In this document: one piece after another, positions 1-64,000 of the stretch
How the letters are laid out: each line of letters begins with the position of its first letter
Numbering within the stretch: the stretch's first letter is position 1
Notes under the pieces: generated by a model
What the model was told of the DNA's origin: nothing
Databases searched by the model: none
Seen by the model: only the letters and a program-made list of their open reading frames with translations
DNA from: Minisyncoccota bacterium
GTDB lineage: Bacteria > Patescibacteriota > Minisyncoccia > Phycocordibacterales > UBA2100
Length of the DNA stretch: 64,000 bases
Assembly (NCBI GenBank): GCA_035500505.1
Contig: DATJXE010000003.1
Span: 201,697 to 265,696, forward strand
Direction: 5' to 3'
Made by a program: the position numbers and the translations under genes

Positions 1-46
1 AACATCAATGGCTATAACTCCTTGCAGGTCCTGCTGAGCCCGTAAT

Positions 47-667
47 ATGAAAACTTCTCGCGCGTTCACGCTGATAGAAACACTCGTGACGATAGCGGTA
101 TTCGGACTGCTCATGGTCGTCGCGGCAGACCTTCTGCGCATCATTTTTACGAACTCTACGACGAATCCGAACGCGTTGAATGCCGTAGACCAGGCCCAAG
201 CTGCGGCGACGAACTTCGTTAATCAGATCCGCGATGCCGCGTATGGCAACGACGGCTCGTACCCGCTGAACGAAGCTTCGACGACGGAGATCATTTTCTT
301 CTCGCCGTACGGTACCGGCTCTTCAACGACCGTCGACCGCATCCGCTACTACCTGTCCGGAACGACGCTCTACGAAGGAGTGATCGTGCCCAGCGGTTCG
401 CCCTCGTCCTACAACTCTGGAAATGAAAAGGTCACGGGCGTAGTGACCGGCGTGTCCGGCGTTGGCACCTCGACCATTTTCTACTACTACGGAGGCACCT
501 ATGCTGGCACCTCGACACCCATCTCGCAGCCGGTCAACGTCAACCAAGTGACCTACGTCAGGCTCAATTTGTCAGTACAACTGAAAGAAGTGCGCGGACA
601 GGGCGCAACGTCCTCCATCTCGACCGGCGCGGCTATACGCAACCTCAAGACCAACTTGGGAAATTAG
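47..667 (+). CDS. Type IV pilin-like protein (prepilin N-terminal cleavage/methylation domain)
   Basis: N-terminus 'SRAFTLIETLVTIAVFGLL' matches the class III signal and conserved Glu+5 hydrophobic helix of type IV pilins/pseudopilins. Confidence 0.7.
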   Translation: MKTSRAFTLIETLVTIAVFGLLMVVAADLLRIIFTNSTTNPNALNAVDQAQAAATNFVNQIRDAAYGNDGSYPLNEASTTEIIFFSPYGTGSSTTVDRIRYYLSGTTLYEGVIVPSGSPSSYNSGNEKVTGVVTGVSGVGTSTIFYYYGGTYAGTSTPISQPVNVNQVTYVRLNLSVQLKEVRGQGATSSISTGAAIRNLKTNLGN

Positions 668-668
668 T

Positions 669-2069
669 ATGGGAACAAAAACAAGTGAACGCGGCGACGT
701 AATGATACTGGTGCTTCTTCTTATTGCGATCGTCTCGCTCATCCTGCTCCCGTTCTTCAACGTGATCGCCAAGGAATTGAGCGTCGCAAAGACGCGCATC
801 GATCGCGAGGAAGCCTTGCAGATAGCGGAGGCGGGAGTTGATTACTACCAGTGGCATCTCGCGCATTATCCCGCCGACTACCAGGACGGTACCGGACACG
901 CGGGCCCCTACGTGCACGTTTATACCGACCTCGATACGCAGCAGACCTTGGGGTCTTACAGTTTGGCTATCACGCCGCCTTCAACTGGTTCCACTATCGT
1001 CACTATCCGATCCACGGGTTGGACGGCGGATAACCCGGCAGTGACGCGTACCGTAACCGCGAAATACGGCGTTCCGTCACTCGCACTGTTCTCGTTCTTG
1101 AGCAACGACATCATCTGGATCGGGAGCGATGAAACCGTGAGCGGTCAAATGCAGTCGAACAACGGTGTACGCTTCGATGGCACGACCAACGCGCCGGTCA
1201 TGTCGGCTAAATCCACCTACACATGCCCCTCAGGACAAGGTTCTCCATGCCCTACAACCGAAAACGGCGTCTGGGGCTCCGCTTCGCAAGCCATCAAGGC
1301 GTTCTGGCAGTATCCGGTCCCCGCGGTCGACTTTTCTTCTCTTACGTCCAACCTCGCGAGCCTCAAATCGACGGCCCAGGCGGAGACGGGCGGCACCTAT
1401 TACCTTTCGCCATCCAACGCGCAGGGTTATTCGCTTGTTTTCAATTCAGCTGGCACCGTGAGCGTCTATAAAGTAACGTCGCTCCAAAGTGATCCGACGG
1501 GGTGGGACGTAAATAACAACGCAATAAACACCAGTAGTGATTACAGGAACCGAACATTCTTATATACAGAACCTATTCCTGCGAACGGCATTTTTTATAT
1601 TGAGGACAAGGTATGGGTCGAGGGTACGGTGAAAGGACGCGTCATGGTCGCTGCGGCGGCGTTGCCGTACAACGCCTCGACTGCTCCCACGATCTACATT
1701 CCCAATAACGTTATCTACGCAGCCAAGGATGGAACCAATAGTCTCGGTCTTCTGGCTCAGCAGAACGTCATCGTTTCCTACGGGGCACCGCAGAATTTGG
1801 AGGTTGACGGTGCGCTCATCGCACAGAACGGCAGTGTCGAGTTCCTGTATTATCAGAACGACAGAGCCCTCAAGAATTCGATAACCGTCTATGGCTCCAT
1901 CATGACCTACGGCCAGTGGACCTGGACGTGGGTGGACGGGAACAATAACGACGTTTCCGGCTACGCGACGACCAACGATACGTACGACAGCAATCTTCTC
2001 TATGCTCCGCCGCCGTCATTCCCGCTCTCAACATCCGGATATAAGCAATTGAGCTGGTACTCTAACTGA
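669..2069 (+). CDS. PilX-like minor pilin / pilus assembly protein
   Basis: N-terminal TM helix followed by 'REEALQIAEAGVDYY', resembling the PilX N-terminal domain. It starts 2 nt after the pilin stop. Confidence 0.45.
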   Translation: MGTKTSERGDVMILVLLLIAIVSLILLPFFNVIAKELSVAKTRIDREEALQIAEAGVDYYQWHLAHYPADYQDGTGHAGPYVHVYTDLDTQQTLGSYSLAITPPSTGSTIVTIRSTGWTADNPAVTRTVTAKYGVPSLALFSFLSNDIIWIGSDETVSGQMQSNNGVRFDGTTNAPVMSAKSTYTCPSGQGSPCPTTENGVWGSASQAIKAFWQYPVPAVDFSSLTSNLASLKSTAQAETGGTYYLSPSNAQGYSLVFNSAGTVSVYKVTSLQSDPTGWDVNNNAINTSSDYRNRTFLYTEPIPANGIFYIEDKVWVEGTVKGRVMVAAAALPYNASTAPTIYIPNNVIYAAKDGTNSLGLLAQQNVIVSYGAPQNLEVDGALIAQNGSVEFLYYQNDRALKNSITVYGSIMTYGQWTWTWVDGNNNDVSGYATTNDTYDSNLLYAPPPSFPLSTSGYKQLSWYSN

Positions 2070-2071
2070 TT

Positions 2072-2371
2072 ATGAAGCTTGCGCAGTTTCCCAATGGTCA
2101 ATCCTTGCAGCCACTCCCGGCGCAGGTGCATGCGGACACGTCCGAAAGTTTGCAACGCAACGCGACCCCTGCTGATACGGTACATATTGAAAATGCCCCC
2201 GTGCCCGTGCAAGCTCCCGCTCCGACCATCGACGCCGGCGCAGCGCCGCAGGGATTCAACGTCACACAATCGGTCAACTCGTTCGGCTCGGCTGCGCCGT
2301 GGGCTCTCCTTGTACTTGCGCTTCTCGCCGTTGCCGGAGGAGTACGATTGTGGAAATCGTTCGTCGAGTAA
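2072..2371 (+). CDS. Hypothetical small protein with C-terminal TM anchor
   Basis: ORF starts 3 nt after the PilX stop. Low-complexity Pro/Ala-rich region then a hydrophobic C-terminus. Weak support. Confidence 0.3.
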   Translation: MKLAQFPNGQSLQPLPAQVHADTSESLQRNATPADTVHIENAPVPVQAPAPTIDAGAAPQGFNVTQSVNSFGSAAPWALLVLALLAVAGGVRLWKSFVE

Positions 2372-2379
2372 GCGGGTAC

Positions 2380-2458
2380 CGAATGCGGCACAGCAAATTC
2401 ATTGTCTGTGAGACTTTCGCACAACATTCTCGACAATGAATTTGCTGTGCCGCATTCG
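2380..2458. repeat. Perfect 27-bp inverted repeat (arms 2380-2406 and 2432-2458, 25-nt loop)
   Basis: cgaatgcggcacagcaaattcattgtc ... gacaatgaatttgctgtgccgcattcg, read directly. It starts 9 nt after a stop codon and lies upstream of the tpiA promoter. Confidence 0.85.
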
Positions 2459-2468
2459 AGACGTCCCA

Positions 2469-2487
2469 TGCTACAATTCTGCAAATG
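2469..2487 (+). promoter_or_regulatory. Extended -10 (TGCTACAAT) 7 nt upstream of tpiA ATG (leaderless-type promoter)
   Basis: TGCTACAAT-tctgcaa-ATG. The same architecture recurs at several other genes in the window. Confidence 0.45.
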
Positions 2488-3231
2488 AAAACGACTCTCG
2501 TCGCGAACTGGAAGATGAATCCTCAGTCGATGCGCGAGGCGAAGAAACTTTTTGAAGTGACGAGGAAGGCGGCCGAAGTCGCAAAAGATGTTTCGGTCAT
2601 CGTCGCGCCGCCATCCGTCTTTTTGCGGGAGCTCGCGACGGGATACAAAGGCAAAAAAGCTTCATTCGCCGCCCAGAACGCACATTTTGAGAAGGGCGGT
2701 GCGTACACCGGAGAAATTTCCATGCAGGAAGTGAAGGATTCGAGGGCTTCTGCCGTCATCATCGGCCACGCTGAGCGCCGAGCGATGGGAGAGACCAACG
2801 AAGACACGCGAGCGAAGGTGCTCGCCGCGCTCGCCCAGAAATTGCACCCCATTTTTTGTGTGGGCGAACACAAACGCTCCGGCTCCGGCGAGCACTTTCT
2901 GTTCGTCAAAGAACAGCTGCGCGCCGGGCTCTCCGATATTACGCCCGGGAACCTCTCGAAGATCCTCATCGCGTACGAGCCGGTGTGGGCGATCGGCGCC
3001 GACAAGGCGATGTCACCCAGACAGATGCACGAAATGGCCATATTCATCAGAAAATCCATCGTCGCGATGCATGGTGATAAGGGCATGAGAATCAAAATAC
3101 TCTACGGGGGCTCGATAGATGAGGGCAACGCGCGCGAAATGATCGTCGAAGGAGACGTGCAGGGACTCCTGGTCGGGCGGGCTTCAACCGATGCGGAAAA
3201 GTTCGCCGCACTCATCAAGTCGCTGGCATGA
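2485..3231 (+). CDS. tpiA: Triosephosphate isomerase
   Basis: 'VANWKMN' N-terminal TIM signature, 'AYEPVWAIG' active-site region, 248 aa. Confidence 0.9.
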   Translation: MKTTLVANWKMNPQSMREAKKLFEVTRKAAEVAKDVSVIVAPPSVFLRELATGYKGKKASFAAQNAHFEKGGAYTGEISMQEVKDSRASAVIIGHAERRAMGETNEDTRAKVLAALAQKLHPIFCVGEHKRSGSGEHFLFVKEQLRAGLSDITPGNLSKILIAYEPVWAIGADKAMSPRQMHEMAIFIRKSIVAMHGDKGMRIKILYGGSIDEGNAREMIVEGDVQGLLVGRASTDAEKFAALIKSLA

Positions 3232-4364
3232 AATGCATCAATGAAATTCCCCCGGGCGAGCTGAAAGGCAAGCGCGTCGTCTTGCGCAGCGACTTCAACG
3301 TACCGCTCGATAGGGCCGGCAAAGCTTCCGACGTGTTCCGGCTCAAAAAAGGCTGGGCAACGGTCGAATACCTTTCAAAAGCGGGGGCGAAGGTCATCGT
3401 TCTCTCGCACATTGGCCGTGATCCGGGAGAATCGCTCGCGCCGGTCGCCGAGGCGTTGAAGCAATTCGGTACGGTCCACTACGTCCAAGACCTTCTCGGT
3501 CCAGCAGCGCGCAGCGCGGTCTCCGCCATAGCCGAAGGGGAGATCGTCCTGCTCGAAAATTTGCGGAGCGACCCGCGCGAAACCGCCAACGACGAGAGTC
3601 TCGCCAAAGAGCTTGCCGCGCTCGGTGAGGCATATGTCGATGATGCGTTCGCCGCGGCACACCGAGCCCACGCATCCATAGTTGGCATCCCGAAATTCCT
3701 CCCACACTATGCCGGCATACTTTTGTGCGAGGAGGTGAGGGCACTGAACGCAGCGCGAACTCCCTCTACGCCCTCTTTCGCCATTCTTGGCGGCGCAAAA
3801 TTCGAGACCAAGGCACCGCTCATCAAGTCACTTCTCGCGGCGTATGATCACCTCTTCCTGACCGGCGCGCTTGCAAATGATGTGTTCAAGGCGAAGGGCC
3901 TGCCCGTGGGCATTTCGCTCGTTTCCAAAGAATTGCCTGGGCAAGATGTTCTGAACCATCCACACTTCCTCGCACCCGTGGACGTCACTTCTGAATTGCC
4001 CAACAAACAGGCCCGAGTAGAGAAGCCCGAGCAGGTCGGTGCGGACGAAAAAATCGTCGACATTGGCCCCGATTCGATCGCGCTCATCGCGCCATACATC
4101 GAGCGTGCCAGTTTCATTCTCTGGAACGGACCGACCGGCATATATGAGAGCGGTTACACGCATTACACGCAGACGATAGCCCAGCTCATCGAACAAGCAG
4201 TAGCGCGCGGCGCAAAGGCAGTCATCGGCGGCGGCGACACCATCGCTTCAATACAAGAAAGCGGCATAGATGAATCGAAGGTCGGATTTCTCTCGACCGG
4301 TGGCGGCGCCATGCTCGAGTATTTGTTGCAAGGGACGCTGCCGGGGATAGACGCACTGAACTAG
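3228..4364 (+). CDS. pgk: Phosphoglycerate kinase
   Basis: 'RVVLRSDFNVPLD' N-terminal PGK signature, 378 aa. ATGA overlap with the tpiA stop. Confidence 0.9.
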   Translation: MKCINEIPPGELKGKRVVLRSDFNVPLDRAGKASDVFRLKKGWATVEYLSKAGAKVIVLSHIGRDPGESLAPVAEALKQFGTVHYVQDLLGPAARSAVSAIAEGEIVLLENLRSDPRETANDESLAKELAALGEAYVDDAFAAAHRAHASIVGIPKFLPHYAGILLCEEVRALNAARTPSTPSFAILGGAKFETKAPLIKSLLAAYDHLFLTGALANDVFKAKGLPVGISLVSKELPGQDVLNHPHFLAPVDVTSELPNKQARVEKPEQVGADEKIVDIGPDSIALIAPYIERASFILWNGPTGIYESGYTHYTQTIAQLIEQAVARGAKAVIGGGDTIASIQESGIDESKVGFLSTGGGAMLEYLLQGTLPGIDALN

Positions 4365-4410
4365 TTGCATTTATTCCGGCATCCTATTCAATGAAAAGAG
4401 GGAGGATAAC

Positions 4411-4542
4411 ATGAAACCGTACAGCACGTTCCCCCGGGAACGAATGACGAGTTTAGATGTCGCTTTCGCGATCGTCCTCATCGTGGGCATCACGGGAATT
4501 CTTGTCGGCCTGAGTAATGGTCAGGTTCCCTGGCCCTTTTAG
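4411..4542 (+). CDS. Small membrane protein (43 aa)
   Basis: Strong SD (GGGAGG) 7 nt upstream of ATG. Single TM helix 'VAFAIVLIVGITGILVGL'. Below the ORF-track size cutoff. Confidence 0.35.
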   Translation: MKPYSTFPRERMTSLDVAFAIVLIVGITGILVGLSNGQVPWPF

Positions 4543-4557
4543 CGGGGTTGAGATGAG

Positions 4558-4683
4558 ATGAGTCACCAGATACGAGAGACCATAATCAGGGCGGACTGGG
4601 GCGAGAAAGTCGTTACGGTCCTGGCCGCGAGCGCGGCAGTCTTCGTCATCGCGGCGATTGCCCTTCTGATGGGCACGATCTGA
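4558..4683 (+). CDS. Small membrane protein (41 aa)
   Basis: Lies in tandem with the previous small ORF. TM helix 'VVTVLAASAAVFVIAAIALLMG'. Confidence 0.3.
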   Translation: MSHQIRETIIRADWGEKVVTVLAASAAVFVIAAIALLMGTI

Positions 4684-4742
4684 AACGTTTCCAGTCAGTC
4701 TCGAACAAATGCACATGGCGCCACTCTCGGCGCCATGTATGT

Positions 4743-5153
4743 TTATCTCAACGCAGTGCGAAGTTTTTCTGCCGTTTGATCGGCTTCGCCTTCCAGATAT
4801 GAGCGTTGCGGCATGAGTTTGAGGCCGTCTCCTTTGAAGCGGGGGATGACGTGCACGTGCGGGTGGTGAACGACTTGCCCGGCATGTTCGCGATTGTTCA
4901 TACCGATGTTGACCCCGTCGGCTTTGAGTGTTTTTTCTATCGCTATCGCTATCTTACGCACCGCTTCCGTGACGGCTTGCCAATCCTCTGGAGCGATATC
5001 AAAGATGTTGGTCGAGTGTTTTTTTGGTATTACGAGGGTGTGTCCTGCGTTCACTGGGCGAATGTCGAGGAACGCGAGCGTCTTCTCGTCCTCGTACACC
5101 TTGTAACTAGGAAGTTCCCCGCGCACTATTTTGCAGAAGATACAGTCAGGCAT
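4743..5153 (-). CDS. HIT family protein (histidine triad nucleotide-binding)
   Basis: 'HHPHVHVIPR' histidine triad plus 'CIFCKIV' N-terminus. Start placed at MPDCIFCK; a -10 TATACT lies 6 nt upstream. Confidence 0.8.
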   Translation of the reverse strand: MPDCIFCKIVRGELPSYKVYEDEKTLAFLDIRPVNAGHTLVIPKKHSTNIFDIAPEDWQAVTEAVRKIAIAIEKTLKADGVNIGMNNREHAGQVVHHPHVHVIPRFKGDGLKLMPQRSYLEGEADQTAEKLRTALR

Positions 5154-5214
5154 AGCGAAAGTATAGCCCGCCCGTACCGAATGGTACATTCGGGCGGATG
5201 CTACAATTCGTTGA
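5154..5214. promoter_or_regulatory. Divergent HIT/recJ promoter region with imperfect palindrome
   Basis: GCTATACT (minus) and TGCTACAAT (plus) elements sit 6-7 nt from the respective ATGs. They flank ccgcccgtaccgaatggtacattcgggcgg (7-bp outer arms, inner gtacc/ggtac). Confidence 0.35.
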
Positions 5215-6891
5215 ATGGAAGTATCCGAACTCGTGCGCTCCCTCCTCTCAAAAAGAAGTATCGAGTCGGAGCTCGACATCGCCGCATTCCTGAATCCCGA
5301 CTACGACCTGCACACCCACGACCCATTTCTGCTGAAAGACATGGACGTAGCGGTCGCGCGGTTGCTATCAGCCATCGAGAGGAGTGAACACGCGGCCGTA
5401 TACGCCGATTTCGACTGTGACGGCATACCGGGAGCGGCAATTTTGTCTGATTTTTTTGAAAAAATCGGATATAAAAATTATGAAGTTTACTTGCCGCATC
5501 GCGACAGGGAGGGGTACGGCTTTCACCTCGACGCGATAGACGCGCTCGCGGCGCGCGGGGTGACGCTCATCATTACAATTGACGTCGGCACGACGGCGGT
5601 AGAGGCCGTCGCACACGCGAAACGAAAGGGGATCGACGTCATCGTTACCGACCATCACGAGATCCCGGGTGCTCTGCCTGACGCGGTAGCAATTCTCAAT
5701 CCGAAACTCGCTCCGTATCCGTTCGGGGGATTGTGTGGCGCAGCTGTCGCGTTCAAGTTCGCATGTGCGACGTTGCGAGAAGGGAAACAACGCGCGCTGC
5801 CCGCGTTCGCGTCCATCCAAGACGGCTGGGAAAAGTGGCTCTTGGACCTGGTCGCCATCGCCACCATCGCAGACATGGTCCCGCTCGTCGGAGAGAATCG
5901 CACACTCGCGTTTTGGGGCTTGCAGGTGTTGCGCAAATCCCCGCGGCTCGGTATTTCGGCTCTGTGCAATAAACTGCGCCTGCGCAAAGCGGAATTGACC
6001 GAGGACGACATTGGATTTTCCCTCGCTCCCCGCATCAACGCGGCTTCGCGCATGGACGACCCAGAACTTGCCCTTAGACTTTTGACGACGCACGATGCCG
6101 CTCAAGCCGATGCGCTTGCCGCGCAACTCGAGTCGCTCAATACGAAACGCAAAGGTCAATCGGGCGCCATCGTTCGCGAAGCAAAACGCCGCGCGCGCGA
6201 CAGGTTCCGCAAAGAAGAACAAGTCGTCGTTTTGGGCAACCCCGAATGGAAACCGGCGCTCCTCGGTCTTGCAGCCAACTCCGTCGTCGAAGAGCGCGGA
6301 GGAGTCGTGTGCCTGTGGGGCCGCGATGCGCTCGGCCGCCTGAAAGGTTCATGCCGCTCCGACGGCTCGCTTTCGGTCGTTGAATTGTTCTCCAACTCGA
6401 ACATTTTCGAAGAATTTGGCGGGCACGCAAAAAGCGGAGGATTTTCCGTTTCCCATGAGCGCGTGCACGAGTTGCAAGAAGCACTCGCAAGTGCAGCGGC
6501 CGCCTGTGCGACCACTGTTCTTCAGGAAACTGCCCAGCACGACGCCAGGATCACGCTTTCCGAGATCTCCCGACGGCTTTTCGACGAGATCTCTTCTCTT
6601 GCCCCTTTCGGTATCGAAAACCCGAAGCCAGTCTTTCTTATCGAGAAAGCGACGGTCACGGCGGTCCGTGCGTTCGGCAAAGAGAAGAATCACATCGAGT
6701 TGACCCTCGATGGCGACTGTTTCGCCCCCGTGCGTGCGTTCGATTTTTTCAGGCGGGCCGAGCAGTTTTCCCTTGCTCCCCAGGTCGGAAGTCCTGCAAA
6801 AGTATTGGCAACCATCGAGCGCGACTCGTTCCGTGGCGGTCTCGCGCTCCGGCTCGTCGACATCCTCGCTGTGGATGACTCTCGGAAGTAG
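5215..6891 (+). CDS. recJ: Single-stranded-DNA-specific exonuclease RecJ
   Basis: DHH motifs 'DFDCDGI' and 'TDHHE', DHHA1-like C-terminal part, 558 aa. Confidence 0.85.
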   Translation: MEVSELVRSLLSKRSIESELDIAAFLNPDYDLHTHDPFLLKDMDVAVARLLSAIERSEHAAVYADFDCDGIPGAAILSDFFEKIGYKNYEVYLPHRDREGYGFHLDAIDALAARGVTLIITIDVGTTAVEAVAHAKRKGIDVIVTDHHEIPGALPDAVAILNPKLAPYPFGGLCGAAVAFKFACATLREGKQRALPAFASIQDGWEKWLLDLVAIATIADMVPLVGENRTLAFWGLQVLRKSPRLGISALCNKLRLRKAELTEDDIGFSLAPRINAASRMDDPELALRLLTTHDAAQADALAAQLESLNTKRKGQSGAIVREAKRRARDRFRKEEQVVVLGNPEWKPALLGLAANSVVEERGGVVCLWGRDALGRLKGSCRSDGSLSVVELFSNSNIFEEFGGHAKSGGFSVSHERVHELQEALASAAAACATTVLQETAQHDARITLSEISRRLFDEISSLAPFGIENPKPVFLIEKATVTAVRAFGKEKNHIELTLDGDCFAPVRAFDFFRRAEQFSLAPQVGSPAKVLATIERDSFRGGLALRLVDILAVDDSRK

Positions 6892-6894
6892 GGA

Positions 6895-7605
6895 TTAGCC
6901 GGTGTTCCGCCATAGCAGACAGCGGGCGAAGGAGATCAACATCGCGAACCCATCGCGTGCGCGGATTTTTTTCCCGTGCGCGAAATCCCGCGGCTCGTAC
7001 GACACCGGTACGTCGCGGATAGACCGTCCATTCAGGAGCAAAAGCGTCGTGACTTCCATATCGAAGTCGAACCCATTACCGCGAAGCGATAGTGACTTGA
7101 GAGTCTTGGCATTGAAAAGTTTATATCCCGTCCCGATATCCCGCAGATGCGCCGAGAAAACAACATTTACGAGTTCAGTTAATGCCCAATTGCCGAGAGC
7201 ATAGAACGAGTTCCGCTTATGCGGATCGTTCTTCCGCGTACCATACACGGCCGCGGCTTTCGTGCGTTCGATCTGTGAGAGCAGAGCAGGGATGTCCTTC
7301 GGGCGATACTCAAGGTCGGCATCCTGAATGACCACGTACTCGCCGCTTGCCGCCACAAGAGCGGTGCGTATCGCAGCGCCTTTGCCGCGACTGCGAGGGT
7401 GTTCCAGGTAATGAATTTGGGGAAAGAACGGTTCCAGTGCTCGTTTGGTCCCGTCTGTCGAGCCATCATTGACGAGGATGACCTCTTTTTCCCATCCCAG
7501 CAGGGGTTGCGCTAATACCTCACGCAAGATGGTCGCAATGGTGTCCTCTTCGTTGAACACGGGAATTATGACAGAGAGGAGCCGCATAATCAGGCGTCTT
7601 CGCAT
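6895..7605 (-). CDS. Family 2 glycosyltransferase (polyprenol-phosphate sugar transferase-like)
   Basis: 'VIIPVFNEE', 'LVNDGSTDGT', 'VVIQDADLEY' GT2 motifs. Convergent with recJ, with the stops 3 nt apart. Confidence 0.8.
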   Translation of the reverse strand: MRRRLIMRLLSVIIPVFNEEDTIATILREVLAQPLLGWEKEVILVNDGSTDGTKRALEPFFPQIHYLEHPRSRGKGAAIRTALVAASGEYVVIQDADLEYRPKDIPALLSQIERTKAAAVYGTRKNDPHKRNSFYALGNWALTELVNVVFSAHLRDIGTGYKLFNAKTLKSLSLRGNGFDFDMEVTTLLLLNGRSIRDVPVSYEPRDFAHGKKIRARDGFAMLISFARCLLWRNTG

Positions 7606-7719
7606 TCATCCATATGTACCGGCGAATTCTATATAACTCCCGGTCGGTCAGCAAACATATTCTCCGGACTGTTCCACACACAGGATGTTTTTTTACTCAC
7701 AGCGTGCTACGCTCAAGAC

Positions 7720-8445
7720 ATGGAATTCTCAGCAGAGGCGAGCATCCGCTTGGGGTGGGAAACCTTCAAAAAGCGCCCGTGGTTTTTGATAGGCGTGCCA
7801 CTTCTCGCCGTTATCATCGTGGGCATCGTCAGCGCGGCGTTCGGCGAACTGCAAAAACTCGGCGCTGTTTTCGCCCTGTTGGTGTTCGTCGCGAACATAT
7901 ACGTGACGACGGTATACAAAATGGGGGCTACCAACTTCGTGCTGAAAGCGGTCGAAAATACCGAAACGCTGCAAGTCATGGACTATTGGCAACCGCACCC
8001 GTTCTGGAGATACCTTGGCGCAGGTATTCTTGTTGGGCTTTGCGTTCTGGCGGCGTTTATTCTGGCACTCGTTCTTTCCGGTCTTATCGCCGGGGTCGGA
8101 TACGCGATTGCGGGCAGTGCGGCGGCCGGCGTCTGGTTCGTCATCGCGCTCGTGCCGCTTTCGATAGTGTTCGTAGGCCTCGTCGCGATCGCGCTTGTTT
8201 TTGTTCGCTACCTCGTAATTGCCCGGGGACTCGGCCCGGTGGAAGCTCTTGAGGAGAGCGCTCGCATCACAAAAAGCCATCGGTGGGGCATTCTCTGGTT
8301 CTTGGTCCTCTGCTTGTTGCTGAACGTGCTTGGCCTCGTCTGCCTCATTGTCGGCCTCCTGGTGACCATTCCGGTCACATCGTTGGCGCTCGTGCACGCA
8401 TACCGCACGTTGGAGCAAAAAGCAGGTTCCTCCGTGATGGCATAA
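7720..8445 (+). CDS. Hypothetical polytopic membrane protein
   Basis: Six or more hydrophobic helices and no recognisable catalytic motif. A TGCTACGCT -10-like element lies 6 nt upstream of the ATG. Confidence 0.45.
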   Translation: MEFSAEASIRLGWETFKKRPWFLIGVPLLAVIIVGIVSAAFGELQKLGAVFALLVFVANIYVTTVYKMGATNFVLKAVENTETLQVMDYWQPHPFWRYLGAGILVGLCVLAAFILALVLSGLIAGVGYAIAGSAAAGVWFVIALVPLSIVFVGLVAIALVFVRYLVIARGLGPVEALEESARITKSHRWGILWFLVLCLLLNVLGLVCLIVGLLVTIPVTSLALVHAYRTLEQKAGSSVMA

Positions 8446-8446
8446 C

Positions 8447-8857
8447 ATGCCGAAGGTCGTCATCTACACCGACGGCGGTGCGCGCGGCAACCCCGGGCCT
8501 GCCGGGGCCGGCGTTGTTATTCAAGATGCCGCAAAAACATACGAATTCAAGAAATTTCTCGGCGAGAAACGGACAAATAACTGGGCAGAATACGAGGCTG
8601 TAGCGTTCGCGCTTGAAGAAGCAAAAAAGATCGGACTTGCCGGTCGCAGTATTGAATTTCGCCTCGACAGCCAACTCGTCGCCGAGCAACTTTCGGGCAA
8701 TTGGAAAATAAAAGAACCCGCGCTCAAGTCCCAAGCCGCAAAAGTCCGCGCGCTCCTTGCGGATTTTCCATCCAGAAAATTCGTCTACGTTCCGCGTGAG
8801 CAAAACAAAGAGGCGGACAGACTCGTGAACGAGGCGATAGATGGGGCAGGTGCATAG
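8447..8857 (+). CDS. rnhA: Ribonuclease HI
   Basis: 'IYTDGGARGNPGPAG', 'NNWAEYEA', 'REQNKEADRLVNEA' RNase H fold catalytic motifs. Confidence 0.8.
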   Translation: MPKVVIYTDGGARGNPGPAGAGVVIQDAAKTYEFKKFLGEKRTNNWAEYEAVAFALEEAKKIGLAGRSIEFRLDSQLVAEQLSGNWKIKEPALKSQAAKVRALLADFPSRKFVYVPREQNKEADRLVNEAIDGAGA

Positions 8858-8889
8858 CAGGCGATTTCTTATTGGTACAATTTTGATAA

Positions 8890-10371
8890 ATGGGGTCGAG
8901 AATTTTTTGGGCGCTTTGCGTTGGATTTTTATGCGGTGTTTTCGTACGTTCGTTCGTGCCGGTCGGATGGAGTTTCGTCGCACTTCTCGCACTGTTCGGA
9001 TCTGCCACCCTCGTTTTTCAGTTCATTGATCGCGAAAAGGCACAAACATATACCGTTGTGGCCGTCACGCTTTTTGCCTGCGCCGCGGGCATCGCTCGGA
9101 TGCATGTCGCTGTTGCGACAGGGGACCCGAGCCTCACGGCTGACCTCGGCAAAAACGTCATACTTGGAGGGATAATTTTGCAGGAGCCTGATGCGCGCGA
9201 TACGACGACGCTCGTAACACTCGACGTTTCCACACTCGTCGGCGCAAACGTGCCCGTACATGCTGGCGTTCTGGTGCAACTTCCTGCACACGCGCGAGTT
9301 GCGTACGGCGAGCATGTACAGGTGTCGGGAACGTTGAAATTACCCGAAGCGTTCGACACGGGGCTCGGCAGGCAATTCGAATATCCGGAGTATTTGGCGG
9401 CGCAAGGCATCCAATACCAACTTGGTTATGCGAAGATCGATTCGATACTCGGGCAAGGTGGAGACCCGATAAAAAAGTTTTCGATACGCACTAAAGAATT
9501 GTTCCTACAGGGGCTCGACTACGTCTTGCCCGACCCGGAGGCGGCGCTCGCAGGAGGGATCACCGTAGGCGATAAACGTTCGGTCGGCCCGGATCTCTCG
9601 AGAGATTTTCAACGCGACTCCCTGGTGCACATGATCGTGCTCTCCGGATACAACATCACGGTCGTTCTGAACGCGGTCGCACGGTTGCTCGCGTGGGCCC
9701 CGAGATCCTTGCAGTTCGGCGGCAGCATTGCAACGGTCGTCTTTTTCATTTGCATGTCGGGGGGAGCGTCGAGCGCGACCCGTGCTGGACTCATGGCGCT
9801 CATCGCCGTATTCGCGCGAGCAACGCACCGCACGTATCTTGGCGAACGTGTGCTCGCGTCCGCATCGCTCGTCATGGTCGCTTGGGATCCGTGGACGCTC
9901 TGCTTCGACCCGAGTTTCCAGCTCTCCGCGCTTGCGACGCTCGGTCTCATTTTGTTCACGCCAACCTTCGCAGGCTGGTTCTCAAGAGTGCCGGAAAAGC
10001 TCGGTGCGCGCGAAATTCTCGCCTCGACCTGCGCGACCCAACTCATGGTGTTGCCGCTTCTCCTCTATCAGAACGGCACGCTTTCGCTTGTCGCCCTTCC
10101 AGCCAACCTTCTAGCGCTTCTTCCCGTACCCTGGGCGATGTTCTTTTCACTCGTCGCGGCGCTCGCTGGGATGCTGTTCGGGGGAATTGCTGCAATGGTC
10201 GCCCTCCCGGCGTACGCACTTCTCTGGTACGTCATTTCCGTCGCGCATCTTTTTGCTTCACTTCCGTTCGCTGCCATATCGATTCCCGCGTTCAGTGCGT
10301 GGTGGATATTCCTTGCATATGCGACGCTTTTGGGGTCGTTTGCGGCCTTCAAAAAGAAAACGGCGGGGTGA
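8890..10371 (+). CDS. comEC: ComEC/Rec2 competence channel core (no C-terminal MBL domain)
   Basis: DUF4131-like N-terminus plus polytopic competence domain ('VHMIVLSGYNITVV'), 493 aa. It ends without a beta-lactamase domain. Confidence 0.7.
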   Translation: MGSRIFWALCVGFLCGVFVRSFVPVGWSFVALLALFGSATLVFQFIDREKAQTYTVVAVTLFACAAGIARMHVAVATGDPSLTADLGKNVILGGIILQEPDARDTTTLVTLDVSTLVGANVPVHAGVLVQLPAHARVAYGEHVQVSGTLKLPEAFDTGLGRQFEYPEYLAAQGIQYQLGYAKIDSILGQGGDPIKKFSIRTKELFLQGLDYVLPDPEAALAGGITVGDKRSVGPDLSRDFQRDSLVHMIVLSGYNITVVLNAVARLLAWAPRSLQFGGSIATVVFFICMSGGASSATRAGLMALIAVFARATHRTYLGERVLASASLVMVAWDPWTLCFDPSFQLSALATLGLILFTPTFAGWFSRVPEKLGAREILASTCATQLMVLPLLLYQNGTLSLVALPANLLALLPVPWAMFFSLVAALAGMLFGGIAAMVALPAYALLWYVISVAHLFASLPFAAISIPAFSAWWIFLAYATLLGSFAAFKKKTAG

Positions 10372-10386
10372 CCGCCGTTTTCTTGA
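10355..10386. terminator. Bidirectional hairpin terminator overlapping the comEC stop
   Basis: aacggcgg-ggtga-ccgccgtt followed by tttcttg. Convergent genes lie on either side. Confidence 0.45.
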
Positions 10387-10399
10387 AGCATCGATGAGA

Positions 10400-10876
10400 T
10401 TACATCGTCCGCTGCGGCATCGATACGCCGATCGAAGATTGCGGCATGTTCGAAGTCTTGCGGTTCATTAGCCAGCCGATGACAACGCCCGGCACGATCC
10501 AGTAGCCGAAGAGAACTGCCGTCGTCCAGCTCCAGAGGAAGGGCCCGAAGTTCGGAAGGACGCTCATGAGCGTCGAAAAGGAAGCGGTCTGGACCAAAAC
10601 GCCCGAGACGCCGGTCACGAACGCGGTCACGATGGATACGACGAAGCCGATGATGCCGAACCAAATGCCGGCTTTGAGAGCCATTGAAGGGGACACCGTC
10701 TTCAAGTACCACCAGGTCATGATGGCGATGAGGACTGCCGCCACCACGATAAAGGTGGCGTACTGGACCGTAAAGGTGCCCGTGCCGGCAGGAACGAACG
10801 CCGCAATGGCAGCGACGACGTTATTGACCAGGTAGTTACCCAAAAACGCGATTAAAATGGCTCGTTCGATTTTCAT
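10400..10876 (-). CDS. Hypothetical membrane protein
   Basis: Four or more TM helices. Start chosen at MKIER to avoid overlap with the SOD gene. Confidence 0.4.
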   Translation of the reverse strand: MKIERAILIAFLGNYLVNNVVAAIAAFVPAGTGTFTVQYATFIVVAAVLIAIMTWWYLKTVSPSMALKAGIWFGIIGFVVSIVTAFVTGVSGVLVQTASFSTLMSVLPNFGPFLWSWTTAVLFGYWIVPGVVIGWLMNRKTSNMPQSSIGVSMPQRTM

Positions 10877-10910
10877 AAAGTGTTTACTATTCCCTAATGC
10901 CCACAGGATA

Positions 10911-11501
10911 TCATGAAATAGGGGCTTCAAAACGCTTTTCCACAACACCCCAATTCAGGTTTTTGAAGAACGCATCCAGATACTTGCCCCTGCCGGAAGC
11001 GCCGTAGTCGAGGATGTAGGCGTGTTCCCACACATCGAGAGCGAGGACGATGGGAAGCGTGACGAAATGTCCTTGATGTTGCTCGCCGGTGAAGCCCGCG
11101 AGGAGCTGCCGACCGTATGCGTCCCAGTAAAGGATCGCCCAACCAGGGCCTCGCAGCGAAGCAACGGCCTTGAAGTAGGGTTCAAAATGTTCGAGCTTTT
11201 GATATTCTTTTTCAAACTGTGCGGCGAGCGCGCTTTTGGGGTCAAGCGCCTTCGCACCGCCTTCGAACTGCGGAAAGTAGTGTTCGTGGAGGCGCATGCC
11301 GCCGAACTCGAACGACCGTCGACGCAGCACCTCGTGAAGCGCCGGCATATACTTCGGGTCCTTCGAAAGTTCGGGCATCAACGCAGAAAGCGCATTGAAA
11401 TTTTTTACGTACCCTTGATAGAGCCCGATATGTTCGTCCATCGTTTTCTTTGAGATGCCCTCGAGCTCGGGAAAGGTGAATGTTTTGGCTTCGTAGTTCA
11501 T
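10911..11501 (-). CDS. Fe/Mn superoxide dismutase
   Basis: 'DVWEHAYILDY' C-terminal signature, and 'HEHYF' / 'EHIGLY' in the ligand positions. Confidence 0.7.
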   Translation of the reverse strand: MNYEAKTFTFPELEGISKKTMDEHIGLYQGYVKNFNALSALMPELSKDPKYMPALHEVLRRRSFEFGGMRLHEHYFPQFEGGAKALDPKSALAAQFEKEYQKLEHFEPYFKAVASLRGPGWAILYWDAYGRQLLAGFTGEQHQGHFVTLPIVLALDVWEHAYILDYGASGRGKYLDAFFKNLNWGVVEKRFEAPIS

Positions 11502-11578
11502 AAAGAAAATCTGAATAACGGGTAGATACGCAAAGTATAGCATCAAGGTTCCTGAAGGTGGCGTGAGAGACTTGCCGG

Positions 11579-12406
11579 ATGCGCAGGAGCGTGAAGGTTC
11601 TCGGAGCCGGCCTTCTCATACTGGCTGCGGCGACCAGTTTGATCTGGTACGCGGATGTACGAGAAGATCATCGCGGAATGCTGGTCGTTTCTTTTCTCGA
11701 CGTCGGAGCCGGAGATGCCGTTTTTATCCAAGCGCCATCGGGTCGGCAAGTATTGGTCGACGGCGGATCTGATGATTCGATATTGCGACAACTGGGCACC
11801 GTGATGCCTTTTTATGACCGCTCTCTCGATGCTGTCGTTGCGACCGCTCCGCTCGTCGACAAAGTCGGCGGGCTCACGAATGTACTCTCGCGTTACACGA
11901 TAGCAACGATAGTCCGCTCCGCGGCACGCTCCGGCGCACCGCAGGTGCAGGCTTTCGATGGCGCCCTCACGAGCGCGGAAGCTCGGGGCACTCGTTTGCT
12001 GGTCGCGCAGCGCGGGCAACTGATCGACCTCGACAGCGGTACATATATGGAAATATTTTTCCCGGATCGCGACGCATCCAACATGGCACCAAGCGACGGT
12101 TGCTTGGTCATGAGGCTCGTATACGGTAGAACATCGTTCTTCTTTTCGTGCGGTCCCCCTGCCCTCGAAAGTTACCTGGCGACGCTGGATGGCACAAAAC
12201 TCAAGTCCGATGTTCTCCTCGCGACAGGCAGGGACCCGGAGCTGTTCGTCGGATTCGTTTCTCCGCAATTCGCCGTCGTACCGCAATCGTGCAACATTGA
12301 AGCGACCTCCTCGGTATTCTCGGAACTTGGCGTCCAAACGCTCGACACCTGTGACGGGTCGGTCACCTTCGTTTCCGATGGGCAGACGGTCAGTACTTCT
12401 ACCTAA
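11579..12406 (+). CDS. Standalone ComEC-type metallo-beta-lactamase-fold domain protein (secreted/anchored)
   Basis: 'LVVSFLDVGAGDAVFIQAPSGRQVLVDGG' matches the ComEC C-terminal lactamase_B start. N-terminal signal/anchor present. Confidence 0.6.
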   Translation: MRRSVKVLGAGLLILAAATSLIWYADVREDHRGMLVVSFLDVGAGDAVFIQAPSGRQVLVDGGSDDSILRQLGTVMPFYDRSLDAVVATAPLVDKVGGLTNVLSRYTIATIVRSAARSGAPQVQAFDGALTSAEARGTRLLVAQRGQLIDLDSGTYMEIFFPDRDASNMAPSDGCLVMRLVYGRTSFFFSCGPPALESYLATLDGTKLKSDVLLATGRDPELFVGFVSPQFAVVPQSCNIEATSSVFSELGVQTLDTCDGSVTFVSDGQTVSTST

Positions 12407-12648
12407 CTAACGATCCCTGCAGCTTTGAGCGTTTTATATGCGCCGCGCTTTTTCATCGTTTTGAGCCCTTTCGTCGAAACGTTGATGGTTATCTTCCTGC
12501 CGAGCTCCGGCACGAAAATGGTTTTCTTTTGGATATTTACCTGACGGCGGCGAGCACCGGTCGGGTTGAACTTGGTCGCACGCGTGCGGTTGGAATACCC
12601 ACCGCCGACCTGGGACTTCTTGCCTGTTATGTCGCACACTTTTGCCAT
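12403..12648 (-). CDS. rpmB: 50S ribosomal protein L28
   Basis: 'MAKVCDITGKK...GGYSNRTRATKFNP' L28 signature. Confidence 0.75.
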   Translation of the reverse strand: MAKVCDITGKKSQVGGGYSNRTRATKFNPTGARRRQVNIQKKTIFVPELGRKITINVSTKGLKTMKKRGAYKTLKAAGIVS

Positions 12649-12706
12649 ACGTCGGCGCACTATACACAAAGAGACGTGAGCTGGCAATCCGGCTATACTT
12701 CAATGT

Positions 12707-13171
12707 ATGGGCAATCCGGAGCAACCGTCGTGGACCAATAAGAAGGGGTGGGCGCGCGCCGAAGATGCAGAAAAGCTGCTCGGGCCGGAAGAGGTGCAGC
12801 GGATACGCGACAAAAGAAAGCAAGAGCGCGAGACGCTGAGTTCTATGGATAAAATAGTGTTTGCCGAATATTATGAACACGTTAAAGAACTCGGTGGCGT
12901 TTTTGCGTACACGTATAACATAGATAAATACGGAAACTTAATTGATCCTGGAGACGGAATAGGGCCAGACCTACTTTCTTGCTCTCCATCCGAGGCGAAG
13001 AACATTGAAGGCAGGTTAGCGTATTGTTGTACAGCGGAAGACATTCGCGCAGGTGCCGCCGCGCTCACGCGGTCTTACCCGGACATGGAGTTCAGTTTCG
13101 AAGAGGATAGAACGAAGCGAACACTGGCGTATACCGTTACGCTGAAAAAGGAAGAGGGACCCGGAATTTAG
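12707..13171 (+). CDS. Hypothetical protein
   Basis: 154-aa ORF. TATACT lies 7 nt upstream of ATG (leaderless-type). No recognisable motif. Confidence 0.4.
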   Translation: MGNPEQPSWTNKKGWARAEDAEKLLGPEEVQRIRDKRKQERETLSSMDKIVFAEYYEHVKELGGVFAYTYNIDKYGNLIDPGDGIGPDLLSCSPSEAKNIEGRLAYCCTAEDIRAGAAALTRSYPDMEFSFEEDRTKRTLAYTVTLKKEEGPGI

Positions 13172-13192
13172 CAGAGTTGCTATACTGGCCCG

Positions 13193-13825
13193 ATGGATAT
13201 CACCGCCGATGTTTTCATCATCGTCATCGTCATATTCTCCGCCATCATCCACGAGGTGATGCACGGCGTTGCGGCCGATTACCTTGGCGACAAGACCGCG
13301 CGCTATGCCGGTCGCCTTACCCTCAACCCCATCCCGCACATCGATCCGTTCGGCTCCATTCTCTTGCCGCTTCTCCTCGCGTTATCGGGCTCTCCGATAT
13401 TTTTCGGTTGGGCCAAGCCGGTGCCATACAATCCCTACAACTTGCGGCCAGGACGATTCAGCGAGGCCATCGTCGCGGGGGCCGGACCTGCGTCAAACCT
13501 TGTCATCGCGCTCATCTTTGGTGCGATCGTTCGGTTTCAAGTTCTTGGCCCGACGGTCAATACGGCGCTCTTCCTCGTGGTCGTCATCAACGTCATGCTC
13601 TGCATCTTCAACCTCATTCCGATCCCGCCCCTGGACGGCTCCAAGGTGCTTGAAGCTCTCCTGCCTCGCTCTTGGCAGTACGGCTACTCCCGCTGGCGTC
13701 GGAGCATGGAGATGAATCCTTTCATCGGTATGGTATTGGTCGTCATCATTATCCTCCTTCTAGGCGGCGCGTTCAGTAACCTTATATATGCAGTTGCGAG
13801 CGGTATTGCGGGCTTTTCTTTGTAA
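13193..13825 (+). CDS. Peptidase M50 (site-2 protease) family membrane metalloprotease
   Basis: 'HEVMHG' HExxH in the first TM region, LDG motif 'PIPPLDGSKV', polytopic. TGCTATACT lies 6 nt upstream of ATG. Confidence 0.7.
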   Translation: MDITADVFIIVIVIFSAIIHEVMHGVAADYLGDKTARYAGRLTLNPIPHIDPFGSILLPLLLALSGSPIFFGWAKPVPYNPYNLRPGRFSEAIVAGAGPASNLVIALIFGAIVRFQVLGPTVNTALFLVVVINVMLCIFNLIPIPPLDGSKVLEALLPRSWQYGYSRWRRSMEMNPFIGMVLVVIIILLLGGAFSNLIYAVASGIAGFSL

Positions 13826-13885
13826 AAGCAAAAGAAGAATGCGCCCCCTATATGGAAGGCGCATTCTAGCCGCTCGAAGTGAAAA

Positions 13886-14287
13886 TTAGGCGGCTTTTGC
13901 CATAAGGCGATACGAATCGATAACCATTCTCCAAGCAAGATTCATGCTGCGGTTATCCAGCGAAATCGGTACCGTGAATCCGACGCCGACGGGACCGTAG
14001 CGAAGCTTCTCAGGTGCATCGTAGAAGTTGCCGAACACTTGAGCCAAGGCACACGCGCGATCCGACTCGATCTTGAGCGCTTTCGGATCTAATCGCGCGA
14101 CCGACCCCGGGACTTCGCGTTCTAGCGCTTCCGCACTACGGCGAGCATAGACCAGGGCGCTTTCGAGTCGTTTTGCTTTCCTCTCGGCCAAGGAAGCGCG
14201 ATAGTTGTCGACCCAAGAAAAGATCCTTCGAGCAAACGAAGGCGTCTTCGGCGTTGTCTGAAAGGGTAGGGCAAGTGCGGTGTTCAT
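13886..14287 (-). CDS. Hypothetical protein
   Basis: 133-aa ORF with no motif recognised. Confidence 0.3.
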   Translation of the reverse strand: MNTALALPFQTTPKTPSFARRIFSWVDNYRASLAERKAKRLESALVYARRSAEALEREVPGSVARLDPKALKIESDRACALAQVFGNFYDAPEKLRYGPVGVGFTVPISLDNRSMNLAWRMVIDSYRLMAKAA

Positions 14288-14383
14288 GTGTTCGTCCTCG
14301 TATTTCCGGGAGCTTATGCTCCCGGTCCGCTAAAAGCCTGCCATATCTTGCGTTTGTATTCAATAGATAGTACACTCGCCGAG

Positions 14384-14413
14384 TCCCCGTCGGGGATTTT
14401 TAGTTGAAACATG
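14384..14413 (+). promoter_or_regulatory. GC hairpin + U5 immediately upstream of rpsL start
   Basis: tcccc-gtc-gggga-ttttt ends 9 nt before the ATG. It could occlude an SD-like GGGGA. Confidence 0.3.
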
Positions 14414-14827
14414 GCCACAATAAACCAACTCACCCGCAAAGGCCGCACGGCCCGCCGCGGCAAGGACAAGACCATCGCGCTCTCGCGTGGCTTTAACACG
14501 CTCAAAAATCGCCCCACCTTCTATTCCTCGCCCTTCAAGCGCGGCGTCTGCACCCAGGTAACGACGAAAACCCCCCGCAAACCGAACTCCGCCATCCGCA
14601 AGATCGCGCGTGTTCGTCTCACCAACGGCATGGAGATTACCGCTTACATTCCGGGCGAAGGACACAACTTGCAAGAACACTCGGTCGTGTTGGTGCGCGG
14701 TGGGCGCGTGAAGGACATCGGTATCCGCTACACCATCGTGCGCGGCAAACTCGACACTGCCGGCATCGACAAGCGCCGTCGCGGCCGCTCGCTCTATGGC
14801 GCGAAGAAACCGAAGGGGGAGAAATAA
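14411..14827 (+). CDS. rpsL: 30S ribosomal protein S12
   Basis: '[12 protein letters not shown]', '[31 protein letters not shown]'. Carries a ~14-aa insertion and a C-terminal extension. Confidence 0.9.
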
Positions 14828-14830
14828 TAT

Positions 14831-15292
14831 ATGCGACGCCCCGTCAAAAATCGTAAACCAGTGCAGCCGGACGAAGTCTACGGCTCCGTGAAAGTATCGA
14901 AGCTCATCAATTATGTGATGGAGCGCGGCAAGAAGGACACCGCGCGCAAGATCGTCTACAAGGTGATGGAAGACCTTAAGAAAGACGGCGACCCTGTCGC
15001 GCTCTTGGAGCAGGCGCTCGAAAATGCATCGCCGACCGTCGAAGTCCGCTCACGTCGCGTCGGTGGTGCCAACTACCAGGTGCCGCGCGAGGTCAACCCC
15101 AATCGCCGCTTGAGTTTGGGCATGCGCTGGATAGTGGAAGCTGCGGAGGGCACGAAAGGTAAGCCGATGAACGAGTCGCTTTTGAATGAACTCAAAGCCG
15201 CCATCAAGAACGAGGGTGTAGCCGTCACCAAGAAAGAAACGACGCACCGCATGGCAGAGGCAAATAAAGCCTTCGCACACTTCGCCTGGTAA
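14831..15292 (+). CDS. rpsG: 30S ribosomal protein S7
   Basis: 'ANYQVPREV', 'RMAEANKAFAHF' S7 signatures, 153 aa. Confidence 0.9.
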   Translation: MRRPVKNRKPVQPDEVYGSVKVSKLINYVMERGKKDTARKIVYKVMEDLKKDGDPVALLEQALENASPTVEVRSRRVGGANYQVPREVNPNRRLSLGMRWIVEAAEGTKGKPMNESLLNELKAAIKNEGVAVTKKETTHRMAEANKAFAHFAW

Positions 15293-15314
15293 GTGCAGTT
15301 GTGCACTCGACCCC

Positions 15315-15341
15315 AAAAACCCCGCTTGGAGCGGGGTTTTT
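15315..15341. terminator. Rho-independent terminator after rpsG (bidirectional)
   Basis: aaaaaccccgc-ttgga-gcggggttttt, a perfect 11-bp stem with an A-run/U-run on both sides. Confidence 0.75.
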
Positions 15342-15359
15342 GGCGCTACAATAAATCTT

Positions 15360-15902
15360 ATGAAGCGGTACTTTATCGAGGAGTCACCGTTCTCGTATTT
15401 TTTCACCGCCGACACGCGAAGTGCGGGCCTGTGGTTCCTGGTACGCCTCTATCTCGCGTGGCAATGGTTGCAGGCCGGATGGGAGAAGCTGCACGATGCT
15501 GCGTGGGTGGGTGCCAGTGCGGGTACCGCGCTTTCCGGTTTTGTACAGGGAGCACTCGCCAAAACGACCGGCGCGCACCCGGACGTGCAAGGCTGGTACG
15601 CCTCGTTTTTGCAGACTTTTGTTCTGCCGCATGCCGCATTGTTCTCGCATCTCGTCGCGTGGGGAGAATTTTTGGTGGGGGTCGCGCTTGTCATCGGCTT
15701 CCTCACGGGCTTGTCGGCTTTCTTCGGCATCTTTATGAACCTCAACTACCTCCTTGCCGGAGCCGTGAGCGTGAATCCCATCATGTATACCCTCGGCATC
15801 GGGGTCGTGCTCGCGTGGCGCGTCGCCGGGTATTGGGGCGCGGATCGCTACGTGCTCCCGCTCTTGAGCAAGTATCTGCGGCCGCGTCTGCGGGAAGGAT
15901 GA
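15360..15902 (+). CDS. DoxX-family membrane protein
   Basis: 'RLYLAWQWLQAGWEKL' and 'AWGEFLVGVALVIGFLTG' match the DoxX/DoxD fold, 4 TM. Inserted between rpsG and fusA; TACAAT lies 7 nt upstream of ATG. Confidence 0.5.
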   Translation: MKRYFIEESPFSYFFTADTRSAGLWFLVRLYLAWQWLQAGWEKLHDAAWVGASAGTALSGFVQGALAKTTGAHPDVQGWYASFLQTFVLPHAALFSHLVAWGEFLVGVALVIGFLTGLSAFFGIFMNLNYLLAGAVSVNPIMYTLGIGVVLAWRVAGYWGADRYVLPLLSKYLRPRLREG

Positions 15903-15940
15903 ATTTCTTGCACTTTCTATTAAATCGGCTACATTACTGA

Positions 15941-15965
15941 AACGCCTCCGGGCGTTTTCTTTATG
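15941..15965 (+). promoter_or_regulatory. Leader hairpin (aacgcc-tccg-ggcgtt) + U-tract ending at fusA ATG
   Basis: A TTGCAC-16-TACATT promoter-like element lies upstream. The hairpin abuts the start codon and there is no SD. Confidence 0.4.
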
Positions 15966-18104
15966 GCACGAGACTATCCGTTGGAAAAAGTACGCAATTT
16001 TGGAATAGTGGCGCACGTAGACGCCGGTAAAACGACCACGTCCGAACGAATCCTTTACTACACCGGCGAGAGCCACAAGATCGGTGAGGTGCACGAGGGG
16101 AATACCGTAACCGACTGGATGGAACAGGAGCGCGAGCGCGGCATCACCATCACTGCCGCCGCCATCACCTGTTTTTGGAATCCGACCTACATGGGTACGG
16201 ATATTTCGCAAAAAGTCCGCTTCAACATCATCGACACGCCCGGACACATCGACTTCACCTCGGAAGTGAAGCGCTCCATGCGCGTACTCGACGGTGCGGT
16301 TGTCGTCTTTGACGGCGTTGCCGGCGTCGAGCCGCAATCGGAGACCAACTGGCGCTACGCGGAGGAGGCCAACGTGCCGCGCATCTGCTACATCAACAAA
16401 CTCGACCGCACCGGCGCATCATTCGAGAAATCCTACGCATCCATCCTCGATCGGCTTTCAAAAAAAGCGGTGCGCCTGCAGATCCCTGTCGGCGCGGAGG
16501 ATCAGTTCGAAGGCGTCATCGATCTTCTCAGCATGAAGGCATACAAGTTCGAAGGAGAAATGGGCAAGAACGTGATCGCCTACGATATTCCCGCCAATCT
16601 CATGGATGAAGCGAAGAAGTACCGCGCAGAATTGGTAGAACGCATCGTCGAAAATGATGACGTGGTCATGGCGGATTTCCTCGACGGCAAAGAAATTTCG
16701 TACGATGTCCTCAAGAAAACCCTCCGCAAAGGTGTCGTCGCGAATCAAATTTTCCCTGTCTTGACGGGTTCAAGCCTCAAAAACAAAGGGGTGCAACTCG
16801 TCCTTGATGCGGTCGTCGATTACCTCCCGTCGCCTCTGGATGTGCCGCCGGCGAAAGGTCACAACACGGATACCGGCGCAGAAGAAACTCGCCCAGCTTC
16901 CGACGAAGCTCCATTTTCCGCACTTGTGTTCAAAATTCAGACCGATCCGTTCGTCGGCCAGCTTTCGTTTTTCCGCGTCTATTCAGGAACCTTCGAAGCG
17001 GGCCAGACCATCTACGACTCCGCCAACAACAAGAAAGAACGCGTGGGACGCATCGTGCGATTACAGGCGGATAAACGCGAAGACGTGAAGACGGTCTACG
17101 CCGGCGAGATCGCCGCGGCGGTGGGCATGAAGGAAGTGAAGATCGGCCACACGCTCTGTGATGCGGATCACCCGATCGCGCTTGAATCCATCGTATTTCC
17201 CGAGCCTGTCGTTTCGATGCGTGTTGAGCCCAATACCAAAGCCGACCAGGAACGCATGGGCATGGCGCTTTCGAAGCTTTCCGACGAAGACCCGACATTC
17301 CGCGTTAAGTCCGATGCCGAGACAGGGGAGACCATCATTTCCGGCATGGGCGAATTGCACCTTGAGATCATCATCGATCGTATGAAGCGCGAGTTCAATG
17401 TGCAGGCGACGACCGGGAAGCCACAGGTCGCCTATCGCGAGACCATCCAGGGCACGAGCGACACGGAGTACAAACACATCAAGCAAACGGGCGGTCGCGG
17501 TCAGTACGGTCACGTGAAGATAAAGATGAAACCGCTCGAGCCGGTCGACCCGGACAAGAAGGTGAAGAACAATGTCGATCGCGAGGAACATTTCGAATTC
17601 ATCAACGACATTAAAGGTGGTGTCATCCCGCAGGAGTTCATTCAGCCGGTCAAAAAGGGCATCAAAGAAGCAATGGACCGCGGCGTCTTGGCGGGATTCC
17701 CCGTCGTCGACGTCTCTGTCGACCTCTATGACGGTTCCTATCACGACGTCGACTCGTCCGAAATCGCGTTCAAGCTGGCTGCCATCAACGCGTTCCAGGA
17801 GGGAATGAAAAAGGCGAAGCCGGTCATTCTCGAACCGATAATGAAATTGGAGGTCGTCGTGCCGGAGAAATTCATGGGCGACGTGACCGGCATGATAAAT
17901 TCCAAGCGCGGCGCGATAGAAGCGATGGGGGAGCGTGGACAAGCGCGCGTCATCACCGCCAAAGTGCCGCTCTCGGAACTTTTCGGCTTCACCACGCAGC
18001 TTCGTTCCGCTACCGAAGGCCGCGGTGTCCCCAACCTCGAATTCAGCCACTACGCGGTCGTTCCGCGCAATGTGCAGGAAGAGATCGTCGCGTCCAGGAA
18101 GTAA
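15963..18104 (+). CDS. fusA: Elongation factor G
   Basis: '[12 protein letters not shown]', 'DTPGHIDFT' G-domain, 713 aa. Confidence 0.95.
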
Positions 18105-18112
18105 TAAAAAGA

Positions 18113-18147
18113 CGAGGCCGTCGGCTTTACGCCGACGGCCTTTCGTT
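18113..18147. terminator. Bidirectional rho-independent terminator after fusA
   Basis: aggccgtcggc-tttac-gccgacggcct-ttcgtt. Confidence 0.65.
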
Positions 18148-18160
18148 AGTGCGCTCAGGG

Positions 18161-18562
18161 TCAATTCAAGCTGATTCCCGGAGGCCTCTGACCCACGCCG
18201 CGCTTCATGTTGAAGTTCTGCCCACCGACGAACGACTCCATGCAGTTTTGTCCGAGCGCATAGGTTAGTACGCGCAGCAGTTCATCGACGGCATTTTTTG
18301 TGCTCTCTTTGTCCGCTGGCGAAGTCCCGAACAGCACGAAGATTCCCGTTTCTTTCGTGTCGGAAAGCCATTTACCGTGAATCGTGAGCGGAAATTCATT
18401 TCGAGCCGCGCGCATCACGCAAAAAGTCGCGGCGACAGCCTTGATCTCATCGTCAGTGTGTATTTTTCCGGGCTCGATTTCGTCTGTGACGCAGCATAGA
18501 ATCGTCCAACCCACCTCCGACTTGCTCTGTTCCGGTAGTTCGACTCGCGGGCGCTCGTTCAT
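18161..18562 (-). CDS. Hypothetical protein
   Basis: About 133 aa from MNERPR. Convergent with fusA, no motif recognised. Confidence 0.3.
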   Translation of the reverse strand: MNERPRVELPEQSKSEVGWTILCCVTDEIEPGKIHTDDEIKAVAATFCVMRAARNEFPLTIHGKWLSDTKETGIFVLFGTSPADKESTKNAVDELLRVLTYALGQNCMESFVGGQNFNMKRGVGQRPPGISLN

Positions 18563-18657
18563 CGGACTTTCTCCGTTATCCGTCAGTCCACCACAACTTC
18601 GATTATGGCACATATAAAATTAACAGTCAATGAAGGCAGAGAAACCTGCTGACAAAG

Positions 18658-18720
18658 CCTTGACGCTCCAAAGCATTCTGCTACTATGTCGCCACGCACG
18701 CTCCGTGCGTATTCTTTTGC
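18658..18720 (+). promoter_or_regulatory. Sigma70-like promoter (TTGACG-16-TGCTACTAT) and 5' hairpin + U-tract leader of tuf
   Basis: Hexamers read directly. acgcacg-ctcc-cgtgcgt followed by attcttttg at the predicted 5' end. The leader is ~155 nt. Confidence 0.4.
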
Positions 18721-18845
18721 CTGAAACTTCGACTCGTGCGGATTAGCGACCCGCGTGACGCGAGCGAACGTGAAGCGAAGGATCCTGGAGCACCACTTAC
18801 TGCGTTGGCAATTAATAATTACAAGCTAATTTTTTTGTCAAAAAT

Positions 18846-20045
<1,200 letters not shown>

Positions 20046-20065
20046 TTCTCTCTAGAATTAAGCCA

Positions 20066-20100
20066 AGAAAACCCGCCGAACGGCGGGTTTTCTCGCTTTG
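20066..20100. terminator. Rho-independent terminator after tuf
   Basis: aaaacccgccg-aa-cggcgggtttt-ctcgcttt. Confidence 0.7.
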
Positions 20101-20138
20101 TCTCTTGCTAGTCCTGCGATACGGCATATAGTGAATTT

Positions 20139-20915
20139 ATGAAAGGGGTATTGTCTCCAATTGCTGCTTCGACAATCGTGCTCTTGCTTGCCTTTGCGCC
20201 ACTTTCAGCGAGTGCCGTAGTTCATGTCTCTGGATATGTAAATAGCCACGGCACTTACGTGGCTCCTTATGTGAGGAGTAATCCCAATGGTTTGAAATAC
20301 GATAATTACAGCTATACGCCTAGCCAGGGACTCTATAACCCAAGCTATGGCACAAAAGATACTGTGTGGGACACTCCAACATGGATTACAGATCCGAACT
20401 ATTATTCGGGACTGTCAGAATATCTTTCGACTCACGGTTCGTCGGGTTCCTTGGCCCCAGGTAATTACAGCGCGACATACCCAACAAATCTCTCTGTACC
20501 AGCTAATGCCACTGCATATGGTTCCACGTGGTATTGCAACAATGGCTATAAAACTATATACGACAGCTCGTACAACAAGATAGGTTGCACGCAAGTCGTC
20601 GCTCCAGCGAACGCAACGGTTTATGGCTCAGACTGGTATTGTAATACCGGATACAAAACGCAATATGATTCGTCGTTCAATAAAGTAGGTTGCACCAAAG
20701 TTGTGGCACCCGCGAACGCCTCCATCTATGGATCAGATTGGTATTGCAATACCGGTTATAAGACACAGTACGACAGCTCGTTTAATAAAATCGGCTGTGT
20801 GAAAGTTGTTGCACCACCGAATGCGACCGTTTATGGCAGTGATTGGTACTGTAATGCCGGGTATAAAACACAATATGATAATTCTTTCAATAAAATCGGA
20901 TGCATCGCAAACTAA
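20139..20915 (+). CDS. Secreted tandem-repeat protein (4 x ~40-aa Cys-containing repeats)
   Basis: Signal peptide, then four repeats 'VVAPANATVYGSDWYCNTGYKTQYDSSFNKIGC'. Markedly AT-richer than its flanks. Confidence 0.6.
   Translation: MKGVLSPIAASTIVLLLAFAPLSASAVVHVSGYVNSHGTYVAPYVRSNPNGLKYDNYSYTPSQGLYNPSYGTKDTVWDTPTWITDPNYYSGLSEYLSTHGSSGSLAPGNYSATYPTNLSVPANATAYGSTWYCNNGYKTIYDSSYNKIGCTQVVAPANATVYGSDWYCNTGYKTQYDSSFNKVGCTKVVAPANASIYGSDWYCNTGYKTQYDSSFNKIGCVKVVAPPNATVYGSDWYCNAGYKTQYDNSFNKIGCIAN
20490..20915 (+). repeat. Four tandem ~120-bp DNA repeats (coding)
   Basis: Near-identical units 'tatgg[ct]tcagactggtattgtaataccgg.tacaaaac.caatatga..cgtcgttcaataaa' read directly. Confidence 0.7.
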
Positions 20916-21004
20916 CTTAGAATACCAACTTGCGACCTCGCCATTCTGACGGAAGGGAAGTGGTGTCAGGTACCATTCTTTTTGCGCGATGATATTCTTC
21001 TGAT

Positions 21005-21400
21005 GTGAACTGGGACGAATTCGATAAGGAGATGCGCGAGCTGCAGAGCAGGATAGACTGGCGGCCGGATATTATTTGCGGGATCGCACGGGGCGGCGTG
21101 ATACCGGCGACTATTCTCTCGAAGCGAATGAAGGTAAAAGATATGTTCACGCTCTCGCTCGACAGGCAGGGCGAGCGCAAGATTTCTGCGTTCGCTATAG
21201 TCGACATTTCAGGGAAGAAAATATTGCTCGTTGAAGATATGCTCGAAACAGGTCGTGGTCTCATTGCCGGCAAGAAGTTCCTTGAAGAGCGCGGGGCGGA
21301 AGTGAGGACGGCCTGCCTCTATACGATGCCAAAATCAGAAATAGTCCCAGACTTTTTCCTGCGTCAATTTCCCGACGTCCAACATTTTCCCTGGGAGTGA
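21005..21400 (+). CDS. Small phosphoribosyltransferase-domain protein
   Basis: 'KILLVEDMLETGRGL' type I PRTase PRPP-binding motif. Only 131 aa. Confidence 0.5.
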   Translation: MNWDEFDKEMRELQSRIDWRPDIICGIARGGVIPATILSKRMKVKDMFTLSLDRQGERKISAFAIVDISGKKILLVEDMLETGRGLIAGKKFLEERGAEVRTACLYTMPKSEIVPDFFLRQFPDVQHFPWE

Positions 21401-21401
21401 T

Positions 21402-21935
21402 ATGAAGCTCGTGTTGCCCGATACGAAATATAAAGACTCGTTCATTCAGGCGGTGAAGGAGTTTCAGGGGGAGAACGATTATACGCATCGGAACCGATGG
21501 TACCGGAAATTATCGATTCTGGAACTTGAAGCGGACTTTGATGGATTCGTCGCCCGAGAGTTGAGCCATTCGCGCGGGGAGAATCTTTCCGAAGGATATG
21601 TGCCCATGACGGAGTACTGGCTTATTGATGGCAAAGAATTCATCGGGCACGCAACACTTCGTCATCGGCTCAACGATAAGTTGATGCAAATAGGCGGGCA
21701 CATCGGCTACGACATTCGACCAAGTATGCGCGGCAAGGGGTATGGCAACAAAATACTCGAACTCGCACTTAAGAAAGCAAAAGAACTTGGCATCAAGCGC
21801 GTTTTGGTAACGTCAGACGAAAGAAATATCGCCTCGCGCAAAATTATCGAAAAGAACGGCGGAGTTTTAGAGAATCAAATTCCGAATCCCGAAATGGGTT
21901 ACGACGCTCTTCGTTTCTGGATTGATATTTCCTAG
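21402..21935 (+). CDS. GNAT family N-acetyltransferase
   Basis: 'RGKGYGNKILELALKKAKELGIKRVLVTSDERNIASRKIIEKNGG' acetyl-CoA-binding motif A/B. Confidence 0.55.
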   Translation: MKLVLPDTKYKDSFIQAVKEFQGENDYTHRNRWYRKLSILELEADFDGFVARELSHSRGENLSEGYVPMTEYWLIDGKEFIGHATLRHRLNDKLMQIGGHIGYDIRPSMRGKGYGNKILELALKKAKELGIKRVLVTSDERNIASRKIIEKNGGVLENQIPNPEMGYDALRFWIDIS

Positions 21936-21937
21936 TT

Positions 21938-22480
21938 ATGGAGTCACAAACCGTTATAAGGTTTTGGTTCGAGGAGGCGACGCCTTCGCAGTGGTTCCGA
22001 AAGGATGAGAAATTTGATGCGGAGATCCGGCGGCGGTTTTTGGATGTTTACGAGGGCGCGATGAAAGGGGAGTTGGCCGATTGGCGGAAGTCGCCCGAGG
22101 GGCGGCTGGCAGAAATTATCGTGCTCGATCAGTTCCCGCGCAATATGTTCCGGAATTCACCGCAGGCCTTTGCGGGGGATGCGCTTGCGCTCAAGTTCGT
22201 GCAAGACGCCATCGCCGCAGGGGACGACAAAAAACTTTCTGTTCGTATGCGCCGTTTTCTCTACATGCCCTACATGCACAGCGAATCACGCGACGCGCAC
22301 AAAAAAGCACTCCGGCTTTTCTTTTCACTCCTCCCATCACAGTGGGCGGCCTTCAAATTCGAATGGAAGCACAAGCGCATCATTGATAGATTCGGCCGTT
22401 ACCCGAGCCGCAACGCAATTTTGAGGCGCGAGAGCACGCCGGCGGAAACAGAGTTCCTCAAAACACACAAGGGATTTTGA
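21938..22480 (+). CDS. DUF924 family protein
   Basis: 'IRFWFEE...QWF.KDEKFDAEIRRRF' and 'IIVLDQFPRNMFR...AFAGDALAL' match my recollection of the DUF924 consensus. Confidence 0.45.
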   Translation: MESQTVIRFWFEEATPSQWFRKDEKFDAEIRRRFLDVYEGAMKGELADWRKSPEGRLAEIIVLDQFPRNMFRNSPQAFAGDALALKFVQDAIAAGDDKKLSVRMRRFLYMPYMHSESRDAHKKALRLFFSLLPSQWAAFKFEWKHKRIIDRFGRYPSRNAILRRESTPAETEFLKTHKGF

Positions 22481-22580
22481 ATCGCGGGTGAGTTTGACAG
22501 GAACGTTGCGGTTGATGATAGTGGGGGCCGCTTCAACCCAGCTCTTTGATGTACGAAGAGCCCAACAGAAGGGGACGGTC

Positions 22581-23261
22581 ATGAGCAAGGTCATGGCAAC
22601 AGTCGTTGCGTTTTTCGGGGCGCTCATGCTTGCGACGCCGGTTCGCGCGGTTGAGTGCGTCGACCACGTCTCAAACGTGCTGAAGGATTCCGACATCAGG
22701 GCGCTCGATCTGACCGAACGTGTCAACGAGTTCTCAAAGGCGATGCAGGTTGTTTCTCAAAGAAGCCCGAACCGTATCGCCATCGACATCGTCGTGCGCG
22801 ATTGTCCGTACTACGGCACCCTCAACTCATTCTTCTCGTTCGCTGAAATGCCGGCGATAGGCATTCCGCGGACATACTCGGTGCATATCACGGCTGCGCG
22901 CCTCCGCAACACCGAAGATACACAACTGCTTCGCGATGCGCGCCGAGAAGCATGCGTCATCGTCTCCGGCATTCTGGATATGCCACAAGCATCCCCGCCG
23001 GCACAAGGGGAAGAGTCACCTGCCGTCGTCAGGTGCATGATCCAGGAATCCGTGCGTGCGAACGACATACAGTATGCGGAGTGGCTCGCACGGACGCACC
23101 ACGCGGAGGTACCGCAGCTACAGGCGGAAGTCAGCCCGCCGCAGGCGGAGATCGACCGGGCTATCGAGCAACTCAAGGATATTGGCGCTCCTCCCGGCAT
23201 GCTCGACTCATTGGAGAAACTCAAGCGTTCCTTCGACGACTTTCCTCCACGCTCCCGCTGA
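22581..23261 (+). CDS. Hypothetical secreted protein
   Basis: Signal peptide 'MSKVMATVVAFFGALMLATPVRA'. No motif recognised. Confidence 0.4.
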   Translation: MSKVMATVVAFFGALMLATPVRAVECVDHVSNVLKDSDIRALDLTERVNEFSKAMQVVSQRSPNRIAIDIVVRDCPYYGTLNSFFSFAEMPAIGIPRTYSVHITAARLRNTEDTQLLRDARREACVIVSGILDMPQASPPAQGEESPAVVRCMIQESVRANDIQYAEWLARTHHAEVPQLQAEVSPPQAEIDRAIEQLKDIGAPPGMLDSLEKLKRSFDDFPPRSR

Positions 23262-23385
23262 AGAGCGTGGATGTCCGGATCTTTGCCGCGCGGGTGACCG
23301 CGCGGTATTTTTTATATTCAATAACTTTGTGGGCAAATGAGAAGGCCGCGAGAGGGCGGCCCTCTGCGCGGCGTTGGTCGTGCGG

Positions 23386-23775
23386 TCAGCCGACGACTTT
23401 TTCGACGGTACTGAGCGCGAGCCGGAGATCGTCCATGTCCCCGCTCGTCATGAGCTCCTTCAGGCTCCTGCGGCCGAGCTCATTGTGCTTCACATTGATC
23501 CACCGCTCCGTTGCGTCGTTGTTTTCCTCGTTCGCGCCAAAGACCGCATCGAGCATGAATTTCAGCCTGACGATAACTTCAGCGCGGACAAGAACATCGC
23601 GACTCTTGGCGAGCCAGCTCCGCAGGCTATTGGTATCGGTTACGACCTCCGGTTCGAACCCGAATGATCGGGCTTGTTCCTGCAACGTGAAGGCGAGATC
23701 TTGAAGTGCCTTCAGAGCTTTCTCAGTTTTCTCGGGCAATGCAATCGTCCGATTCTCCTGCGCAACGCTTGTCAT
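23386..23775 (-). CDS. DUF2384 (Xre/MbcA/ParS-like antitoxin toxin-binding domain) protein, no adjacent RES toxin
   Basis: C-terminal 'DAVFGANEENNDATERWINVKHNELGRRSLKELMTSGDMDDLRLALSTVEKV' resembles the DUF2384 consensus. Confidence 0.35.
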   Translation of the reverse strand: MTSVAQENRTIALPEKTEKALKALQDLAFTLQEQARSFGFEPEVVTDTNSLRSWLAKSRDVLVRAEVIVRLKFMLDAVFGANEENNDATERWINVKHNELGRRSLKELMTSGDMDDLRLALSTVEKVVG

Positions 23776-23918
23776 AGCCGTCTCCCGACCAGTGTGCGAT
23801 ACGGCGTACCGCTTCCTATGCCGTAGGCTAGTACGGAACGGTGCAAGGGTCAATAAATAGGTTTTTCATGATAAGAGGCTTATACTTGCAGACTATTAAG
23901 AGGTAATTTCGTAAGCAT

Positions 23919-24248
23919 ATGAAAAAGTTTTTTGTTTTGTATAAGGCCCCTATTGAAGAGTTCACGGCGGCGATGAAAAAGATGACGCCGGAAGACCAGC
24001 AGAAAAGTAAGGCGGAGTGGCAGGAATGGATGACGAAGCACAAAGCAGATACCGTTGATATGGGCGCGCCGGTGGGGAAGACCAAGGCGGTTACTCGCAC
24101 GGGTACGAGTGACATCAAGAACGACATTGGCGGCTACTCTATTGTGCAGGCAGAATCGCACGATGCGGCAACGAAGATCTTCACCGACAGCCCGCACCTC
24201 AAGCGCATGAACGGTTCCATCGAGGTGATGGAGATTATGGAAATGTAG
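23919..24248 (+). CDS. Hypothetical protein (AT-rich gene)
   Basis: 109 aa with no motif recognised. Confidence 0.35.
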   Translation: MKKFFVLYKAPIEEFTAAMKKMTPEDQQKSKAEWQEWMTKHKADTVDMGAPVGKTKAVTRTGTSDIKNDIGGYSIVQAESHDAATKIFTDSPHLKRMNGSIEVMEIMEM

Positions 24249-24264
24249 GTGCTACAATGGGCCT

Positions 24265-24426
24265 ATGCCCCGGATCAAAATAGAGAACCACATGTTCTCC
24301 GGCGGGATTTGGTTCGCCGCCTGGCTTTTCACCATCGGATTCTTGAAGCTCTCCTTCTGGAGCGCCGTCCTCGCGATACTCATCTGGCCCTACTATATCG
24401 GCGCGGCATTCGCGCTGATGCATTGA
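24265..24426 (+). CDS. Small two-TM membrane protein (53 aa)
   Basis: TGCTACAAT lies 6 nt upstream of ATG. 'GIWFAAWLFTIGF...SAVLAILIWPYYIGAAFAL'. Below the ORF-track cutoff. Confidence 0.3.
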   Translation: MPRIKIENHMFSGGIWFAAWLFTIGFLKLSFWSAVLAILIWPYYIGAAFALMH

Positions 24427-24478
24427 GCAAGGCAAATGTTGCGTTTTTTAGAGGAGTAGTGCATACTCTGCGGGTTCT

Positions 24479-24847
24479 ATGACAGCGGAAAAGACGGCAA
24501 CCAAGAAACCTCGCACCTCGCGTGCGAAGAAAGAGGCTGGCCCCAGTCGGCTGCGCATTCGCGTGCGTGCCTACGAGCACGGCGTCTTGGACCGCTCCGT
24601 CAAGCAGATAATCGACACGGCGGCCCGCTACAACGCCAAGGTCGTTGGCCCTGTTCCGCTCCCCATCGATATAAAAAAGTACACCGTCAATCGCGCCGCA
24701 TTTATAGATAAAGACTCGCGCGAGCAATTTGAGATGCGCATCCACAAGCGCATGATAGACATTTTGAATCCCGAGGCGAAGGTCATCGAGGCCCTCACCA
24801 ACATTGATCTTCCTTCAGGCGTCAACATCGACGTGAAGATGATGTAA
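24479..24847 (+). CDS. rpsJ: 30S ribosomal protein S10
   Basis: 'RIRVRAYEHGVLDRSVKQIIDTAARYNAKVVGPVPLP...FEMRIHKRMIDI'. N-terminal Lys/Arg-rich extension. Isolated from the rest of the S10 operon. Confidence 0.85.
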   Translation: MTAEKTATKKPRTSRAKKEAGPSRLRIRVRAYEHGVLDRSVKQIIDTAARYNAKVVGPVPLPIDIKKYTVNRAAFIDKDSREQFEMRIHKRMIDILNPEAKVIEALTNIDLPSGVNIDVKMM

Positions 24848-24947
24848 GTAAACAGGCCAATCTTGACCAGATTGCCTATCATGGTATAATCCCCTTAGTC
24901 TTCGGAACGAGGTCGACCTCGTAGCCCCGGAGCGTTGGAGTAATCCG

Positions 24948-25190
24948 ATGGAAAAGATCGTTTTGGCCGTTTTTGCGGCCATGCTTGCCGTCGCGCCAGC
25001 GTCGGCGGCGTCGCGCTTTACGTCGGAATCGACGTCGGCGTATGCGGAGGCTTATCCGCCTCAGCCCCAGAGTCTCACCGGTAAGTGTAATCAGTGGGCG
25101 GGCGGGGTGTACAACCCCAGCATCCACAAATGGGTTATCACGAGCCGGTACCAGATGCTCCGGAAGTTGGCCTGTCCGTACTACAAATAG
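24948..25190 (+). CDS. Small secreted peptide (80-aa precursor, 2 Cys in mature part)
   Basis: Sec signal 'MEKIVLAVFAAMLAVAPASAAS'. TGGTATAAT promoter and a 16-nt palindromic 5'UTR hairpin (acgaggtcgacctcgt) lie upstream. Confidence 0.5.
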   Translation: MEKIVLAVFAAMLAVAPASAASRFTSESTSAYAEAYPPQPQSLTGKCNQWAGGVYNPSIHKWVITSRYQMLRKLACPYYK

Positions 25191-25268
25191 CGGCAGACCT
25201 GGAGACACTGCTGGAAGACGAATTTAGGCGGCCACATTGGCCGCCTTTTCATATGCGATGGTTCCCGA

Positions 25269-26657
25269 ATGGGATTCTTGTATAATCGTGCTGTGTCCGT
25301 CGCCCGTCGTTTTACGTTTGAATCATACTCGCTCGACACCGATCAGTCCGTAATCACGTTCACCTACCTGGTCGAATTTGAAGGCGGACACCAAGCGCGA
25401 TATGACGATCGGCTCGAATTTCCTGGCACCACGCGGACGATGTGGGAGCGTATTCCAAAGCCTGTTCTTTCGCAACTACTGCAAAGTCTGACCATACTGC
25501 ACGGCAGCGCGTATTGGAAACTCGATCATGCGGGAGAACTTGTCATCAGAGGATTTAGCCTGACTCGCGCGCAAGCAGATTTTTGGAATGAGGTGTATAC
25601 GAAGGGATTCGGGGAATTCTTTTATAGATCAAACATAGACCACAGAGGGCTGGTTTCCTTCCCATACCGCACTCGGTGGTGGTCAGGCCCGTTGTCAACA
25701 AGATTCAAACGTTCCCCACGCACCCTTCTCCTCAACGGCGGCGGCAAGGATACGGTCGTCTCCGCGGAAATGCTCAAAGAGGCCAGCATCGGCTTCGATC
25801 TGTTCACGTTGGCGAATGTTGGCGCAAAGAAGCGCGTCGCGGAGCACATCGGAACAAGGAACATCACGGTGAAACGCAGGGTCGATCCGGCAGCAGCGAG
25901 GACCGCACAGAGAATGAATGTCGCGCCCGGCGGACTTTTTACACTCACGCTCGGATTCCAGGCGCTCCTTGCGGCCACACTGTGGGACTATCGGTATGTT
26001 GTCTTCTCGAACGAGCAAAGCGCCGACATTGGCAACACCAAGTATCTCGGTCTTGACGTGAATCACCAGTGGACCAAGTCGAGGGAAGCGGAAGAACTCA
26101 CCCGGAAGTACGTGCGAACGTTCATCACGCCCGACGTGGAAGTTTTTTCGCTTTTGCGCCAATTCACCGAGATTGAAACGACGCGCCGCTTCAGCCTATA
26201 TTCGAAGTATTTCGATGCATTCTGCAGTTGCAACATGAATTCTCACGTGTCTCCTGACGAACAAGAAAACGCCCCGCGTTCCGGTTGGTGCGGCAAGTGC
26301 GCGAAGTGCATTTTCATATTTGCAGGTCTCACGGCGTTTTTACCGAAGGAGACGGTTGTCGGTATTTTCGGGCGCAACTTGTATCAAGATACGGCGCTGT
26401 TACCGGTGTTCAGGCAACTGCTCGGGCTGCAAGGCATCAAGCCATTCGAATGCGTGGGCACCTCCGAAGAAATGCTCGTCGCGATGCACCGAGCGGCGCA
26501 AACCGGTTTGTACGATACCGATCCCGCCATGGACATGTTCCTCAAAGAGATTCCACGGACAATACCATTCGATGATATAGAACACCGCGTCCTTTCCACT
26601 CACGGAGAGTCGACCGTTCCGACGGAGTTCAAGGCCATGATGGGCCTCGTCTCATGA
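25269..26657 (+). CDS. PP-loop-like ATP pyrophosphatase superfamily protein with C-terminal CxxC motif
   Basis: 'LLLNGGGKDTVVS' resembles an SGGxDS PP-loop. 'GWCGKCAKC' resembles the QueC-type zinc motif. The true start may be internal. Confidence 0.4.
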   Translation: MGFLYNRAVSVARRFTFESYSLDTDQSVITFTYLVEFEGGHQARYDDRLEFPGTTRTMWERIPKPVLSQLLQSLTILHGSAYWKLDHAGELVIRGFSLTRAQADFWNEVYTKGFGEFFYRSNIDHRGLVSFPYRTRWWSGPLSTRFKRSPRTLLLNGGGKDTVVSAEMLKEASIGFDLFTLANVGAKKRVAEHIGTRNITVKRRVDPAAARTAQRMNVAPGGLFTLTLGFQALLAATLWDYRYVVFSNEQSADIGNTKYLGLDVNHQWTKSREAEELTRKYVRTFITPDVEVFSLLRQFTEIETTRRFSLYSKYFDAFCSCNMNSHVSPDEQENAPRSGWCGKCAKCIFIFAGLTAFLPKETVVGIFGRNLYQDTALLPVFRQLLGLQGIKPFECVGTSEEMLVAMHRAAQTGLYDTDPAMDMFLKEIPRTIPFDDIEHRVLSTHGESTVPTEFKAMMGLVS

Positions 26658-26755
26658 GCCACACGAGCATTGCTTTTCTGTGTTTCGTGGCGCACAGTGG
26701 GTGCGGGCAGATTGCGGATGAACATGAACGCTGCCGCAGGTGGAGGATATAGAAA

Positions 26756-27211
26756 ATGGATCTTGAACTAAGGATCGAGGATCGCTCGTGGGACCGCGAA
26801 CGGCACTTGCGCCACATCAACGAAGGGGCATGGCTTCCCATGTTGGACGCGGATGGTAAGGTGCTCCCGGGTATTGTCGGAAAACGCGGCGTCGAAGGCG
26901 ACAAAAAAGACAGCACCAAGATCGGTGCCGATTTCGTGAAGATGAACCCGGGCACGAAATTTCCTCTACACGAGCATGAAGGCGAGCACGAGATCTTTTT
27001 CATTTCTGGTGAGGGGTTCGTGCATATCGATGGGGAAAATATCCCCGTCCGGGCGGGACACGTAATCCACATTCCGGGGGAATATCCCCATGGCGTGTGG
27101 GTTAGCGAAAATGTCAGCGAGCCGCTTATTTTCGTGGCCGCAGGGCATCCGCACAAACACGTCGATGCGGCCGATCGTATGCAACACCCACATGCACACC
27201 GGCACAGATGA
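26756..27211 (+). CDS. Cupin-domain protein with His-rich C-terminal tail
   Basis: 'PLHEHEGEHEIFFISGEG...HVIHIPGEYPHGV' cupin_2 motifs, and tail 'HPHKHVDAADRMQHPHAHRHR'. Confidence 0.6.
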   Translation: MDLELRIEDRSWDRERHLRHINEGAWLPMLDADGKVLPGIVGKRGVEGDKKDSTKIGADFVKMNPGTKFPLHEHEGEHEIFFISGEGFVHIDGENIPVRAGHVIHIPGEYPHGVWVSENVSEPLIFVAAGHPHKHVDAADRMQHPHAHRHR

Positions 27212-27268
27212 GTTCGAAAACACCACGCAAAAAGAAGGGCCGCCCTGCAAGGCGGTCCTTTATTTTTT

Positions 27269-27838
27269 ATGCAATACTTACGCCGTATGCTCATCTTGCT
27301 CGGCGGTTTTTTGGGGAGTGGACGAAAGATGCTCGCGAAACAGCTCGCTTACCGACAGAAGTTTTATCTCTATGACACGGAGGCAAAGAAGATGCACCAC
27401 CCCGAGTTCCAGTCGGACGGCAGCGTAAAAGAGGTGACCGAACCGCCAAAAAGCGAAGAACAACGGATGTTCCTGTACAAGCGCATCGTTGATGATTTCC
27501 CGCGTCTTTCAAAAATGTATCCGGACACCGTTATTGAGGAGGCATTTCACCGGATCGGACCGCGCGACTACTTCATTACCGAAGCGAAGAAGTTTTTCGA
27601 CCCGGTCGTGTTTGTATGGGTGGACTCTGACGAGGCGCATGTGGAGGAGCGGATGCGACGGATGGTAAAACTCGGGCTGGTAAAGAATCTTAGCGAGGCG
27701 ATGAACCGTCGTCGCAGAGCCGCCCGACATTTCAACCAGGACCCTTCGATGCGGGTGTTCAAGTGTGTCAAAGCCGATAGTGCTGAAGCAGATGCGTTGT
27801 GGACACTCGTTCGCGGAATCGCCGCAGGTAAAAGTTGA
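27269..27838 (+). CDS. P-loop NTPase-like (kinase-like) protein, atypical Walker A
   Basis: 'ILLGGFLGSGRKMLAKQLA' is a glycine-rich loop with RK in place of GK. Weak call. Confidence 0.3.
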   Translation: MQYLRRMLILLGGFLGSGRKMLAKQLAYRQKFYLYDTEAKKMHHPEFQSDGSVKEVTEPPKSEEQRMFLYKRIVDDFPRLSKMYPDTVIEEAFHRIGPRDYFITEAKKFFDPVVFVWVDSDEAHVEERMRRMVKLGLVKNLSEAMNRRRRAARHFNQDPSMRVFKCVKADSAEADALWTLVRGIAAGKS

Positions 27839-27952
27839 ACTATATAATTTTTTTATGACAGCTTTCAGGGGTGGGAGTGCGTGCGAAATTGACTTCCTGT
27901 GGGTAAAACGTACAATGTGAGTTCATCAACTGTCCTGTGAAGGAGAAGAGCG

Positions 27953-28162
27953 ATGAGAAAGCTCATGTTCTTTGCGGCTCTCGCGACGCTGGCGATGATC
28001 AATGTCTGTCAGGCCGCCGACGAGAAGAAAGTTACGACGGTCGACAAAGTCTGTGCGGACGACTGCTACAGTCACTGCGCGTCGCGCGTTGCGCAAAAGC
28101 TGACGGCAAACATTCCCGGCTGTCAGCGTTCGTGCAAGCGAACCCACAACTGCAGCAGTTAA
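27953..28162 (+). CDS. Small Cys-rich secreted peptide (69-aa precursor, 6 Cys in 48-aa mature part)
   Basis: Signal 'MRKLMFFAALATLAMINVCQA', SD AAGGAG. Spacing CxxxCxxxC...CxxxCxxxxxC. Followed by a hairpin + T-run. Confidence 0.5.
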   Translation: MRKLMFFAALATLAMINVCQAADEKKVTTVDKVCADDCYSHCASRVAQKLTANIPGCQRSCKRTHNCSS

Positions 28163-28185
28163 AGCACGAAGGGCGCGTCGGATGA

Positions 28186-28218
28186 AGGGGGTTGGGCGTT
28201 GCTCAGCCCCCATCTTTT
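28186..28218. terminator. Hairpin + T-run between convergent genes
   Basis: ggggg-ttgggcgttgctcag-ccccc-atctttt. Confidence 0.4.
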
Positions 28219-29329
28219 ATATGAAATCATTCTTCGGTTCGTAATACGTCGAGCGATCTAGTTCTTCGGAGAACTTAAATTGTTCGTCGATGAATGGCCA
28301 GACTTTCTGCTGGACCACAAGAAAATGAAGGGATCCGCGTTTCAGTTTATTGTCGCGATACTCCGCATCTTTGGTAAAGTCATAGATAACGTCTTTGCAC
28401 GGCCATTTGTAGGTGCGCCACTCATTTCTTATTTTTTTGTCGAGATTATTCATGCTCCAGAGTTGGAACTCGTCGGTGCGGTAGAACGGCAGGTACTTCG
28501 ATACAGCATATTCGGGCGTTATGCGTGGTGCCATGTATTTCGAAACGAACGTTAGCGTGCGCATGGAAACCGTTTGCCACTTCAACGCAAAATTTATCCA
28601 CCAGAAGAACAGGTAGTTCGTTTCTACGGGGACAGGAGCCGCGTCCTTAACACGCTCGAACATATCCATATAAAAATTCGTCACCTCGTCATCATGCACA
28701 AGGGAGTTGTAAAACGAGAAAATCGTGTCTCGGGAGTACGGCTGATGTAGTGGTGTCGTGCCCAGCATCGCAATGAACTTCGCAACGATGTCAGAGCCGA
28801 ACAGTTGGTCATTGTGTTCGCCGTTGACGATGACATGTTCGCCGCCGAGGAGGAGCGGAAAATGTCCAGACGATTCAGTCTGAAGTTTTCCGTGAATGTA
28901 TTCTTTGTAAAAGGTGGGATATTCGGCGATGGATTCTTCGCTCATGAGTACCGTAATATTCTTTTTCTGCTCAGGGGTAGCATTTTTTAGGAACGACACT
29001 AACACAAGGGTCGAATCTATGCCCCCCGACCAGAATGTGTAGAGCGGAACGCCGAGCTTATCTGCGTGTGCAAGCAATTCACGCGCCCGGTCGTTGCATA
29101 GTTCTTCGAACGTCTTCGTAGTTGATTTGAGTGTTGGAATGGGGAAAAGCGATTCCGTGCGTATGGGAAAACGCACAGTGCCAGTCCGGTCGTTCGGGGC
29201 GACTCCCTGGCCGTATATCTTGAAATAGTTGGAGAACCTCTCGATACCCGGCAGATCAAAATTCGCCGTGTTCGCAACAATGCGCGGCGCATAATGAAGG
29301 AGGCGCGGTGCGTCAGATGACCGCACCAT
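28217..29329 (-). CDS. Asparagine-synthetase-like PP-loop ATP pyrophosphatase
   Basis: 'LYTFWSGGIDSTLVLVSF' SGGxDS PP-loop. AT-rich gene, 370 aa. Confidence 0.55.
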   Translation of the reverse strand: MVRSSDAPRLLHYAPRIVANTANFDLPGIERFSNYFKIYGQGVAPNDRTGTVRFPIRTESLFPIPTLKSTTKTFEELCNDRARELLAHADKLGVPLYTFWSGGIDSTLVLVSFLKNATPEQKKNITVLMSEESIAEYPTFYKEYIHGKLQTESSGHFPLLLGGEHVIVNGEHNDQLFGSDIVAKFIAMLGTTPLHQPYSRDTIFSFYNSLVHDDEVTNFYMDMFERVKDAAPVPVETNYLFFWWINFALKWQTVSMRTLTFVSKYMAPRITPEYAVSKYLPFYRTDEFQLWSMNNLDKKIRNEWRTYKWPCKDVIYDFTKDAEYRDNKLKRGSLHFLVVQQKVWPFIDEQFKFSEELDRSTYYEPKNDFI

Positions 29330-30044
29330 AACAATCTTTGTAGAAACGCTGTAAAGTTGCCGTGAGTTCCTCTACCGTCTTTGCTTCACGGGCGTTGTTG
29401 AAGTAACGCAGCCGGAGCAATTCCGTTTTCGCGAGCTGGTCTTCATCCATTTGGGACTTGAAAAGGATGTCGTTGGCAGCCTGTTTCGGGTCGATGTTCG
29501 CGAAGTCGGCGTACTGAACGACGAAGGGAAATTCCAGCAGGCGTTGCTCGTCGTATCCTGAATCTTTGAAGCCCTTTGCTTGAGCGGCTTTCATTGCATA
29601 GACGGTTTCTTGGAAAGCGACGCCAGTTCCGACTCGATCGCGCGAGGCACTTATGGTGGTCATAATGCGTCCGACAACCTTTCCTTTTTCAGTTGTGAGG
29701 CTCGCCTGGCCACGCAACGCATCGGTTACCTGTTCGGACGGTGTGCGCACGAATAATCGCTCGTTCGTCCAAGTCCATTCGGGGTATGACTCGGAAGGGA
29801 CGCCTTCGAGAAAGAAAGAGTCGGGATAATTGGGATAGTTCACCTCCTGGACGTAAAACGAACCCGATGTGCACTCCTCTAAAAATACAAGGGTTGAGGG
29901 GTACGGGGAGATGGTAAGGAGTCGCTTTTCGCCATCGAGCAACGCACCATATCTGCGAGTAAATCTCGGTGCACCCGTATCCGGGGTATGAGAAAAAGGC
30001 CAGCGCATATGTACCCATTTTACTGGGGCGTTCTGGTCATGCAA
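29313..30044 (-). CDS. Hypothetical protein (operon with ycaO)
   Basis: 243 aa with no motif. Overlaps its neighbours by 17-25 nt. Confidence 0.35.
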   Translation of the reverse strand: MHDQNAPVKWVHMRWPFSHTPDTGAPRFTRRYGALLDGEKRLLTISPYPSTLVFLEECTSGSFYVQEVNYPNYPDSFFLEGVPSESYPEWTWTNERLFVRTPSEQVTDALRGQASLTTEKGKVVGRIMTTISASRDRVGTGVAFQETVYAMKAAQAKGFKDSGYDEQRLLEFPFVVQYADFANIDPKQAANDILFKSQMDEDQLAKTELLRLRYFNNAREAKTVEELTATLQRFYKDCYGAVI

Positions 30045-31639
30045 TAGAGTTCATTGGCAACGGTCGTCATGAAAAAACGCTTGGTCGCTGGGTTATATGC
30101 AATTTTATTGACGATACGTTCGGTCGCTTGAAAGACTGATTGCCCCGCGCCAGTCTCAGGATCTATCGCGTACAGTCTCCCATCGTTAGAGCCAATGTAA
30201 ATGGCATCTTCCACCAAAAGTGGAGAGGCAAAAATTCGGCCGGCAGTGCGGAACTCCCATTTTTTCGATCCGGTATCAAGGTCGAGGGCGTAGACGCCTT
30301 TGTCCAGCGAGGAGAAATACGCAGTCTCGCCAATAACGAGCGGTGTCGAGTAACTCCCCGCGCTCGGCTCGTACGCGAATATCGGCGTACCATCGGTATC
30401 AAGGGCGTAAAACAGTCCGCCGAGTGAACCGAAGAGAATAAGCTGCCGTTTCGGGTCGTACGCAAAGGATGATTTTACGCTACCTTGCACACGATACTGC
30501 CAAAGGGGAGCACCCGAATCGGCTCGATATGCGTACACGATGTCATCGTTGCTTCCGACGACGACCATGTTCTTTTCTCGTATGTACAGAGGAGATCCGT
30601 GCGTGCACTCGCCGCTATGGTGCTGCCATACAACCTCACCGGTATCCATTCTCAAGGCGACCATGCCGCCTTGTTTCCGGAAAAGCCCGAACTCAAGGCC
30701 GATGAAGAGAAGACCGAGGTCGGGCGCAAGCGACGGTGAAGAGCCGACCCAATCCGCGTCTTCGTACTTCCATTTGAGAGTGCCCGATCGTGCTTCGAGC
30801 GCATAGACGTTACCATCGTATGCGCCGAAATAGACGGTGTCCCGGTGGAGAGCGGGAGAGGAAAAGATTCCTTTACCAGCCGGATGTTTGCCCGTTTCGA
30901 ATGACCAGGCGACCGAACCATCATTCTGGTTCAGCGCATAAAAAGTTCCCGCATCGCTACCAAAATAGACACGCTCGGCATCCAGAACGGGGGCGGACTT
31001 TTGTACCACGTAGTTAAAGGCGGGGTTGGGAGCGGCAAAATGCCATAGCTGTGTGAGCGCCGCTCTCTTCGCCTTCGGCGTTGTAAGTGAGAGACCGAAA
31101 TCTTCGAGTGTGAAAAGCTTATGCATTGTGCGTTTTTTGTCGAGCAGCGGCGCGTACGCAGTGTCATCCCTGAACGCGATAAGCGCGAACATGTCAGACA
31201 CGGCCAGCCCCTCGCGTTCCAGGACCTGTATCTGCGTGGTGAAGGTATTCCCGGAATTGACGAGATCGTCCACCAAAATAACGGGATCGCGTGTCGGGGC
31301 ACCTTCGAGGCGTCTCATGAGTCCTTGTCGTTTACGCGACTTTCGAATAAAAAGCCCGTTCACTGGTGTTCCACGTTCCATGCTTTTCATCACGATAGCT
31401 GCTACGAGGGCAATGCCAGCGCTTTCCATAGCGCAAACTTGGAACGGATACCTTTTTGCGCATGCATCCCAGAAGAATTCCGCGTACGCATCCAGCCAAC
31501 GAGGCTGCAGCAAGAGCGCGCGGAAGTCGAAGAGCCACGGCGCATACGAAGCCTCATCGACCATGACGATGGGCCGTTCTGGAGAGAAATGTACGATCAC
31601 GTCTTTCGCTATCGCTTCGCGAAGGGTTTTTTTGTCCAT
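30020..31639 (-). CDS. Phosphoribosyltransferase-domain / PQQ-like beta-propeller fusion protein
   Basis: N-terminal 'DPVILVDDLVNSGNTF' PRTase motif. C-terminal 6-8 repeats 'VYFGSDAGTFYALNQNDGSVAWSF', 'VYALEARSGTLKWKY', etc. (PQQ/BamB-like). Confidence 0.6.
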   Translation of the reverse strand: MDKKTLREAIAKDVIVHFSPERPIVMVDEASYAPWLFDFRALLLQPRWLDAYAEFFWDACAKRYPFQVCAMESAGIALVAAIVMKSMERGTPVNGLFIRKSRKRQGLMRRLEGAPTRDPVILVDDLVNSGNTFTTQIQVLEREGLAVSDMFALIAFRDDTAYAPLLDKKRTMHKLFTLEDFGLSLTTPKAKRAALTQLWHFAAPNPAFNYVVQKSAPVLDAERVYFGSDAGTFYALNQNDGSVAWSFETGKHPAGKGIFSSPALHRDTVYFGAYDGNVYALEARSGTLKWKYEDADWVGSSPSLAPDLGLLFIGLEFGLFRKQGGMVALRMDTGEVVWQHHSGECTHGSPLYIREKNMVVVGSNDDIVYAYRADSGAPLWQYRVQGSVKSSFAYDPKRQLILFGSLGGLFYALDTDGTPIFAYEPSAGSYSTPLVIGETAYFSSLDKGVYALDLDTGSKKWEFRTAGRIFASPLLVEDAIYIGSNDGRLYAIDPETGAGQSVFQATERIVNKIAYNPATKRFFMTTVANELYCMTRTPQ

Positions 31640-31644
31640 GTGAT

Positions 31645-32388
31645 TCAATCGTGTACCTCTTGTAGGGAGCTCCTGGTGTCTTCTCCTCGGCACAGGATGA
31701 TCGAGAGGACTGGCTGCTCGAGCCGTTCGTCTATGTCGAGCAGAGATAGAGCAACTTCGTCAGAAAACCCGATGACAGGGCGCGCACCAATCTCGCACGC
31801 AGAAGCCGCGAGCAGGATATTTTCCGATAAATGTCCCGCTTCAAGTAGCGCCAGCATATAGGCGAAATCGCCGTACTTTGCGGACGAACGTTCCCACACA
31901 CTCGTGAAGAGGACGATTGAGGAAGCGGCGGGCGCCTCTGGGGCGCGTACCAGATCACTCATCGAAAAGTCAGTTGGAACGTCCCAGAGCCGCTCGAGCG
32001 CATGTTCGGTCGGATGATAATGGAACACCCCCGAGCCCGCCCCTTCGATCCCTCTGGAAACGATGTACGTTTCGATCGGAAAAAGCGCGCCGCCGGAAGG
32101 ATATCGACGCCGCACCGAACCATCGTGTCGCCGCAGCCCCGAAAACACTGCTCCCAGATCGTCAGTGGAAAGCGGTCCTTCGTTGCGCAGTTCGAGAAAG
32201 GAGCGTCTGTGGCGAAGCGCCTGAGAAAGCGGAGTTTGTAGCTCCGTTCGCGGCAAGACGAACTGCTGCATGCGAGGGTATTCTTTATGCAAACCCCTCG
32301 GGACGTCCTTCGGGTCGTGCGTTGCCCCGCGTCTAGTAAGGCGAGCGCGCCGCAAGTCGCCGTGGAGATCTGAAAGAAAAAAAGTCAT
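31645..32388 (-). CDS. SagB-type (TOMM/McbC-like) nitroreductase-fold dehydrogenase
   Basis: 'LRHRRSFLEL', 'YPSGGALFPIETYI', 'SIVLFTSVWERSSAKYGDFAYMLALLEAGHLSENILLAASACEIGARPVIGF'. Confidence 0.7.
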   Translation of the reverse strand: MTFFLSDLHGDLRRARLTRRGATHDPKDVPRGLHKEYPRMQQFVLPRTELQTPLSQALRHRRSFLELRNEGPLSTDDLGAVFSGLRRHDGSVRRRYPSGGALFPIETYIVSRGIEGAGSGVFHYHPTEHALERLWDVPTDFSMSDLVRAPEAPAASSIVLFTSVWERSSAKYGDFAYMLALLEAGHLSENILLAASACEIGARPVIGFSDEVALSLLDIDERLEQPVLSIILCRGEDTRSSLQEVHD

Positions 32389-32389
32389 A

Positions 32390-33823
32390 TCAACAGAATG
32401 GGTGCGGTCGTTCGACGAATGGTTGTTCTAAAGGTTCGTAGCCGAACAGGCGGGGGACAAGTTGAAGCCGTTCTCCCCCGAGATGTCGCATCCGCTCGGC
32501 AAGGTGTGTTGGATGCAAATCAGGCATAAGGATCATTTCGATGTGCCACGGGGTCGGATTCGCCTTAGAGGAGGTCAAGGGTACCGAAACACACTCATAA
32601 CCTTTTTCTCGGCACCAATTCTCGATCCGTTCCAACTGCATCTGCGGTGTGTCGTCTTCCCAGGCCGCCCGAACGGGGTCTTTCTCTTCCCCAGAGACTA
32701 GGAACTCAAGATGGCGTGCATGTTCGGGGTCTTGCCAGTAATGCACGCGACCTCGGTGGCCGATATCGTCGACCGGTTTTGATGGGTCATAAAACTCGTC
32801 GGGATCGGCCTTGCGCGTAAAGCGTCGCGCACGCAATGCTTCCAAGATTGCTTTTTCGGAAGCATCCGCAAGTGAGCGGTGTGCCTTAAGCCCGAAGGCG
32901 AAACGAGGACCGACCGGACTAGGGTCCTCAAGGATCGCACAAACGGCATGTGTCGGTGCATCAGTAAGCATTGTGATGATGTGTACGCGTAGGCCGTAGC
33001 GTTCGCAGCGAGAAATGATAGCGTCGAGTGTCTTTGATCGTGTTCGTAGCGAAGAGGGGTGTATGCGCGGCAGTGAAAGCTGATTAAACCACATGATCAT
33101 ATACGATTCTCGTTCGATACACTCAAGCGCCCCGGCGAGCCGCGCGCCGATCCTTGTCGGCCATGTCGCAAGTCCTGTGGTATGTTGCATTCGTATCAGC
33201 GGTTCCTGAGGAGATACTTTAAATGGACCCCACGCCGCACTAACAGTTTGCGCCGGCACGTAGATTTTTTTACCGCTTACGAGTGATGTCCCTTCAATCC
33301 ATAGATACGATGCTTCGGGAGGGAGGCGAAACTGTGACGATTGCAGGCGTTGTGCCTCTGAAAAAGAAACGAATTGATGTGGAGCGATGATAGGGAAGCG
33401 AGCTCGCATTTCGTCAATCGTGCCGCGTCGCGGACGGACGAAGTAATCGCGCTGTGTCCACCAAATGTAACGTTCAAGGCCTTCTGCGAGCGCTGCAAAG
33501 AGAGCAGACGTATCGTTGTCGACCGACGAACCGCCGGCGAAGTTTTCCGCGGAGTCTCTCACTCGACAGATCCAGTGTCGCACTCCTGGTTCATCTGGCA
33601 ATCCTTCCGTAGGACCGTACCAGCTCACGACGCCCCGGTCGATGAGCTTCGTCGCGACAGACAATGGTTCTGCTAGGTCAGCGCGACCGAACGGCACGCG
33701 CCTTTTATCGTACAGCACGGTGACGCCGAGCCTTCGCTCAATGAATTCGAGGAAAGAAACTATGGCTCGTCGCCCCCGATTTTCTTGAGCGACGTCATCA
33801 AACCGCACTCCGTCGATGAGCAT
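32390..33823 (-). CDS. ycaO: YcaO-domain ATP-dependent cyclodehydratase
   Basis: 'AGGSSVDNDTSALFAALAEGLERY' and 'TTGLATWPTRIGARLAGALECIERESYMIMW' YcaO signatures. Pro-rich C-terminus 'ERPHPFC'. Confidence 0.8.
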   Translation of the reverse strand: MLIDGVRFDDVAQENRGRRAIVSFLEFIERRLGVTVLYDKRRVPFGRADLAEPLSVATKLIDRGVVSWYGPTEGLPDEPGVRHWICRVRDSAENFAGGSSVDNDTSALFAALAEGLERYIWWTQRDYFVRPRRGTIDEMRARFPIIAPHQFVSFSEAQRLQSSQFRLPPEASYLWIEGTSLVSGKKIYVPAQTVSAAWGPFKVSPQEPLIRMQHTTGLATWPTRIGARLAGALECIERESYMIMWFNQLSLPRIHPSSLRTRSKTLDAIISRCERYGLRVHIITMLTDAPTHAVCAILEDPSPVGPRFAFGLKAHRSLADASEKAILEALRARRFTRKADPDEFYDPSKPVDDIGHRGRVHYWQDPEHARHLEFLVSGEEKDPVRAAWEDDTPQMQLERIENWCREKGYECVSVPLTSSKANPTPWHIEMILMPDLHPTHLAERMRHLGGERLQLVPRLFGYEPLEQPFVERPHPFC

Positions 33824-33928
33824 TCCGCGATTCTAGCACAAGGGCCATTCCACAGCCTGCCGCTTGGGTTACTGCAAAGTATCCACACGCCATGCGACTC
33901 AGCGGCAAGTACCTGGTACTATGGGTGC

Positions 33929-34234
33929 ATGCGTTCTGCCAATAAGAATACTCGGGGTCTCTTGCGGAAGATCTTTCTCTCCGCGACGATCGTATTCGGT
34001 TTTCTATCTATCATATTTTCAAGGGATTTTGGTGGAGCATCACGCCTGCTTTTCAGGGAACGGGACAACGGGATAGCGCATGCCGACGCGCCGAGTAGCG
34101 GCGGGGGCGGAGACGGGGGTGGAGGCGGCTCTGGCGATGCTCCCAGTTGCAACTACGGTGACGCCGGCAGTGGGTGCTCAGATTGCGGAGCCGATAGTGC
34201 GAGCGCGGACGCAGGCGGGGGCGATGCAGGGTAA
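33929..34234 (+). CDS. Candidate RiPP precursor: hydrophobic leader + Gly/Ser/Cys/Asp-rich C-terminal core
   Basis: Divergent from ycaO in a ~430-nt intergenic gap. Core 'DAPSSGGGGDGGGGGSGDAPSCNYGDAGSGCSDCGADSASADAGGGDAG'. Could instead be a chance ORF in G-rich DNA. Confidence 0.35.
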   Translation: MRSANKNTRGLLRKIFLSATIVFGFLSIIFSRDFGGASRLLFRERDNGIAHADAPSSGGGGDGGGGGSGDAPSCNYGDAGSGCSDCGADSASADAGGGDAG

Positions 34235-34254
34235 ACAACCCAGTAAATTTTTGT

Positions 34255-35400
34255 ATGAGCAAGACAACGGGAATAGCGATTGTAGGAATGGTGGTGGCGG
34301 TTCTGCTCGCTATAATTGCCGTCGTATTCCTGTATGAACAAAATTTTGTTGCACAGCCTTCTCACCCTTCAAACCAGGACCTCTGGTATGAAACCCTGCA
34401 GGACAATCCAGCGTTCGCACTTGCGCTCCAAGAAGAAGGACAAGGCGACTACGGCGCAGGCGCCGAGAGTGTAAAGCAGGCGCTTGCTTCAGCGGCAAAG
34501 TCCGACCAGATGCAGTTGCTTGCGGTGTATCTCGGGGTGGCGTATGGATACGCCGGGGACTACCAAAACGCCGTCACTCAGCTGGAACAAGTGGTTGCGA
34601 CGAACTCGGATACTCCGGATACACGTGCTTTTGCGGCCGAGCAACTAGCTCTTGCGTACTCGCGCAATCCGGCCGCGAACTCCGTGTTAGCAATGTTACA
34701 GCAACCCGCATATAAGAGTCTGTACGTAGCGACCAGCACAAATCTAACGGCGCGAGGACTCTTTCTGTATGCGACCGCGATCAAGCCGTTGCCACTTTCC
34801 GAATACAACATTGCGAACACGTTCGCTACCTCCATTTTCAACCAAAGCCTGGTTGGCACCACTTCTCCTGCCGGCAAGGCACAATTCGCATCCCTTGAAC
34901 AGAAGTTGAAGAACCGACTGCTTGCCGGGGATGCGGCTCTTGCCACGCTCGACCAGGTTCCTTATCCGAGTTATGAACCCGAAGCTCAGGCGTTGAAGGC
35001 TCTCGTTCTCGGAAAGCTTCAAATCATGGGCGACACAAGTTTGGGTGATGCTAGTCAGGCATACACAACTGCACTCGCAAGCTATGCGCTCCAGGGTGCC
35101 CAAGATGGACAAGTTCGCATATGGTATGCATCGTTCCTAGCGGCTGCTTACGGGACGTCGCGCCTCGCGGACATAGAATCTGTTCTCGCTCCGATTTATC
35201 AAGACCCGACGCACCGCGGCGTAACCGTGGTTTCCACCTTGCAATCGTATGTGGGTGCGCTCAATTCAAGCTCGAAACGAAGTCTTGCAACGCTCGCAGC
35301 CATCGACCCTCAGTTCAGGACATTTCTACAATCCTTAGGGTGGACGGCTAAGGATTTTTCAGCGACAATCGTTCAGACTTCGACAACGACGACAAAATAG
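34255..35400 (+). CDS. Hypothetical membrane-anchored Ala-rich protein
   Basis: N-terminal TM 'IAIVGMVVAVLLAIIAVVFLY', then a 350-aa Ala/Leu/Gln-rich extracytoplasmic domain. Confidence 0.45.
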   Translation: MSKTTGIAIVGMVVAVLLAIIAVVFLYEQNFVAQPSHPSNQDLWYETLQDNPAFALALQEEGQGDYGAGAESVKQALASAAKSDQMQLLAVYLGVAYGYAGDYQNAVTQLEQVVATNSDTPDTRAFAAEQLALAYSRNPAANSVLAMLQQPAYKSLYVATSTNLTARGLFLYATAIKPLPLSEYNIANTFATSIFNQSLVGTTSPAGKAQFASLEQKLKNRLLAGDAALATLDQVPYPSYEPEAQALKALVLGKLQIMGDTSLGDASQAYTTALASYALQGAQDGQVRIWYASFLAAAYGTSRLADIESVLAPIYQDPTHRGVTVVSTLQSYVGALNSSSKRSLATLAAIDPQFRTFLQSLGWTAKDFSATIVQTSTTTTK

Positions 35401-35402
35401 GC

Positions 35403-36209
35403 ATGGCGGCCGTGTCGACCGATCGACTGTTCTATCCGGCGTGGGCGATCGTGATCGCACTCGCGCTCTTTTTTTTGGCGCCTGAAGCGCACACGTTCGC
35501 GACGAATGTCTACGAGGACATGGCTTACGCGGTCGATCCCTCGGCGTCCCGGGCCTTCGCTTACGGAGAGCGACATTTCGATGCGACGAACCCGAGCGAG
35601 TATGACCTCGATCGTGCCGAGTATTTTTTCACTCTCGCGGCGAAGAAAGATCCGTCGACTCCCTATCTCTATCATGAACTGGCGCGCATTTCTTTTTTGC
35701 GCGGCGACTATAAGCAGGCACTGGCGAGGATCGACTTCCAGATAATGCTTCACGGTGACTCCGAGCCGAATTCCTATTACGTGCGCGGGCTCATTGAGGG
35801 ATACATGCGCGATTATGGAGACGCCATAACTGACTACACGCATTTCCTGCTGTTCGACCCCAACGACTGGGCCGCCATTAATGATGATGCGTGGGTCTTA
35901 CTCAAGGCGGGACGTTTTCAAGAAGCGGCCGATCTCACGACCAAAGGCCTGAAGATATATCCGGAGAATCCGTGGCTTCTCAACTCGAACGCGACCGCGC
36001 TTTATGAGTTGGGCCTCTACCAGCCTGCCCTTGCTGCTGCCGAAAAAGCCGAGGCTGCTGTAGCTACCGTCACGGATTCCGAGTGGTCACATGCCTATCC
36101 CGGCAACGACCCAACCATCGCGGGGGAAGGCGTCGCCTCCTTTAGGCAAGCCGTGGCTGACAATGTGCACACCATCCAACTGGCGCTTGCCACGAGTACG
36201 GTACAATGA
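35403..36209 (+). CDS. TPR-repeat protein with N-terminal TM anchor
   Basis: Several 34-aa TPR-like repeats ('YYVRGLIEGYMRDYGDAITDYTHFLLFDPND', etc.). Confidence 0.6.
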   Translation: MAAVSTDRLFYPAWAIVIALALFFLAPEAHTFATNVYEDMAYAVDPSASRAFAYGERHFDATNPSEYDLDRAEYFFTLAAKKDPSTPYLYHELARISFLRGDYKQALARIDFQIMLHGDSEPNSYYVRGLIEGYMRDYGDAITDYTHFLLFDPNDWAAINDDAWVLLKAGRFQEAADLTTKGLKIYPENPWLLNSNATALYELGLYQPALAAAEKAEAAVATVTDSEWSHAYPGNDPTIAGEGVASFRQAVADNVHTIQLALATSTVQ

Positions 36210-36220
36210 CGTAAAACCCT

Positions 36221-37933
36221 ATGAGCGGACAGAGTCATGCGCAAACGTTCGATATAAAGAGGTATGTTGCGTACGCATTTGCTCTCGCGATAGTCGCGCT
36301 GCTTATAGCCGGAGCATCGAGTCACGCGGCCGGCCACCTCTCGCCTGAAGTGAAATTCACCGATGCCTCCGGGGGCGGCCTCGCCATCGTGCCGGCGTCA
36401 TGCCCTTCCGACCCGCAATACCTTGGGGACTGCACAACTTCGTGCGACAACGGCCTCGACATCGCGCAATATCCTTCTTGCAGCTGCCCCGCCGGCCAAA
36501 CGCAAAGCGGAAGCACGTGCGTGTGCCCCTCGGGCCAGGTGTGGAACGGTACGCAATGCGTTTCGCAGACCGTGGGACCGAGTTGTACATGTCCGAGTGG
36601 ATATACGTTGAACGGCTCGACCTGTGCCGCAAACCCCGGCAGTCAGTCCTTTACGACCCCCACCCCCCCGGGAGGTACCACGTTCTCGGTGCCGCAAAAC
36701 TACGCATCTCTCACCGTAACCGTTCTGGGAGCAGGTGGTGGTGGTGGCGGCGGGGGTGGACCCATGTACTTCAACCCGACGAATGGCTGGATAAGCGGCC
36801 AGCCTGGAAGTTCGGGCGGGTCGGGCACTTCTTCTTCCTTCAATACGTCCGTCGTGGCTAACGGTGGCGGTGGTGGTGGCGGTGGTGGCGCGGGAAACGT
36901 GAACATAAGTGACGCTGGAGACTTTGGCACCAACGGAAGTCCTGGCTCGGACGGTTCCTCCGGGACTGCGAGCGGGGGCACTACCAACACAACAGGCGGA
37001 GGGGCATCCGGCGGCTCCGGCGGTCCTGGCTCGTCTTATACGAGCGACAGCGGCTCGGTCTCGGACTGGGGTGGCACCGGTGGAACCGGTGGCACGGGCG
37101 GTAAAGCAGTGAAAACCTATGCCTCGGGGGTGCTCACAGGGAACATCACAGTGACCGTGGGCTCCGGCGGCTCCGGCGGAGGCGGTCAACCATATGGCGG
37201 AAGCTCGGGCGGCAATGGCTCGGTGTCCATTACGTGGACGACCTCTTCCGACATCTCGGCGTCTTGCTCCTGCCCCAGCGGATACACCGACCAGGGCGGC
37301 GGTTCATGTGTTCTCTCACAATGCACAGGAGGAGAACTCCTTCAGGGCGGTTCCTGTGTTCCGACCTGTGGCATCGGATACACACAACAAGATTCCAGTT
37401 GTGTATTCGACCAGTGCCCCATCGGCTACGTGCAGGGGGCTGACAGCAATGGCAACACGACCTGCACCTTCTCCAGTTGCCCGGTCGGCTACACACAGCA
37501 AGGTCAACAGTGTGTCTTCACGAGTTGTCCTCTGGGCTACACGCAAGGAACCGATGCGAACAACAACGCCATCTGCACCTACACCGGTTGCCCGCGGTAC
37601 TACACGCTCCAGGATGGGCAATGTGTGCTCTCCACCCAGTCATCGCCTCTTGGGGAGATCGTCGCAGTCCCGTCGGTACTCAAGACAGGTGGCACATCCA
37701 AGATTTCCTGGAGTGCCGGCGGTGTCTCTTCCTGTACGGTTACCGGTTCCAATGGGGACGGCGGCTCGGGCTGGGGCTGCTCATCACAGATCGCTTGTGC
37801 TGCCACCACGACTCACCCAACGAGCCAAATACAATCGCAGACAATTTACACGCTCAATTGTACGGCCCTCGACAGCAGCACCTTCACTCGCTCCGCGACG
37901 GTGAATATCGTGCCGGTATTCCAGGAACAGTAA
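36221..37933 (+). CDS. Large surface protein: ~12 'CPxGYTxxGxxCV' Cys-hairpin repeats flanking a glycine-rich (Gly_rich-like) core
   Basis: Repeats such as 'SCPVGYTQQGQQCVFTSCPLGYTQGTD'. Core 'VTVLGAGGGGGGGGG...ITVTVGSGGSGGGG'. N-terminal TM/signal present. Confidence 0.55.
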   Translation: MSGQSHAQTFDIKRYVAYAFALAIVALLIAGASSHAAGHLSPEVKFTDASGGGLAIVPASCPSDPQYLGDCTTSCDNGLDIAQYPSCSCPAGQTQSGSTCVCPSGQVWNGTQCVSQTVGPSCTCPSGYTLNGSTCAANPGSQSFTTPTPPGGTTFSVPQNYASLTVTVLGAGGGGGGGGGPMYFNPTNGWISGQPGSSGGSGTSSSFNTSVVANGGGGGGGGGAGNVNISDAGDFGTNGSPGSDGSSGTASGGTTNTTGGGASGGSGGPGSSYTSDSGSVSDWGGTGGTGGTGGKAVKTYASGVLTGNITVTVGSGGSGGGGQPYGGSSGGNGSVSITWTTSSDISASCSCPSGYTDQGGGSCVLSQCTGGELLQGGSCVPTCGIGYTQQDSSCVFDQCPIGYVQGADSNGNTTCTFSSCPVGYTQQGQQCVFTSCPLGYTQGTDANNNAICTYTGCPRYYTLQDGQCVLSTQSSPLGEIVAVPSVLKTGGTSKISWSAGGVSSCTVTGSNGDGGSGWGCSSQIACAATTTHPTSQIQSQTIYTLNCTALDSSTFTRSATVNIVPVFQEQ

Positions 37934-37982
37934 GCGTGGGGAAAAACGTCCGCGCCGCCTGGCTCGATGCTATAGTTGTTGC

Positions 37983-38429
37983 ATGCAGAGAGTTTCTCTC
38001 CGGACGTTCGCTTTCCCGCTGGCCCTTGCGGTTGCGATAGTTTCGGCAAGCGCGGCGTTTGCGTATGCGCAGACCACAACCGACGCGCAACTTCGCGCGA
38101 CCATCCAGGCCGAAGTGACGGCCGATCCGCGTTCGCAAACGATGTCGCAGGCGCAGATACAAGCGCTTGTCGACTCGCTCACCGCCCAGGCACAGGCGCA
38201 AGGCCTCACGGCTTCGCAGCTCACCTATCGTGCGCCCACCCAAACTCCGGAGACTTCCTTGCCCGCGCCGAGTTCGCAGTGCACGACGTTCTCCTGTTCG
38301 CTCGCCCGCGCGTTCGGGCTCGACGGCTCCGTTCCCATCATCCCCATTGCGCTTTTTGTGGCGGCGGCACTCTTCATTCTTCTTTTCAGCATCATGCGCG
38401 AGTTAGGGCATCCGCACGCACAGGCTTAG
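37983..38429 (+). CDS. Hypothetical secreted protein with C-terminal TM anchor
   Basis: Signal 'AFPLALAVAIVSASAAFAYA'. C-terminal 'IIPIALFVAAALFILLF'. Confidence 0.4.
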   Translation: MQRVSLRTFAFPLALAVAIVSASAAFAYAQTTTDAQLRATIQAEVTADPRSQTMSQAQIQALVDSLTAQAQAQGLTASQLTYRAPTQTPETSLPAPSSQCTTFSCSLARAFGLDGSVPIIPIALFVAAALFILLFSIMRELGHPHAQA

Positions 38430-38434
38430 AGCGT

Positions 38435-38562
38435 GCGGCGAAGCAGCATGAGTTTTTGAATATCTCGGCTTTGCCACCGTTCTCTTTCTCTGTGCCGGAC
38501 TCTGCCGCAAGAAAACCATTTTGGAAAAATGTGGTAAACAAAAACTCATGCTGCTTCGCCGC
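38435..38562. repeat. Perfect 24-bp inverted repeat (arms 38435-38458, 38539-38562; 80-nt spacer)
   Basis: gcggcgaagcagcatgagtttttg / caaaaactcatgctgcttcgccgc. It starts 6 nt after a stop codon, upstream of the rplC operon. Confidence 0.85.
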
Positions 38563-38639
38563 ATAGCGGCATAGTTGCACGCCTTCTTTTTTCGTATATA
38601 GTGCTTCCACCCAAGTCCGTATATGGACCAATGGTGAGC

Positions 38640-38682
38640 TTCAAAAGCCCGCCATTGCGGGCGTTCACATTTTTAGGATATG
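38640..38682 (+). promoter_or_regulatory. Leader hairpin + U-tract + SD before rplC
   Basis: gcccgc-cattg-gcgggc-gttcacattttt-AGGAT-ATG. Confidence 0.35.
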
Positions 38683-39285
38683 AAATTCATCCTCGGAACC
38701 AAGAGCAAAATGACGCAAGTCTTCGACGAGAAGGGCGTCGTTTCCGCTGCGACGATGATAATCGCCGGGCCCTTGGTCGCGACGCAAGTGAAGACCAAAG
38801 AAAAGGACGGCTATGCGGCAGTCCAATTCGGCTTTGGCACGCGCAAGGAGAAAAACCTCGGCAAGCCGCTCATGGGGCACCTCAAGGACTTGCAGCCGGC
38901 CCGCTACTTGCGAGAATTTCCGGCCGAAGGCGTGGAACGCGGCGCCAAAATAGATGTATCGGTCTTTGCGCCGGGTGATGTCGTTGCCGTTTCGGCTATC
39001 TCAAAAGGGAAAGGGTTCCAGGGTGTCGTGAAGCGCCATGGTTTCAAGGGCGGTCCGCGCAGTCACGGTCAGAAGAACAGAGAGCGCGCGCCTGGTTCTA
39101 TCGGAGGTGGTGGTCGCGCAGGCGGCAGGGTGGTAAAAAATATGCGCATGGCAGGCCGCATGGGCAATGATCGCGTCACGGTGAAGAATCTGCGCGTCCT
39201 GCAAGTCGACCCCGCAACCAACACGATCCTTATATCCGGTGCCGTTCCCGGGCGCCCAGGCACGCTCGTCGAGATCCGCGGCTAA
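38680..39285 (+). CDS. rplC: 50S ribosomal protein L3
   Basis: 'KSKMTQVFDEKGV...VQFGFG', 201 aa. Confidence 0.9.
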   Translation: MKFILGTKSKMTQVFDEKGVVSAATMIIAGPLVATQVKTKEKDGYAAVQFGFGTRKEKNLGKPLMGHLKDLQPARYLREFPAEGVERGAKIDVSVFAPGDVVAVSAISKGKGFQGVVKRHGFKGGPRSHGQKNRERAPGSIGGGGRAGGRVVKNMRMAGRMGNDRVTVKNLRVLQVDPATNTILISGAVPGRPGTLVEIRG

Positions 39286-39296
39286 TCCATACAAGT

Positions 39297-39968
39297 ATGA
39301 AAACAGATATTTACAACATCCAAGGGAAAAAGGCAGGCAGCGTGGAATTGCCGGAGAGCATCTTCGGCGTCGCCTGGAACGAGTCGCTCATGCACCAGGT
39401 AGTGACTTCGATGCAGGACAACGCCCGCACGCCTGTCGCGCACGTCAAAGATCGCGGCGAAGTCCGCGGCGGCGGCAAGAAGCCCTGGCGGCAAAAGGGC
39501 ACCGGCCGCGCACGCCACGGCTCCATCCGCTCGCCCATCTGGCGCCATGGAGGCGTCACGCACGGGCCGCGCAAGGAAAAGGTCTTTGCCCGCGCGATCC
39601 CCAAGAAGATGCGCGCGAAGGCCCTTTTCATGGCGCTTTCGAAGAAATTGCGCGACGGCGAGGTCATCTTCGTCGACACGTTCAGCATCAGCCAACCGAA
39701 GACCGCCGTCGCGAAGAAAATGCTCACGGCCCTGAGCGGCGTCTCCGGGTTCGAGAAACTCTCGAGCAAGAAAAAGAACGCGGCGCTCGTCGCCATTCCC
39801 GAGATGAGCGAGGCCTCGAAGAAGAGCTTCCGCAACCTCGGCAACGTTTCGTGCATGAAGGTGGCCGATCTGAACCCGCTTGCAGTTCTCGGCAATTCCT
39901 ACCTCGTCATCGAGAATCCGGAAGCTGCTATCAAGGTCGTAGAAGGCAAAGTAAAGGCTAAAAAATAA
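39297..39968 (+). CDS. rplD: 50S ribosomal protein L4
   Basis: 'GGGKKPWRQKGTGRARHGSIRSPIWRHGGVTHGP'. Confidence 0.9.
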   Translation: MKTDIYNIQGKKAGSVELPESIFGVAWNESLMHQVVTSMQDNARTPVAHVKDRGEVRGGGKKPWRQKGTGRARHGSIRSPIWRHGGVTHGPRKEKVFARAIPKKMRAKALFMALSKKLRDGEVIFVDTFSISQPKTAVAKKMLTALSGVSGFEKLSSKKKNAALVAIPEMSEASKKSFRNLGNVSCMKVADLNPLAVLGNSYLVIENPEAAIKVVEGKVKAKK

Positions 39969-39971
39969 GAT

Positions 39972-40361
39972 ATGGCACTCTTTGGAAGAAATAAAAAGAC
40001 AGAGGAGGCGAAGCCCGTGGTTGCGGCACAGGTCGCGGAGACGAAAGCGCCCGCCCGCCGAAACCTTGGCGAAGGCCGGGGGAATTTCTCGCACGTCCTC
40101 AAAAATCCGCGCATTACGGAGAAGGCGACGATGCAACAGGGATTGGGCGTGTATGCGTTCGACGTTGCCGACAACGCGACCAAACAAGACGTCGCTGCTG
40201 CGGTGCGTCAGACATACAAGGTTTCCCCTCGAAAAGTTCGCATCGTCGCCATCCCGTCGAAGACGACGCGCAGCATGCGCACGGGTCGCGCCGGCTTGAA
40301 ATCAGGCGGAAAGAAAGCCTACGTCTATCTCAAGAGCGGCGAAACCATAACCATCAGCTAA
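39972..40361 (+). CDS. rplW: 50S ribosomal protein L23
   Basis: 'NPRITEKAT...YAFDVADNATKQDVAAAVRQTYKVSPRKVRI', with a ~30-aa N-terminal extension. Confidence 0.85.
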   Translation: MALFGRNKKTEEAKPVVAAQVAETKAPARRNLGEGRGNFSHVLKNPRITEKATMQQGLGVYAFDVADNATKQDVAAAVRQTYKVSPRKVRIVAIPSKTTRSMRTGRAGLKSGGKKAYVYLKSGETITIS

Positions 40362-40365
40362 TCAT

Positions 40366-41214
40366 ATGAGCATCAAAACCTATCGTCCGGTCACAAAAAG
40401 CTCGCGCCAGATGACCCGCGTGAATTATCGCGAGGCACTCTCCGGCCACAAGCCGCTGAAAGCGCTCCTCAAGGGCGCGAAGGGTCGCGGCGGGCGCAAT
40501 TCCTTCGGCCGTATCACGACGCGCCACCAGGGTGGCGGCCACAAGCAGCGCCACCGCAATGTCGATTTTACGTTCGACAAAAAGAACATTCCGGCGAGGA
40601 TCGCCTCGATCGAATACGACCCGATGCGCTCGGCCTTCATCGGTCTTGCTATCTATCGTGACGGCGAGAAGCGCTACGTCGTTTTGCCTCAGAAAATGAA
40701 AGTTGGCGATGAGTTCGTCGTTTCGGAAACCGCTCCTATCAAAACGGGCAACCGCTTGCCGATCGGAAGCATTCCCGTCGGCACGTTCGTCTACAACATC
40801 GAAATAAAGCCGGGCAATGGCGGCAAGATCGCGCGCTCCGCCGGCAACTTCGCCGAAGTCATCGCGCAAGACCAGGGCTACGCGAACCTCAAGATGCCGT
40901 CGAGCGAAGTGCGTCGCGTCATCGGGACCGCGTGGGCATCCGTCGGCGCCGCATCCAACGAAGATCATCGCCTCGAGAATTACGGCAAGGCCGGCAGAAG
41001 CCGCTGGAAGGGCATTCGTCCGACTGTCCGCGGTACCGCGATGAACCCAGTCGATCACCCGCACGGCGGAGGTGAAGGCCGCCAGGGCCGCGGCAGCCGT
41101 CGCGCCAAGTCCATGTGGGGCAAGCCGACAGGCAAGGGCCAAAAGACCCGCCACCCCAAGAAATACTCCAACGTATTCATCCTTTCTCGTCGAAAGGTCG
41201 GAAAGCGAAAGTAA
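40366..41214 (+). CDS. rplB: 50S ribosomal protein L2
   Basis: 'GRNSFGRITTRHQGGGHK', 'HPHGGGEGR', 282 aa. Confidence 0.95.
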   Translation: MSIKTYRPVTKSSRQMTRVNYREALSGHKPLKALLKGAKGRGGRNSFGRITTRHQGGGHKQRHRNVDFTFDKKNIPARIASIEYDPMRSAFIGLAIYRDGEKRYVVLPQKMKVGDEFVVSETAPIKTGNRLPIGSIPVGTFVYNIEIKPGNGGKIARSAGNFAEVIAQDQGYANLKMPSSEVRRVIGTAWASVGAASNEDHRLENYGKAGRSRWKGIRPTVRGTAMNPVDHPHGGGEGRQGRGSRRAKSMWGKPTGKGQKTRHPKKYSNVFILSRRKVGKRK

Positions 41215-41250
41215 AACAAAAGCCCGGCAATGCGCCGGGCTTTTTCGTTT
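41213..41250. terminator. Bidirectional rho-independent terminator after rplB
   Basis: aaaacaaaa-gcccggc-aatgc-gccgggc-tttttcgttt. Confidence 0.7.
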
Positions 41251-41263
41251 GCCGTGGTCTAGT

Positions 41264-41674
41264 TCAGGGAAGTTCCGCGATGTGAAAGTCAGGAAGCTCC
41301 CGCTTGAAGACCCCTAGGGTAATTTTCCGTTCCGATTCACGAACAATGTCCGGGCTTTCCCCTTGCAGGAAGATACACCTCGTCCCATAGGGCATGTAGG
41401 TGAGCTCCCCGCCGCCAAGCATTTCGAACTCGAGCGGCTGAACTTCGGTCTTGAAATTGTGAAGGACTTGCCCGACCAGGACGTTTCGAGCCGCTACACG
41501 GATAACGATCCGCTCCGTACCGCGTCCGTCGTTTACCTTGAAGACGACGTATCGATAGATCCTTTTTTCGGTCAGTACATTGCCGTTCAACAGCCTCAAA
41601 TCCAGAGCACAAGCCATGGAAGCCTCCCGATTAAACTCAACTTCCACCATAACCCGAAAAGTATTACTACACAA
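41264..41674 (-). CDS. Hypothetical protein encoded antisense within the ribosomal protein cluster
   Basis: 136-aa ORF between rplB and rpsS, with no motif. Flanked by the terminator and the rpsS promoter. Confidence 0.35.
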   Translation of the reverse strand: MCSNTFRVMVEVEFNREASMACALDLRLLNGNVLTEKRIYRYVVFKVNDGRGTERIVIRVAARNVLVGQVLHNFKTEVQPLEFEMLGGGELTYMPYGTRCIFLQGESPDIVRESERKITLGVFKRELPDFHIAELP

Positions 41675-41728
41675 TAATCTCGACGACCTGCAACAGGACC
41701 TCGATTTTTTCTAGGATTCTCGTGGAAA

Positions 41729-41796
41729 TTTGACGTACCAAAGTCTATCCTATATATTGTGCCAACGCCGTGCAGGCGTTTTTGTTTGAAGATATG
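41729..41796 (+). promoter_or_regulatory. rpsS promoter (TTGACG-16/18-TATATT) with 5' hairpin aacgcc-gtgca-ggcgtt + U-tract ending 8 nt before ATG
   Basis: Read directly. The hairpin 6-mers aacgcc/ggcgtt are identical to those before fusA. Confidence 0.45.
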
Positions 41797-42135
41797 ACAC
41801 GAAGCTTAAAGAAAGGTCCCTACGTGGACGAAAAACTGATGAAGAAAGTCGGCGCCCGCAAGCCGAATGCTGGCTCTATTAAGACGTGGGCGCGCGCTTC
41901 TTCCATCGCGCCGGAATTCGTCGGTTTCACCTTTGCCGTACACAACGGCAAGTCTTTTGAGGAGGTCTTCGTGACCGAGGACATGGTCGGGCACCGCTTG
42001 GGAGAATTTTCGCCGACGACGAAGTTCATCAAGCACGGAGGCAAGATGCAGAAGGAAGCCGAAATGGCCGCCAAGCAGGCGGAGATCGCAACGGCTCAAG
42101 CCGCAAAGGCGACCGCCGAGACCGCGAAGAAATAA
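41794..42135 (+). CDS. rpsS: 30S ribosomal protein S19
   Basis: '[15 protein letters not shown]...[23 protein letters not shown]'. Carries a ~25-aa Ala/Lys-rich C-terminal extension. Confidence 0.85.
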
Positions 42136-42141
42136 TTTTCT

Positions 42142-42495
42142 ATGAAAGCAACGCTCAAAAATTACCACCAGTCGCCCCGCAAGGTCCGCCTTGTAGCCGA
42201 CATGATACGCGGCAAGTCGGTGCCCGCCGCGCGCGCCGCACTCCACTTTCTTCCAAAGAAATCTTCTCCCACGATCGCCAAGCTGCTCGACTCCGCCGTC
42301 GCCAACTCCGGCGCGTCTCCGGACTCTCTGTACGTGAAATCCATCGCGGTCAACAAAGGCACTGTCATGCGCCGCTACCGCCCGTTCTCTCGCGGCCGCT
42401 CCGGTACGCTCAGGAAGACAATGTCCATCGTTACGCTCGAACTTGGCACGGGTGCGCCGGCCAAAAAGCCGAAGAAGGTCAAAAAAACCGAATAA
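42142..42495 (+). CDS. rplV: 50S ribosomal protein L22
   Basis: 'SPRKVRLVADMIRGKSV...RAALHF'. Confidence 0.9.
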   Translation: MKATLKNYHQSPRKVRLVADMIRGKSVPAARAALHFLPKKSSPTIAKLLDSAVANSGASPDSLYVKSIAVNKGTVMRRYRPFSRGRSGTLRKTMSIVTLELGTGAPAKKPKKVKKTE

Positions 42496-42496
42496 T

Positions 42497-43174
42497 ATGA
42501 CGCACACCGTACATCCATACGCCCACCGCCTTGGTATCATCCGCGACTGGAAATCGCGCTGGTTCGCTAAGAACCCGAAGGATTATCGCACCAACGTCAT
42601 GGTCGACTCGACCATCCGCCGCTTCCTCAAAAAGCGCTTGCGCGGCATGTACGTTACTTCGGTGGAGATCGAGCGTTCGCAGAATTCCATCCGCATCCTC
42701 ATCAAGACCTCGCGCCCGGGCCTCGTCATCGGTCGCGGCGGCGAAGGTTCCCAGAAAATAACGAAAGAGATCGAAACCCTTATGCGCACGGTGAAAGACG
42801 CGCCGAAGCTTTCGGTACGTCTCGATATTGAAGAGGTGCGCTCGCCCGAGTCGCAAGCTCCCGTCGTCGCCTATATGGTCGCCGAAGGCCTGGAGAAACG
42901 TCAGACCTTCCGTCGCGTGCTCAAGCAGACGGTAGAGAAGGTGATGGCCAACCGCGACGTGCAGGGAGTTCGCATCGCCATTTCCGGCCGCCTCGGCGGA
43001 GCCGAAATGTCGCGTCAAGAAGAGATAAAACGCGGCCGAGTTCCTCTCCAAACACTGCGCGCCGACATCGATTTCGCCAAAGAGATCGCCTATCTCCCGT
43101 ATGGTGTCATCGGCGTCAAAGTATGGATCTACCGCGGCGAGATTTTTGAGAAGGGAAAAGAGAACCGCGCATAA
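42497..43174 (+). CDS. rpsC: 30S ribosomal protein S3
   Basis: 'HPYAHRLGIIRDWKSRWFA', with a KH domain. Confidence 0.9.
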   Translation: MTHTVHPYAHRLGIIRDWKSRWFAKNPKDYRTNVMVDSTIRRFLKKRLRGMYVTSVEIERSQNSIRILIKTSRPGLVIGRGGEGSQKITKEIETLMRTVKDAPKLSVRLDIEEVRSPESQAPVVAYMVAEGLEKRQTFRRVLKQTVEKVMANRDVQGVRIAISGRLGGAEMSRQEEIKRGRVPLQTLRADIDFAKEIAYLPYGVIGVKVWIYRGEIFEKGKENRA

Positions 43175-43178
43175 ACGT

Positions 43179-43601
43179 ATGTTGGCACCGAAAAAAGCAA
43201 AACACCGCAAATGGCAAACGGGCAGGAGGAACCCGAAGCGCCTGATGCGCCCGGAGACGCGCGGTATCACCGTTGCTTTTGGCGCGTATGGCCTCAAAGC
43301 GCTTACGCAGGCCCGTATCACCTCCAATCAGATAGAGGCGGCTCGACGGGCGCTCACTCGCGCGGCGGGAAAGAGCGCCAAGGTCTGGGTGCGCATTTTC
43401 CCCGACCGTCCCGTCACGCAGAAAGCTGCGGAGGTGGGCATGGGTTCCGGCAAGGGAGACGTTGCAGGCTACGTCGTCGACGTGCGCCCGGGCCGCGTGC
43501 TTTTTGAAGTCGACGGTGCGCCGGAGGGAATGGCGCGCGAGGCACTGCGCAAGGCCGGCACCAAGTTGCCCCTGAAGGGCAAGGTCGTCGCTCGTGAATA
43601 A
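43179..43601 (+). CDS. rplP: 50S ribosomal protein L16
   Basis: 'MLAPKKAKHRKWQTGRR'. Confidence 0.9.
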   Translation: MLAPKKAKHRKWQTGRRNPKRLMRPETRGITVAFGAYGLKALTQARITSNQIEAARRALTRAAGKSAKVWVRIFPDRPVTQKAAEVGMGSGKGDVAGYVVDVRPGRVLFEVDGAPEGMAREALRKAGTKLPLKGKVVARE

Positions 43602-43609
43602 ATGATCAT

Positions 43610-43807
43610 ATGGCTAATCCGCTCAAAACACAGGAGGTAGGGGAATTGCAGAAGACGCTGGCCGACAAGCGCGAGGCATTGCGGAGTTTCCGCTTCGGCG
43701 GTGCCGGCTCCCGCAGCCGCAACGTGCGCGAGGGCCGCAACCTCCGCAAGGAAATAGCGCAGATCCTCACCGAGTTGCGCGAACGCGAACTCTCGAATAC
43801 AAAGTAA
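43610..43807 (+). CDS. rpmC: 50S ribosomal protein L29
   Basis: 'ELQKTLADKREALRSFRF', 65 aa. Confidence 0.85.
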   Translation: MANPLKTQEVGELQKTLADKREALRSFRFGGAGSRSRNVREGRNLRKEIAQILTELRERELSNTK

Positions 43808-43811
43808 TCGT

Positions 43812-44081
43812 ATGGATGCAAAATCAACAACCGGAAAGACATTCGAAGGCATTGTCGTGAAGTCGGCGATGAAAGACACCTGCACGGTGCAGGTAGAACG
43901 CTACGTGAAGCACCCGAAGTACAAGAAATACATCCGCCACAGCAAGAAATTCCTCGTGCACAACCCGGGCAATTCCGTGCAGGTCGGCGATAAGGTGACC
44001 ATTCGCGAGACGAGGCCGATCTCGCGCCACAAGCGCTTTGTCATCGCGTCCCGCATCGCCCGCGTCGAAACGACAGAATAA
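43812..44081 (+). CDS. rpsQ: 30S ribosomal protein S17
   Basis: 'GIVVKSAMKDTCTVQVERYVKHPKYKKY'. Confidence 0.85.
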   Translation: MDAKSTTGKTFEGIVVKSAMKDTCTVQVERYVKHPKYKKYIRHSKKFLVHNPGNSVQVGDKVTIRETRPISRHKRFVIASRIARVETTE

Positions 44082-44084
44082 TCT

Positions 44085-44465
44085 ATGATCCACGACCGAA
44101 CACTCGTAAAAATAGCAGACAACTCCGGCGGGCAGATCGGACGCGTTTTCAAGGTACTCGGCGGTTCAAAGAAGCGCTATGCAGGGATCGGTGAAGAGGT
44201 CGTCATCTCCATCCAGACCGCGCAGCCGCGCAAGGCCGTGAAGAAGAAGGAGATCCACCGCGCGGTCGTCGTCCGCACCAAGAACGCGCTGCGCCGCAAG
44301 GACGGTTCCTATATCCGATTCGATGAGAATGCGGTCGTTTTGGTCGTTGGTTCCGGCAAGGAGCCGAAAGAGCCCAAGGCGAACCGCGTGTTCGGCCCCA
44401 TCCCGCGCGAAGTCGTCGAAGCGGGCTATCAGAAGATCGGTTCGCTCGCGCCCGAAGTCGTGTAA
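44085..44465 (+). CDS. rplN: 50S ribosomal protein L14
   Basis: 'MIHDRTLVKIADNSGG...RFDENAVVLV'. Confidence 0.95.
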   Translation: MIHDRTLVKIADNSGGQIGRVFKVLGGSKKRYAGIGEEVVISIQTAQPRKAVKKKEIHRAVVVRTKNALRRKDGSYIRFDENAVVLVVGSGKEPKEPKANRVFGPIPREVVEAGYQKIGSLAPEVV

Positions 44466-44475
44466 ATACAACCGT

Positions 44476-44784
44476 ATGAAACTCAAGAAAGGAGACAAAG
44501 TCGTCGTTATCGCCGGCAAAGAGAAAGGCCAAACGGGCACCATCGTCCGCGTGCTTCCCGCACGCAGCATGTTGGTTCTCGACAAAATGAATCTCGTCAA
44601 AAAGCACCGCCGCCCCAACGCGCAATCGCGCAAAGGTCAGATAGTCGACGTCGCGATGCCCATCCACGTGTCCAACGTCATGCTCGCCGATCCCAAGGAT
44701 GGCAAACCGACCCGCATTAAGATCTCACGCAAAGAAGGCGCTCGTGCTCGCATCGCCGTAAAGAGCGGTCAAGAAATCGCATAA
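44476..44784 (+). CDS. rplX: 50S ribosomal protein L24
   Basis: 'MKLKKGDKVVVIAGKEKGQTGTIVRV', KOW motif. Confidence 0.85.
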   Translation: MKLKKGDKVVVIAGKEKGQTGTIVRVLPARSMLVLDKMNLVKKHRRPNAQSRKGQIVDVAMPIHVSNVMLADPKDGKPTRIKISRKEGARARIAVKSGQEIA

Positions 44785-44788
44785 TTAT

Positions 44789-45337
44789 ATGAACGCAGTT
44801 GCAACACAATCCAAAACATTCGACGCTCTCAAGGGCGAGTTCGGCTACACTTCGCCGATGCAGGCGCCGAAGGTGCTCAAGGTCATCGTTTCGACTGGTG
44901 TGGGCAAGGTCAACAAGGACAAAAAGCGTCTTGAACTCGTCGAAGACCGGCTCGAACGCATCACTGGCCAGCACGCGGCTCCCCGCGCAGCCAAGAAGGC
45001 TATTGCCAATTTCAAATCGCGCACCGGCGACGTCGTCGGCTACCAGGTAACACTCCGCGGCCCAAAGATGCAGGCGTTCCTCGACAAGCTCATTCACATC
45101 GTCCTCCCGCGCGTGAAAGACTTCCGCGGCATCCAACCCAAAGCCATCGATGAAATGGGCAACATCACCATCGGCCTGCGCGAACACACTGTTTTCCCCG
45201 AAACTGCAGACGAGGAATCCAAGGACATCTTCGGCATCGCCATCACCATCACAACCACCGCAAAGAACAAAAAAGAAGCGGAAGCTTTCTTCCGCCACCT
45301 CGGCCTCCCGCTTCGGGAAGTTGAAGCAAAGAAATAA
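44789..45337 (+). CDS. rplE: 50S ribosomal protein L5
   Basis: 'VLKVIVSTGVGKV...GYQVTLRGPKM'. Confidence 0.9.
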   Translation: MNAVATQSKTFDALKGEFGYTSPMQAPKVLKVIVSTGVGKVNKDKKRLELVEDRLERITGQHAAPRAAKKAIANFKSRTGDVVGYQVTLRGPKMQAFLDKLIHIVLPRVKDFRGIQPKAIDEMGNITIGLREHTVFPETADEESKDIFGIAITITTTAKNKKEAEAFFRHLGLPLREVEAKK

Positions 45338-45375
45338 AAACAAACGACCGCCGGGAGGCGGTCGTTTTCGTTTCT
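45338..45375. terminator. Bidirectional rho-independent terminator after rplE
   Basis: aaaaacaaacgaccgcc-ggga-ggcggtcgttttcgtttc. Confidence 0.7.
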
Positions 45376-45393
45376 TGTGTTAGCTGTGGTTCC

Positions 45394-45855
45394 TTAAACT
45401 GCGATTAAGGTCGCGCCAGTGTCGTCATGTACTTGATGGCCAGTATATGGGCCTTCATAAGCGTTTTTCGCGTACTCGATTGCTTTCTCTCGATCATCAA
45501 GGTCGGCAACAAGCTTAATTGTGCCGGTGGCAATATCGGCGCAGATGATGCGGAACTTGCCGGGTGGCGCTTTCCGCTCTTCTTCGCTGATGATGGCGCC
45601 GACCGCGTCAACGATGCGACCATGGTCATCGTAGATCCTGTAGCGGAGCACCTCCTTAACCTCGAGTCGTTTCTCATGGAGCAGCGTGCGCCAACGGTCA
45701 AGAGCGTCATGTCTGTCAACGAAGTCCTCGACGAGGAAGTATTCTGACGGCACGAGCTCGGTTTCTGCTCGCCGCATTTTGACCCTCACCACCCGGAATT
45801 GACCGGGCAATGCCTTCAGTTCGGCTTCGGTGAGGCGGTTGTTGAGAGCACTCAT
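45394..45855 (-). CDS. Hypothetical protein with internal duplication, antisense within ribosomal cluster
   Basis: Two related halves ('LPGQFRVVRVKM...', 'PPGKFRIICADIATG...'). About 154 aa from MSALNNR. Confidence 0.35.
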   Translation of the reverse strand: MSALNNRLTEAELKALPGQFRVVRVKMRRAETELVPSEYFLVEDFVDRHDALDRWRTLLHEKRLEVKEVLRYRIYDDHGRIVDAVGAIISEEERKAPPGKFRIICADIATGTIKLVADLDDREKAIEYAKNAYEGPYTGHQVHDDTGATLIAV

Positions 45856-46087
45856 CGTTCGTCCTCCTCTAAAGTGGTACGTGAGTGTCGACAATATATG
45901 CCGATTGCAATTTTTGTCCATTTGTTTGACTTTGCAAGAGACATCGCATATATTGTCGAAGCCTCGTAGGGGGTTCTGTCTTACCCGAAGTTAATTGAGG
46001 GATTCAGAGCCACGAACGGGAACGCGATAACTTTCGCCGCAAGGCCAAGTGCACGCCCCCGAATTCTCCTATAGGGCATCATCTTAT

Positions 46088-46273
46088 ATGGCAAAAAAGT
46101 CGATGGTCGTGAAGGCCAACAAGAAACCGAAATTCTCAACCCGCACCGTGCGGCGCTGCTTCAAGTGCGGCCGCCCGCGCGGTTTTATGCGTGATTTCAA
46201 TCTCTGCCGTATCTGTTTCCGCGAGGAAGCGTTGGAAGGCAACATCCCCGGAATAAAAAAGTCCTCCTGGTAA
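46088..46273 (+). CDS. rpsN: 30S ribosomal protein S14 type Z (zinc-binding)
   Basis: 61 aa, '[24 protein letters not shown]' with CxxC...CxxC. Confidence 0.85.
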
Positions 46274-46279
46274 TTTTGT

Positions 46280-46675
46280 ATGGTCACTGATCCTGTCGGA
46301 GATTTCTTGGTGCGGCTCAAGAACGCGGGCGCGGTCAAGAAGGCCAGCGTTTCCATCCCATATTCGGCCTTCAAGCTCGCTATCGCGGAGAAGTTGAAGG
46401 ACGCCGGTTTCGTCGCCGGTATCGAAAAGAAAGGTAAAAAGGTAAAGAAGACGCTCGACGTCGTTCTCAAATACAACGATGCCGGTGCCCCACTCATCCG
46501 CGGCGCGCGCCGCATTTCCAAGCCTGGCCGCCGCATGTACAGGAGCGTTCATGAGATCATGCCCGTGCGCCTCGGCCATGGCGCCTTGATCCTTTCGACC
46601 CCGAACGGCATCAAGACCGACAAGGAAGCCCGCAAAGAAAAGATAGGCGGTGAAGCCCTGTTCGAAATTTGGTAG
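46280..46675 (+). CDS. rpsH: 30S ribosomal protein S8
   Basis: 'DPVGDFLVRLKNAG...', 131 aa. Confidence 0.9.
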   Translation: MVTDPVGDFLVRLKNAGAVKKASVSIPYSAFKLAIAEKLKDAGFVAGIEKKGKKVKKTLDVVLKYNDAGAPLIRGARRISKPGRRMYRSVHEIMPVRLGHGALILSTPNGIKTDKEARKEKIGGEALFEIW

Positions 46676-46679
46676 TCAT

Positions 46680-47246
46680 ATGAGTCGCACCGGTAAACTT
46701 CCCATCAAAATTCCCGCAGGCACCGAAGTCTCGGTCGCTCGCCCCGCCAACGGCGGGGCAGGCGGCGAGATAACCGTCAAGGGCAAGGGCGGCACGCTCA
46801 AGCGTACGCTGCATCCGGCCGTTTCCATCACCGTTTCCAATGGTGAGGCGCTCGTCGCCCCCGCGCAGCAGACGCGTCTCGCACGCGCTTTGTGGGGCAC
46901 CTACGCCGCCCACGTGCGCAACATGATCGCAGGCGTCAACACGCCGTTCCAGAAGAAGTTGCAGGTCGAAGGCATCGGCTTTCGCGCAGAAGTGTCCGGC
47001 AAACAGCTGAAACTCCAGGTCGGATTCTCGCACCCGGTCATGGTCGCCATTCCCGAAGGCGTCACTGCGGCCGTGGACAAGAACATCATTTCCATCTCTG
47101 GCGCGAACAAGGAGCAGGTCGGGCAGTTCGCCGCGACGGTCCGAGCGGTAAAAAAGCCCGAGCCGTACAAGGGCAAGGGGATCCGCTACGAAGGCGAGGT
47201 CGTTCGCCAGAAGCAGGGCAAGAAGGCGGCGACTGCGGCTGCATAA
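46680..47246 (+). CDS. rplF: 50S ribosomal protein L6
   Basis: 'MSRTGKLPIKIPAGTEVSV', two L6 repeats. Confidence 0.9.
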   Translation: MSRTGKLPIKIPAGTEVSVARPANGGAGGEITVKGKGGTLKRTLHPAVSITVSNGEALVAPAQQTRLARALWGTYAAHVRNMIAGVNTPFQKKLQVEGIGFRAEVSGKQLKLQVGFSHPVMVAIPEGVTAAVDKNIISISGANKEQVGQFAATVRAVKKPEPYKGKGIRYEGEVVRQKQGKKAATAAA

Positions 47247-47251
47247 AACAT

Positions 47252-47599
47252 ATGGCGACCAACACGAAACAACTCAAACGACAGCGCCGGCACAACCGCG
47301 TCCGCGCAAAGGTCTTTGGAACGAGCGAGCGCCCGCGCCTTTCGGTGTACAAATCCAACACGAAGCTCGTCGCGCAAATAATCAACGACGACGAGATGAA
47401 GACGATAGTCGCCGTTTCTTCTGCCGCGCAAAAGGGGAAGACGCCGCGCGAGCGGGCCGAAGCTGCCGCATCCGCGCTCGCTTCGAGTGCCAAGGAAAAA
47501 GGCATTTCCAAGGTCGTGTTCGATCGCGGCGGATTCCAGTACCTCGGGACCATCAAGGCTTTCGCCGACGCGGCACGTGCGGCGGGACTCGAATTTTAA
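47252..47599 (+). CDS. rplR: 50S ribosomal protein L18
   Basis: 'RPRLSVYKSNTKLVAQIIND...VFDRGGFQYLGTIKAFADAAR'. Confidence 0.85.
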   Translation: MATNTKQLKRQRRHNRVRAKVFGTSERPRLSVYKSNTKLVAQIINDDEMKTIVAVSSAAQKGKTPRERAEAAASALASSAKEKGISKVVFDRGGFQYLGTIKAFADAARAAGLEF

Positions 47600-47615
47600 T
47601 TTCTAACTAGTACGT

Positions 47616-48230
47616 ATGGCAGACGAGATCATAAAAGAAGAGGGAACAGTTGAAGCGCAAACACCAGTCGTCGTTGACGCGGAGGCTCCTCGCGCATCGG
47701 AGCGCCGCGCAGTGCCTGCAAGAGGCGAGCGTCCGCAACGGGGCGACCGACGTCCGCGCGGAGACCGCCGTGGCGGTCCTCGGGATGGCGCGCGCAGCGA
47801 ATTCGCACAAAAACTCATCGGCATTCGCCGCGTCGCCCGCGTCATGGCCGGCGGCAGACGTTTCAATTTTTCCGCCGCGATCGTCATCGGCGACAAAAAA
47901 GGCCGCGTCGGCGTCGGACTCGGTAAGGCTGCCGACACGCAGCTTGCGATAGAAAAGGCGACCCGCGCCGCCAAAAAGGCGATGATATCCCTCAACCTCA
48001 CCAAGAGCCGTTCGATCCCGCAGGATGTCGAGGCGAAATACTGCGCTTCCGAGGTCATCATCCGCCCTTCTCCGGGCCGCGGACTCGTCGCGGGTTCTTC
48101 GGTGCGCACCGTGCTGGAGCTTGCCGGCGTCACCGACGTCACGGGGAAACTTCTCTCGCGCAGCCACAACCAGGTCAACAATGCGCGCGCCGCGATCGAA
48201 GCATTACGACAAGTAACGATTTCCAAGTAA
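47616..48230 (+). CDS. rpsE: 30S ribosomal protein S5
   Basis: 'RRFNFSAAIVIGDKKGRVGVGLGKA'. N-terminal ~60-aa Arg/Gly-rich extension. Confidence 0.9.
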   Translation: MADEIIKEEGTVEAQTPVVVDAEAPRASERRAVPARGERPQRGDRRPRGDRRGGPRDGARSEFAQKLIGIRRVARVMAGGRRFNFSAAIVIGDKKGRVGVGLGKAADTQLAIEKATRAAKKAMISLNLTKSRSIPQDVEAKYCASEVIIRPSPGRGLVAGSSVRTVLELAGVTDVTGKLLSRSHNQVNNARAAIEALRQVTISK

Positions 48231-48251
48231 CGATCTTCAGGCAGAATCCGT

Positions 48252-48704
48252 ATGGCAACCCTCAACCAACTCAAACGACCCGCAGGCATCAAGCGCCCGT
48301 ACCGCCGCGTCGGGCGCGGACAGTCCTCGACGCGCGGCAAGCAATCGGGCCGCGGTGGCAAGGGGCAGACCGCGCGCGCGGGCCACAAAATTCGCCCCGC
48401 GCTCCGCGATATCATCAAGAAGATCCCCAAGCGCCGCGGCTACGGTAAGAACCGCGGTCGCACGCACGTGCCGCGCCCTACCCCCATCGTCATCTCGCTC
48501 GACCGTCTGGAGAAACTCTTTGAGAACGGCGCGCAGGTCACGCGCAAATCGCTTGTCGAAAAGGGCGCGCTTTCTTCGCGGGGCAGCGTTCGCGTAAAAG
48601 TGGTTGGACAAGGATCGCTCAGCAAAAAACTTTCTCTCGTTGGTGTTGGCGCGTCGGCTTCGGCTAAGACCGCGATAGAGAAGGCCGGCGGTTCCATCGT
48701 CTAG
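48252..48704 (+). CDS. rplO: 50S ribosomal protein L15 (no rpmD/L30 gene between rpsE and rplO)
   Basis: 'GRGQSSTRGKQSGRGGKGQTARAGH'. Confidence 0.9.
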   Translation: MATLNQLKRPAGIKRPYRRVGRGQSSTRGKQSGRGGKGQTARAGHKIRPALRDIIKKIPKRRGYGKNRGRTHVPRPTPIVISLDRLEKLFENGAQVTRKSLVEKGALSSRGSVRVKVVGQGSLSKKLSLVGVGASASAKTAIEKAGGSIV

Positions 48705-48705
48705 T

Positions 48706-49980
48706 ATGTGGGAAGCCTTCGTTCAAAAACTCCGGGTCGTCGTCGAAGACGCGACGTTGCGCAACCGCATCCTGTTCGTCCTGGGTGCGCTCATCGTTTT
48801 CCGCCTGCTTGCCGCGATCCCCACTCCCGGCGTCAACGCGGTTGAGCTACAGAATTTTCTCGCCAACAACCAATTCTTCGGCCTTTTGAACGTCTTTTCC
48901 GGCGGCGGCTTCTCGACGCTCTCCATCGTGATGCTCGGCGTCGGCCCCTTCATCACCGCCTCCATCGTCATGCAGCTCATGACGGTCCTCATTCCGAAGT
49001 TGAAGGAAATGTACCAAGAGGAGGGCGACGCGGGCCGCATGCGCTTCACGCAGTACTCGCGCTACCTCACCGTGCCGCTCGCGCTCATCCAGGCGTTCGG
49101 ATTCGTTCTGCTATTGCAGCAGAACGGCATTGTGCCGGCGCTTACCCCGTTGCAGCTTCTCACCAACATGCTGGTCGTTTCTGCGGGTTCGATACTCCTC
49201 ATGTGGATCGGCGAACTCATTTCCGAATTCGGCGTGGGGAACGGCGTCTCGCTCATCATCTTCGCGGGCATCGTCGCGCGTATCCCGCGCGGACTCTCCC
49301 AACTCGCGTTCTCCTTTGAAGCCTCGCAGATCCCCGGTATCGTCGGGCTTGTCGCTGCGGCGCTCGTCATTACTGCGGGAGTTGTCTTTATCACCGAGGC
49401 CGAACGACCGATCCCTGTCACCTACGCCCGCCGCGTGCGCGGCATGAAGGTGATGGGCGGCGTGTCCACGTACCTGCCGCTTCGGGTGAACCAAGCCGGC
49501 GTCATCCCGATAGTCTTCGCACTCTCCATATTGCTGTTCCCGCAGATGATAGCGACGTTCCTTACGCACTCTTCTATCGGCTGGCTCCAATCCGGCGCGC
49601 AGAACGTCGTGAACGCGCTCGCCAATCAATGGGTCTACGGCTCGCTCTACTTCCTGCTCGTCGTGATTTTCACCTACTTCTACACCGCCATCACGTTCGA
49701 ACCGCATCAGGTGGCAAAGAACCTGCAGAAAAACGGCGCGTTCATCCCCGGGGTGCGCCCGGGCGGCACGACCGCAGAATACCTCGGCAACATCATCACC
49801 CGCATCACGCTGGTCGGCGCGCTTTTCTTGGGCGTACTCGCGGTCTTGCCGCTCATCGTTGAAGGTGTGACCGGCGTCACCGCGATCACCATCGGCGGTA
49901 CCGCGCTCCTCATCGTCGTCTCCGTCGTTCTCGATGTGGTCAAGAAAATTGACGCGCAGACCTCGATACGCGAATATTGA
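48706..49980 (+). CDS. secY: Preprotein translocase subunit SecY
   Basis: 10 TM, 'GVNAVELQNF', 'PFITASIVMQL', 424 aa. Confidence 0.9.
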   Translation: MWEAFVQKLRVVVEDATLRNRILFVLGALIVFRLLAAIPTPGVNAVELQNFLANNQFFGLLNVFSGGGFSTLSIVMLGVGPFITASIVMQLMTVLIPKLKEMYQEEGDAGRMRFTQYSRYLTVPLALIQAFGFVLLLQQNGIVPALTPLQLLTNMLVVSAGSILLMWIGELISEFGVGNGVSLIIFAGIVARIPRGLSQLAFSFEASQIPGIVGLVAAALVITAGVVFITEAERPIPVTYARRVRGMKVMGGVSTYLPLRVNQAGVIPIVFALSILLFPQMIATFLTHSSIGWLQSGAQNVVNALANQWVYGSLYFLLVVIFTYFYTAITFEPHQVAKNLQKNGAFIPGVRPGGTTAEYLGNIITRITLVGALFLGVLAVLPLIVEGVTGVTAITIGGTALLIVVSVVLDVVKKIDAQTSIREY

Positions 49981-50573
49981 GCGCAATGAACGCGCTTGAA
50001 AAACAGGTGGTCGTCATCGCCGGTCCGGCGGGAAGTGGCAAGGATTCCATCGCGCGAGAACTCGTAAAGCGTTTTTCCAACGTAACGCTTATGGTTACCG
50101 CGACGACCCGCGAGATCCGGCCCGGAGAGAAAGGAGGCATCAACTACCACTTCCTCACGAATGAGCAGTTCAAAAAAGAACTTGAGGTCGGAAATATCCT
50201 CGAGCATTACCACCGGATGGACACCGACACTTACTACGGGACATATAAACCCGATATCGAACGCAGGCTCAAAGAGGGAAAAGTCGTGCTTGCGGTCGTG
50301 CAGATAGTCGGCGCGAAATATTTGAAAGAGCACTACAACGCGACCACGATATTCATCATGCCGCCTTCGCTCGACGCCTTCGAGCGGCGCGTGCGCGAAC
50401 GCTCGCCGATGAGCGACGTAGAGTGGCAGGAACGTGTGAAATTCACGCAGAACGAAGTTGCAAACGAGGCTCCGTGGTATGACTACCGGATCTCCAACGA
50501 AGATGGGAAATTGGAATCCGCCGTTGGGGAAGTCGTTGGAATTCTGAAGAAAGAGGGCTACAATCTCGGATGA
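49977..50573 (+). CDS. gmk: Guanylate kinase
   Basis: 'IAGPAGSGKDSI' P-loop, 'ATTREIRPGEKGGINYHF'. Confidence 0.7.
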   Translation: MSAMNALEKQVVVIAGPAGSGKDSIARELVKRFSNVTLMVTATTREIRPGEKGGINYHFLTNEQFKKELEVGNILEHYHRMDTDTYYGTYKPDIERRLKEGKVVLAVVQIVGAKYLKEHYNATTIFIMPPSLDAFERRVRERSPMSDVEWQERVKFTQNEVANEAPWYDYRISNEDGKLESAVGEVVGILKKEGYNLG

Positions 50574-51160
50574 TGGAACCCGTCACCGTACTATTTTTCG
50601 GCTCGCAGGGCGCGGGCAAGGGCACGCAGGTGAAGATGCTCATGGAATTCCTGCGCGCGAAATCGAATCGCGGCATCATCCATATCGACATGGGGCAAGA
50701 ATTGCGGAATCTGCGCGATACCGGTTCGTACGCGGGGAAGCTCACCGGGCAAGTCATAGACGCAGGCGAACGCATGCCCGATTTCATGCCCATCTACCTG
50801 CAGTCGAAAAAGATCGTCGATAATCTTACGGGCAGTGAACACATCATCGCGGATGGTCTTGCGCGTGGTCCCGACCAAACCCGGTGTTTCGACGACATGA
50901 TGACCTTTCTGAAGCGAGATAATTTCCAGATAATCGACCTCGTCATCAACGACGACACCGCGGTGAAGCGGTTGCTCGCGCGCGGCCGCAACGACGACAC
51001 CGAAGAAGCCATTCGCAGGCGCCTCGCCTGGACGAAGACGGAAGTGTTGCCGCAGCTCGAACTTCTAAAGAGCCGTGGACGCACCATTCACACGATCGAC
51101 GGCGAACCGGACACGGAAACCATCCATAAGAGCATCCTCTCCGCGCTCAAACTCGCATGA
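50570..51160 (+). CDS. adk: Adenylate kinase-like nucleoside monophosphate kinase
   Basis: 'FFGSQGAGKGTQ' P-loop, short LID without Zn ligands. Confidence 0.65.
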   Translation: MMEPVTVLFFGSQGAGKGTQVKMLMEFLRAKSNRGIIHIDMGQELRNLRDTGSYAGKLTGQVIDAGERMPDFMPIYLQSKKIVDNLTGSEHIIADGLARGPDQTRCFDDMMTFLKRDNFQIIDLVINDDTAVKRLLARGRNDDTEEAIRRRLAWTKTEVLPQLELLKSRGRTIHTIDGEPDTETIHKSILSALKLA

Positions 51161-51927
51161 TAGCCAAAACGAAAGAGGAGCGGGAAATTTTACGTGAGGG
51201 CGGAAGACGCTTGGCCAAGCACGTGAGAGCGCTCGCGGAACTCGCGGTGCCGGGAATAACGGCGCGGGCGCTCGAAGAGCGCGCGAGAGAGATGGTCGAA
51301 AAGGACGGCGATAAGCCGGCCTTTTTGGGCCACAAGGACAAGCGCGACAAAGTGGGGTATCCCTCGGCCCTATGCCTTTCCGTCAACGACATCATCGTGC
51401 ATTCGCCAGCCGTGCAGAACAGCGCAACGCTCCAAGAGGGAGATGTGGTGTGCCTCGACTTCGGGATCTGGCACAAAGGGCTGTGCACCGACCACGCGGT
51501 CACCGTCATCGTCGGCCGCTCGAAGAGCAAGGAGGATGAAAAATTGTTGAAGGGCACGCAAGAAGCGCTCACTGCGGGCATCGCACAAGCGAAAATCGGC
51601 AACACGACCGGCGATATCGGCTATGCGGTCGAAGAGATCGCCGACAAGTACGGTTTCGGCTATCCGCGCAATCTTTCGGGTCATGGCGTCGGCAAGGAGG
51701 TGCACGAAGAACCGCACATCCCGAATTTCGGAAAGCCGGGCGAAGGGGCTCCGTTGGTCGAGAACATGGTCATCGCCATCGAGCCCATGATGACGCTCGG
51801 AAGCGGAGACCTTTTCGTCGACAAAGATGGCTTTTCGTATCGCACCAAGGATGGTAGCAACACCGCGCATTTCGAACATACGGTACTCATCACGAAAAAG
51901 GGGCCGGAAATTTTGACCCGGGAATAG
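51157..51927 (+). CDS. map: Type I methionine aminopeptidase
   Basis: 'VVCLDFGIWHKGLCTDHAVTV', 'HGVGKEVHEEPHIPNFG', 'HFEHTVLIT' metal ligands. Confidence 0.85.
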   Translation: MIAKTKEEREILREGGRRLAKHVRALAELAVPGITARALEERAREMVEKDGDKPAFLGHKDKRDKVGYPSALCLSVNDIIVHSPAVQNSATLQEGDVVCLDFGIWHKGLCTDHAVTVIVGRSKSKEDEKLLKGTQEALTAGIAQAKIGNTTGDIGYAVEEIADKYGFGYPRNLSGHGVGKEVHEEPHIPNFGKPGEGAPLVENMVIAIEPMMTLGSGDLFVDKDGFSYRTKDGSNTAHFEHTVLITKKGPEILTRE

Positions 51928-51928
51928 T

Positions 51929-52375
51929 ATGGAACGCGAGCCGATCCAGAAAGAATTTGGGGAGGCGAAACGTCGGCTCAACTTTATAGAGATACGGAAA
52001 TTCGGGCAAAGCACAAAAGAGCAAGGGGCTTTGAAAGAGGTAGTAGGGCACGTAACTGTCGAGGAGCAAACCTATCCGGTCCCACATTATAAAGTGCCGA
52101 GACTCGACGTTTACAAGCGCGAGAATCAGGGGAAGGGATTCGCGTCGCAGCTGCTTTCGGAGGTAGAAGACTTGAGTCGCACTTCCAAATTGCCAGTTGT
52201 CCTGGAGGATGGAATTGTGGAGCAAGACAATCCAGAAGCAGCCGGTATGTACGCACGACGGAAGGGGTGGATCGAGGTGAAAAGTCGAAGAGGCTCGGAT
52301 ATTAGGCATTACATTTTTGGTAATGAGGATGACGAGAACGTACAAAAACTGCTCGATTACTTTTTTTGGAAGTAA
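51929..52375 (+). CDS. Hypothetical protein (possible GNAT-like)
   Basis: 'VYKRENQGKGFASQLL' is faintly GNAT-like. 148 aa. Confidence 0.3.
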   Translation: MEREPIQKEFGEAKRRLNFIEIRKFGQSTKEQGALKEVVGHVTVEEQTYPVPHYKVPRLDVYKRENQGKGFASQLLSEVEDLSRTSKLPVVLEDGIVEQDNPEAAGMYARRKGWIEVKSRRGSDIRHYIFGNEDDENVQKLLDYFFWK

Positions 52376-52376
52376 A

Positions 52377-53696
52377 ATGATGGATATGGATAAGAGCCCG
52401 ATGCATGTTCTTCTTATCGGCAGTGGCGGAAGGGAACACGCGCTCGCATGGAAACTGAAGCAGTCACCCCGCATCGGGAAGCTGTACATCGCCCCCGGAA
52501 ACGGCGGCACGGAACGTCTGGGCGAGAACGTGCCCATCGTAGCGACAGACATCGAGAAACTCGCCGCATTCGCCAGTGAGAAGAAAATCGCGCTCACGAT
52601 AGTCGGGCCGGATGATCCGCTCGCTCTCGGCGTCGTCGATCTTTTCCGCGCGCGGAAACTGCGCATTTTTGGCCCTACGAAAGCGGCAGCGCGCATTGAG
52701 AGTTCCAAATCGTTCGCCAAGAAGTTGATGCAGGACGCAAAGATCCCGACCGCGCAGTTCAAGGCATTCGATTCTCACACGACCGCACTTGCCTATGTGC
52801 ACGCGCACGGCGTGCCTGTCGTCATAAAGGCAAGCGGGCTTTCGTTGGGTAAAGGGGTCTACATTTGCAAGACGATGGAAGAGGCCGAATCCTCACTCAA
52901 AGCCGTCATGGTGGACATGGTGCATGGCGAGGCAGGAAGAGAAGTCGTCATCGAGGATTTTCTTGAAGGGCCGGAAGTTTCCGTGCACGTGCTTTCGGAT
53001 GCCTTGAATCAGCTCGTATTTCCTTCATCGCAAGACCACAAGCCGGCGCTCGACGGCGATGAGGGAAACATGACCGGCGGCATGGGGACGATAGCGCCGG
53101 TCCCTTTCGTTTCGACGGAACTCATGGGGACGATAGAGCGCTCGGTCGTCCGCCCTGCGCTCGACGCGATGCTCAAGAGCGGCGCGCAGTTCGAAGGGCT
53201 CTTGTATCCCGGGCTCAAGATAACCAACGACGGCCCGAAGGTCTTGGAATTCAACGCGCGTTTCGGCGACCCGGAAACGCAAGTCTACATGCGGCTTTTG
53301 AAAAGCGATCTACTCGACCTTTTGGAAGCGTGCGTCGACCACACGCTCGGCAACTTACTTTCCAAAGTGGAGTGGGTGAGGGGATTCGCTGCCAACATCG
53401 TGCTCGCTTCCGGAGGGTATCCGGATTCGTATAAAAAAGGATTTCCCATCACCGGCATCGACGAGGCTGAAGCGATGGAGGGCATTGTCGTCTTCCACGC
53501 TGGCACTGCATTCAAAGACGGCAGTCTCGTCACGAACGGCGGGCGCGTACTCGGCGTTTCCGCCCTCGGTGGCACCCCAAAGGACGCTATCGACAAGGCA
53601 TATGCCGCCGTGCAGAAAATCCACTTCGAAGGCATGCACTACCGCAAAGACATCGGCGCCAAAGCGGCGAGCTTCTACGACTCGGTGCGGATATAG
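52377..53696 (+). CDS. purD: Phosphoribosylamine--glycine ligase
   Basis: 'MHVLLIGSGGREHALAWKL', ATP-grasp. Start chosen at MMDMDK to avoid a 58-nt overlap. Confidence 0.85.
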   Translation: MMDMDKSPMHVLLIGSGGREHALAWKLKQSPRIGKLYIAPGNGGTERLGENVPIVATDIEKLAAFASEKKIALTIVGPDDPLALGVVDLFRARKLRIFGPTKAAARIESSKSFAKKLMQDAKIPTAQFKAFDSHTTALAYVHAHGVPVVIKASGLSLGKGVYICKTMEEAESSLKAVMVDMVHGEAGREVVIEDFLEGPEVSVHVLSDALNQLVFPSSQDHKPALDGDEGNMTGGMGTIAPVPFVSTELMGTIERSVVRPALDAMLKSGAQFEGLLYPGLKITNDGPKVLEFNARFGDPETQVYMRLLKSDLLDLLEACVDHTLGNLLSKVEWVRGFAANIVLASGGYPDSYKKGFPITGIDEAEAMEGIVVFHAGTAFKDGSLVTNGGRVLGVSALGGTPKDAIDKAYAAVQKIHFEGMHYRKDIGAKAASFYDSVRI

Positions 53697-53705
53697 TCTT
53701 TAGGG

Positions 53706-54212
53706 TTATCGAACCACTTTGTAGTGAAGTTGGATTTCATTCGGTGAGAATTGCTTAGTTCCGAGCAGTTCGAGCTTGGTCTCAAAGTCACCATTCTTGA
53801 GTAGTTGTATACCGCTCCCCAGTATCGTTGGTTCCACATCCAGATATATTTCCCCTATAAGACCTTGGGACAGGAAAGCGGCGTTAACAAAACCTCCTCC
53901 TGCAACGATTATCTCGTCATTGCCTTCCAGAATCTTTAGAGCCTCTGAGGGAGAATGTGCGACAACATGATTTTTATTCAACATAGGAATGTCCGAGTGT
54001 GACAACACAACAATTTTTACATCTTTTAATTCTGAAAATTCTGGTTGTGTAGTTAAAATGCCGTAGGTTCGGTGTCCGATAATCATGTTTCTCGCTTTTT
54101 GAACAGCCGCACTGTAGCTATTCCACTCTTCTTTCGAGACCCAACTCGTATCGTCGTTTTCTTTCGCAATGTAGCCGTTCGCGGTCATCGCCATGTACAA
54201 AATTACCTTCAT
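53706..54212 (-). CDS. Dihydrofolate reductase family (RibD C-terminal-like) protein
   Basis: 'MKVILYMAMTANGYIA...VAGGGFVNAAFL...IGEIYLDVEPTILGSGIQLL'. AT-rich. Confidence 0.5.
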   Translation of the reverse strand: MKVILYMAMTANGYIAKENDDTSWVSKEEWNSYSAAVQKARNMIIGHRTYGILTTQPEFSELKDVKIVVLSHSDIPMLNKNHVVAHSPSEALKILEGNDEIIVAGGGFVNAAFLSQGLIGEIYLDVEPTILGSGIQLLKNGDFETKLELLGTKQFSPNEIQLHYKVVR

Positions 54213-54264
54213 ACAAAGCATAGTATCTCGTTCGGAGTTGAATCTAAAGTGATATACTTTCCCC

Positions 54265-57072
54265 ATGCCTCCGTCCACGATGGAGCGGCAGCGCGCGGCC
54301 GCTTTGGAGAAATTCAAGTCCCCAGAGGAGGAATTGCAGTATTTGCGCGAAAAAGTGGCTGAAAAGGAGCGCGAATTGGAAGCGGCACCCAATCGTTTTG
54401 AAAAAGACAGGATAGCCAAGCGGGAAATAGCAGAATACGCGGACACGCCGGCGACGACCATTTTGCATGAGGCGGTCGTCATGCCCGAGCACGAGATCTT
54501 GCGCAACGTTCTCCATCTCGAACCCGAAGCACACGACGGGCAGATTGACGGGTTGCTACAGATCGTGCAGGAAAAAGGCATCCGTAACGCGCTTTCCGTC
54601 GTCGCGCGGATGAAGAATCCTCATCTTGAAGATGATCTCCATCGCGTGCTCGTGCGATATCTCGCCGAAGGATTGCCGGACAAGGGTTTTGGGATACCGG
54701 AGAAAGTGAAGCGCGCGCTCCATCTCGCGCTTTTTGAAATAGAACCACAGGCGCACGGCGAGGGGACCAAAGAAGAAGCCCGCCAACAGAAATTAGAGTT
54801 GCTGCTCTCGTCGTCGGAGCAGCTGTACGCCGGGCTCATGTCGCTCATCGCGGAAGACGAGGGATTTTCGCTCGAGATAGCGGTGCCGGAGGGCAGCGAA
54901 GAGGCGACGCTCTACCTCGCAGTGCCGGGAGAGAAAAAAACGCTCGCAGAGCGGCTGATATCGTCGGTCTTCCCAAACGCGCGCATCAGCGAGCAGCGCG
55001 GCGACTACAACATCTTTAATTACGAAGGCGCTCACGCGGCCGCATACGCAACACTTGCCGAGCACCCCGCCTATCCGCTGAAAACGCCGGATCTGTTCGA
55101 ACACGACCCGATGAACGTGCTCCTTGCCGCGTTCGCCAAGATCGCCAAGCATGGCGAGGGCGCCGCAGCGCAGATAGTCGTCGGTACCGAAGGCGACCGC
55201 TACAACCGTCACTACAAGAAGATGGTCGAGGAGCTCGGCAAGGGCAAGACGCTCCACGAGGCACTCAGCGTTGCGGAAACAACGCTCGGGCAAGTGACGC
55301 ACGAAACATTCAAGTCGATCTTTTTGCCAAAATCACAGGAAGAGAAAGAAAAAGAAATGCGCCGTAGTGCGGACCAGGTCGCATCTGAAGAGATCGGGCG
55401 AAAGATAAAATCACGCATCGCGCCAACGGTGGTACGCCTTGTCGCATCTGCGCCGACGAAACAGCGCGCGGACGATATTCTCTCAAACCTTATCGCCCCC
55501 TTCAGCCAGTATGACGACCCCAAAGGTAACCGCCTTGTTTTCAAGAAAGTCGGCAGCTGGAGCCTTGCACAGTTCTTGCGGGAGTTCACCTATCGGGAAT
55601 TCGAGGCATCCTACGCGATGCCGCTCTCGCTCGGAGAGATCACTTCAATGTTCCACTTCACCGCCGAACGCGTAACGACCTCGCGTGAGCTCAAGCGCAG
55701 CTTCGCCAAACAGGCTCCGGCGCCCGTCGAGATGTCGCAAGAAGGCATCACGATAGGGGTGAATCGTTACGGCGCGACCGAAACCAGCGTGAAATTCGCG
55801 CCCCAAGACAGGCTTCGCCACGCGTACGTCATCGGTCAGACCGGCACCGGCAAGACGGGGCTCATAAAGAACATGATATTGCAGGATATAAAAAACGGCG
55901 ACGGCGTCGCGTTCATCGATCCGCACGGCAACGACATCGAAGATGTGCTCGCGAGCATTCCGCCCGAGCGCGCGGGCGATGTCATCTACTTCGACCCTGC
56001 CTACACCGCACGGCCGATGGGGCTCAACATGCTTGAGTACGACAGGAATCGTCCCGAGATGAAAACGTTCGTCGTGGACGAAGTGTACGGCATCTTTCGC
56101 AAACTTTACGCGGACGTGCCGGAAGCGTTCGGTCCCATGTTCGAGCAGTACTACCGCAATGCGGTGCAGCTCGTCGTCGAGGATCCCGATTCAGGCTCGA
56201 CGTTCGTCGAGATCCCTCGCGTATTCGCCGACCCGCAGTTCCGCAATTTGAAACTTTCGCGCTGCAACAACCCCATCATCGTGCAATTCTGGCGCAAGAT
56301 CGCGGAGCAAGCGCAAGGCGACCCATCGCTTGAGAACGTCGCGCCTTACATCACGAGCAAGTTCGACGTTTTCCTCACCAACGACATCATGCGGCCCATC
56401 ATCGCGCAGGAGCATTCCGCGTTCAATTTCCGCGAGATCCTCGACAAGAAAAAGATATTCCTCGCCAACCTTTCCAAAGGCCGCCTCGGCGACCGCAATA
56501 CGGCGCTCCTCGGGCTCGTCTTGGTCTCGAAATTCCTGCAAGCCGCATTCTCTCGTGTCGATACACGCGGCGAACTCCCGACGTTCTACCTCTACATCGA
56601 CGAATTCCAGAACTTCGCCACGCCTTCGATCGCGACGATCCTTTCGGAAGCTCGAAAATACAAGTTGTCGCTCACGGTCGCGCACCAGTTCATCGCGCAG
56701 CTCGAGGAGAACATCCGCGACGCGGTCATCGGCAACGTTGGTACGAAAATAGCGATGCGTATCGGCACGAGTGACGCGGAATTTCTCGAAAAGCAGTTCG
56801 CACCGACCTTCAACGCGCAGGACCTTGAGAATCTGCCCAACAGGACCGGTGTCGCGGCAATGCTCGTCAACGGCGCGCCGGCGCGCCCGTTCACCATCCA
56901 GACGGTCACTCTGCCGCAGTTCGATTATTCGTGCGTAGACGCTCTGAAGCAGCTCTCCTACACCACTTATGGCAAGCCGCGCGAAGAAATAGAAGAGGAA
57001 GTCCGGCGCAAGTTCGCCATGCCCTCGCGCCCGGCCACCGCTCAAAATTTGGACTCGGCTCAGCCACAATGA
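54265..57072 (+). CDS. Large P-loop NTPase, TraD/VirD4/HerA-like AAA-like C-terminal domain with long novel N-terminal region
   Basis: Walker A 'VIGQTGTGKTG', Walker B 'FYLYIDEFQNFA', 'LTVAHQF'. The N-terminal ~500 aa are unassigned. Confidence 0.5.
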   Translation: MPPSTMERQRAAALEKFKSPEEELQYLREKVAEKERELEAAPNRFEKDRIAKREIAEYADTPATTILHEAVVMPEHEILRNVLHLEPEAHDGQIDGLLQIVQEKGIRNALSVVARMKNPHLEDDLHRVLVRYLAEGLPDKGFGIPEKVKRALHLALFEIEPQAHGEGTKEEARQQKLELLLSSSEQLYAGLMSLIAEDEGFSLEIAVPEGSEEATLYLAVPGEKKTLAERLISSVFPNARISEQRGDYNIFNYEGAHAAAYATLAEHPAYPLKTPDLFEHDPMNVLLAAFAKIAKHGEGAAAQIVVGTEGDRYNRHYKKMVEELGKGKTLHEALSVAETTLGQVTHETFKSIFLPKSQEEKEKEMRRSADQVASEEIGRKIKSRIAPTVVRLVASAPTKQRADDILSNLIAPFSQYDDPKGNRLVFKKVGSWSLAQFLREFTYREFEASYAMPLSLGEITSMFHFTAERVTTSRELKRSFAKQAPAPVEMSQEGITIGVNRYGATETSVKFAPQDRLRHAYVIGQTGTGKTGLIKNMILQDIKNGDGVAFIDPHGNDIEDVLASIPPERAGDVIYFDPAYTARPMGLNMLEYDRNRPEMKTFVVDEVYGIFRKLYADVPEAFGPMFEQYYRNAVQLVVEDPDSGSTFVEIPRVFADPQFRNLKLSRCNNPIIVQFWRKIAEQAQGDPSLENVAPYITSKFDVFLTNDIMRPIIAQEHSAFNFREILDKKKIFLANLSKGRLGDRNTALLGLVLVSKFLQAAFSRVDTRGELPTFYLYIDEFQNFATPSIATILSEARKYKLSLTVAHQFIAQLEENIRDAVIGNVGTKIAMRIGTSDAEFLEKQFAPTFNAQDLENLPNRTGVAAMLVNGAPARPFTIQTVTLPQFDYSCVDALKQLSYTTYGKPREEIEEEVRRKFAMPSRPATAQNLDSAQPQ

Positions 57073-57524
57073 CTATGAAATGGGGTCGGGCAGTTTGGAT
57101 GGCGCTTTTGACCATAGTTCTGATGGCCCTTACTCCGGTCGTTGTAGGCTCACTTAGTTCGCGACCTGGCCCTGCATTGGAATTCATTCTTTCTCTGGCT
57201 ATCGCCGGAGTAGTACTTCCGCTCATATTCGCCTGGTGTTACTTCAAAATCACCGATGTCGTTCCGACACTAACGCATGGAATTTATCTTGGATTGTTGA
57301 TATTTCTCATACCATTAATTTTGATATTGGTAGGGTGGACCCTCTTCCCGATCGCGCTCGGCGCTCCACCGATCATTGGTGTCGCATTCGTTGTCGGTAT
57401 CATTACGGGGGGAGACAGCGTACTCCAAATGACAATACTCATTGCAGCGGCTCCTTATTTTTTAGGGCTACTTGTGGCGGCTCTCACGGGTTTCAGTATG
57501 GGCAGAAAACGCGGCCGTAATTGA
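57069..57524 (+). CDS. 4-TM membrane protein translationally coupled (ATGA) to the ATPase
   Basis: AT-rich. 'AVWMALLTIVLMALTPVVVG' and three further helices. Confidence 0.45.
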   Translation: MTMKWGRAVWMALLTIVLMALTPVVVGSLSSRPGPALEFILSLAIAGVVLPLIFAWCYFKITDVVPTLTHGIYLGLLIFLIPLILILVGWTLFPIALGAPPIIGVAFVVGIITGGDSVLQMTILIAAAPYFLGLLVAALTGFSMGRKRGRN

Positions 57525-57545
57525 GTTTGTGTTATAGTTCCAAAA

Positions 57546-57938
57546 ATGAGGACGGTATCGTCGATCGTGTGTAGCGCGTTGCTGTTGATGCCCGGTTTTG
57601 CCCTTGCGGACAGCGCAATTCCGGTCGAACCGACGCCTCTCCAGCTTGCGACCAGGGTCGCCACAGTCGAGGCACAAGTGGCCGCCATGCAAGGTGGTCA
57701 GTCGCTCGCGTGCGCAATGCTCTTCAGCACCTCAAGCGTTCCTGTCGGGCAAGAGGTCATACTGGCTTGGGGTTCTGTGGGCGCCGTCGAGCAAACAACC
57801 GACACGTTGAACACGCGGCCGACGAACGGTGCCGTGACACTTCTGTTCTCGCAAGCGGGGACCTGGACCTATTCATTCAAGTTTTATGACGCGAGCAGCA
57901 ACAGCGTCACTTGCAAGGCGCAGATAAAAGTCCAGTAA
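57546..57938 (+). CDS. Hypothetical secreted protein
   Basis: Signal 'MRTVSSIVCSALLLMPGFALA'. Confidence 0.4.
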   Translation: MRTVSSIVCSALLLMPGFALADSAIPVEPTPLQLATRVATVEAQVAAMQGGQSLACAMLFSTSSVPVGQEVILAWGSVGAVEQTTDTLNTRPTNGAVTLLFSQAGTWTYSFKFYDASSNSVTCKAQIKVQ

Positions 57939-58073
57939 ATGCAGGTAATCGTTATCGAGGGAGGGATGGAACTGTTCTAAAATAAAGATAAAATCCAGCA
58001 AAAGAATGAGGCTGGGCATATATGCGCGTTCCTGTTTGAATCCCCGTTCAGAGGGTCATGATATATTTCCATC

Positions 58074-58322
58074 ATGGTGAAACGAAAAGAAAATAACTTC
58101 GATACGCTTGCCCGGCTCATCAAGGAGGAGGGAGAAGACATCCGTATTGAACTCGGCGGTAAGATTGATGGGGTCGACAAAGGCTTAAGTGCACTGGAGA
58201 AGAAAATGGACGAGGGGTTCACGGCAGTAAACCGTCGCTTAGATACCATCATCCAGGTGCAGCTCGACGAGCACGGACATCGCCTGAAAAAACTCGAAAC
58301 AGCGGTGTTTTCGGGCAAGTAA
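58074..58322 (+). CDS. Hypothetical coiled-coil protein
   Basis: 82 aa, charged and heptad-like. Confidence 0.3.
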   Translation: MVKRKENNFDTLARLIKEEGEDIRIELGGKIDGVDKGLSALEKKMDEGFTAVNRRLDTIIQVQLDEHGHRLKKLETAVFSGK

Positions 58323-58351
58323 TAGCAGCTGCGAAGAAATGTGCTAGAGTA

Positions 58352-58963
58352 GTGCTCATGCAACACCCATCCAAAGAACGCACGCTCGTATTACTGAAGC
58401 CCGACGCCATCCAGCGCGCACTCATGGGCGAGATCATCACTCGCTACGAACGTTTGGGGTTGAAACTCGTCGGCCTGAAAATGATAGTGCCAACCGAAGA
58501 ACAGGTCGAAGGACATTACACGCTCGACCCCAACTGGCGCCGCGTAACCGGCGAGAAGACCATTAAAGGCTATCGCGACAGAGGCCTCACGCCGCCTTCG
58601 GAGGACCCGCTCGAGATCACCGCGAAGATATTGAAGGGTCTCAAAAAGTACCTCACCGCAGGTCCCGTTATCGCGATGGTGTGGGAAGGAGCACATGCGG
58701 TGGAGCTCGTCAGGAAGATCACGGGCGGTACCGAGCCGCGTGGCGCGGCGGTAGGCACCATCCGAGGCGATTTCGTCCTCGATTCATACGTTATGTCTGA
58801 CAACGACGATCGCGCGGTACGCAACCTGATACATGCCTCCGGTTCCGTCGACGAAGCAAAAATGGAGATCCCGCATTGGTTCAAGAAGGAGGAACTCATC
58901 GACTACAAAGTGAAACACGAGGATATTATTTACGCGAAAGAACTTGAAGGCATCTTCGAGTGA
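58352..58963 (+). CDS. ndk: Nucleoside diphosphate kinase (with ~50-aa insertion)
   Basis: 'ERTLVLLKPDAIQRALMGEIITRYERLGLKLVGLKM', 'GTIRGDF', 'NLIHASGSVDEAKMEIPHWF'. Confidence 0.75.
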   Translation: MLMQHPSKERTLVLLKPDAIQRALMGEIITRYERLGLKLVGLKMIVPTEEQVEGHYTLDPNWRRVTGEKTIKGYRDRGLTPPSEDPLEITAKILKGLKKYLTAGPVIAMVWEGAHAVELVRKITGGTEPRGAAVGTIRGDFVLDSYVMSDNDDRAVRNLIHASGSVDEAKMEIPHWFKKEELIDYKVKHEDIIYAKELEGIFE

Positions 58964-59247
58964 GTATGCAGTACCTGCACCAGTCGACCTACGGCCATGC
59001 AGGAGGACTTCACATCGCAAAGCCCATCATGGCGATGGACAAGGGGCATATCTACGACATTAAGGACGGACGTCCCGATCTTTCGAAGCCCCTGTATCGT
59101 GTGCAGGAAGGGAAGGCGTATGCGACCGAGCACCATCCAAGCGGCCCCTCGGTGCATGCGATGTTCGAGATAAAAGGCGACAAAGTGCACACGACGCAAT
59201 TCCACCCCGCACACAACCCTTCTTCGCACGTCTTTGAAATTAAGTAG
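58960..59247 (+). CDS. Hypothetical His-rich small protein
   Basis: 95-aa ORF (GTG/ATG start). Weak support. Confidence 0.25.
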   Translation: MSMQYLHQSTYGHAGGLHIAKPIMAMDKGHIYDIKDGRPDLSKPLYRVQEGKAYATEHHPSGPSVHAMFEIKGDKVHTTQFHPAHNPSSHVFEIK

Positions 59248-59249
59248 GA

Positions 59250-59388
59250 GGCAGAGGTGCGGGTGTGTTGTTTCTCGAACTCCTTACTCATCTCGGCTTC
59301 AACGCATATCACCACTGCAAAAAATACCCTCGGTAATCCGAACGTGTCGCGCGCGATGTTCGCTAAACAACACACCCGCACCTCTGCC
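59250..59388. repeat. Perfect 24-bp inverted repeat (arms 59250-59273, 59365-59388; 91-nt spacer)
   Basis: ggcagaggtgcgggtgtgttgttt / aaacaacacacccgcacctctgcc. Starts 3 nt after a stop codon. Its loop shares ATCTCGGCTT with the 38.4-kb IR loop. Confidence 0.85.
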
Positions 59389-59567
59389 GTACACTTCCTA
59401 CTTCCTCTACATGCGTTCTTAATTTTGTGGGTGTATACTTCCATGTAGCGGCTGGTACTTAAACCTGCTTGGTAGAAGTACGGGATTCTCATATTGCTGC
59501 GGACTATTGTTTGCATGCTGCGGAAACCCACCTGGTCTCTAAGCCCAGGCTTGCCGTACCCGCCGCA

Positions 59568-59600
59568 CCAAAAAACCCGCCGATAAGGCGGGTTTTTTGG
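59568..59600. terminator. Bidirectional rho-independent terminator
   Basis: aaaaaacccgcc-gataa-ggcgggtttttt. Confidence 0.75.
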
Positions 59601-59974
59601 TGTACGATACGGCGATGCGAGCATTCACGGCGCAGGCGGTCATATTCATCCTCATCGCTGTTCTCTACTTCTATTTTGGATTTCACGAACGGTATCTTTT
59701 CACGATCTGGTGGTGGGACATCCCGCTGCACATTCTCGGCGGACTTTGGGTCGCGTTGGCCGGCACGTGGTTCTTCGGACTGTTCGGCATACGAGTCCGT
59801 CCCATGCAGGCGATAGCGCTGGCATTTTCTGTGGGAGTCGCGTGGGAACTATTCGAATACCTTTTCGGTATCGGCGGTTCGTTGTTCATGAGCTATCCTG
59901 TCGACACGGCGAAAGACCTCTTCGACGACGTTCTGGGGGGCGCGGTCGGCGCGCTTCTCCTCGGATACCTATGA
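59597..59974 (+). CDS. Hypothetical membrane protein
   Basis: 3-4 TM, Trp-rich ('TIWWWDIPLHILGGLWVALAGTWFF'). Confidence 0.4.
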   Translation: MVYDTAMRAFTAQAVIFILIAVLYFYFGFHERYLFTIWWWDIPLHILGGLWVALAGTWFFGLFGIRVRPMQAIALAFSVGVAWELFEYLFGIGGSLFMSYPVDTAKDLFDDVLGGAVGALLLGYL

Positions 59975-61329
59975 GCGCGCGTATCACGTTCTGTGGCGGC
60001 GCAGGAACGGTGACGGGTGCGAATTTCTTGCTCGATACGGGCGACAAGAAGCTACTGGTGGATTGCGGCGCGCTCGAGCGCGAGCGCGTGTGCGACCCGG
60101 AGAACCTAAAAGCCTTCTCGTACGATCCTGCGTCCGTCGACGCGCTGTTCGTGACGCATGCGCACCAGGACCATATCGGCCGGGTGCCGAAGCTCGTGCG
60201 CGACGGATTTCGCGGCGCCATTTTCTCGACGCCCGCGACGAAAGAGCTGAGTGCGCTCATGTTCGAGGACGCGCTTTCCGTGATGCAGAACGAAAAGGAA
60301 CGGTACGGGTGCGATTTTTTGTATGAGCGACCCGATGTGGAGAGGGCCCTTTCGCTCTGGAAGACCCATGAATATCACGAATCGTTCGCCGTTGGGGACG
60401 CGCAGGTCGGATTCCTCGACGCAGGGCACATTCTCGGTTCGGCAATGGTCAAATTCGAGCGAGGCGGCAGGACAATTCTGTTTACCGGCGACATCGGCAA
60501 CTCTCCCGAACCGCTTTTGCATGACGTCGAGTCGGCGGCAGGTGCCAACTATCTCGTGATGGAAAGTGTGTACGGCGACCGTTCGCACGAAGACCGCGCC
60601 GCGAGACGCGAAATACTAAAGTCCGCTGTCGAAGAGACGCGAGAGAAAAAGGGAACGCTCCTCATCCCGTCATTTTCCATCGAGCGCACGCAAGTGCTCC
60701 TTTTTGAGCTGAAAGAAATGATGGAAAAAAAGGAGGTCCCGCTGACGCCGGTGTACTTGGATGCGCCGCTCGCGATACGGATAACCGAAGTATTCGAAAA
60801 ATATAAAAATGAGCTGAACGCGGCCGCTGCGGCGGAGGGTCGGGCCGGCCGCCCCCTCTTTTCTTTTCCGGAACTCCTCGAAACACCCCGCGTTTCCGAA
60901 TCTCGCGAGATACACGCGATGCCGGACCCGAAGGTCATCATCGCTGGTGCGGGGATGTCGTCCGGCGGAAGGGTCCGGGCGCACGAAAAACGCTACCTTT
61001 CGGAGAAAAACTCGGTCATTCTCTTGGTCGGCTACCAGGCGCCCGGAAGCCTGGGCAGGCGTATCCAGGACGGACAGCACAATGTCGTGATAGACGGGAA
61101 GAATATCCAGGTCCGCGCGCGCGTCATATCGCTCACCGGCTATTCCGGCCACGCGGACAAGGATCAGCTGCTCGCTTTTGCGGAAAGTGCGGGGGATTCC
61201 CTCGAAGAAGCCTTCGTTGTCATGGGAGAACCGAGGGCGTCCGGCTTTCTCGCGCAGCGCATCAAGGACTTTTTGGGCGTCGAGGCGCTCGTCCCGGCCC
61301 TGGGAGATTCGATTTCGATAAATTGGTGA
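59971..61329 (+). CDS. MBL-fold beta-CASP family ribonuclease (RNase J/CPSF-like)
   Basis: 'LFVTHAHQDHIGRVP', 'FLDAGHILGSA', 'GYSGHAD' beta-CASP motif C. ATGA overlap with the upstream stop. Confidence 0.7.
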   Translation: MSARITFCGGAGTVTGANFLLDTGDKKLLVDCGALERERVCDPENLKAFSYDPASVDALFVTHAHQDHIGRVPKLVRDGFRGAIFSTPATKELSALMFEDALSVMQNEKERYGCDFLYERPDVERALSLWKTHEYHESFAVGDAQVGFLDAGHILGSAMVKFERGGRTILFTGDIGNSPEPLLHDVESAAGANYLVMESVYGDRSHEDRAARREILKSAVEETREKKGTLLIPSFSIERTQVLLFELKEMMEKKEVPLTPVYLDAPLAIRITEVFEKYKNELNAAAAAEGRAGRPLFSFPELLETPRVSESREIHAMPDPKVIIAGAGMSSGGRVRAHEKRYLSEKNSVILLVGYQAPGSLGRRIQDGQHNVVIDGKNIQVRARVISLTGYSGHADKDQLLAFAESAGDSLEEAFVVMGEPRASGFLAQRIKDFLGVEALVPALGDSISINW

Positions 61330-61342
61330 TATAATCCTGCGA

Positions 61343-62023
61343 ATGGCGAAGCGAGTACTCCATCCAAATCACAGCGCGGTCCCACAGAATTTTTGCCGTT
61401 TGCCCGACGGGTACGGCATTGTGAAGGTCGCTGTTTCCGGTTCTGCCGACACGACCTATTCGGGTCTGGACGCGTTCGAAAAAGCGAAAGAGCTCGGGCG
61501 GGAGATCGCGAAAGCGGGAGCTATCATCAATACCGGCGCGACGACCGGATTCCCAATGTACGCCGCGATCGGTGCGAAGGACGAATGCGGATTTTCAATA
61601 GGATTTTCTCCGGCTTCCACCGAACGCGAACACCTCGAGACGTACAAGCTCCCGCTCGACTACATGGACGTCGTCGTCTACACGGGTTTTGGGTACTCGG
61701 GCCGCGATCTTCTCCTCGTGCGCTCGTCGGACGCCGTCGTTATCGGACCAGGCCGCATCGGCACCTTAAACGAGTTCGCGGTTGCATTCGAAGACCGCCG
61801 GCCCATCGGTATCTTGGAAGGCGATTGGCACACCGATGAATTCTTGCGGCAGGTCATCGACGCCGCGCACCGCCCCAATGAGAATATCGTCTTCGATCCC
61901 GACCCTAAAAAGCTCATCGATCGTCTCATCGAACTGGCCCAAAAACAGAAAGGGAAGGACCTCGTCTACAATAATCACGACACCTGGAGCGCGACGGGCA
62001 AGAATGCGGAGGTGATTTTGTAA
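61343..62023 (+). CDS. LOG/TIGR00725-like Rossmann-fold protein
   Basis: 'GATTGFPMYAAIGA' and 'GPGRIGTLNEFAV' resemble LOG family 'GGGxGxM' / 'PGGxGTxEE' motifs. Confidence 0.45.
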   Translation: MAKRVLHPNHSAVPQNFCRLPDGYGIVKVAVSGSADTTYSGLDAFEKAKELGREIAKAGAIINTGATTGFPMYAAIGAKDECGFSIGFSPASTEREHLETYKLPLDYMDVVVYTGFGYSGRDLLLVRSSDAVVIGPGRIGTLNEFAVAFEDRRPIGILEGDWHTDEFLRQVIDAAHRPNENIVFDPDPKKLIDRLIELAQKQKGKDLVYNNHDTWSATGKNAEVIL

Positions 62024-62043
62024 ACCGCACTTCGGCAAACAAT

Positions 62044-62616
62044 TCAAAAATCGTATACGAACAACAAATGCTGCCCGTGGGCGCCAACGGTTTCCGTGAG
62101 CGCGATCACGTTCGAAAGTTCCTTGCGAGCGAAGGGGAACGCGCGGGATGCGACGCGGCCCTTGAACTCGCGCTCGAACTTCGGCTGGAGGCGGTACATG
62201 ACCGAATCGAGCAGGTATGCGTACACCTTGTTCGCCTCCGAAAAATCCGTCCTGAAGAAATTCCCCCGACGGAATTCCACGTTGCCTGGATTGCCGGCGC
62301 GATACCTTCGGAAGAGCGCGGCCGCGTGAAGGAGGGGATTGCGTTCGATGCCGACGAATCGCGAACGTGGCGAAAGCGAGGCACACGCAAGGACGAAACG
62401 GCCGTCGCCGCTTCCCAATTCATACACCACATCGCCCGGCCAGACTTCCAGGGCGAGCGCGACGGTCGACGCATACCGAGGCGGCGTCGGTACGAACGGC
62501 ACATCCAAATGTCCGGAGATGACCCACACCAAGATGCGCACCAAAAAGACCGCTATCGCGGCCAAAAGCAAGAGTTGTACGACGAGCAGGACCACTTCAA
62601 GCAAAAGCGCCCCCAT
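62044..62616 (-). CDS. Class I SAM-dependent methyltransferase with N-terminal TM segment
   Basis: 'VVYELGSGDGRFVLA' motif I. Confidence 0.6.
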   Translation of the reverse strand: MGALLLEVVLLVVQLLLLAAIAVFLVRILVWVISGHLDVPFVPTPPRYASTVALALEVWPGDVVYELGSGDGRFVLACASLSPRSRFVGIERNPLLHAAALFRRYRAGNPGNVEFRRGNFFRTDFSEANKVYAYLLDSVMYRLQPKFEREFKGRVASRAFPFARKELSNVIALTETVGAHGQHLLFVYDF

Positions 62617-62633
62617 CCGCCTACTGTAGCATC

Positions 62634-62981
62634 TTAGCGCTTGAGGTGTTGGAGCACCCGGCTGAGAACTTCCGGATGCTTCATCGCAAGCGCGGAAAGC
62701 GACTTTCTGTCGAGCGCCACGCCTGCCTTTTTCAGCGCACTGATCAATTTCGAATAGGAAAGGCCGTTCTCGCGCGCCGCGGCGTTGATGCGCAGCGTGA
62801 AGAGCTGGCGGAATTCGCGCTTCTTTGCCCTTCGGTGGCGGAACGCGTGGGCGCCTGCGTGACGAATGGCTTCCTTGGCGACGCGCTCCTTGCTCTTGCG
62901 GCCGAAACGATAGCCTTTGGTCTGTGCAAGGATGTTCTTGCGACGTTTATTTTTTGAGACCCCACGTTTTACTCGTGCCAT
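62634..62981 (-). CDS. rplT: 50S ribosomal protein L20
   Basis: 'MARVKRGVSKNKRRKNILAQTKGYRFGRKS'. Confidence 0.9.
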   Translation of the reverse strand: MARVKRGVSKNKRRKNILAQTKGYRFGRKSKERVAKEAIRHAGAHAFRHRRAKKREFRQLFTLRINAAARENGLSYSKLISALKKAGVALDRKSLSALAMKHPEVLSRVLQHLKR

Positions 62982-62990
62982 AGAAAAAAG

Positions 62991-63176
62991 TTAGTTCAGA
63001 AAACGGCTCTTTGCGGTGTTGTCGAGCGCCGCGTGGAACGTGCCCGCGCGGTTATGCCGCTGTTTCTCGCTGCCGGAACGCTTGGCGTTGAAATGGTTCT
63101 GGCCCGGCGCCCGCGCGACGATTTTGCCGCGTTTGGTGACACGAAGCCTTTTCATGAACGACTTGTTGGATTTCAT
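62991..63176 (-). CDS. rpmI: 50S ribosomal protein L35
   Basis: 61 aa, 'MKRLRVTKRGKIVARAPGQNHF'. Confidence 0.85.
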   Translation of the reverse strand: MKSNKSFMKRLRVTKRGKIVARAPGQNHFNAKRSGSEKQRHNRAGTFHAALDNTAKSRFLN

Positions 63177-63783
63177 ATGGTTTTTTCTTCTTGAGAAGCG
63201 ACCTCTGCCTTTTGAGGGCGGTTTCCGCCAGATGCGCGGGCTCCGGACCCATCAGCCTTGGGCTGGGATCGGCCCTGGGCCGACTTCGAGGTATCCTTCT
63301 CGAGAACGACCGAGAGGCCTTTGGGGCTCATCTTGATCTCGTCGGCGATTTTATACGATTCCGGGATGATTGCAAGGAAGCGTTCGAGCCGCTCCTTGAG
63401 GAAAGCGAACTCCATGTACTTGTAGCGGCCCCACAAAAAGAGGTCGACCTTGACCCGGTGGCCCTCGCGCAGCCACGCCGCTATCTTCGAGGCTTTGATG
63501 TTCATGTCGTTCGCCGAGGTACCTATCTTCACCTGCGCCTCTTTCGTCTCGGTGACCTTCGCCCGCTGCTTTACTTCCTTGTCTTTTTTCTTCTGCTCGT
63601 ACTTGAACTTGCCGTAATCAGTGATCTTGCACACGGGAGGATTAGCGTTGGGCGATATCTCGATGAGATCGAGACCAAGTTCACGCGCTTTCGCGAGCGC
63701 CTCGGCTATCGCGACAACCCCGAAGTTCTCGCCTTCGGGCCCCAGGAGCCGCACCTCTTTGGCTCGTATGCCCTCATTCATGC
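63173..63783 (-). CDS. infC: Translation initiation factor IF-3 (with Gly/Ser/Ala-rich C-terminal extension)
   Basis: 'IRAKEVRLLGPEGENFGVV', 'PPVCKITDYGKFKYEQKKK'. C-terminal tail '...GSGARASGGNRPQKAEVASQEEKTI'. Confidence 0.85.
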
Positions 63784-64000
63784 GGACGCGCTCTTTGTCC
63801 GCTTGCGTCGTGTATTTAGTGAATCCCATTCGTCGCGGGATTGTAGCACGAAAAATCCAACGCCGCTACCGGGCGGAATGGACCCTATCGAGTGCCCAAG
63901 AACGAAAGGAGCCCGAGTAGAGCCGATTTTAGCGAGGAGAATAGTTGTTGGAAAGGAGAGTAGGACTGCGAGCCGAACGTGCTGCCCGAGACGGTACCGG

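Follow-up and report, generated by a model that had tools for sequence, protein, structure and literature searches.

In the 64 kb window (the whole stretch of DNA that was analysed), a word resembling a bacterial -10 box recurs a few bases 5' of start codons, raising the question of whether the genes behind it are expressed from mRNAs that begin at the start codon itself. The initial annotation had pointed to eight such sites (tpiA, recJ, HIT, the ORF at 12707, M50, DoxX, the small TM ORF with its word at 24250 and the ORF at 7720), all of which were found where it had placed them. Within the range that it gave for the pattern, 2469–24267, the sites are real but three were missed (comEC at 8890, orf258 at 20139 and a phosphoribosyltransferase, PRTase, at 21005), and the pattern extends beyond this range as far as the window's end. 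Around half of the window's transcription units have a -10 box 6–8 bases 5' of an ATG, an arrangement from which mRNAs should begin at the start codon: 22 genes are firmly of this leaderless type, 4 are ambiguous and 3 have a 9–10 nt spacer, which amounts to 22–29 of ~44 transcription units (about 50–65%). The window is Kaiserbacteria-like (Parcubacteria, candidate phyla radiation, CPR).

Leaderless-type genes in the window

The firm cases, with start codons assigned from ORF structure and without annotation, are as follows.

2469–2487, forward: tpiA (gene 2485–3231), extended -10 TGCTACAAT at 2469–2477, spacer 7 nt, ATG 2485
5151–5168, reverse: HIT (gene 4743–5153), GGCTATACT at 5168–5160, spacer 6 nt, ATG 5153
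5199–5217, forward: recJ (gene 5215–6891), TGCTACAAT at 5199–5207, spacer 7 nt, ATG 5215
7705–7722, forward: DUF975 gene (7720–8445), TGCTACGCT at 7705–7713, spacer 6 nt, ATG 7720
8873–8892, forward: comEC (gene 8890–10371), TGGTACAAT, spacer 8 nt, ATG 8890
12691–12709, forward: orf154 (gene 12707–13171), divergent from rpmB, GGCTATACT at 12691–12699, spacer 7 nt, ATG 12707
13178–13195, forward: M50 peptidase (gene 13193–13825), TGCTATACT at 13178–13186, spacer 6 nt, ATG 13193
15344–15362, forward: DoxX (gene 15360–15902), CGCTACAAT at 15344–15352, spacer 7 nt, ATG 15360
20124–20141, forward: orf258 (secreted repeat protein), GCATATAGT, spacer 6 nt, ATG 20139
20990–21007, forward: PRTase, TGATATTCT, spacer 6 nt, GTG 21005, a rare GTG case
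24250–24267, forward: orf53 (small membrane protein), TGCTACAAT at 24250–24258, spacer 6 nt, ATG 24265
33821–33838, reverse: YcaO operon, TGCTAGAAT at 33838–33830, spacer 6 nt, ATG 33823
33914–33931, forward: orf101, divergent from YcaO, TGGTACTAT, spacer 6 nt, ATG 33929
37968–37985, forward: orf148 (signal peptide), TGCTATAGT, spacer 6 nt, ATG 37983
54210–54228, reverse: DHFR/RibD_C-like gene (53706–54212), AGATACTAT at 54228–54220, spacer 7 nt, ATG 54212
54250–54267, forward: type IV coupling-protein-like ATPase (935 aa), TGATATACT, spacer 6 nt, ATG 54265
57530–57548, forward: orf130 (signal peptide), TGTTATAGT, spacer 7 nt, ATG 57546
58059–58076, forward: orf82, TGATATATT, spacer 6 nt, ATG 58074
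58342–58360, forward: ndk, TGCTAGAGT, spacer 7 nt, ATG 58358
59600–59617, forward: orf119 (membrane protein, 59615–59974), terminator-like hairpin, then GTGTACGAT, spacer 6 nt, ATG 59615
61327–61345, forward: SLOG/LOG-like gene, TGATATAAT, spacer 7 nt, ATG 61343
62614–62631, reverse: methyltransferase, TGCTACAGT at 62631–62623, spacer 6 nt, ATG 62616

The ambiguous cases are orf99, orf381, purD and GTG 25293, while orf275 (ATG 11579) lacks the box in the window but has it at 5–8 nt in 78% of its orthologues. Divergent pairs are tightly packed, with merely 52–105 bp between their ATGs (61 bp for HIT/recJ, 52 bp for the coupling-protein-like ATPase and the DHFR-like gene), and terminator-like hairpins adjoin some -10 boxes, for example at orf119, which is coupled via ATGA at 59971 to a downstream beta-CASP/RNase J-like gene, and at DoxX, where the hairpin and its T-run lie directly 5' of the box. 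Such short gaps and abutting hairpins leave no room for leaders.

M50, orf53, SLOG and purD begin 10–21 nt after a same-strand upstream gene without an intervening terminator, and may be expressed from polycistronic transcripts as well. The 21 nt gap before M50 is essentially promoter plus spacer, the 16 nt gap before orf53 consists of 1 nt, the 9-mer and the spacer, and the TGn of the SLOG extended -10 is supplied by the TGA stop of the preceding gene. For these four genes and orf99 it is conceivable, if rather doubtful, that the -10-like word is incidental and that expression proceeds mainly by termination–reinitiation on polycistronic mRNA. Terminator-free gaps of 2–21 nt are consistent with this, as are the purD hexamer, whose TA comes from the upstream TAA stop, and the fact that internal genes here most often start -4 to +4 nt from the preceding stop, but coincidence does not readily account for near-consensus 9-mers at exactly 6–7 nt in M50 (TGCTATACT), orf53 (TGCTACAAT) and SLOG (TGATATAAT), or for retention of the box in 46% (11/24) of M50 orthologues versus 3% for pgk.

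Motif, spacing and conservation

The coupling of the -10 word to ATG is confirmed as genuine and not a product of chance. In the window, TGNTANNNT-N6-ATG occurs 9 times (0.69 ± 0.91 in dinucleotide shuffles) and TGNTANNNT-N7-ATG 6 times (0.72 ± 0.87), counts that were reached in 0 of 100 shuffles. The stricter form TGnTAnAAT-N6-7-ATG, whose counting against chance had been suggested by the initial annotation, was found 5 times at the scale of the window versus 0.09 expected. The spacing histogram has its sole peak at 6–7 nt (9 and 6 sites) against ~0.8 per other spacing, 17 of the 27 occurrences of TAYANT preceded by TGN or NGC have an ATG 5–8 nt downstream, and TANNNT stands at 5–8 nt from 26/82 gene starts versus 2.5% of random positions. 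Nothing but the general frequency of TANNNT speaks for a chance or compositional coincidence, the probability of which is negligible given 15 observed sites versus ~1.4 expected and a spacing peak that recurs in 703 kb of relatives and is absent from the outgroup.

The consensus of the motif is gTGnTAyAaT. A logo of sites with a 6 nt spacer (n = 106) has T in 61% at -15, G in 75% at -14, a pyrimidine in 66% at -1 and A at +1, and TGn is present in 14/22 of the firm window cases. Around -35 the same logo carries ~0 bits, and a classical -35/-10 scan of 1–20 kb returned 6 sites versus 8.8 expected, with no enrichment of two-hexamer promoters.

Kaiserbacteria-like Parcubacteria share this architecture across the lineage, judging from sequence comparison of 40 related genome loci (703 kb) that sample one genomic neighbourhood, around recJ, rather than whole genomes. 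Across these loci, TGNTANNNT precedes ATG 102, 38 and 30 times at 6, 7 and 8 nt over a background of ~11, while loci from Firmicutes and Desulfobaccales, used as outgroups, have no motif-to-ATG spacing peak. The coupled start codon is almost always ATG: in the related loci a spacer-6 site precedes 106/801 ATG ORFs but is weak for GTG (11/375), and TTG ORFs of the clade have no spacing peak. With homology-anchored starts, a -10 box lies 5–8 nt before the start in 39/44 tpiA (89%), 42/54 HIT (78%), 33/45 recJ (73%) and 19/22 DUF975 (86%) orthologues, and the box is also present in 14/36 comEC orthologues. Upstream sequence beyond the box is unconserved, including the flanks in recJ. In contrast, the control genes have the box at 5–8 nt in few orthologues or none (pgk 3%, rpsL 0%, rpmB 2%, fusA 13%), and within the window it is present at 19/45 unit-first candidates versus 7/37 internal genes, several of the seven being near-consensus 9-mers. 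The identity of the motif, its exact spacing and enrichment, its conservation at orthologous starts, its absence at operon-internal genes and its ATG specificity are thereby established.

If the true starts lay further downstream, the 5' part of each ORF would instead be untranslated leader, with the -10 box as its promoter. This might be considered because the starts were assigned from ORF structure alone, without annotation, and because no Pfam match anchors the N-termini of orf154, orf53, orf148, orf130 and orf82. It is nevertheless very improbable, as the TIM, HIT/DcpS_C and RibD_C profiles begin 2–11 residues from the proposed Met (TIM from residue 5 of TpiA at profile position 3, HIT/DcpS_C at residues 4–11, and residue 2 of the DHFR/RibD_C-like protein at RibD_C position 2), and residue 23 of ComEC, where DUF4131 begins, corresponds to profile position 3. 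The TpiA N-terminus, MKTTLVANWKMN, includes NWK, which we take to be a conserved N-terminal motif of this protein. The alignments with orthologues begin at residue 1, and in most of them the orthologue's own start codon falls at offset 0. A spacing peak exactly 6–7 nt before each ORF's first ATG would not arise from random downstream starts. The proposed N-termini are consistent with these domain boundaries and alignments.

Leadered genes and Shine–Dalgarno use

Several genes have a longer distance between box and start; sod and rpsL, listed last, are contrast cases.

12646–12667, reverse: rpmB (L28), GTGTATAGT, spacer 10 nt, ATG 12648, near-leaderless (5'UTR predicted at ~3 nt)
63827–63848, reverse: infC (IF3), TGCTACAAT, spacer 10 nt, ATG 63829, near-leaderless
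24461–24481, forward: rpsJ (S10), GCATACTCT, spacer 9 nt, ATG 24479, near-leaderless
11499–11544, reverse: sod, promoter word TGCTATACT (~11544–11536) 32 nt before ATG 11501
14350–14413, forward: rpsL, -35 TTGCGT, -10 TAGTACACT, leader, ATG 14411 34 nt past the -10

The 9–10 nt spacer is kept in 23/40 rpmB orthologues. Both longer leaders lack a Shine–Dalgarno (SD) sequence, that of sod being U-rich and that of rpsL containing a 4-bp GC hairpin (CCCC/GGGG) and a U-run. The initial annotation held that leadered genes use either SD sequences or hairpins. Leaders with a hairpin and U-run are borne out by rpsL, where the hairpin is conserved with compensatory changes, but the SD part is not, since SD-like motifs occur at 7% of window genes versus 8% of random positions, with no enrichment. 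The claimed lack of SD sequences at the eight original sites does hold, no SD-like 4-mer being found 4–12 nt upstream of any of them or of any other leaderless candidate. SD-like motifs are likewise not enriched in the relatives (7.8% versus 11.2% in the control; 2.4% of 505 homology-anchored starts), while an identical test gave 59% in the Firmicutes-dominated outgroup loci. In the window, convincing SD-like sequence is limited to three genes for small secreted or membrane peptides, orf43 (4411), orf69 (27953) and orf80 (24948), and a cupin gene (26756). No rRNA lies in the window or the related loci.

Without SD enrichment in the lineage, leadered genes must use some other ribosome signal, and the TAnnnT word could in principle be an A/U-rich, non-SD ribosome-binding element on longer transcripts, as in the Bacteroidetes-like 'group B', rather than a promoter. 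Non-leaderless genes, too, have AT-rich sequence upstream (GC 44% versus 56% for the window), in keeping with such an element. We nonetheless regard this as very unlikely: the motif includes TG at -15/-14, typical of extended -10 promoters, and is missing from operon-internal and highly expressed leadered genes (pgk 3%, rpsL 0%, fusA 13%), although genes of this kind need ribosome recruitment too. Leadered genes carry the identical word 27–57 nt upstream, which shows that its role is that of a promoter rather than a ribosome signal, and the word also occurs directly after terminator-like hairpins and in divergent gaps of 52–61 bp. Furthermore, group B genomes have one non-SD motif before all genes, internal ones included (PMC6028130), and here the word is not shared by internal genes in this way.

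Proposed mechanism and known systems

We consider it highly likely that extended -10 promoters fire at the A of the ATG and yield leaderless mRNAs. Spacing, orthologous starts, ATG specificity and N-termini support the original proposal that leaderless expression is widespread, with TGnTAyAAT as its dominant word. A sigma-70-type extended -10 promoter (gTGnTAyAaT) without a conserved -35 would position RNA polymerase to start 7–8 nt past the hexamer, which is where the A of the ATG lies; this is the usual distance from -10 to start for bacterial RNA polymerase. The predicted mRNA would begin 5'-AUG, without a 5'UTR or SD sequence. If it behaves like the leaderless mRNAs that have been studied, its 5'-terminal AUG would be bound directly by a ribosome carrying initiator tRNA. 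We infer the transcription start from the spacing, with indirect support from the pyrimidine (-1) and A (+1) context, and likewise infer translation by the leaderless pathway.

The promoter resembles extended -10 (TGnTATAAT) sigma-70 promoters in having TG one base 5' of the hexamer and little or no -35 contribution. Unlike the typical extended -10 case, the class is dominant here and positionally locked to start codons. The strong leadered promoter of rpsL in the same clade differs from it in having a -35 (TTGCa) at ~17 bp.

The leaderless mechanism is already known from Actinobacteria and Deinococcus as GeneMarkS-2 'group C', in which a Pribnow box lies 6–8 nt from the start, 25–50% of transcription units are predicted to be leaderless and the rest of the genes are said to rely on RBS sites (PMC6028130). 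As in group C (Actinobacteria and Deinococcus-Thermus, including D. deserti and Mycobacterium tuberculosis), TAnnnT here lies 6–8 nt before operon-first starts, in a large share of units (about 50–65%), with no SD and, by prediction, no 5'UTR, and the signal is found at unit-first genes (73–89% of orthologues for tpiA, HIT, recJ, DUF975 and orf275) and absent at controls (pgk 3%, rpsL 0%). Unlike group C, the lineage is Parcubacterial (CPR), the TGn extension is strong, and the remaining genes have neither SD enrichment nor, by that measure, SD-type RBS sites. In Deinococcus deserti, 60% of units were measured to be leaderless and GTG starts are common at leaderless genes (PMC4007540), whereas the coupled start here is almost only ATG. 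The non-leaderless genes resemble those of Bacteroidetes group B in their AT-rich, SD-free upstream regions, but TAnnnT is restricted here to unit-first genes, and pgk, rpsL and fusA essentially lack it.

No paper was found in the literature that reports a leaderless architecture for this lineage. Tsurumaki et al. (2022; PMC9297842) report that a subgroup of Parcubacteria has lost the anti-SD motif, and their passages on anti-SD, SD and translation initiation contain nothing on SD replacement or leaderless genes. The lack of SD enrichment in the Kaiserbacteria-like and other Paceibacteria loci, counted here on the mRNA side alone, is similar to the loss described in those passages. The locus presents a known architecture in a lineage with almost no Shine–Dalgarno use.

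Extended -10 boxes at start codons

Eight genes between 2469 and 24267 had been described in the initial annotation as carrying an extended -10 box just before the ATG and lacking a Shine-Dalgarno (SD) sequence. Read directly, all eight arrangements are present as described, with no SD-like 4-mer 4-12 nt upstream of any start. Spacers are counted from the end of the -10 hexamer to the start codon, and orf denotes an open reading frame.

Extended -10 boxes and start codons at the eight sites
tpiA: TGCTACAAT at 2469-2477, 7 nt, ATG 2485
recJ: TGCTACAAT at 5199-5207, 7 nt, ATG 5215
HIT: GGCTATACT at 5168-5160, minus strand, 6 nt, ATG 5153
DUF975: TGCTACGCT at 7705-7713, 6 nt, ATG 7720
orf154: GGCTATACT at 12691-12699, 7 nt, ATG 12707
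M50: TGCTATACT at 13178-13186, 6 nt, ATG 13193
DoxX: CGCTACAAT at 15344-15352, 7 nt, ATG 15360
orf53: TGCTACAAT at 24250-24258, 6 nt, ATG 24265

The pattern spans the entire window, with 22 firm pairs at a spacer of 6-8 nt; besides the eight, these are comEC, orf258, a phosphoribosyltransferase gene (GTG start), YcaO, orf101, orf148, a DHFR-like gene, a type IV coupling-protein-like ATPase gene, orf130, orf82, ndk, orf119, a SLOG/LOG-like gene and a methyltransferase gene. Four further pairs are ambiguous (orf99, GTG 25293, orf381 and purD) and three have a spacer of 9-10 nt (rpmB, rpsJ and infC). Transcription units were estimated at about 44 via strand changes and gaps, with the ribosomal-protein operon merged because the crude gene caller missed small genes there, and by our estimate 50-65% of them are leaderless or nearly so.

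The pairing of promoter and start is more than chance. Against dinucleotide-preserving shuffles of the window, TGNTANNNT-N6-ATG was observed 9 times versus 0.69 +/- 0.91 and TGNTANNNT-N7-ATG 6 times versus 0.72 +/- 0.87, counts that no shuffle reached, while the count originally proposed as a check, TGnTAnAAT-N6-7-ATG, came to 5 versus 0.09 expected. Measured from each TGNTANNNT in the window to the following ATG, spacing shows a single peak, at 6 and 7 nt. Similarly, 17 of the 27 strong -10 words ([TGN or NGC]TAYANT) in the window have an ATG 5-8 nt downstream, with one more at 10 nt, and TANNNT lies 5-8 nt upstream of 26/82 called gene starts versus 2.5% of random positions.

The sequence logo has T (61%) and G (75%) at -15/-14 followed by TAyAaT, with nothing at -35, and its information is confined to gTGnTAyAaT and the ATG. 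A classical -35/-10 model does not fit the leaderless promoters, as a two-hexamer scan of 1-20 kb returned 6 sites versus 8.8 expected; together with the empty -35 region of the logo, this points to extended -10 promoters. The rpsL promoter, conserved across Kaiserbacteria-like genomes, comprises cTTGCa, about 17 bp and then TAGTAnnnT (window 14350-14385), indicating that a -35 element exists at strong leadered promoters though none is found at leaderless ones. This promoter was used in place of RNA-gene promoters as an independent set, as an Rfam scan of the 64-kb window gave 0 matches at gathering thresholds, and the window's single ARAGORN call, a tRNA-Phe (14476-14573, minus strand, 98 nt), lies within the rpsL ORF and is probably a false positive.

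The -10 word also occurs farther upstream of clearly leadered genes, namely sod (TGCTATACT, 32 nt before ATG 11501), fusA (GGCTACATT, 27 nt before ATG), orf80 (TGGTATAAT, 57 nt before ATG) and orf69. Terminator-like hairpins directly precede some leaderless -10 boxes (DoxX, orf119), and ATG-ATG gaps between divergent genes are only 52-105 bp (HIT/recJ, rpmB/orf154, DHFR-like/ATPase and YcaO/orf101). With a spacer of 6, the A of ATG is the seventh base past the hexamer, which is where bacterial RNA polymerase usually starts, and position -1 is a pyrimidine in 66% of sites. The main interpretation, widespread leaderless expression from an extended -10 promoter word, is supported, with leaderless status predicted from sequence.

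Several individual sites have features of their own. Compact intergenic gaps of 21, 16 and 13 nt (13172-13192, 24249-24264 and 61327-61342) consist of only the extended -10 box and spacer, and at 61327 the TGA stop of the upstream gene doubles as the TGn of TGATATAAT. The space between the -10 boxes of the divergent HIT and recJ genes is taken up exactly by a nested inverted repeat (CCGCCCG..GTACCgaatGGTAC..CGGGCGG, 5168-5197), which sits upstream of both predicted start sites and may be an operator. Two candidate starts are available to orf462 (25269-25295): ATG 25269, which lacks a promoter at leaderless distance, and GTG 25293, with a perfect TATAAT 6 nt before it. The infC gene (IF3; 63173-63848, minus strand) begins with an ATG 10 nt past a perfect TGCTACAAT, and no in-frame non-canonical start was found in this spacer; it thus differs from E. 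coli infC, which uses an AUU start for autoregulation. A TGCTACAGT at 28064 was rejected as an orphan promoter, being inside the previously uncalled small ORF orf69.

Conservation of box position among relatives

The closest RecJ relatives (58-68% identity) come from Candidatus Kaiserbacteria and other Parcubacteria/Paceibacterota metagenome-assembled genomes. A RecJ-based set of 80 loci comprised 60 from the candidate phyla radiation (CPR), each from a different species representative with flanks of about 10 kb, and 20 outgroup loci from Firmicutes, Desulfobaccales and similar groups. The wider motif-spacing check suggested in the initial annotation, run on the CPR loci, gave a peak at 6-8 nt that the outgroup does not have. 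Specifically, TGNTANNNT preceded ATG by 6, 7 and 8 nt in 102, 38 and 30 cases across the 40 CPR loci with at least 49% GC (703 kb; background about 11) and in 38, 25 and 23 cases across 20 lower-GC Paceibacteria loci (background about 13), while no peak appeared in the 20 outgroup loci (8 and 17 at 6 and 7 nt). When ORFs of at least 120 codons were compared by their 5'-most start codon, the spacer-6 peak was found at ATG (106/801), was weak at GTG (11/375) and was absent at TTG. An ATG-specific peak of this kind would be expected under dependence on a 5'-terminal AUG (background in PMC4007540).

Orthologous starts were anchored by tblastn of window proteins, and TANNNT was sought 5-8 nt before each homologous start.

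Orthologues with a -10 box 5-8 nt before the homologous start
tpiA, leaderless candidate: 39/44
HIT, leaderless candidate: 42/54
recJ, leaderless candidate: 33/45
DUF975, leaderless candidate: 19/22
orf275 (ATG 11579), leaderless candidate: 21/27
M50, leaderless candidate: 11/24
pgk, operon-internal control: 1/39
rpsL, control: 0/31
rpmB, control: 1/40
fusA, control: 2/15
rpsG, control: 6/30

Apart from the box, the upstream sequences of these orthologues are unalike, which, with the narrow information content of the logo, shows that selection on position, and not inheritance of the sequence, maintains the arrangement. There is turnover in the architecture as well: about 40% of relatives have leaderless versions of sod and RNase H, two genes that the window carries in leadered or internal form, and the turnover of orf275 runs in the opposite direction.

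Leaders, SD use and gene calls

Leadered genes were initially thought to carry either SD sequences or hairpins, of which the hairpins hold up, being conserved and compensated at rpsL, whereas the SD part of the claim is rejected for leadered genes as a class. SD-like 4-mers lie 4-12 nt upstream of 6/82 window gene starts (7%), compared with 8% of random positions. The corresponding frequencies at starts and inside ORFs are 7.8% and 11.2% for Kaiserbacteria-like ORFs of at least 200 aa, 6.0% and 6.0% for lower-GC Paceibacteria, and 59.3% and 6.7% for the outgroup, and 12 of 505 homology-anchored CPR starts (2.4%) are SD-like. The only window genes that appear SD-led are orf43 (GAGGGAGGA), orf69 (AAGGAG), orf80 and a cupin gene. 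The 69-aa product of orf69 (27953-28162, plus strand) has a signal peptide, and its mature part is Cys-rich; the AAGGAG of this gene, 7 nt before the ATG, is among the few convincing SDs, and the -10 TACAAT (27911-27916) lies 36 nt before the ATG. The 16S 3' end, sought for its anti-SD, is absent from the window and all loci.

A short GC hairpin with a U-run that stops 8-14 nt short of the ATG is found at rpsL (14350-14413), fusA (15927-15965), rplC (about 38640-38682) and orf189 (about 27230-27271), and for tuf the hairpin with its U-run (18660-18720) sits at the predicted 5' terminus of the transcript, some 150 nt upstream of the ATG. Hairpin-bearing genes are leadered, highly expressed and without SD. 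About 14 genomes keep the rpsL hairpin, in which 4/5 pairs show compensatory changes, and it cannot be the terminator of an upstream gene because rpsL is flanked by a divergent gene. The window scan gave no Rfam match for the hairpin leaders, which could act as 5' stabilisers, attenuators or standby sites.

Upstream of non-leaderless starts the sequence is AT-rich (44% GC) and position -1 is T in 57%, and for most internal genes the distance from the preceding stop to the start is -4 to +4 nt. This spacing, together with the T at -1, suggests that internal genes are translated by termination-reinitiation without SD. Among operon-internal starts (e.g. 669, 8447, 21402, 48706 and 51929), six have a stop, one base and ATG, and six more overlap as ATGA.

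The proposed starts agree with protein homology, as orthologue alignments begin at residue 1 and Pfam profiles start only a few residues from the proposed Met (protein residue and profile position, respectively: TIM, 5 and 3; DcpS_C, 4 and 2; RibD_C, 2 and 2; DUF4131, 23 and 3). A longest-ORF rule misplaces the starts of HIT, the DHFR-like gene, sod, rpmB, purD and an RNase J-like gene, for all of which domains or homology favour the start proposed here, and also hides orf119 and orf69. A longer spurious frame at 59573-59974 (plus strand) masks orf119, a 119-aa membrane protein; the ATG 59971 of the beta-CASP/RNase J-like gene (59971-61329, plus strand) overlaps the orf119 stop as ATGA, and GTG 59710 was rejected as the start in favour of this ATG. 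SD-expecting gene finders will misplace starts in these genomes, and promoter-start coupling corrects those cases in the window.

The YcaO and nitroreductase genes (31645-33823) had codon-usage scores too low for the crude gene caller. They belong to a minus-strand cluster (28217-34234) with a PQQ-like beta-propeller and two unknown ORFs; the divergent orf101 has a C-terminal half rich in Gly, Ser, Asp and Cys, and the cluster and orf101 may form a RiPP-type system. Gene order is also unusual (14411-20045, 24479-24847 and 38680 onward), with DoxX between rpsG and fusA, and rpsJ (S10) separated by 14 kb from the remainder of the ribosomal-protein operon, rplC included. The N-terminal extensions on S10 and S12 agree with the larger uS10 and uS12 reported for CPR (PMC9297842).

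Relation to known leaderless systems

Group C of GeneMarkS-2 is defined by leaderless first genes marked with a Pribnow box 6-8 nt ahead of the start; 90% of Actinobacteria and 97% of Deinococcus-Thermus fall into it (PMC6028130), and dRNA-seq found 60% leaderless mRNAs in D. deserti (PMC4007540). The mechanism is therefore already known; no new one is shown here, and the observation is confirmed and extended. The window genome differs from these systems in lineage, near-exclusive ATG use, a strong TGn extension and remaining genes without SD. The passages searched in Tsurumaki et al. (PMC9297842) make no mention of leaderless genes, and we found no published description of them in Patescibacteria/CPR within an incomplete coverage of the literature. 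Leaderless mRNAs have been proposed as an ancestral mRNA type (discussion in PMC4007540), and a third large, deep-branching bacterial lineage rich in them bears on that debate.

The chance is about even, in our judgement, that Paceibacteria/Parcubacteria like this one have abandoned SD-guided initiation, with about half of units leaderless and the rest SD-independent via AT-rich or hairpin-plus-U leaders or stop-start reinitiation. Group C modelling of these genomes may already be in place in the NCBI annotation pipeline. CPR bacteria have reduced ribosomes, and the window indicates the gene layout in such a lineage, with about half of units leaderless and the others SD-free. The anti-SD motif is reported missing in part of Parcubacteria (PMC9297842), and the SD-free reading, if true, would be the mRNA-side counterpart of that 16S loss. 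Its importance would grow if both this reading and the tie to anti-SD loss hold genome-wide, and these reduced-ribosome bacteria would then be a natural model of SD-free bacterial translation.

Follow-up and report, generated by a model that had tools for sequence, protein, structure and literature searches.

We show that the short hairpins ahead of translation genes in a 64,000-nt stretch of DNA from an uncultured bacterium, the whole of which we call the window, hold a conserved position relative to the promoter and not to the ATG. The same layout is shared by rpsL, fusA, tuf, rpsS and, in weaker form, rpsN, and consists of a sigma-70-type promoter, a gap of 3-6 nt (counted from the end of the -10 box to the maximally extended stem), a hairpin of 5-8 bp, and a U-tract. 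With the -10 box as a proxy for the transcription start, the stem is predicted to begin within ~0-2 nt of the transcript 5' end. Our leading explanation, which we hold tentatively, is that this module combines a 5'-terminal protective stem with a U-rich, SD-independent ribosome pad; from its arrangement we infer the start site, a stabilization of the message, and the loading of ribosomes.

Promoters and hairpins of the translation genes

The window has 55.8% G+C, and the relatives of its EF-G place it in the CPR/Patescibacteria, with a best match that is 89% identical and further matches at ~73% identity labeled Kaiserbacteria, Paceibacterota or Minisyncoccia. The CPR/Patescibacteria account for a large share of bacterial diversity, yet to our knowledge hardly anything has been learned of how their genes are regulated. 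Pfam searches found S12, S7, EF-G, EF-Tu, L3, L4, L23, L2, S19, L22, and S3 at the expected places, S10 at 24479, S14 at 46088, and IF3-L35-L20 on the minus strand (63829-62634), in agreement with the gene identities proposed by an initial annotation made from the sequence. The str/S10/spc cluster is interrupted by unrelated genes: doxX (stop at 15902) sits between rpsG and fusA, a minus-strand ORF separates fusA and tuf, rpsJ is isolated, and one ORF each is found between rplB and rpsS and between rplE and rpsN. The promoters and hairpins of the five modules are as follows.

14348..14376 (+): rpsL promoter; -35 TTGCGT at 14348-14353, 17-nt spacer, -10 TACACT at 14371-14376
14382..14403 (+): rpsL hairpin at the predicted +1, with U-run; core TCCCC-GTC-GGGGA at 14384-14396, 5 bp
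15908..15935 (+): fusA promoter; -35 TTGCAC at 15908-15913, 16-nt spacer, -10 TACATT at 15930-15935
15939..15962 (+): fusA hairpin at the predicted +1, with U-tract, TTTTCTTT; AACGCC-TCCG-GGCGTT at 15941-15956; ATG at 15963
18660..18687 (+): tuf promoter; TTGACG, 16-nt spacer, TACTAT, with TG extension
18694..18719 (+): tuf hairpin at the predicted +1, with tail, ATTCTTTTG; ACGCACG-CTC-CGTGCGT at 18694-18710
41730..41758 (+): rpsS promoter; TTGACG, 17-nt spacer, TATATT
41764..41788 (+): rpsS hairpin at the predicted +1, with U-tract, TTTTTGTTT; AACGCC-GTGCA-GGCGTT at 41764-41780; ATG at 41794
45926..45975 (+): rpsN (S14) promoter, TTGACT-17-TATATT at 45926-45954, and weak hairpin at the predicted +1, at 45960-45975

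The four short hairpins of rpsL, fusA, tuf, and rpsS have folding energies of -8.4 to -9.5 kcal/mol (ViennaRNA). The rpsL stem can be extended to 14382-14398 (-8.5 kcal/mol, z-score -1.5), with a U-run at 14397-14401 and the ATG at 14411, and its upstream neighbor (13886-14287) lies on the minus strand. At fusA, where the promoter is placed between the doxX stop and the hairpin, the stem reaches 8 bp when outer G.U/A-U pairs are counted (-9.1 kcal/mol, z -3.3). The tuf hairpin (-9.5 kcal/mol, z -3.2) heads a predicted leader of 152 nt behind a divergent upstream gene, and the rpsS hairpin has a z of -1.5. The rpsN module, which is additional to the five hairpins described in the initial annotation, heads a leader of ~128 nt that ends at the ATG at 46088, the S14 identity resting on Pfam; its hairpin folds no better than shuffles (z +0.2) and is the weakest of the five modules. 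Predicted leader lengths are ~28 nt for rpsL, 22 nt for fusA, 152 nt for tuf, 30 nt for rpsS, and 71 nt for rplC. With leaderless genes defined by a 5' UTR of 0 to ~5 nt (a -10 box 6-8 nt before the start codon), the five module genes, with leaders of 22-152 nt, are not leaderless, while 20 other genes of the window fit this description.

The hairpins reported by the initial annotation at rpsL, fusA, tuf, rplC, and rpsS are all present where it had located them, as is the TTGACG/TATATT promoter that it had noted upstream of the rpsS hairpin. Two of its sequences needed correction: the tuf loop is 3 nt (CTC), one C having been repeated, and the rplC loop is 4 nt (CATT), one G having been repeated. 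Its description of the hairpins as placed immediately before start codons fits rpsL, fusA, and rpsS, with 5-14 nt in between, but not tuf or rplC. The ATG of tuf, at 18846, is 135 nt downstream of the hairpin, and the rplC hairpin belongs to a leader of a different class, with the following features.

38575..38679 (+): rplC promoter, TTGCAC-16-TATAGT at 38575-38602, and structured leader of ~71 nt
38615-38628 (+): rplC leader hairpin 1, GUCC..GGAC
38625-38634 (+): conserved GGACCAAUGG of the rplC leader
38647-38662 (+): rplC leader hairpin 2, GCCCGC-CATT-GCGGGC, with a 4-nt loop
38670-38674 (+): U-run of the rplC leader; ATG at 38680

Hairpin 2, the one grouped by the initial annotation with those of the other four genes, is not at the start of the leader. 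It begins ~38 nt past the predicted start site, behind hairpin 1 and GGACCAAUGG, and is internal to a structured leader that is conserved separately, so that rplC does not belong with the others. The leader folds at -22.6 kcal/mol (ViennaRNA, z -1.9). Homologous rplC leaders were found among the loci of relatives, which we number with the prefix L (L083, L088, L011, L015, L008, and L031/40/42), and the leader of L083 carries the compensatory pair GCCCTC/GAGGGC. We consider the rplC leader a candidate ribosomal-protein-responsive attenuator. Both this leader and the conserved one ahead of tuf in the L002 group are candidates for cis-regulatory RNAs in their own right.

Anchoring at the predicted transcript start and conservation among relatives

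A census of the window for TTGnnn-16..18-TAnnnT lying 3-6 nt before a T-tailed hairpin returned five cases, all on the plus strand and each preceding a translation gene. At the 37 other offsets there were 4 promoter-hairpin pairs, which corresponds to ~0.4 expected in the four-offset window and makes the observed number ~10 times higher; with five pairs found against ~0.4, the pattern is more than chance. The same distance emerges from 133 promoter-gene pairs, comprising rpsL, fusA, and tuf in 80 related loci (Paceibacteria/Kaiserbacteria) together with the window. In this set, stems of at least 5 bp begin 5-9 nt past the -10 box with a mode of 6, and stem starts at 6, 7, and 8 nt number 26, 20, and 17 against a background of ~2 per position. 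The first 30 transcribed nucleotides of the 133 pairs also fold better than shuffles (mean MFE z -1.1). One of the two roles that the initial annotation had offered for the hairpins, that of defining leader ends, is thus matched by stems at the predicted 5' end of the transcript throughout this collection.

The start codons of the leaderless genes of the window provide an internal ruler. Their ATG lies 6-7 nt past the -10 box, which is the distance at which the stems begin, and therefore the stem sits where transcription is predicted to begin. The start site is generally the 7th nucleotide after the -10 box (PMC12641261), and our placement of it likewise relies on the -10 position. In leaders of 40-200 nt, as at tuf and at fusA of relatives, the hairpin stays at the predicted +1, which indicates that its partner is the 5' end and not the start codon.

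The genes of relatives were located by tblastn in two sets of 80 loci each, one drawn from genomes around fusA and the other from metagenomes around rplB. Many relatives have, ahead of rpsL, a TTGCAT-17-TATATT promoter, 6-9 nt, a hairpin of 5-7 bp, and a U-rich run, with the ATG 9-14 nt further on; the promoter form, TTGC(A/G)T-17-TAnnnT, is that of the window, and the stems are of unrelated sequence (GACCC/GGGTC, CCCGC/GCGGG, CTCCC/GGGAG, GCGCGC, GAGTC/GACTC, and TAGTCG/CGACTA). At 15 of the relatives' loci, rpsL is leaderless and has no hairpin leader. In the fusA leaders of the nearest relatives, an AACGC(C)...GGCG hairpin precedes TTTTATTT; those of more distant relatives have AAGCC, AGCAC or GTTCC stems, and the fusA ATG of relatives follows 25-110 nt later. 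The tuf leaders of relatives, 40-200 nt long, open with an AACGC or AAUCGC hairpin; in L002, L007, and related loci the tuf stem is marginal (4 bp, -3.5 kcal/mol). Where rpsS is detached from rplB (L084, L086, L088, L089, and L090), it has the promoter, hairpin, and U-tract, with CCCGC/GCGGG, AAGCCC/GGGCTT, and AGCTC/GAGCT among the stems of relatives; in L081 and L083, rpsS is nearly leaderless. The initial annotation had made conservation of the hairpins in orthologous leaders a check on its proposal, and our comparison indicates that they are kept with different stem sequences. The leaders of rpsL, fusA, tuf, and rpsS preserve an architecture while the sequence of the stem changes.

A covariance-model search, also proposed at the outset, gave a mixed outcome. 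Our model (R1) was built from 9 hairpin/U-tract seeds and run over 832 kb. Of its 82 matches, 31 lie in the 200 nt ahead of rpsL, fusA or tuf, a region that makes up ~2% of the search space, so matches are enriched upstream of translation genes; yet the best non-seed E-values are ~0.05-1, and the model holds too little information to discriminate. The enrichment is strong upstream of rpsL and fusA. Since the pair counts of the R1 alignment (98.5% paired) are circular, we set them aside as evidence, and because stems fell out of register in a MAFFT alignment of rpsL leaders, we relied on position profiles and shuffles instead of column covariation. An Rfam scan of the window at gathering thresholds gave no match at any leader; relaxing the E-value to 5 gave none at the leaders either, and elsewhere only chance terminator-like matches. 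Our search of the literature found no description of this leader architecture in CPR.

The aacgcc/ggcgtt word that the initial annotation had seen at both fusA and rpsS raises the question of whether a common trans-acting protein (an RNA-binding regulator such as a ribosomal protein or an elongation factor) recognizes an AACGC(C)...(G)GCGUU stem and mediates feedback on fusA, tuf, and rpsS. The word extends beyond the window, since AACGC(C) begins the fusA and tuf leaders of many relatives. It is shared by the fusA leaders of the nearest relatives and the rpsS leader of the window; AACGC/AAUCGC is kept at the start of tuf leaders whose EF-Tu products are only 68-84% identical, and such sequence conservation exceeds what pairing needs. 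Against a shared protein ligand stand the unrelated stems of rpsL and of distant fusA and rpsS genes, loops that range from 3 to 8 nt, the lack of a match to any Rfam ribosomal-protein leader, and the fact that no candidate protein was found. Together, these observations make a common regulator of this kind improbable in our judgment.

The same repeats could act as DNA. An inverted repeat from +1 to +17 overlaps the start site, the classical position of an operator, and its AACGC/GCGTT half-sites recur, as might be expected of a palindromic site bound by a dimeric repressor of translation genes. However, the arms are 3 to 8 bp apart, their sequences change from gene to gene and genome to genome without loss of pairing, and the adjoining T-tract would have no role. 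Variable arm spacing with changing arm sequence is a signature of RNA structure; on these grounds we rejected the operator, which we regard as very improbable indeed.

Leaderless surroundings, a proposed protected 5' end and terminator-like anatomy

The window is largely leaderless and SD-poor. A TAnnnT element, mostly in the form TGnTAnnnT, ends 5-10 nt before 20 of the 61 gene starts against a background of 3.6% (p = 2e-14), and SD-like motifs precede 5 of 59 starts against a background of 12%. The initial annotation had spoken of near-leaderless translation-apparatus mRNAs, and by these -10-like elements the surrounding genome is indeed largely leaderless. Relevant to this setting is the report that an anti-SD motif goes undetected in approximately half of Parcubacteria and that the S1 protein of CPR has just 3-4 domains (PMC9297842). 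None of the module leaders contains an SD, and neither an SD nor a start codon was found inside the hairpins. Three leadered genes outside the translation apparatus (24948, and on the minus strand 18562 and 14287) have a well-spaced SD and no +1 hairpin, which shows that a 5' stem is not a general requirement of leadered mRNAs here and that the ribosome can evidently use an SD. A separate candidate, a noncoding RNA after the strong promoter at 24863, was discarded in favor of a small secreted-protein gene with an SD. Of the 8 translation transcription units of the window, 5 carry the module, compared with 0 of the ~19 remaining units (Fisher p = 7e-4). The rpsJ and infC genes have next to no leader.

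Under the explanation that we favor, RNA polymerase would begin the transcript on the first paired base of a short stem-loop with a GC core, or one nucleotide ahead of it, so that the mRNA would be born with a base-paired 5' end. The stem would most likely shield this end from 5'-end-dependent decay, for which RNase J or a beta-CASP 5'-exonuclease and a pyrophosphohydrolase are candidate enzymes, and the unstructured U-rich stretch behind it would most likely serve as an SD-independent landing pad for the ribosome. Messages of rpsL-rpsG, fusA, tuf, rpsS-rplE, and probably rpsN would as a result last long and be translated well. As to nucleases, rnj is reported to be kept in at least 90% of CPR genomes, and RNase J, RNase III, and PNPase are retained (PMC12641178). 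The window itself encodes a beta-CASP/RMMBL ribonuclease (59710-61329), whose score is below the family cut-offs and which could not be assigned to RNase J. A protective stem with a ribosome pad would explain the +1 anchoring in long leaders, the weakness of the stems, and the missing SD, and the alternation of rpsL and rpsS between leaderless and hairpin-led forms fits a 5' end that is either ribosome-bound or base-paired. Several observations count against it. The discrete U-tract in long leaders is not explained, for this is terminator anatomy that neither a stabilizer nor a ribosome pad needs; the three SD-bearing leadered genes do without a +1 hairpin; and some stems (rpsN, and tuf of L002 and L007) are marginal.

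The U-tract therefore deserves attention in its own right. A GC-rich stem followed by a U-tract of ~8 nt, the combination sought in a terminator, is found even where the ATG is at least 40 nt off. In a profile of 20 leaders, six of which are near-identical tuf leaders, T frequency is 0.5-0.9 at post-stem positions 1-8 and 0.15-0.25 at positions 9-11; the exception is CGCUCUUUGG, which follows the tuf stem in L002, L007, L008, L011, L013, and L015. Stem strength points in another direction. Median values are 5.5 bp and -5.6 kcal/mol for the 5' modules and 12 bp and -16.6 kcal/mol for the 3' terminators that follow rpsG, fusA, and tuf in the same loci (Mann-Whitney p = 7e-12). The stability of the modules is thus not comparable with that of the lineage's working terminators, their stems being far weaker. 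On balance, the +1 anchoring and the weak stems favor a role at the 5' end, while the discrete 8-nt U-tract favors a terminator or a pause.

The main rival reading, possible if somewhat unlikely in our assessment, is that the element is a promoter-proximal attenuator, namely a weak intrinsic terminator or a hairpin-stabilized, possibly NusA/NusG-assisted pause ~20-25 nt past the start, at which a tunable fraction of transcripts would be aborted and output would follow NTP supply, elongation factors or growth rate. Its anatomy is that of a textbook small terminator, with a GC-core stem and then ~8 U's; in a consensus scan, the elements of tuf and rpsS are flagged as resembling terminators; whatever the distance to the ATG, a discrete U-tract goes with the stem; and restriction to translation operons is what a regulon signal would show. 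TTNTTT, which marks NusG-dependent pauses in Bacillus, is present in many of the U-tracts. In a variant of this idea, the exact start nucleotide would decide whether the full stem forms, as the predicted start falls at the edge of the GC core and a shift of 2-3 nt would remove much of a stem of 5-6 bp. However, besides the weakness of the stems, non-U bases adjoin the stem in several tuf versions, those with CGCUCUUUGG, and the element is dispensable in relatives, rpsL and rpsS being leaderless in several genomes. An attenuator has no obvious need for an exact +1 start, which is nevertheless kept in leaders of 100-200 nt, and it leaves this anchoring unexplained unless start-site choice controls stem formation. 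The leaders of rpsL, fusA, and rpsS pose a further difficulty, since their 22-30 nt hold only the hairpin, the U-tract, and a few bases; we found no antiterminator fold or sensor domain in them, and they are too short to make room for such a fold, which speaks against the feedback control by attenuators that the initial annotation had offered as its second role. We are doubtful, too, of a bolder version, a lineage-wide cis-regulon of translation genes built from +1-anchored mini-terminators, whose strength would be set by the start nucleotide and by transit through the U-tract. The choice of start site, the NTP pools or Nus factors would act together on how strongly rpsL, fusA, tuf, and rpsS are expressed, and the shared AACGC start would belong to the sensing sequence.

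In L011, L014, and L047, the element lies directly between the rpsG stop and fusA, an arrangement that suits an attenuator and also a terminator or insulator of the upstream gene that overlaps the next promoter, its +1 position then being a by-product of genome compaction. For an insulator one may also cite doxX, which has no other terminator upstream of fusA, and the outer A-U and G.U pairs, which would be present only in read-through transcripts and would give a stem of 8 bp. Nonetheless, the upstream neighbors are divergent at rpsL and tuf, the stems are weak, and in many relatives a separate strong terminator of 8-16 bp precedes the fusA promoter. The U-tail of that upstream terminator even supplies the -35 of the relatives' fusA promoter. 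We rejected termination of the upstream gene as the main role, given the divergent neighbors, the separate upstream terminators, and, at fusA and rpsS, a promoter that intervenes between the hairpin and the ORF upstream, and view such an insulator as quite improbable. The comparison with relatives already points to an element kept by purifying selection at rpsL, tuf or rpsS where no co-directional transcription enters it.

Parallels with known leaders and implications

Stem-loops that stabilize mRNA at the 5' end are known from ompA (hp1) and papA of E. coli and from the aprE and ermC leaders of B. subtilis (Emory/Belasco, Hambraeus, Bechhofer). The modules resemble them in that highly expressed mRNAs carry a short stem-loop 0-2 nt from the predicted 5' end and, behind it, a single-stranded segment rich in A/U, and the modules occur in a comparable setting in that CPR keep RNase J, a 5'-end-dependent nuclease (PMC12641178). 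They differ in marking translation operons as a class throughout a lineage, against a genomic background that is SD-poor and mostly leaderless, and in having leaders down to 22-30 nt, no SD, and a terminator-like 8-nt U-tract after the stem. By analogy, the module may function like the ompA, aprE, and ermC stabilizers while looking like a small intrinsic terminator.

Ribosomal-protein attenuators, such as the E. coli S10 leader with L4/NusA and the B. subtilis infC and L10 leaders, likewise place a GC stem and U-tract between the promoter and the first translation gene and are similar in that the module is specific to translation operons. Unlike them, the module has no upstream sensor or mimic domain, has a stem of 5-7 bp starting at +1, includes leaders of 22-30 nt without an alternative fold, and matches no Rfam leader family; the rplC leader of the window is a closer analogue. 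Nucleotide-sensing systems of E. coli and Salmonella offer another parallel, as start-site switching senses NTPs at pyrC and pyrD and attenuation is UTP-sensitive at pyrBI. The likeness lies in a hairpin at the extreme 5' end that would depend on the start nucleotide and in U-tracts that would make elongation UTP-sensitive. In contrast to the pyrC hairpin, which hides the ribosome-binding site, the module sequesters nothing, and the start codon is 5-150 nt downstream.

Leaderless mRNAs are familiar from Actinobacteria, Deinococcus, and archaea. The modules relate to them in that the hairpin base stands where the ATG stands in leaderless genes and in that rpsL and rpsS of some relatives are leaderless, and are set apart by the leaders of 22-152 nt of the five module genes. 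As an analogy only, eukaryotic 5'TOP sequences are also a 5'-proximal, pyrimidine-rich signature of ribosomal-protein and elongation-factor mRNAs; their machinery (LARP1/mTOR) is unrelated, 5'TOP has no hairpin, and there is no homology.

The window thus displays a particular layout of gene expression, in which most genes are leaderless and SD-free, a few have ordinary leaders with an SD, and the translation apparatus has a module of its own. A practical consequence is that terminator predictors will miscall these leaders as terminators ahead of essential genes. Another is that the module offers a rule, read from the sequence, by which start sites and the limits of operons can be predicted in Paceibacteria genomes. 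If the module attenuates transcription, it would represent a very compact form of global control over ribosome synthesis, and if the modules indeed form a cis-regulon, they would constitute a sensor of growth rate or nucleotide supply in host-dependent CPR that are unable to make nucleotides. If instead the module stabilizes mRNA, it would give these organisms a way to reach high expression without an SD.

Leaders of rplC and tuf

The rplC leader, a class separate from the short 5' hairpins (stem plus U-tract) at the predicted +1 of rpsL, fusA, tuf and rpsS, is structured and conserved, with GUCC..GGAC followed by GGACCAAUGG, hairpin 2 and a U-run. It occurs at these places in the window and upstream of rplC in loci from related genomes and metagenomes (L-numbers):

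38575-38679, rplC leader of the window
L083, about 730-896, homologue
L088, L011, L015, L008 and L031/L040/L042, homologues

The leader has no match in Rfam and carries a single compensatory change, GCCCGC/GCGGGC versus GCCCTC/GAGGGC. We consider it a candidate for a new S10-type ribosomal-protein leader.

In a subgroup of the related loci, about 110 nt of the tuf leader are conserved, and the shared elements include the helix GGCUUG..CGAGCC / CAAGCU and the hairpin UCCGACUCGCGUCGGA; only the 5' hairpin is common to these leaders and the tuf leader of the window. The subgroup comprises:

L002, 8681-8804
L007, 7961-8085
L008, 6347-6556
L011, 6837-6956
L013, 6943-7115
L015, 6693-6806

Cluster layout and packing of terminators

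Unrelated genes break the str/S10/spc cluster (14411-46273) into at least seven transcription units, with rpsJ isolated at 24479-24847, 14 kb from rplC. The interrupting genes are:

15360-15902, doxX
18161-18562, minus strand, ORF
41264-41677, ORF
45394-45921, minus strand, ORF

The EF-G match extends over 2.6-3.2 kb, instead of 2.14 kb, in the relatives L004, L008, L031, L038, L040, L042, L059, L064, L073-L076 and L080; these long spans suggest that fusA contains insertions there, possibly inteins. In L001, L003, L012, L013 and L015, some 60-90 nt upstream of fusA, a strong terminator precedes the fusA promoter, and its U-tail (TTTGCTTTTT) contains the promoter's -35 element (TTGCTT); terminator and promoter are very tightly packed.

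Within the window, GAAGGGCCGCC..GGCGGTCCTTT followed by ATTTTTT forms a strong 11-bp bidirectional terminator (27234-27269) that directly adjoins the ATG of ORF 27269-27838, with no promoter visible. The gene upstream is probably the plus-strand 26756-27211 rather than a longer minus-strand ORF, because codon-position GC favors the former.

Individual loci in the window

The strongest consensus promoter of the window, a TG-extended TTGACC-16-TATAAT at the head of the locus 24863-25246, was considered as the start of an ncRNA. We rejected this reading, as the promoter drives a gene for an 80-aa signal-peptide protein (24948-25190) with a 57-nt leader, a Shine-Dalgarno (SD) motif, GGAG, and its own terminator (25226-25246). 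The 98-nt tRNA-Phe that ARAGORN called antisense within rpsL (14476-14573, minus strand) is almost certainly a false positive. Farther downstream, 59710-61329 encodes a beta-CASP/RMMBL metallo-beta-lactamase ribonuclease, whose best NCBIfam matches are type VII Cas14 (383 bits, below the cut-off of 800) and archaeal aCPSF1 (278 bits, below the cut-off of 580).

Gene starts

Across the whole window, an extended -10 (TGnTAnnnT) ends 5-10 nt upstream of 20 of 61 gene starts, against a background of 3.6%, and an SD-like motif precedes 5 of 59, against a background of 12%. Example positions are:

2485, 5215, 8890, 12707, 13193, 15360, 20139, 37983, 54265, 57546 and 61343, leaderless/SD-poor
33823 and 62616, minus strand, leaderless/SD-poor

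The genome is mostly leaderless and poor in SD motifs.

Follow-up and report, generated by a model that had tools for sequence, protein, structure and literature searches.

Insertions between operons, followed by progressive disconnection of the flanking units, have been described for the gene cluster that contains tuf, rpsJ and rplC (PMC8046335, PMC6735719). In those cases (PMC6735719; Brandis 2021, PMC8046335), as in the locus reported here, the flanking ribosomal units remain collinear and co-oriented, the insertions lie where a terminator meets a promoter and have been passed on within a clade, the separated pair drifts further apart after the first insertion (>10 kb), and long-distance transfer has left no sign; duplication is a proposed route, and a partial rpsJ duplicate occurs here in one relative (L008). 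The published cases split tuf from rpsJ (bfd-bfr, ilv-leu), whereas the older and larger break of the present locus separates rpsJ from rplC and so falls within the classical S10 operon. There are further breaks here at rpsG-fusA, fusA-tuf, rplB-rpsS and rplE-rpsN, and the lineage belongs to the CPR, outside the coverage of those studies.

The S10 gene lies behind the EF-1alpha/tuf gene in the str-type clusters of archaea and cyanobacteria. The sampled Paceibacteria resemble Archaea in that rpsJ is attached to tuf and rplC starts a separate unit with its own predicted promoter and leader; in Archaea the uL3-uL4-uL23-uL2 cluster never includes uS10 (PMC10833476). The present locus departs from that pattern, as tuf and rpsJ are apart as well and rpsJ stands on its own.

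Linear azole-peptide (LAP) clusters with YcaO plus nitroreductase are known from 51 Parcubacteria genomes (PMC7298704). With these CPR LAP/TOMM clusters (Sharrar et al. 2020, PMC7298704) and with the microcin B17 synthetase McbBCD, the gene module of this locus shares a YcaO gene adjoining a SagB/McbC-type dehydrogenase gene and, next to them, a small ORF whose N-terminal part is conserved and whose tail is variable and rich in Gly/Ser/Cys. Compared with those clusters it lacks a recognisable E1-like/RRE partner, peptidase and exporter, has a constant phosphoribosyltransferase/beta-propeller fusion as third gene, and its candidate precursor has a hydrophobic helix in the leader, an AHADAP junction motif and acidic cores. 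A term search of PMC7298704 returned no mention of a fixed rpsJ-rplC position.

The 18.5 kb between tuf and rplC are read here, with a probability of roughly 80%, as DNA that fills two old boundaries between transcription units, in a lineage with a generally porous translation-gene cluster, and not as one mobile island. For the most part the break is ancient and vertically inherited in the lineage, built around a conserved LAP-type cluster, and not a recently imported mobile element.

Organization of the interrupted cluster

The window, i.e. the whole stretch of 64,000 nucleotides that was analysed, belongs to a Kaiserbacteria-like member of the Paceibacterota (CPR), an ultra-small bacterium. 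It contains the following ribosomal and elongation factor genes and associated sites; promoters, terminators and the leader are predictions from the sequence throughout.

15963-18104, fusA (Pfam)
18846-20045 (+), tuf (EF-Tu; Pfam GTP_EFTU, D2 and D3 domains), last gene of the str-type unit
20066-20093 (both strands), terminator-like bidirectional G+C-rich hairpin 3' of tuf (terminator scan, 12-14 pairs)
24439-24467 (+), predicted rpsJ promoter (TTGCGT, 17 nt, TG-CATACT)
24479-24847 (+), rpsJ (S10/NusE; Pfam Ribosomal_S10, E 7e-31)
38680-41214 (+), rplC-rplD-rplW-rplB (Pfam), tightly packed, the start of an 'S10 operon without S10'
38680-39285 (+), rplC (Pfam), followed by rplD, rplW and rplB

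The tuf-rplC interval is made up of two gaps, 4433 bp (4.4 kb) between tuf and rpsJ and 13.8 kb between rpsJ and rplC. The separation of the three genes, claimed in a first-pass annotation of this DNA, holds in gene identities (Pfam) and coordinates. About 28 intervening non-ribosomal genes had been counted; the recount gave about 23 credible ones, several long ORFs being antisense artefacts. ORF 26629-27294 (-), for example, overlaps the cupin gene 26756-27211 (+) and was rejected as a gene. The intergenic gaps from rplC to rplB measure 3-11 bp in the window and 6-27 bp (median) in relatives, this run being tight in all surveyed loci. Elsewhere in the window's cluster, a DoxX gene lies between rpsG and fusA, a minus-strand ORF interrupts fusA-tuf, and both rplB-rpsS and rplE-rpsN show gaps.

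The rpsJ gene had been described as standing alone. It is the sole ribosomal gene in the region, but has co-directional small genes on both sides: upstream a 44-codon hydrophobic ORF (24292-24426), downstream an 80-aa secreted-protein ORF (24948-25190) and then a MurL-like gene (25269-26657). Its product has a basic N-terminal extension of about 20 aa and is 63-91% identical to those of 80 Paceibacteria loci, the relatives being Kaiserbacteria/Paceibacterota MAGs. A promoter-like element had been assigned to rpsJ earlier; the predicted promoter is conserved upstream of rpsJ in relatives, the pattern TTGCGT/TTGCAT ... GTGCATACTC ... GTTC ... ATG being kept in about 15 related genomes. The ATG is situated 11 nt after the -10 box, and the predicted mRNA is nearly leaderless.

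Gene order in Paceibacteria

Relatives, with locus numbers prefixed L, were gathered by similarity to the window's rpsJ and YcaO, and an EF-Tu neighbour-joining tree, together with sequence identities, served to judge how closely they are related. In this sample, which is neither random nor phylogenetically balanced, the tuf-rpsJ junction had a median of 38 bp and exceeded 300 bp in none of 56 loci outside the window's clade. The rpsJ-rplC junction (80-locus survey) had a median of 452 bp and exceeded 300 bp in 55% and 1 kb in 36% of the loci; a further 13 loci had no rplC within at least 5 kb of rpsJ, and both genes are still adjacent in about 40% of Paceibacteria loci. Flanks were fetched over 10 kb, and the rplC of many clade members is known just as >10 kb away. 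Distances above 300 bp were found at fusA-tuf in 87% and at rpsG-fusA in 55%. The looseness of rpsJ-rplC implies that rplC heads its own operon in the class. The near-universal bacterial adjacency of tuf, rpsJ and rplC, taken as established in the first-pass annotation, was thus overstated, given these rpsJ-rplC distances and the different arrangement in Archaea (PMC10833476).

In the EF-Tu tree every member of the window's clade has a tuf-rpsJ gap, variable in content and 491-7533 bp long. In L106, with a tuf 92% identical to that of the window, tuf and rpsJ are about 96 bp apart and the module lies between rpsJ and rplC. The tuf-rpsJ break is younger than the rpsJ-rplC break, limited to the clade and variable in content.

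The gene order between rpsJ and rplC is kept in independent genomes with YcaO identities of 39-65%: MurL-like gene, g28217/g29313 pair, beta-propeller, SagB, YcaO, precursor-like ORF, g34255, TPR protein, a variable g36221-like protein, g37983-like 2-TM protein and rplC. The module was linked with rpsJ and rplC in 5/5 context look-ups, and rplC was found on 13 of the 15 contigs with at least 8 kb of upstream flank. Synteny had been named as the check between an island and an ancestral arrangement; since the rpsJ-rplC order is kept across relatives in the lineage, the larger part is ancestral. A mis-joining of non-ribosomal DNA to ribosomal fragments during assembly or binning might be suspected, the source being a metagenome-assembled genome. 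Such a chimera has next to no probability and is already refuted by independent assemblies. Long contigs that come from separate samples and were built with separate assemblers carry this gene order at JGI (330, 445 and 462 kb) and NCBI (226 and 460 kb), as does the complete 859-kb chromosome CP066682.

Genes upstream of the LAP-type module

The following features were found between tuf and rpsJ.

20139-20915 (+), g20139, secreted Cys-containing repeat protein, three 105-nt tandem repeats
21005-21400 (+), phosphoribosyltransferase (Pfam/NCBIfam), first of a tightly packed trio (21005-22480)
21402-21935 (+), GNAT acetyltransferase (Pfam/NCBIfam), second of the trio
21938-22480 (+), DUF924 (Pfam/NCBIfam), third of the trio
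22581-23261 (+), secreted protein of unknown function, signal-peptide-like N-terminus
23284-23307, terminator-like hairpin 3' of the preceding gene (terminator scan)
23386-23853 (-), 155-aa ORF of unknown function (ORF list)
23919-24248 (+), YCII-domain protein (Pfam YCII, E 4e-6)
24292-24426 (+), 44-codon hydrophobic two-helix small ORF, putative gene (sequence reading)

This portion behaves as a variable region. Homologues of the GNAT and DUF924 genes occur near rpsJ in L009 and L086, those of the YCII gene upstream of rpsJ in L013, L017, L085 and L086, and one of the secreted protein (22581-23261) in L010, also between tuf and rpsJ. The 155-aa ORF had no family match and no homologue in the fetched loci; the 44-codon ORF had no match in the family searches.

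Between rpsJ and the module (24863-30044) lie the following features.

24863-24890 (+), promoter-like site (11/12 matches) of a first small self-contained unit (24863-25246)
24948-25190 (+), 80-aa secreted-protein ORF of the first unit
25226-25246 (+), terminator-like hairpin of the first unit
25269-26657 (+), MurL-like protein, UDP-MurNAc-L-Ala-L-Glu epimerase family (NCBIfam NF041275, E 2e-77, under the equivalog cut-off)
26756-27211 (+), cupin protein (Pfam Cupin_2, E 1e-11)
27269-27838 (+), g27269, weakly AAA_33-like protein (Pfam AAA_33, E 0.019)
27889-28211 (+), second small unit of promoter-like site, ORF and terminator-like hairpin
27953-28162 (+), 69-aa Cys-rich secreted-protein ORF of the second unit
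28217-30044 (-), g28217 (370 aa) and g29313 (243 aa), conserved pair of unknown function

The MurL-like gene is a housekeeping cell-wall gene, with a homologue directly 3' of rpsJ in L013, L082, L083 and L091. Homologues of g27269 were found in L005, L011, L015, L089 and L106, and syntenic orthologues of g28217/g29313 (33-53% identity) in L004, L005, L010, L089, L101, L105, L122 and L124.

Composition and marks of mobility

The first-pass annotation had proposed insertion of a probably horizontally acquired accessory island. Genes did enter the tuf-rpsJ-rplC run in the past; the island is mostly unsupported. A recent integration of one or a few mobile segments into the tuf-rplC interval of this genome, or of its immediate ancestors, would fit the differences in length and content of the tuf-rpsJ gap among clade members and the composition of g20139, whose GC3 of 0.448 (background 0.675 +/- 0.063) makes it the only clearly deviant gene. 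The closest homologue of g20139 is found in another genomic context, adjoining a Prim-Pol/AAA_25 gene; this gene may be a recent arrival, and its named homologues are all CPR proteins. Three AT-rich blocks had been pointed out (20139-20915, 23820-24260 and 28217-29330), and their GC of 0.449, 0.490 and 0.486 is indeed lower than that of the window (0.558), but modestly so, with g20139 as the one deviant gene. The third block is a conserved syntenic gene whose orthologues are likewise slightly under the GC of their own loci. The tetranucleotide composition deviates mildly at 20-23 kb, 26-31 kb and 35-39 kb, which could also be taken to indicate an island; the last deviation, however, coincides with the Gly-rich low-complexity gene.

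As stated in the first-pass annotation, no integrase or transposase was found in Pfam/NCBIfam family searches of the region, nor did integrase, phage or defence genes give matches; it holds no real tRNA gene, and flanking repeats and ribosomal gene remnants were not found around it. These absences, the CPR origin of the homologues and, above all, the content and order of the rpsJ-rplC interval in many independent genomes, with YcaO identities down to about 40%, largely refute a recent island for 24848-38679 and make it highly improbable as an explanation of the locus. The GC3 of the YcaO block (0.54-0.60), 1-2 SD under background, might reflect an old transfer into the ancestor.

The LAP-type module

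The remainder of the rpsJ-rplC interval comprises the module and the genes leading up to rplC.

30020-31693 (-), fusion of an N-terminal phosphoribosyltransferase-like domain and a PQQ/BamB-type beta-propeller (Pfam, NCBIfam)
31645-32388 (-), SagB-type FMN-dependent peptide dehydrogenase (TIGR03605, Pfam Nitroreductase)
32390-33823 (-), YcaO cyclodehydratase, azoline-forming type (Pfam YcaO, E 5e-40)
33929-34234 (+), candidate LAP precursor: basic N-terminus, hydrophobic helix, IAHADAP, 46-aa Gly/Ser/Asp/Cys-rich tail
34255 (start; +), g34255 (381 aa), membrane-anchored or secreted, within 34255-38429
35403-36209 (+), TPR protein, membrane-anchored or secreted
36221-37933 (+), g36221, Gly-rich protein, membrane-anchored or secreted
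37983-38429 (+), g37983, 2-TM protein with His-rich tail

The module is a LAP-type cluster, of a kind already reported in the CPR. SagB scored 103 bits against NCBIfam TIGR03605 (cut-off 78.4) and always adjoins YcaO in related loci; in most of these the phosphoribosyltransferase/beta-propeller gene, the third conserved gene, adjoins the pair. YcaO reached 177 bits against TIGR03604 (SagD), under the cut-off of 219. Neither its C-terminal PHPF/Y motif nor the Glu motifs vary; the protein corresponds to an NCBI 'Candidatus Paceibacterota' protein encoded on a 366.7-kb contig, and its named homologues are all from the CPR. In its AlphaFold model (pLDDT 93) the best PDB fold match is the LynD heterocyclase (E 3e-23, TM 0.71), ahead of E. 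coli YcaO.

An ORF of precursor-like architecture, divergent from YcaO, was found in 29 of 31 related loci, with the motif [AV]HA[DE]xP in essentially all of them. The cores contain on average 4.9 Cys, 9.9 Ser+Thr and 14 Gly, and are anionic with Lys/Arg almost absent. The candidate precursor matched no Pfam or NCBIfam family; its design of conserved leader and hypervariable Cys/Ser/Gly core is typical of RiPP precursors, among which a hydrophobic helix in the leader is unusual. YcaO (ATP-dependent cyclodehydration) and SagB (FMN oxidation) would convert Cys/Ser/Thr of the tail into azol(in)es, with the conserved AHADAP motif as the probable leader/core junction.

For E. coli YcaO the annotation reads S12 methylthiotransferase accessory factor, and JGI labels many homologues of the present YcaO 'ribosomal protein S12 methylthiotransferase accessory factor'. 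YcaO and SagB might accordingly modify a cellular protein, e.g. a ribosomal protein, or the membrane-anchored small protein, which would stay as a permanent surface component, with no peptide product; the transmembrane-like helix of the candidate substrate would agree with this, as would the lack of a recognisable peptidase or exporter in the module. The lack of a recognisable E1-like/RRE partner likewise speaks against a LAP-type product. The name used by JGI was transferred automatically, however, and the fold match to azoline-forming LynD, the constantly adjacent SagB above its curated cut-off and the precursor-typical small ORF leave a cellular target with a very low probability, and a LAP-type product as the preferred reading.

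The four genes at 34255-38429 are co-directional and run into rplC. Upstream of rplC, L082-L084, L086, L089, L091, L101 and others have homologues of these genes in matching order; members of the g37983 family are found in the rpsJ-rplC interval of L012 and L016, where they immediately precede rplC, and of L018.

Predicted promoter and leader of the rplC operon

38434-38563, perfect 25-bp inverted repeat with 80-nt loop (arms 38434-38458 and 38539-38563)
38575-38602 (+), predicted rplC operon promoter (TTGCAC, 16 nt, TATAGT)
within 38575-38679 (+), conserved structured rplC leader with P0, P1, CCAATGG box and terminator-like hairpin

The inverted repeat, reported earlier as a 24-bp island boundary, is real and has arms of 25 nt (100% complementary; matches expected by chance, zero) in a spacer with a folding z-score of -6.0. 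No second copy was found in the window, 81 loci or a JGI metagenome scan, and the corresponding spacer lacks the repeat in L012, L016, L018, L082, L084 and L086. By this comparison it appears unique to this genome and not to be an island border.

In the leader, CACC (38608-11) pairs with GGTG (38633-36) to form P0 and GTCC (38615-18) with GGAC (38625-28) to form P1, followed by a terminator-like hairpin (38647-38662) and a T-run. With a covariance model, 24 of 25 matches in 1.35 Mb searched were directly upstream of rplC; 95% of cells were paired, versus 77% in shuffles. There was no Rfam family match. The element is, as judged from these alignments, a conserved, unannotated, attenuator-like leader. 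Like the L4-responsive attenuator of the E. coli S10 operon (PMC3616713), it is the 5' leader of an L4-encoding operon, with an upstream hairpin, then a terminator hairpin and U-run, and potential alternative pairing; it has no sequence or Rfam similarity to the E. coli element, which is confined to Gammaproteobacteria (PMC3616713), and it precedes rplC, not rpsJ.

The position of the module could be held by selection instead of being frozen by accident, either through expression coupled to the ribosomal operon (read-through, shared growth-rate control) or through co-inheritance of a ribosome-targeting product with its target genes (uL4 and uL22, just downstream). Turnover of the genes between rpsJ and the module has left the linkage to rpsJ and rplC in place, and the candidate precursor, g34255, TPR protein and g37983 genes are co-directional with rplC, directly upstream of it. 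The known LAPs klebsazolicin and phazolicin target the ribosome, binding its exit tunnel, where phazolicin contacts the uL4/uL22 loops (PMC7136475). However, a conserved predicted rplC promoter and leader follow the module, the uL4 loop shows no module-specific substitutions, the anionic cores, almost without Lys/Arg, are unlike phazolicin with its positively charged residues (PMC7136475), and a low rearrangement rate at a site flanked by essential genes could by itself explain the linkage. Selection for the position is therefore considered rather unlikely.

Proposed history

Under the preferred reading of two filled boundaries, comparison suggests [rpsL-rpsG], [fusA], [tuf-rpsJ] and [rplC-rplD-rplW-rplB...] as the transcription units of Paceibacteria, rpsJ travelling with tuf. 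Because the rplC operon has its own predicted promoter and attenuator-like leader, insertions between rpsJ and rplC probably do not disturb ribosomal expression. The comparison further indicates that the YcaO/SagB LAP-type cluster was fixed at the rpsJ-rplC boundary early in a large subclade and has been inherited vertically since; in L106 and L109, for example, fusA-tuf-rpsJ is intact and this module is the sole insertion. In the sub-lineage of the window the split of tuf from rpsJ came afterwards, with a strongly conserved, nearly leaderless predicted rpsJ promoter acquired or kept, and both the tuf-rpsJ gap and the stretch from rpsJ to the module have since undergone turnover with native CPR genes (MurL-like, cupin, GNAT, DUF924, YCII and small secreted proteins). 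Genes may have entered through duplication or illegitimate recombination where terminators adjoin promoters, and not through site-specific integration. L008 has a duplicated 3' fragment of rpsJ lying 1.9 kb downstream of the intact copy, a footprint that such a route would be expected to leave.

Organization of the region

The str/S10 cluster is the most conserved bacterial gene cluster and its genes serve as a set of phylogenetic markers for CPR. In the window it is interrupted by what is a lineage-typical, largely ancestral disruption, which combines an ancient LAP-type module at the rpsJ/rplC boundary with a younger, variable gap between tuf and rpsJ. Gene calls, taken from an ORF listing together with Pfam and NCBIfam scans, gave the order rpsL, rpsG, fusA, tuf, a 4433-bp gap, rpsJ, a 13832-bp gap, rplC, rplD, rplW and rplB. 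The + strand carries rpsL, rpsG, fusA, tuf, rpsJ and rplC-rplB on through rplO and secY, all in their canonical order, and the flanking ribosomal units are collinear, co-oriented and intact, the arrangement used to recognize inter-operon insertion (Brandis 2019/2021). The coordinates of the tuf end, rpsJ and the rplC start in the first-pass annotation were borne out by these calls; its count of about 28 non-ribosomal genes between tuf and rplC fell to about 23 once antisense artefacts had been removed.

Features of the window referred to in the text
15360-15902, +: DoxX-family membrane protein, between rpsG and fusA
15963-18104, +: fusA
18161-18613, -: 150-aa ORF, between fusA and tuf
18846-20045, +: tuf
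20066-20093: strong terminator-like hairpin 3' of tuf
24439-24467: predicted rpsJ promoter, ATG 11 nt past the -10 box
24479-24847, +: rpsJ
33929-34234, +: candidate precursor, divergent from YcaO
38434-38458 and 38539-38563: perfect inverted repeat, 25-nt arms, 80-nt loop
38575-38602: predicted rplC promoter (TTGCAC, 16 nt, TATAGT)
38575-38679: rplC promoter with structured leader, directly 5' of rplC
38680 (start), +: rplC, then rplD, rplW, rplB
41264-41674, -: ORF in the rplB-rpsS gap (about 0.6-0.7 kb)
45394-45921, -: ORF in the rplE-rpsN gap (about 0.6-0.7 kb)

Non-ribosomal genes between tuf and rplC (g numbers are start coordinates)
5' of rpsJ: secreted Cys-repeat protein (g20139)
5' of rpsJ: trio of phosphoribosyltransferase, GNAT and DUF924 genes
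5' of rpsJ: secreted protein (g22581)
5' of rpsJ, -: ORF
5' of rpsJ: YCII protein
5' of rpsJ: hydrophobic ORF of 44 codons
3' of rpsJ: secreted protein of 80 aa, with a predicted promoter and terminator of its own
3' of rpsJ: MurL-like epimerase homologue
3' of rpsJ: cupin
3' of rpsJ: weakly AAA_33-like protein
3' of rpsJ: Cys-rich secreted protein of 69 aa
3' of rpsJ, -: two conserved unknowns (g28217/g29313)
3' of rpsJ: phosphoribosyltransferase/beta-propeller fusion, SagB dehydrogenase, YcaO
Before rplC, +: small precursor-like ORF, membrane protein (g34255), TPR protein, Gly-rich protein, 2-TM protein (g37983)

The window is also interrupted at other soft junctions, namely rpsG-fusA, fusA-tuf, rplB-rpsS and rplE-rpsN. 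The gene of the secreted protein g20139 contains three tandem repeats of 105 nt (20498-20904; 70-72% identity), which code for a 35-aa unit with Cys (…YGSDWYCNTGYKTQYDSSFNKIGC…); members of this protein family occur widely in CPR, some of them as fusions with peptidoglycan-binding domains. A role of the GNAT protein as ribosomal-protein acetyltransferase was considered and dropped, as its matches were weak and generic only (RimI E 0.0036, far below cut-off). At 47616-48704, rplO directly follows rpsE, the L30 gene being absent between them; L30 is known to be missing from CPR bacteria, and the arrangement fits this. Outside the tuf-rplC region, ARAGORN called a 98-nt tRNA-Phe (14476-14573, -) on the strand opposite the rpsL coding sequence, where Rfam gave no tRNA; the call is most likely spurious.

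Conservation and relative age of the two gaps

The best 80 rpsJ relatives among species-representative genomes served as the reference set, and the window proteins were mapped onto these 80 loci (L numbers denote loci fetched from relative genomes). All 80 were CPR metagenome-assembled genomes, labelled Kaiserbacteria, Paceibacterota, Parcubacteria, Nomurabacteria and, in some cases, Saccharibacteria. YcaO of the window is identical to an NCBI protein assigned to a 'Candidatus Paceibacterota bacterium' and encoded on a contig of 366.7 kb, whereas exact matching of the rpsJ sequence gave nothing but a 512-bp contig. A neighbour-joining tree of EF-Tu, by which the clade of the window was defined, placed the window in one clade with L002-L005, L007, L008, L012, L014 and L017.

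Junction lengths outside the clade of the window
tuf-rpsJ: median 38 bp; above 300 bp in 0/56
rpsJ-rplC: median 452 bp; above 300 bp in 55%, above 1 kb in 36%; 13 more loci without rplC within at least 5 kb
fusA-tuf: above 300 bp in 87%
rpsG-fusA: above 300 bp in 55%
rpsL-rpsG and rplC-to-rplB: tight in all

From these figures the units of the class are [rpsL-rpsG], [fusA], [tuf-rpsJ] and [rplC...]. In a major CPR class the cluster is thus routinely broken at defined junctions, so that broken synteny should not be taken as a sign of an island or of mis-assembly. Comparable insertions and a separate S10 gene are already known in other lineages (PMC6735719, PMC8046335, PMC10833476). In distant members the rpsJ-rplC gap is heterogeneous and holds mainly unrelated proteins, often secreted, among them a reverse-transcriptase-like gene, methyltransferases and pirin; as most are unrelated singletons, no single extra gene is conserved across the class. 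Within the wider clade of the window, the g37983 family is the only constant gap gene. This 2-TM protein (37983-38429) has homologues in the rpsJ-rplC interval clade-wide, directly 5' of rplC in most members. Its parts are a signal/TM helix, the ATIRAAILSDPRS…WRP domain, a further TM helix and a tail rich in His. The L016 homologue is the sole gene between rpsJ and rplC.

The filling of the rpsJ-rplC gap is ancestral to the lineage, as judged from synteny. YcaO yielded more than 120 full-length homologues at 43-65% identity, and every named one was CPR. Five context look-ups (query proteins P0006, P0033, P0069, P0100 and P0020) all showed rpsJ, variable genes, the beta-propeller gene, SagB and YcaO in this order; rpsJ was often followed by the MurL-like gene, and the g28217/g29313 pair was present in some. 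Divergent from YcaO, all five had a small ORF, a homologue of g34255, the TPR protein, a variable large protein and a g37983-like protein, leading to rplC-rplD-rplW-rplB (rplC itself in four of five, the place of rplC being taken by a second YcaO-SagB pair in L085). The rpsJ-rplC distance was about 13-14 kb wherever both genes were visible, like that of the window. A metagenome scan with the YcaO alignment added 45 further loci; among relatives of at least 39% identity with an upstream flank of at least 8 kb, rplC was located 4-9 kb upstream in 13 of 15 distinct contigs, and rpsJ was on the other side of the module wherever the flank extended that far. Mis-assembly of the region is ruled out, because the same order occurs in contigs from independent samples, one of them a complete chromosome.

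Some loci depart from this layout. A second, more divergent YcaO-SagB pair adjoins the first in L085, L097, L100 and L105; in L084, L086, L011, L013 and L004 an additional protein of some 400-470 aa is encoded between the SagB and beta-propeller genes or immediately after the latter, and L084 and L086 have one of about 65 aa there as well. L008 carries a second copy of the last ~140 bp of rpsJ (11886-12161, about 91% nucleotide identity), which stops precisely at the stop codon and lies 1.9 kb downstream from the complete gene; this fits a footprint of duplication-mediated insertion at the rpsJ junction, and duplication and loss is a proposed route for such insertions (PMC8046335). No remnants of tuf, rpsJ or rplC were found within the region of the window itself.

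The break between tuf and rpsJ is confined to a sub-lineage, with variable content. The two genes are separated by 491-7533 bp in every member of the EF-Tu clade of the window, and the content of this gap is little shared: a GNAT homologue occurs in L009, the secreted g22581 in L010, YCII in L013 and L017, and DUF924, GNAT and YCII in L086. In L106, whose EF-Tu is 92% identical, fusA, tuf and rpsJ are still adjacent (tuf-rpsJ about 96 bp), and the same holds for L109/L020 at 81% EF-Tu identity; since these loci keep tuf and rpsJ together, the tuf-rpsJ break is younger than the rpsJ-rplC break. L106 and L109 represent the intermediate state of a clade-inherited insertion whose gap later varies, in agreement with the scheme of Brandis. 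The resulting datable series, from tuf-rpsJ intact with the module to tuf-rpsJ split, is usable for studying the dismantling of essential operons.

Composition and absence of island marks

The first-pass annotation had taken the interval 20139-38679 for an accessory, probably horizontally acquired island, a reading against which a gene order conserved in relatives was to count. Such conservation was found for about three quarters of the interval: many relatives show the rpsJ-rplC content in synteny, unlike an island restricted to this genome, and the tuf-rpsJ part alone is variable. The observation of a split cluster was thus confirmed, and its interpretation supported only in part. That no integrase or transposase is present was corroborated, as neither these nor a recombinase was recognized in any ORF of 20046-38679 by Pfam, NCBIfam, PHROGs or PADLOC; PADLOC and PHROGs likewise gave no meaningful phage or defence content. 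ARAGORN found no real tRNA gene in the region that could represent a tRNA/tmRNA insertion site, and no flanking direct repeats (att sites) were found.

Three AT-richer blocks had been pointed out, and these are real but modest (GC 0.45-0.49 vs 0.558 for the window). The proposed tetranucleotide comparison did not set the region apart: distances mostly stayed within about 1.5 SD. The deviations over 20-23 kb and 26-31 kb were mild (+1.6 SD in one 3-kb segment, at 27-30 kb), and a larger one at 35-39 kb coincided with the Gly-rich gene. Against a GC3 background of 0.675 +/- 0.063 (26 genes), the YcaO block was 1-2 SD lower and the sole clear outlier was g20139 (0.448). Orthologues of the 'AT-rich' g28217 are also slightly below the GC of their own loci. 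Homologues of g20139 are CPR proteins, the closest of which is found in another context, beside a Prim-Pol/AAA_25 gene, so that g20139 may have been acquired recently from the gene pool of CPR. An integrative genomic island is unlikely, given the lack of an integrase and of a tRNA/att site, a composition that is native except for g20139, and the presence of the rpsJ-rplC content in relatives.

YcaO/SagB module and candidate precursor

SagB scored 103 bits against a curated cut-off of 78.4 (TIGR03605) and adjoins YcaO in nearly all related loci. YcaO was identified by Pfam (E 5e-40) and reached 177 bits with the SagD model TIGR03604, below its cut-off of 219. Among PDB entries, the fold predicted for YcaO (pLDDT 93) best matched LynD, a heterocyclase that forms azolines (E 3e-23); thioamidating YcaOs, E. 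coli YcaO and McbD ranked below it. The protein retains the Glu motifs and a PHPF/Y C-terminus, and its N-terminal domain of about 100 aa is conserved and well modelled. No module protein matched a ThiF, E1 or RRE family that would indicate an E1-like/RRE partner, and neither a peptidase nor an exporter was recognized in the module.

A small precursor-like protein is encoded divergently from YcaO in 29 of 31 loci (homologues in L082-L124). Its N-terminus is basic and is followed by a helix of hydrophobic residues (VVGFFxxLF as a rule), a linker, a near-invariant [AV]HA[DE]xP motif and a hypervariable, acidic tail rich in Gly, Ser and Cys. The tail averages 44 aa with 14 Gly, 9.9 Ser+Thr, 4.9 Cys, 6.7 Asp+Glu and 0.3 Lys+Arg; Cys is present in 24 of 27 tails. 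No Pfam or NCBIfam model exists for this family, which is likely the precursor of the CPR azole-peptide cluster. With LAP/TOMM systems the module shares a predicted ATP-dependent cyclodehydratase of the YcaO type, an adjacent FMN-dependent dehydrogenase of the SagB/McbC type and, at the level of sequence, the leader-plus-core design of the candidate precursor. LAP clusters with YcaO and a nitroreductase have been described from 51 Parcubacteria genomes (PMC7298704), and the kind of cluster is therefore already known; in the literature consulted, no description was found of the fixed rpsJ-rplC address, the constant phosphoribosyltransferase/beta-propeller gene or the AHADAP precursor family. 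The locus thereby offers a fixed, easily found address for a LAP cluster that has been little studied and whose precursor family is outside Pfam and NCBIfam.

It seems unlikely that a functional tie has locked the azole-peptide cluster between rpsJ and the rplC operon in this CPR subclade. In one form of such a tie the product, or an azole-modified protein tethered to the membrane, would be synthesized in pace with the ribosome and would serve the epibiotic lifestyle; in the other, the product would target ribosomes and be inherited jointly with the genes of its target. Combined with the unannotated rplC leader, the arrangement would amount to a CPR-specific regulatory and biosynthetic unit within the core translation locus. 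Producer immunity via uL4 was rejected, the uL4 loop being the same in module-bearing and module-free genomes.

Promoters, inverted repeat and rplC leader

The inserted DNA is located at transcription-unit boundaries, marked in the sequence by the hairpin after tuf and by conserved promoters before rpsJ and rplC, and rpsJ and rplC are each predicted to be served by a conserved promoter of their own. The promoter-like element noted earlier for rpsJ held up: the upstream string (TTGCGT/TTGCAT, 17 nt, TG-CATACT, C..C.GGTTC..ATG) is near-identical in about 15 related genomes, and this conservation, with the ATG 11 nt from the -10 box, implies a dedicated promoter and a nearly leaderless mRNA. In both rpsJ (24439-24481) and g20139 (20105-20141) the coding sequence follows a -10-like hexamer by no more than about 7-11 nt, which suggests leaderless or nearly leaderless mRNAs in this organism.

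The inverted repeat, originally described as a 24-bp island border, is real and has 25-nt arms, and none is expected by chance. It is located between the stop codon of the last inserted gene, g37983 (38429), and the rplC promoter. A second copy was found neither in the window nor in 81 loci nor in a JGI metagenome scan, and no comparable repeat is present in the equivalent spacer of six relatives (L012, L016, L018, L082, L084, L086); on these grounds a shared island border or MITE was rejected. The repeat is a genome-specific hairpin within an old spacer, and one may guess at a role as terminator, transcriptional insulator or RNase III site.

The rplC leader is predicted to fold into a short outer helix, an internal loop bearing a CCAAUGG box, and a hairpin, followed immediately ahead of the start codon by a G+C-rich, terminator-like hairpin and a U-run; the box is able to pair with CCAUUG of the terminator hairpin, a potential alternative pairing. 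Apart from microRNA/lncRNA noise, Rfam yielded no family, either at its gathering threshold or with E relaxed to 10. RNAalifold gave eight pairs, with compensatory changes in four. Paired cells made up 95% of the alignment, compared with 77% in shuffles and 28-55% in slid controls, a comparison biased toward the structure because the alignment was fitted to the covariance model. When that model, built from 15 sequences, was searched against 1.35 Mb, 24 of 25 matches were directly upstream of rplC on the same strand, non-seed loci among them.

With the L4-responsive S10-operon leader of E. coli, the model for the analogy (PMC3616713), the rplC leader shares a structured 5' leader, a terminator hairpin and an operon encoding L4, but it has no homology to a described RNA family in Rfam. 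By this analogy it may be an autoregulatory attenuator responding to uL4 or uL3 and specific to Paceibacteria, that is, a candidate ribosomal-protein leader RNA outside Rfam; together with the precursor family it may outweigh the 'island' itself in value. The design is common to many Paceibacteria with an open rpsJ-rplC junction, the leader being found directly 5' of rplC in L012, L016, L018, L022, L023, L025, L028, L034, L042, L046, L047, L050, L051, L054, L063-L065, L069, L074, L076, L082, L083 and L086.
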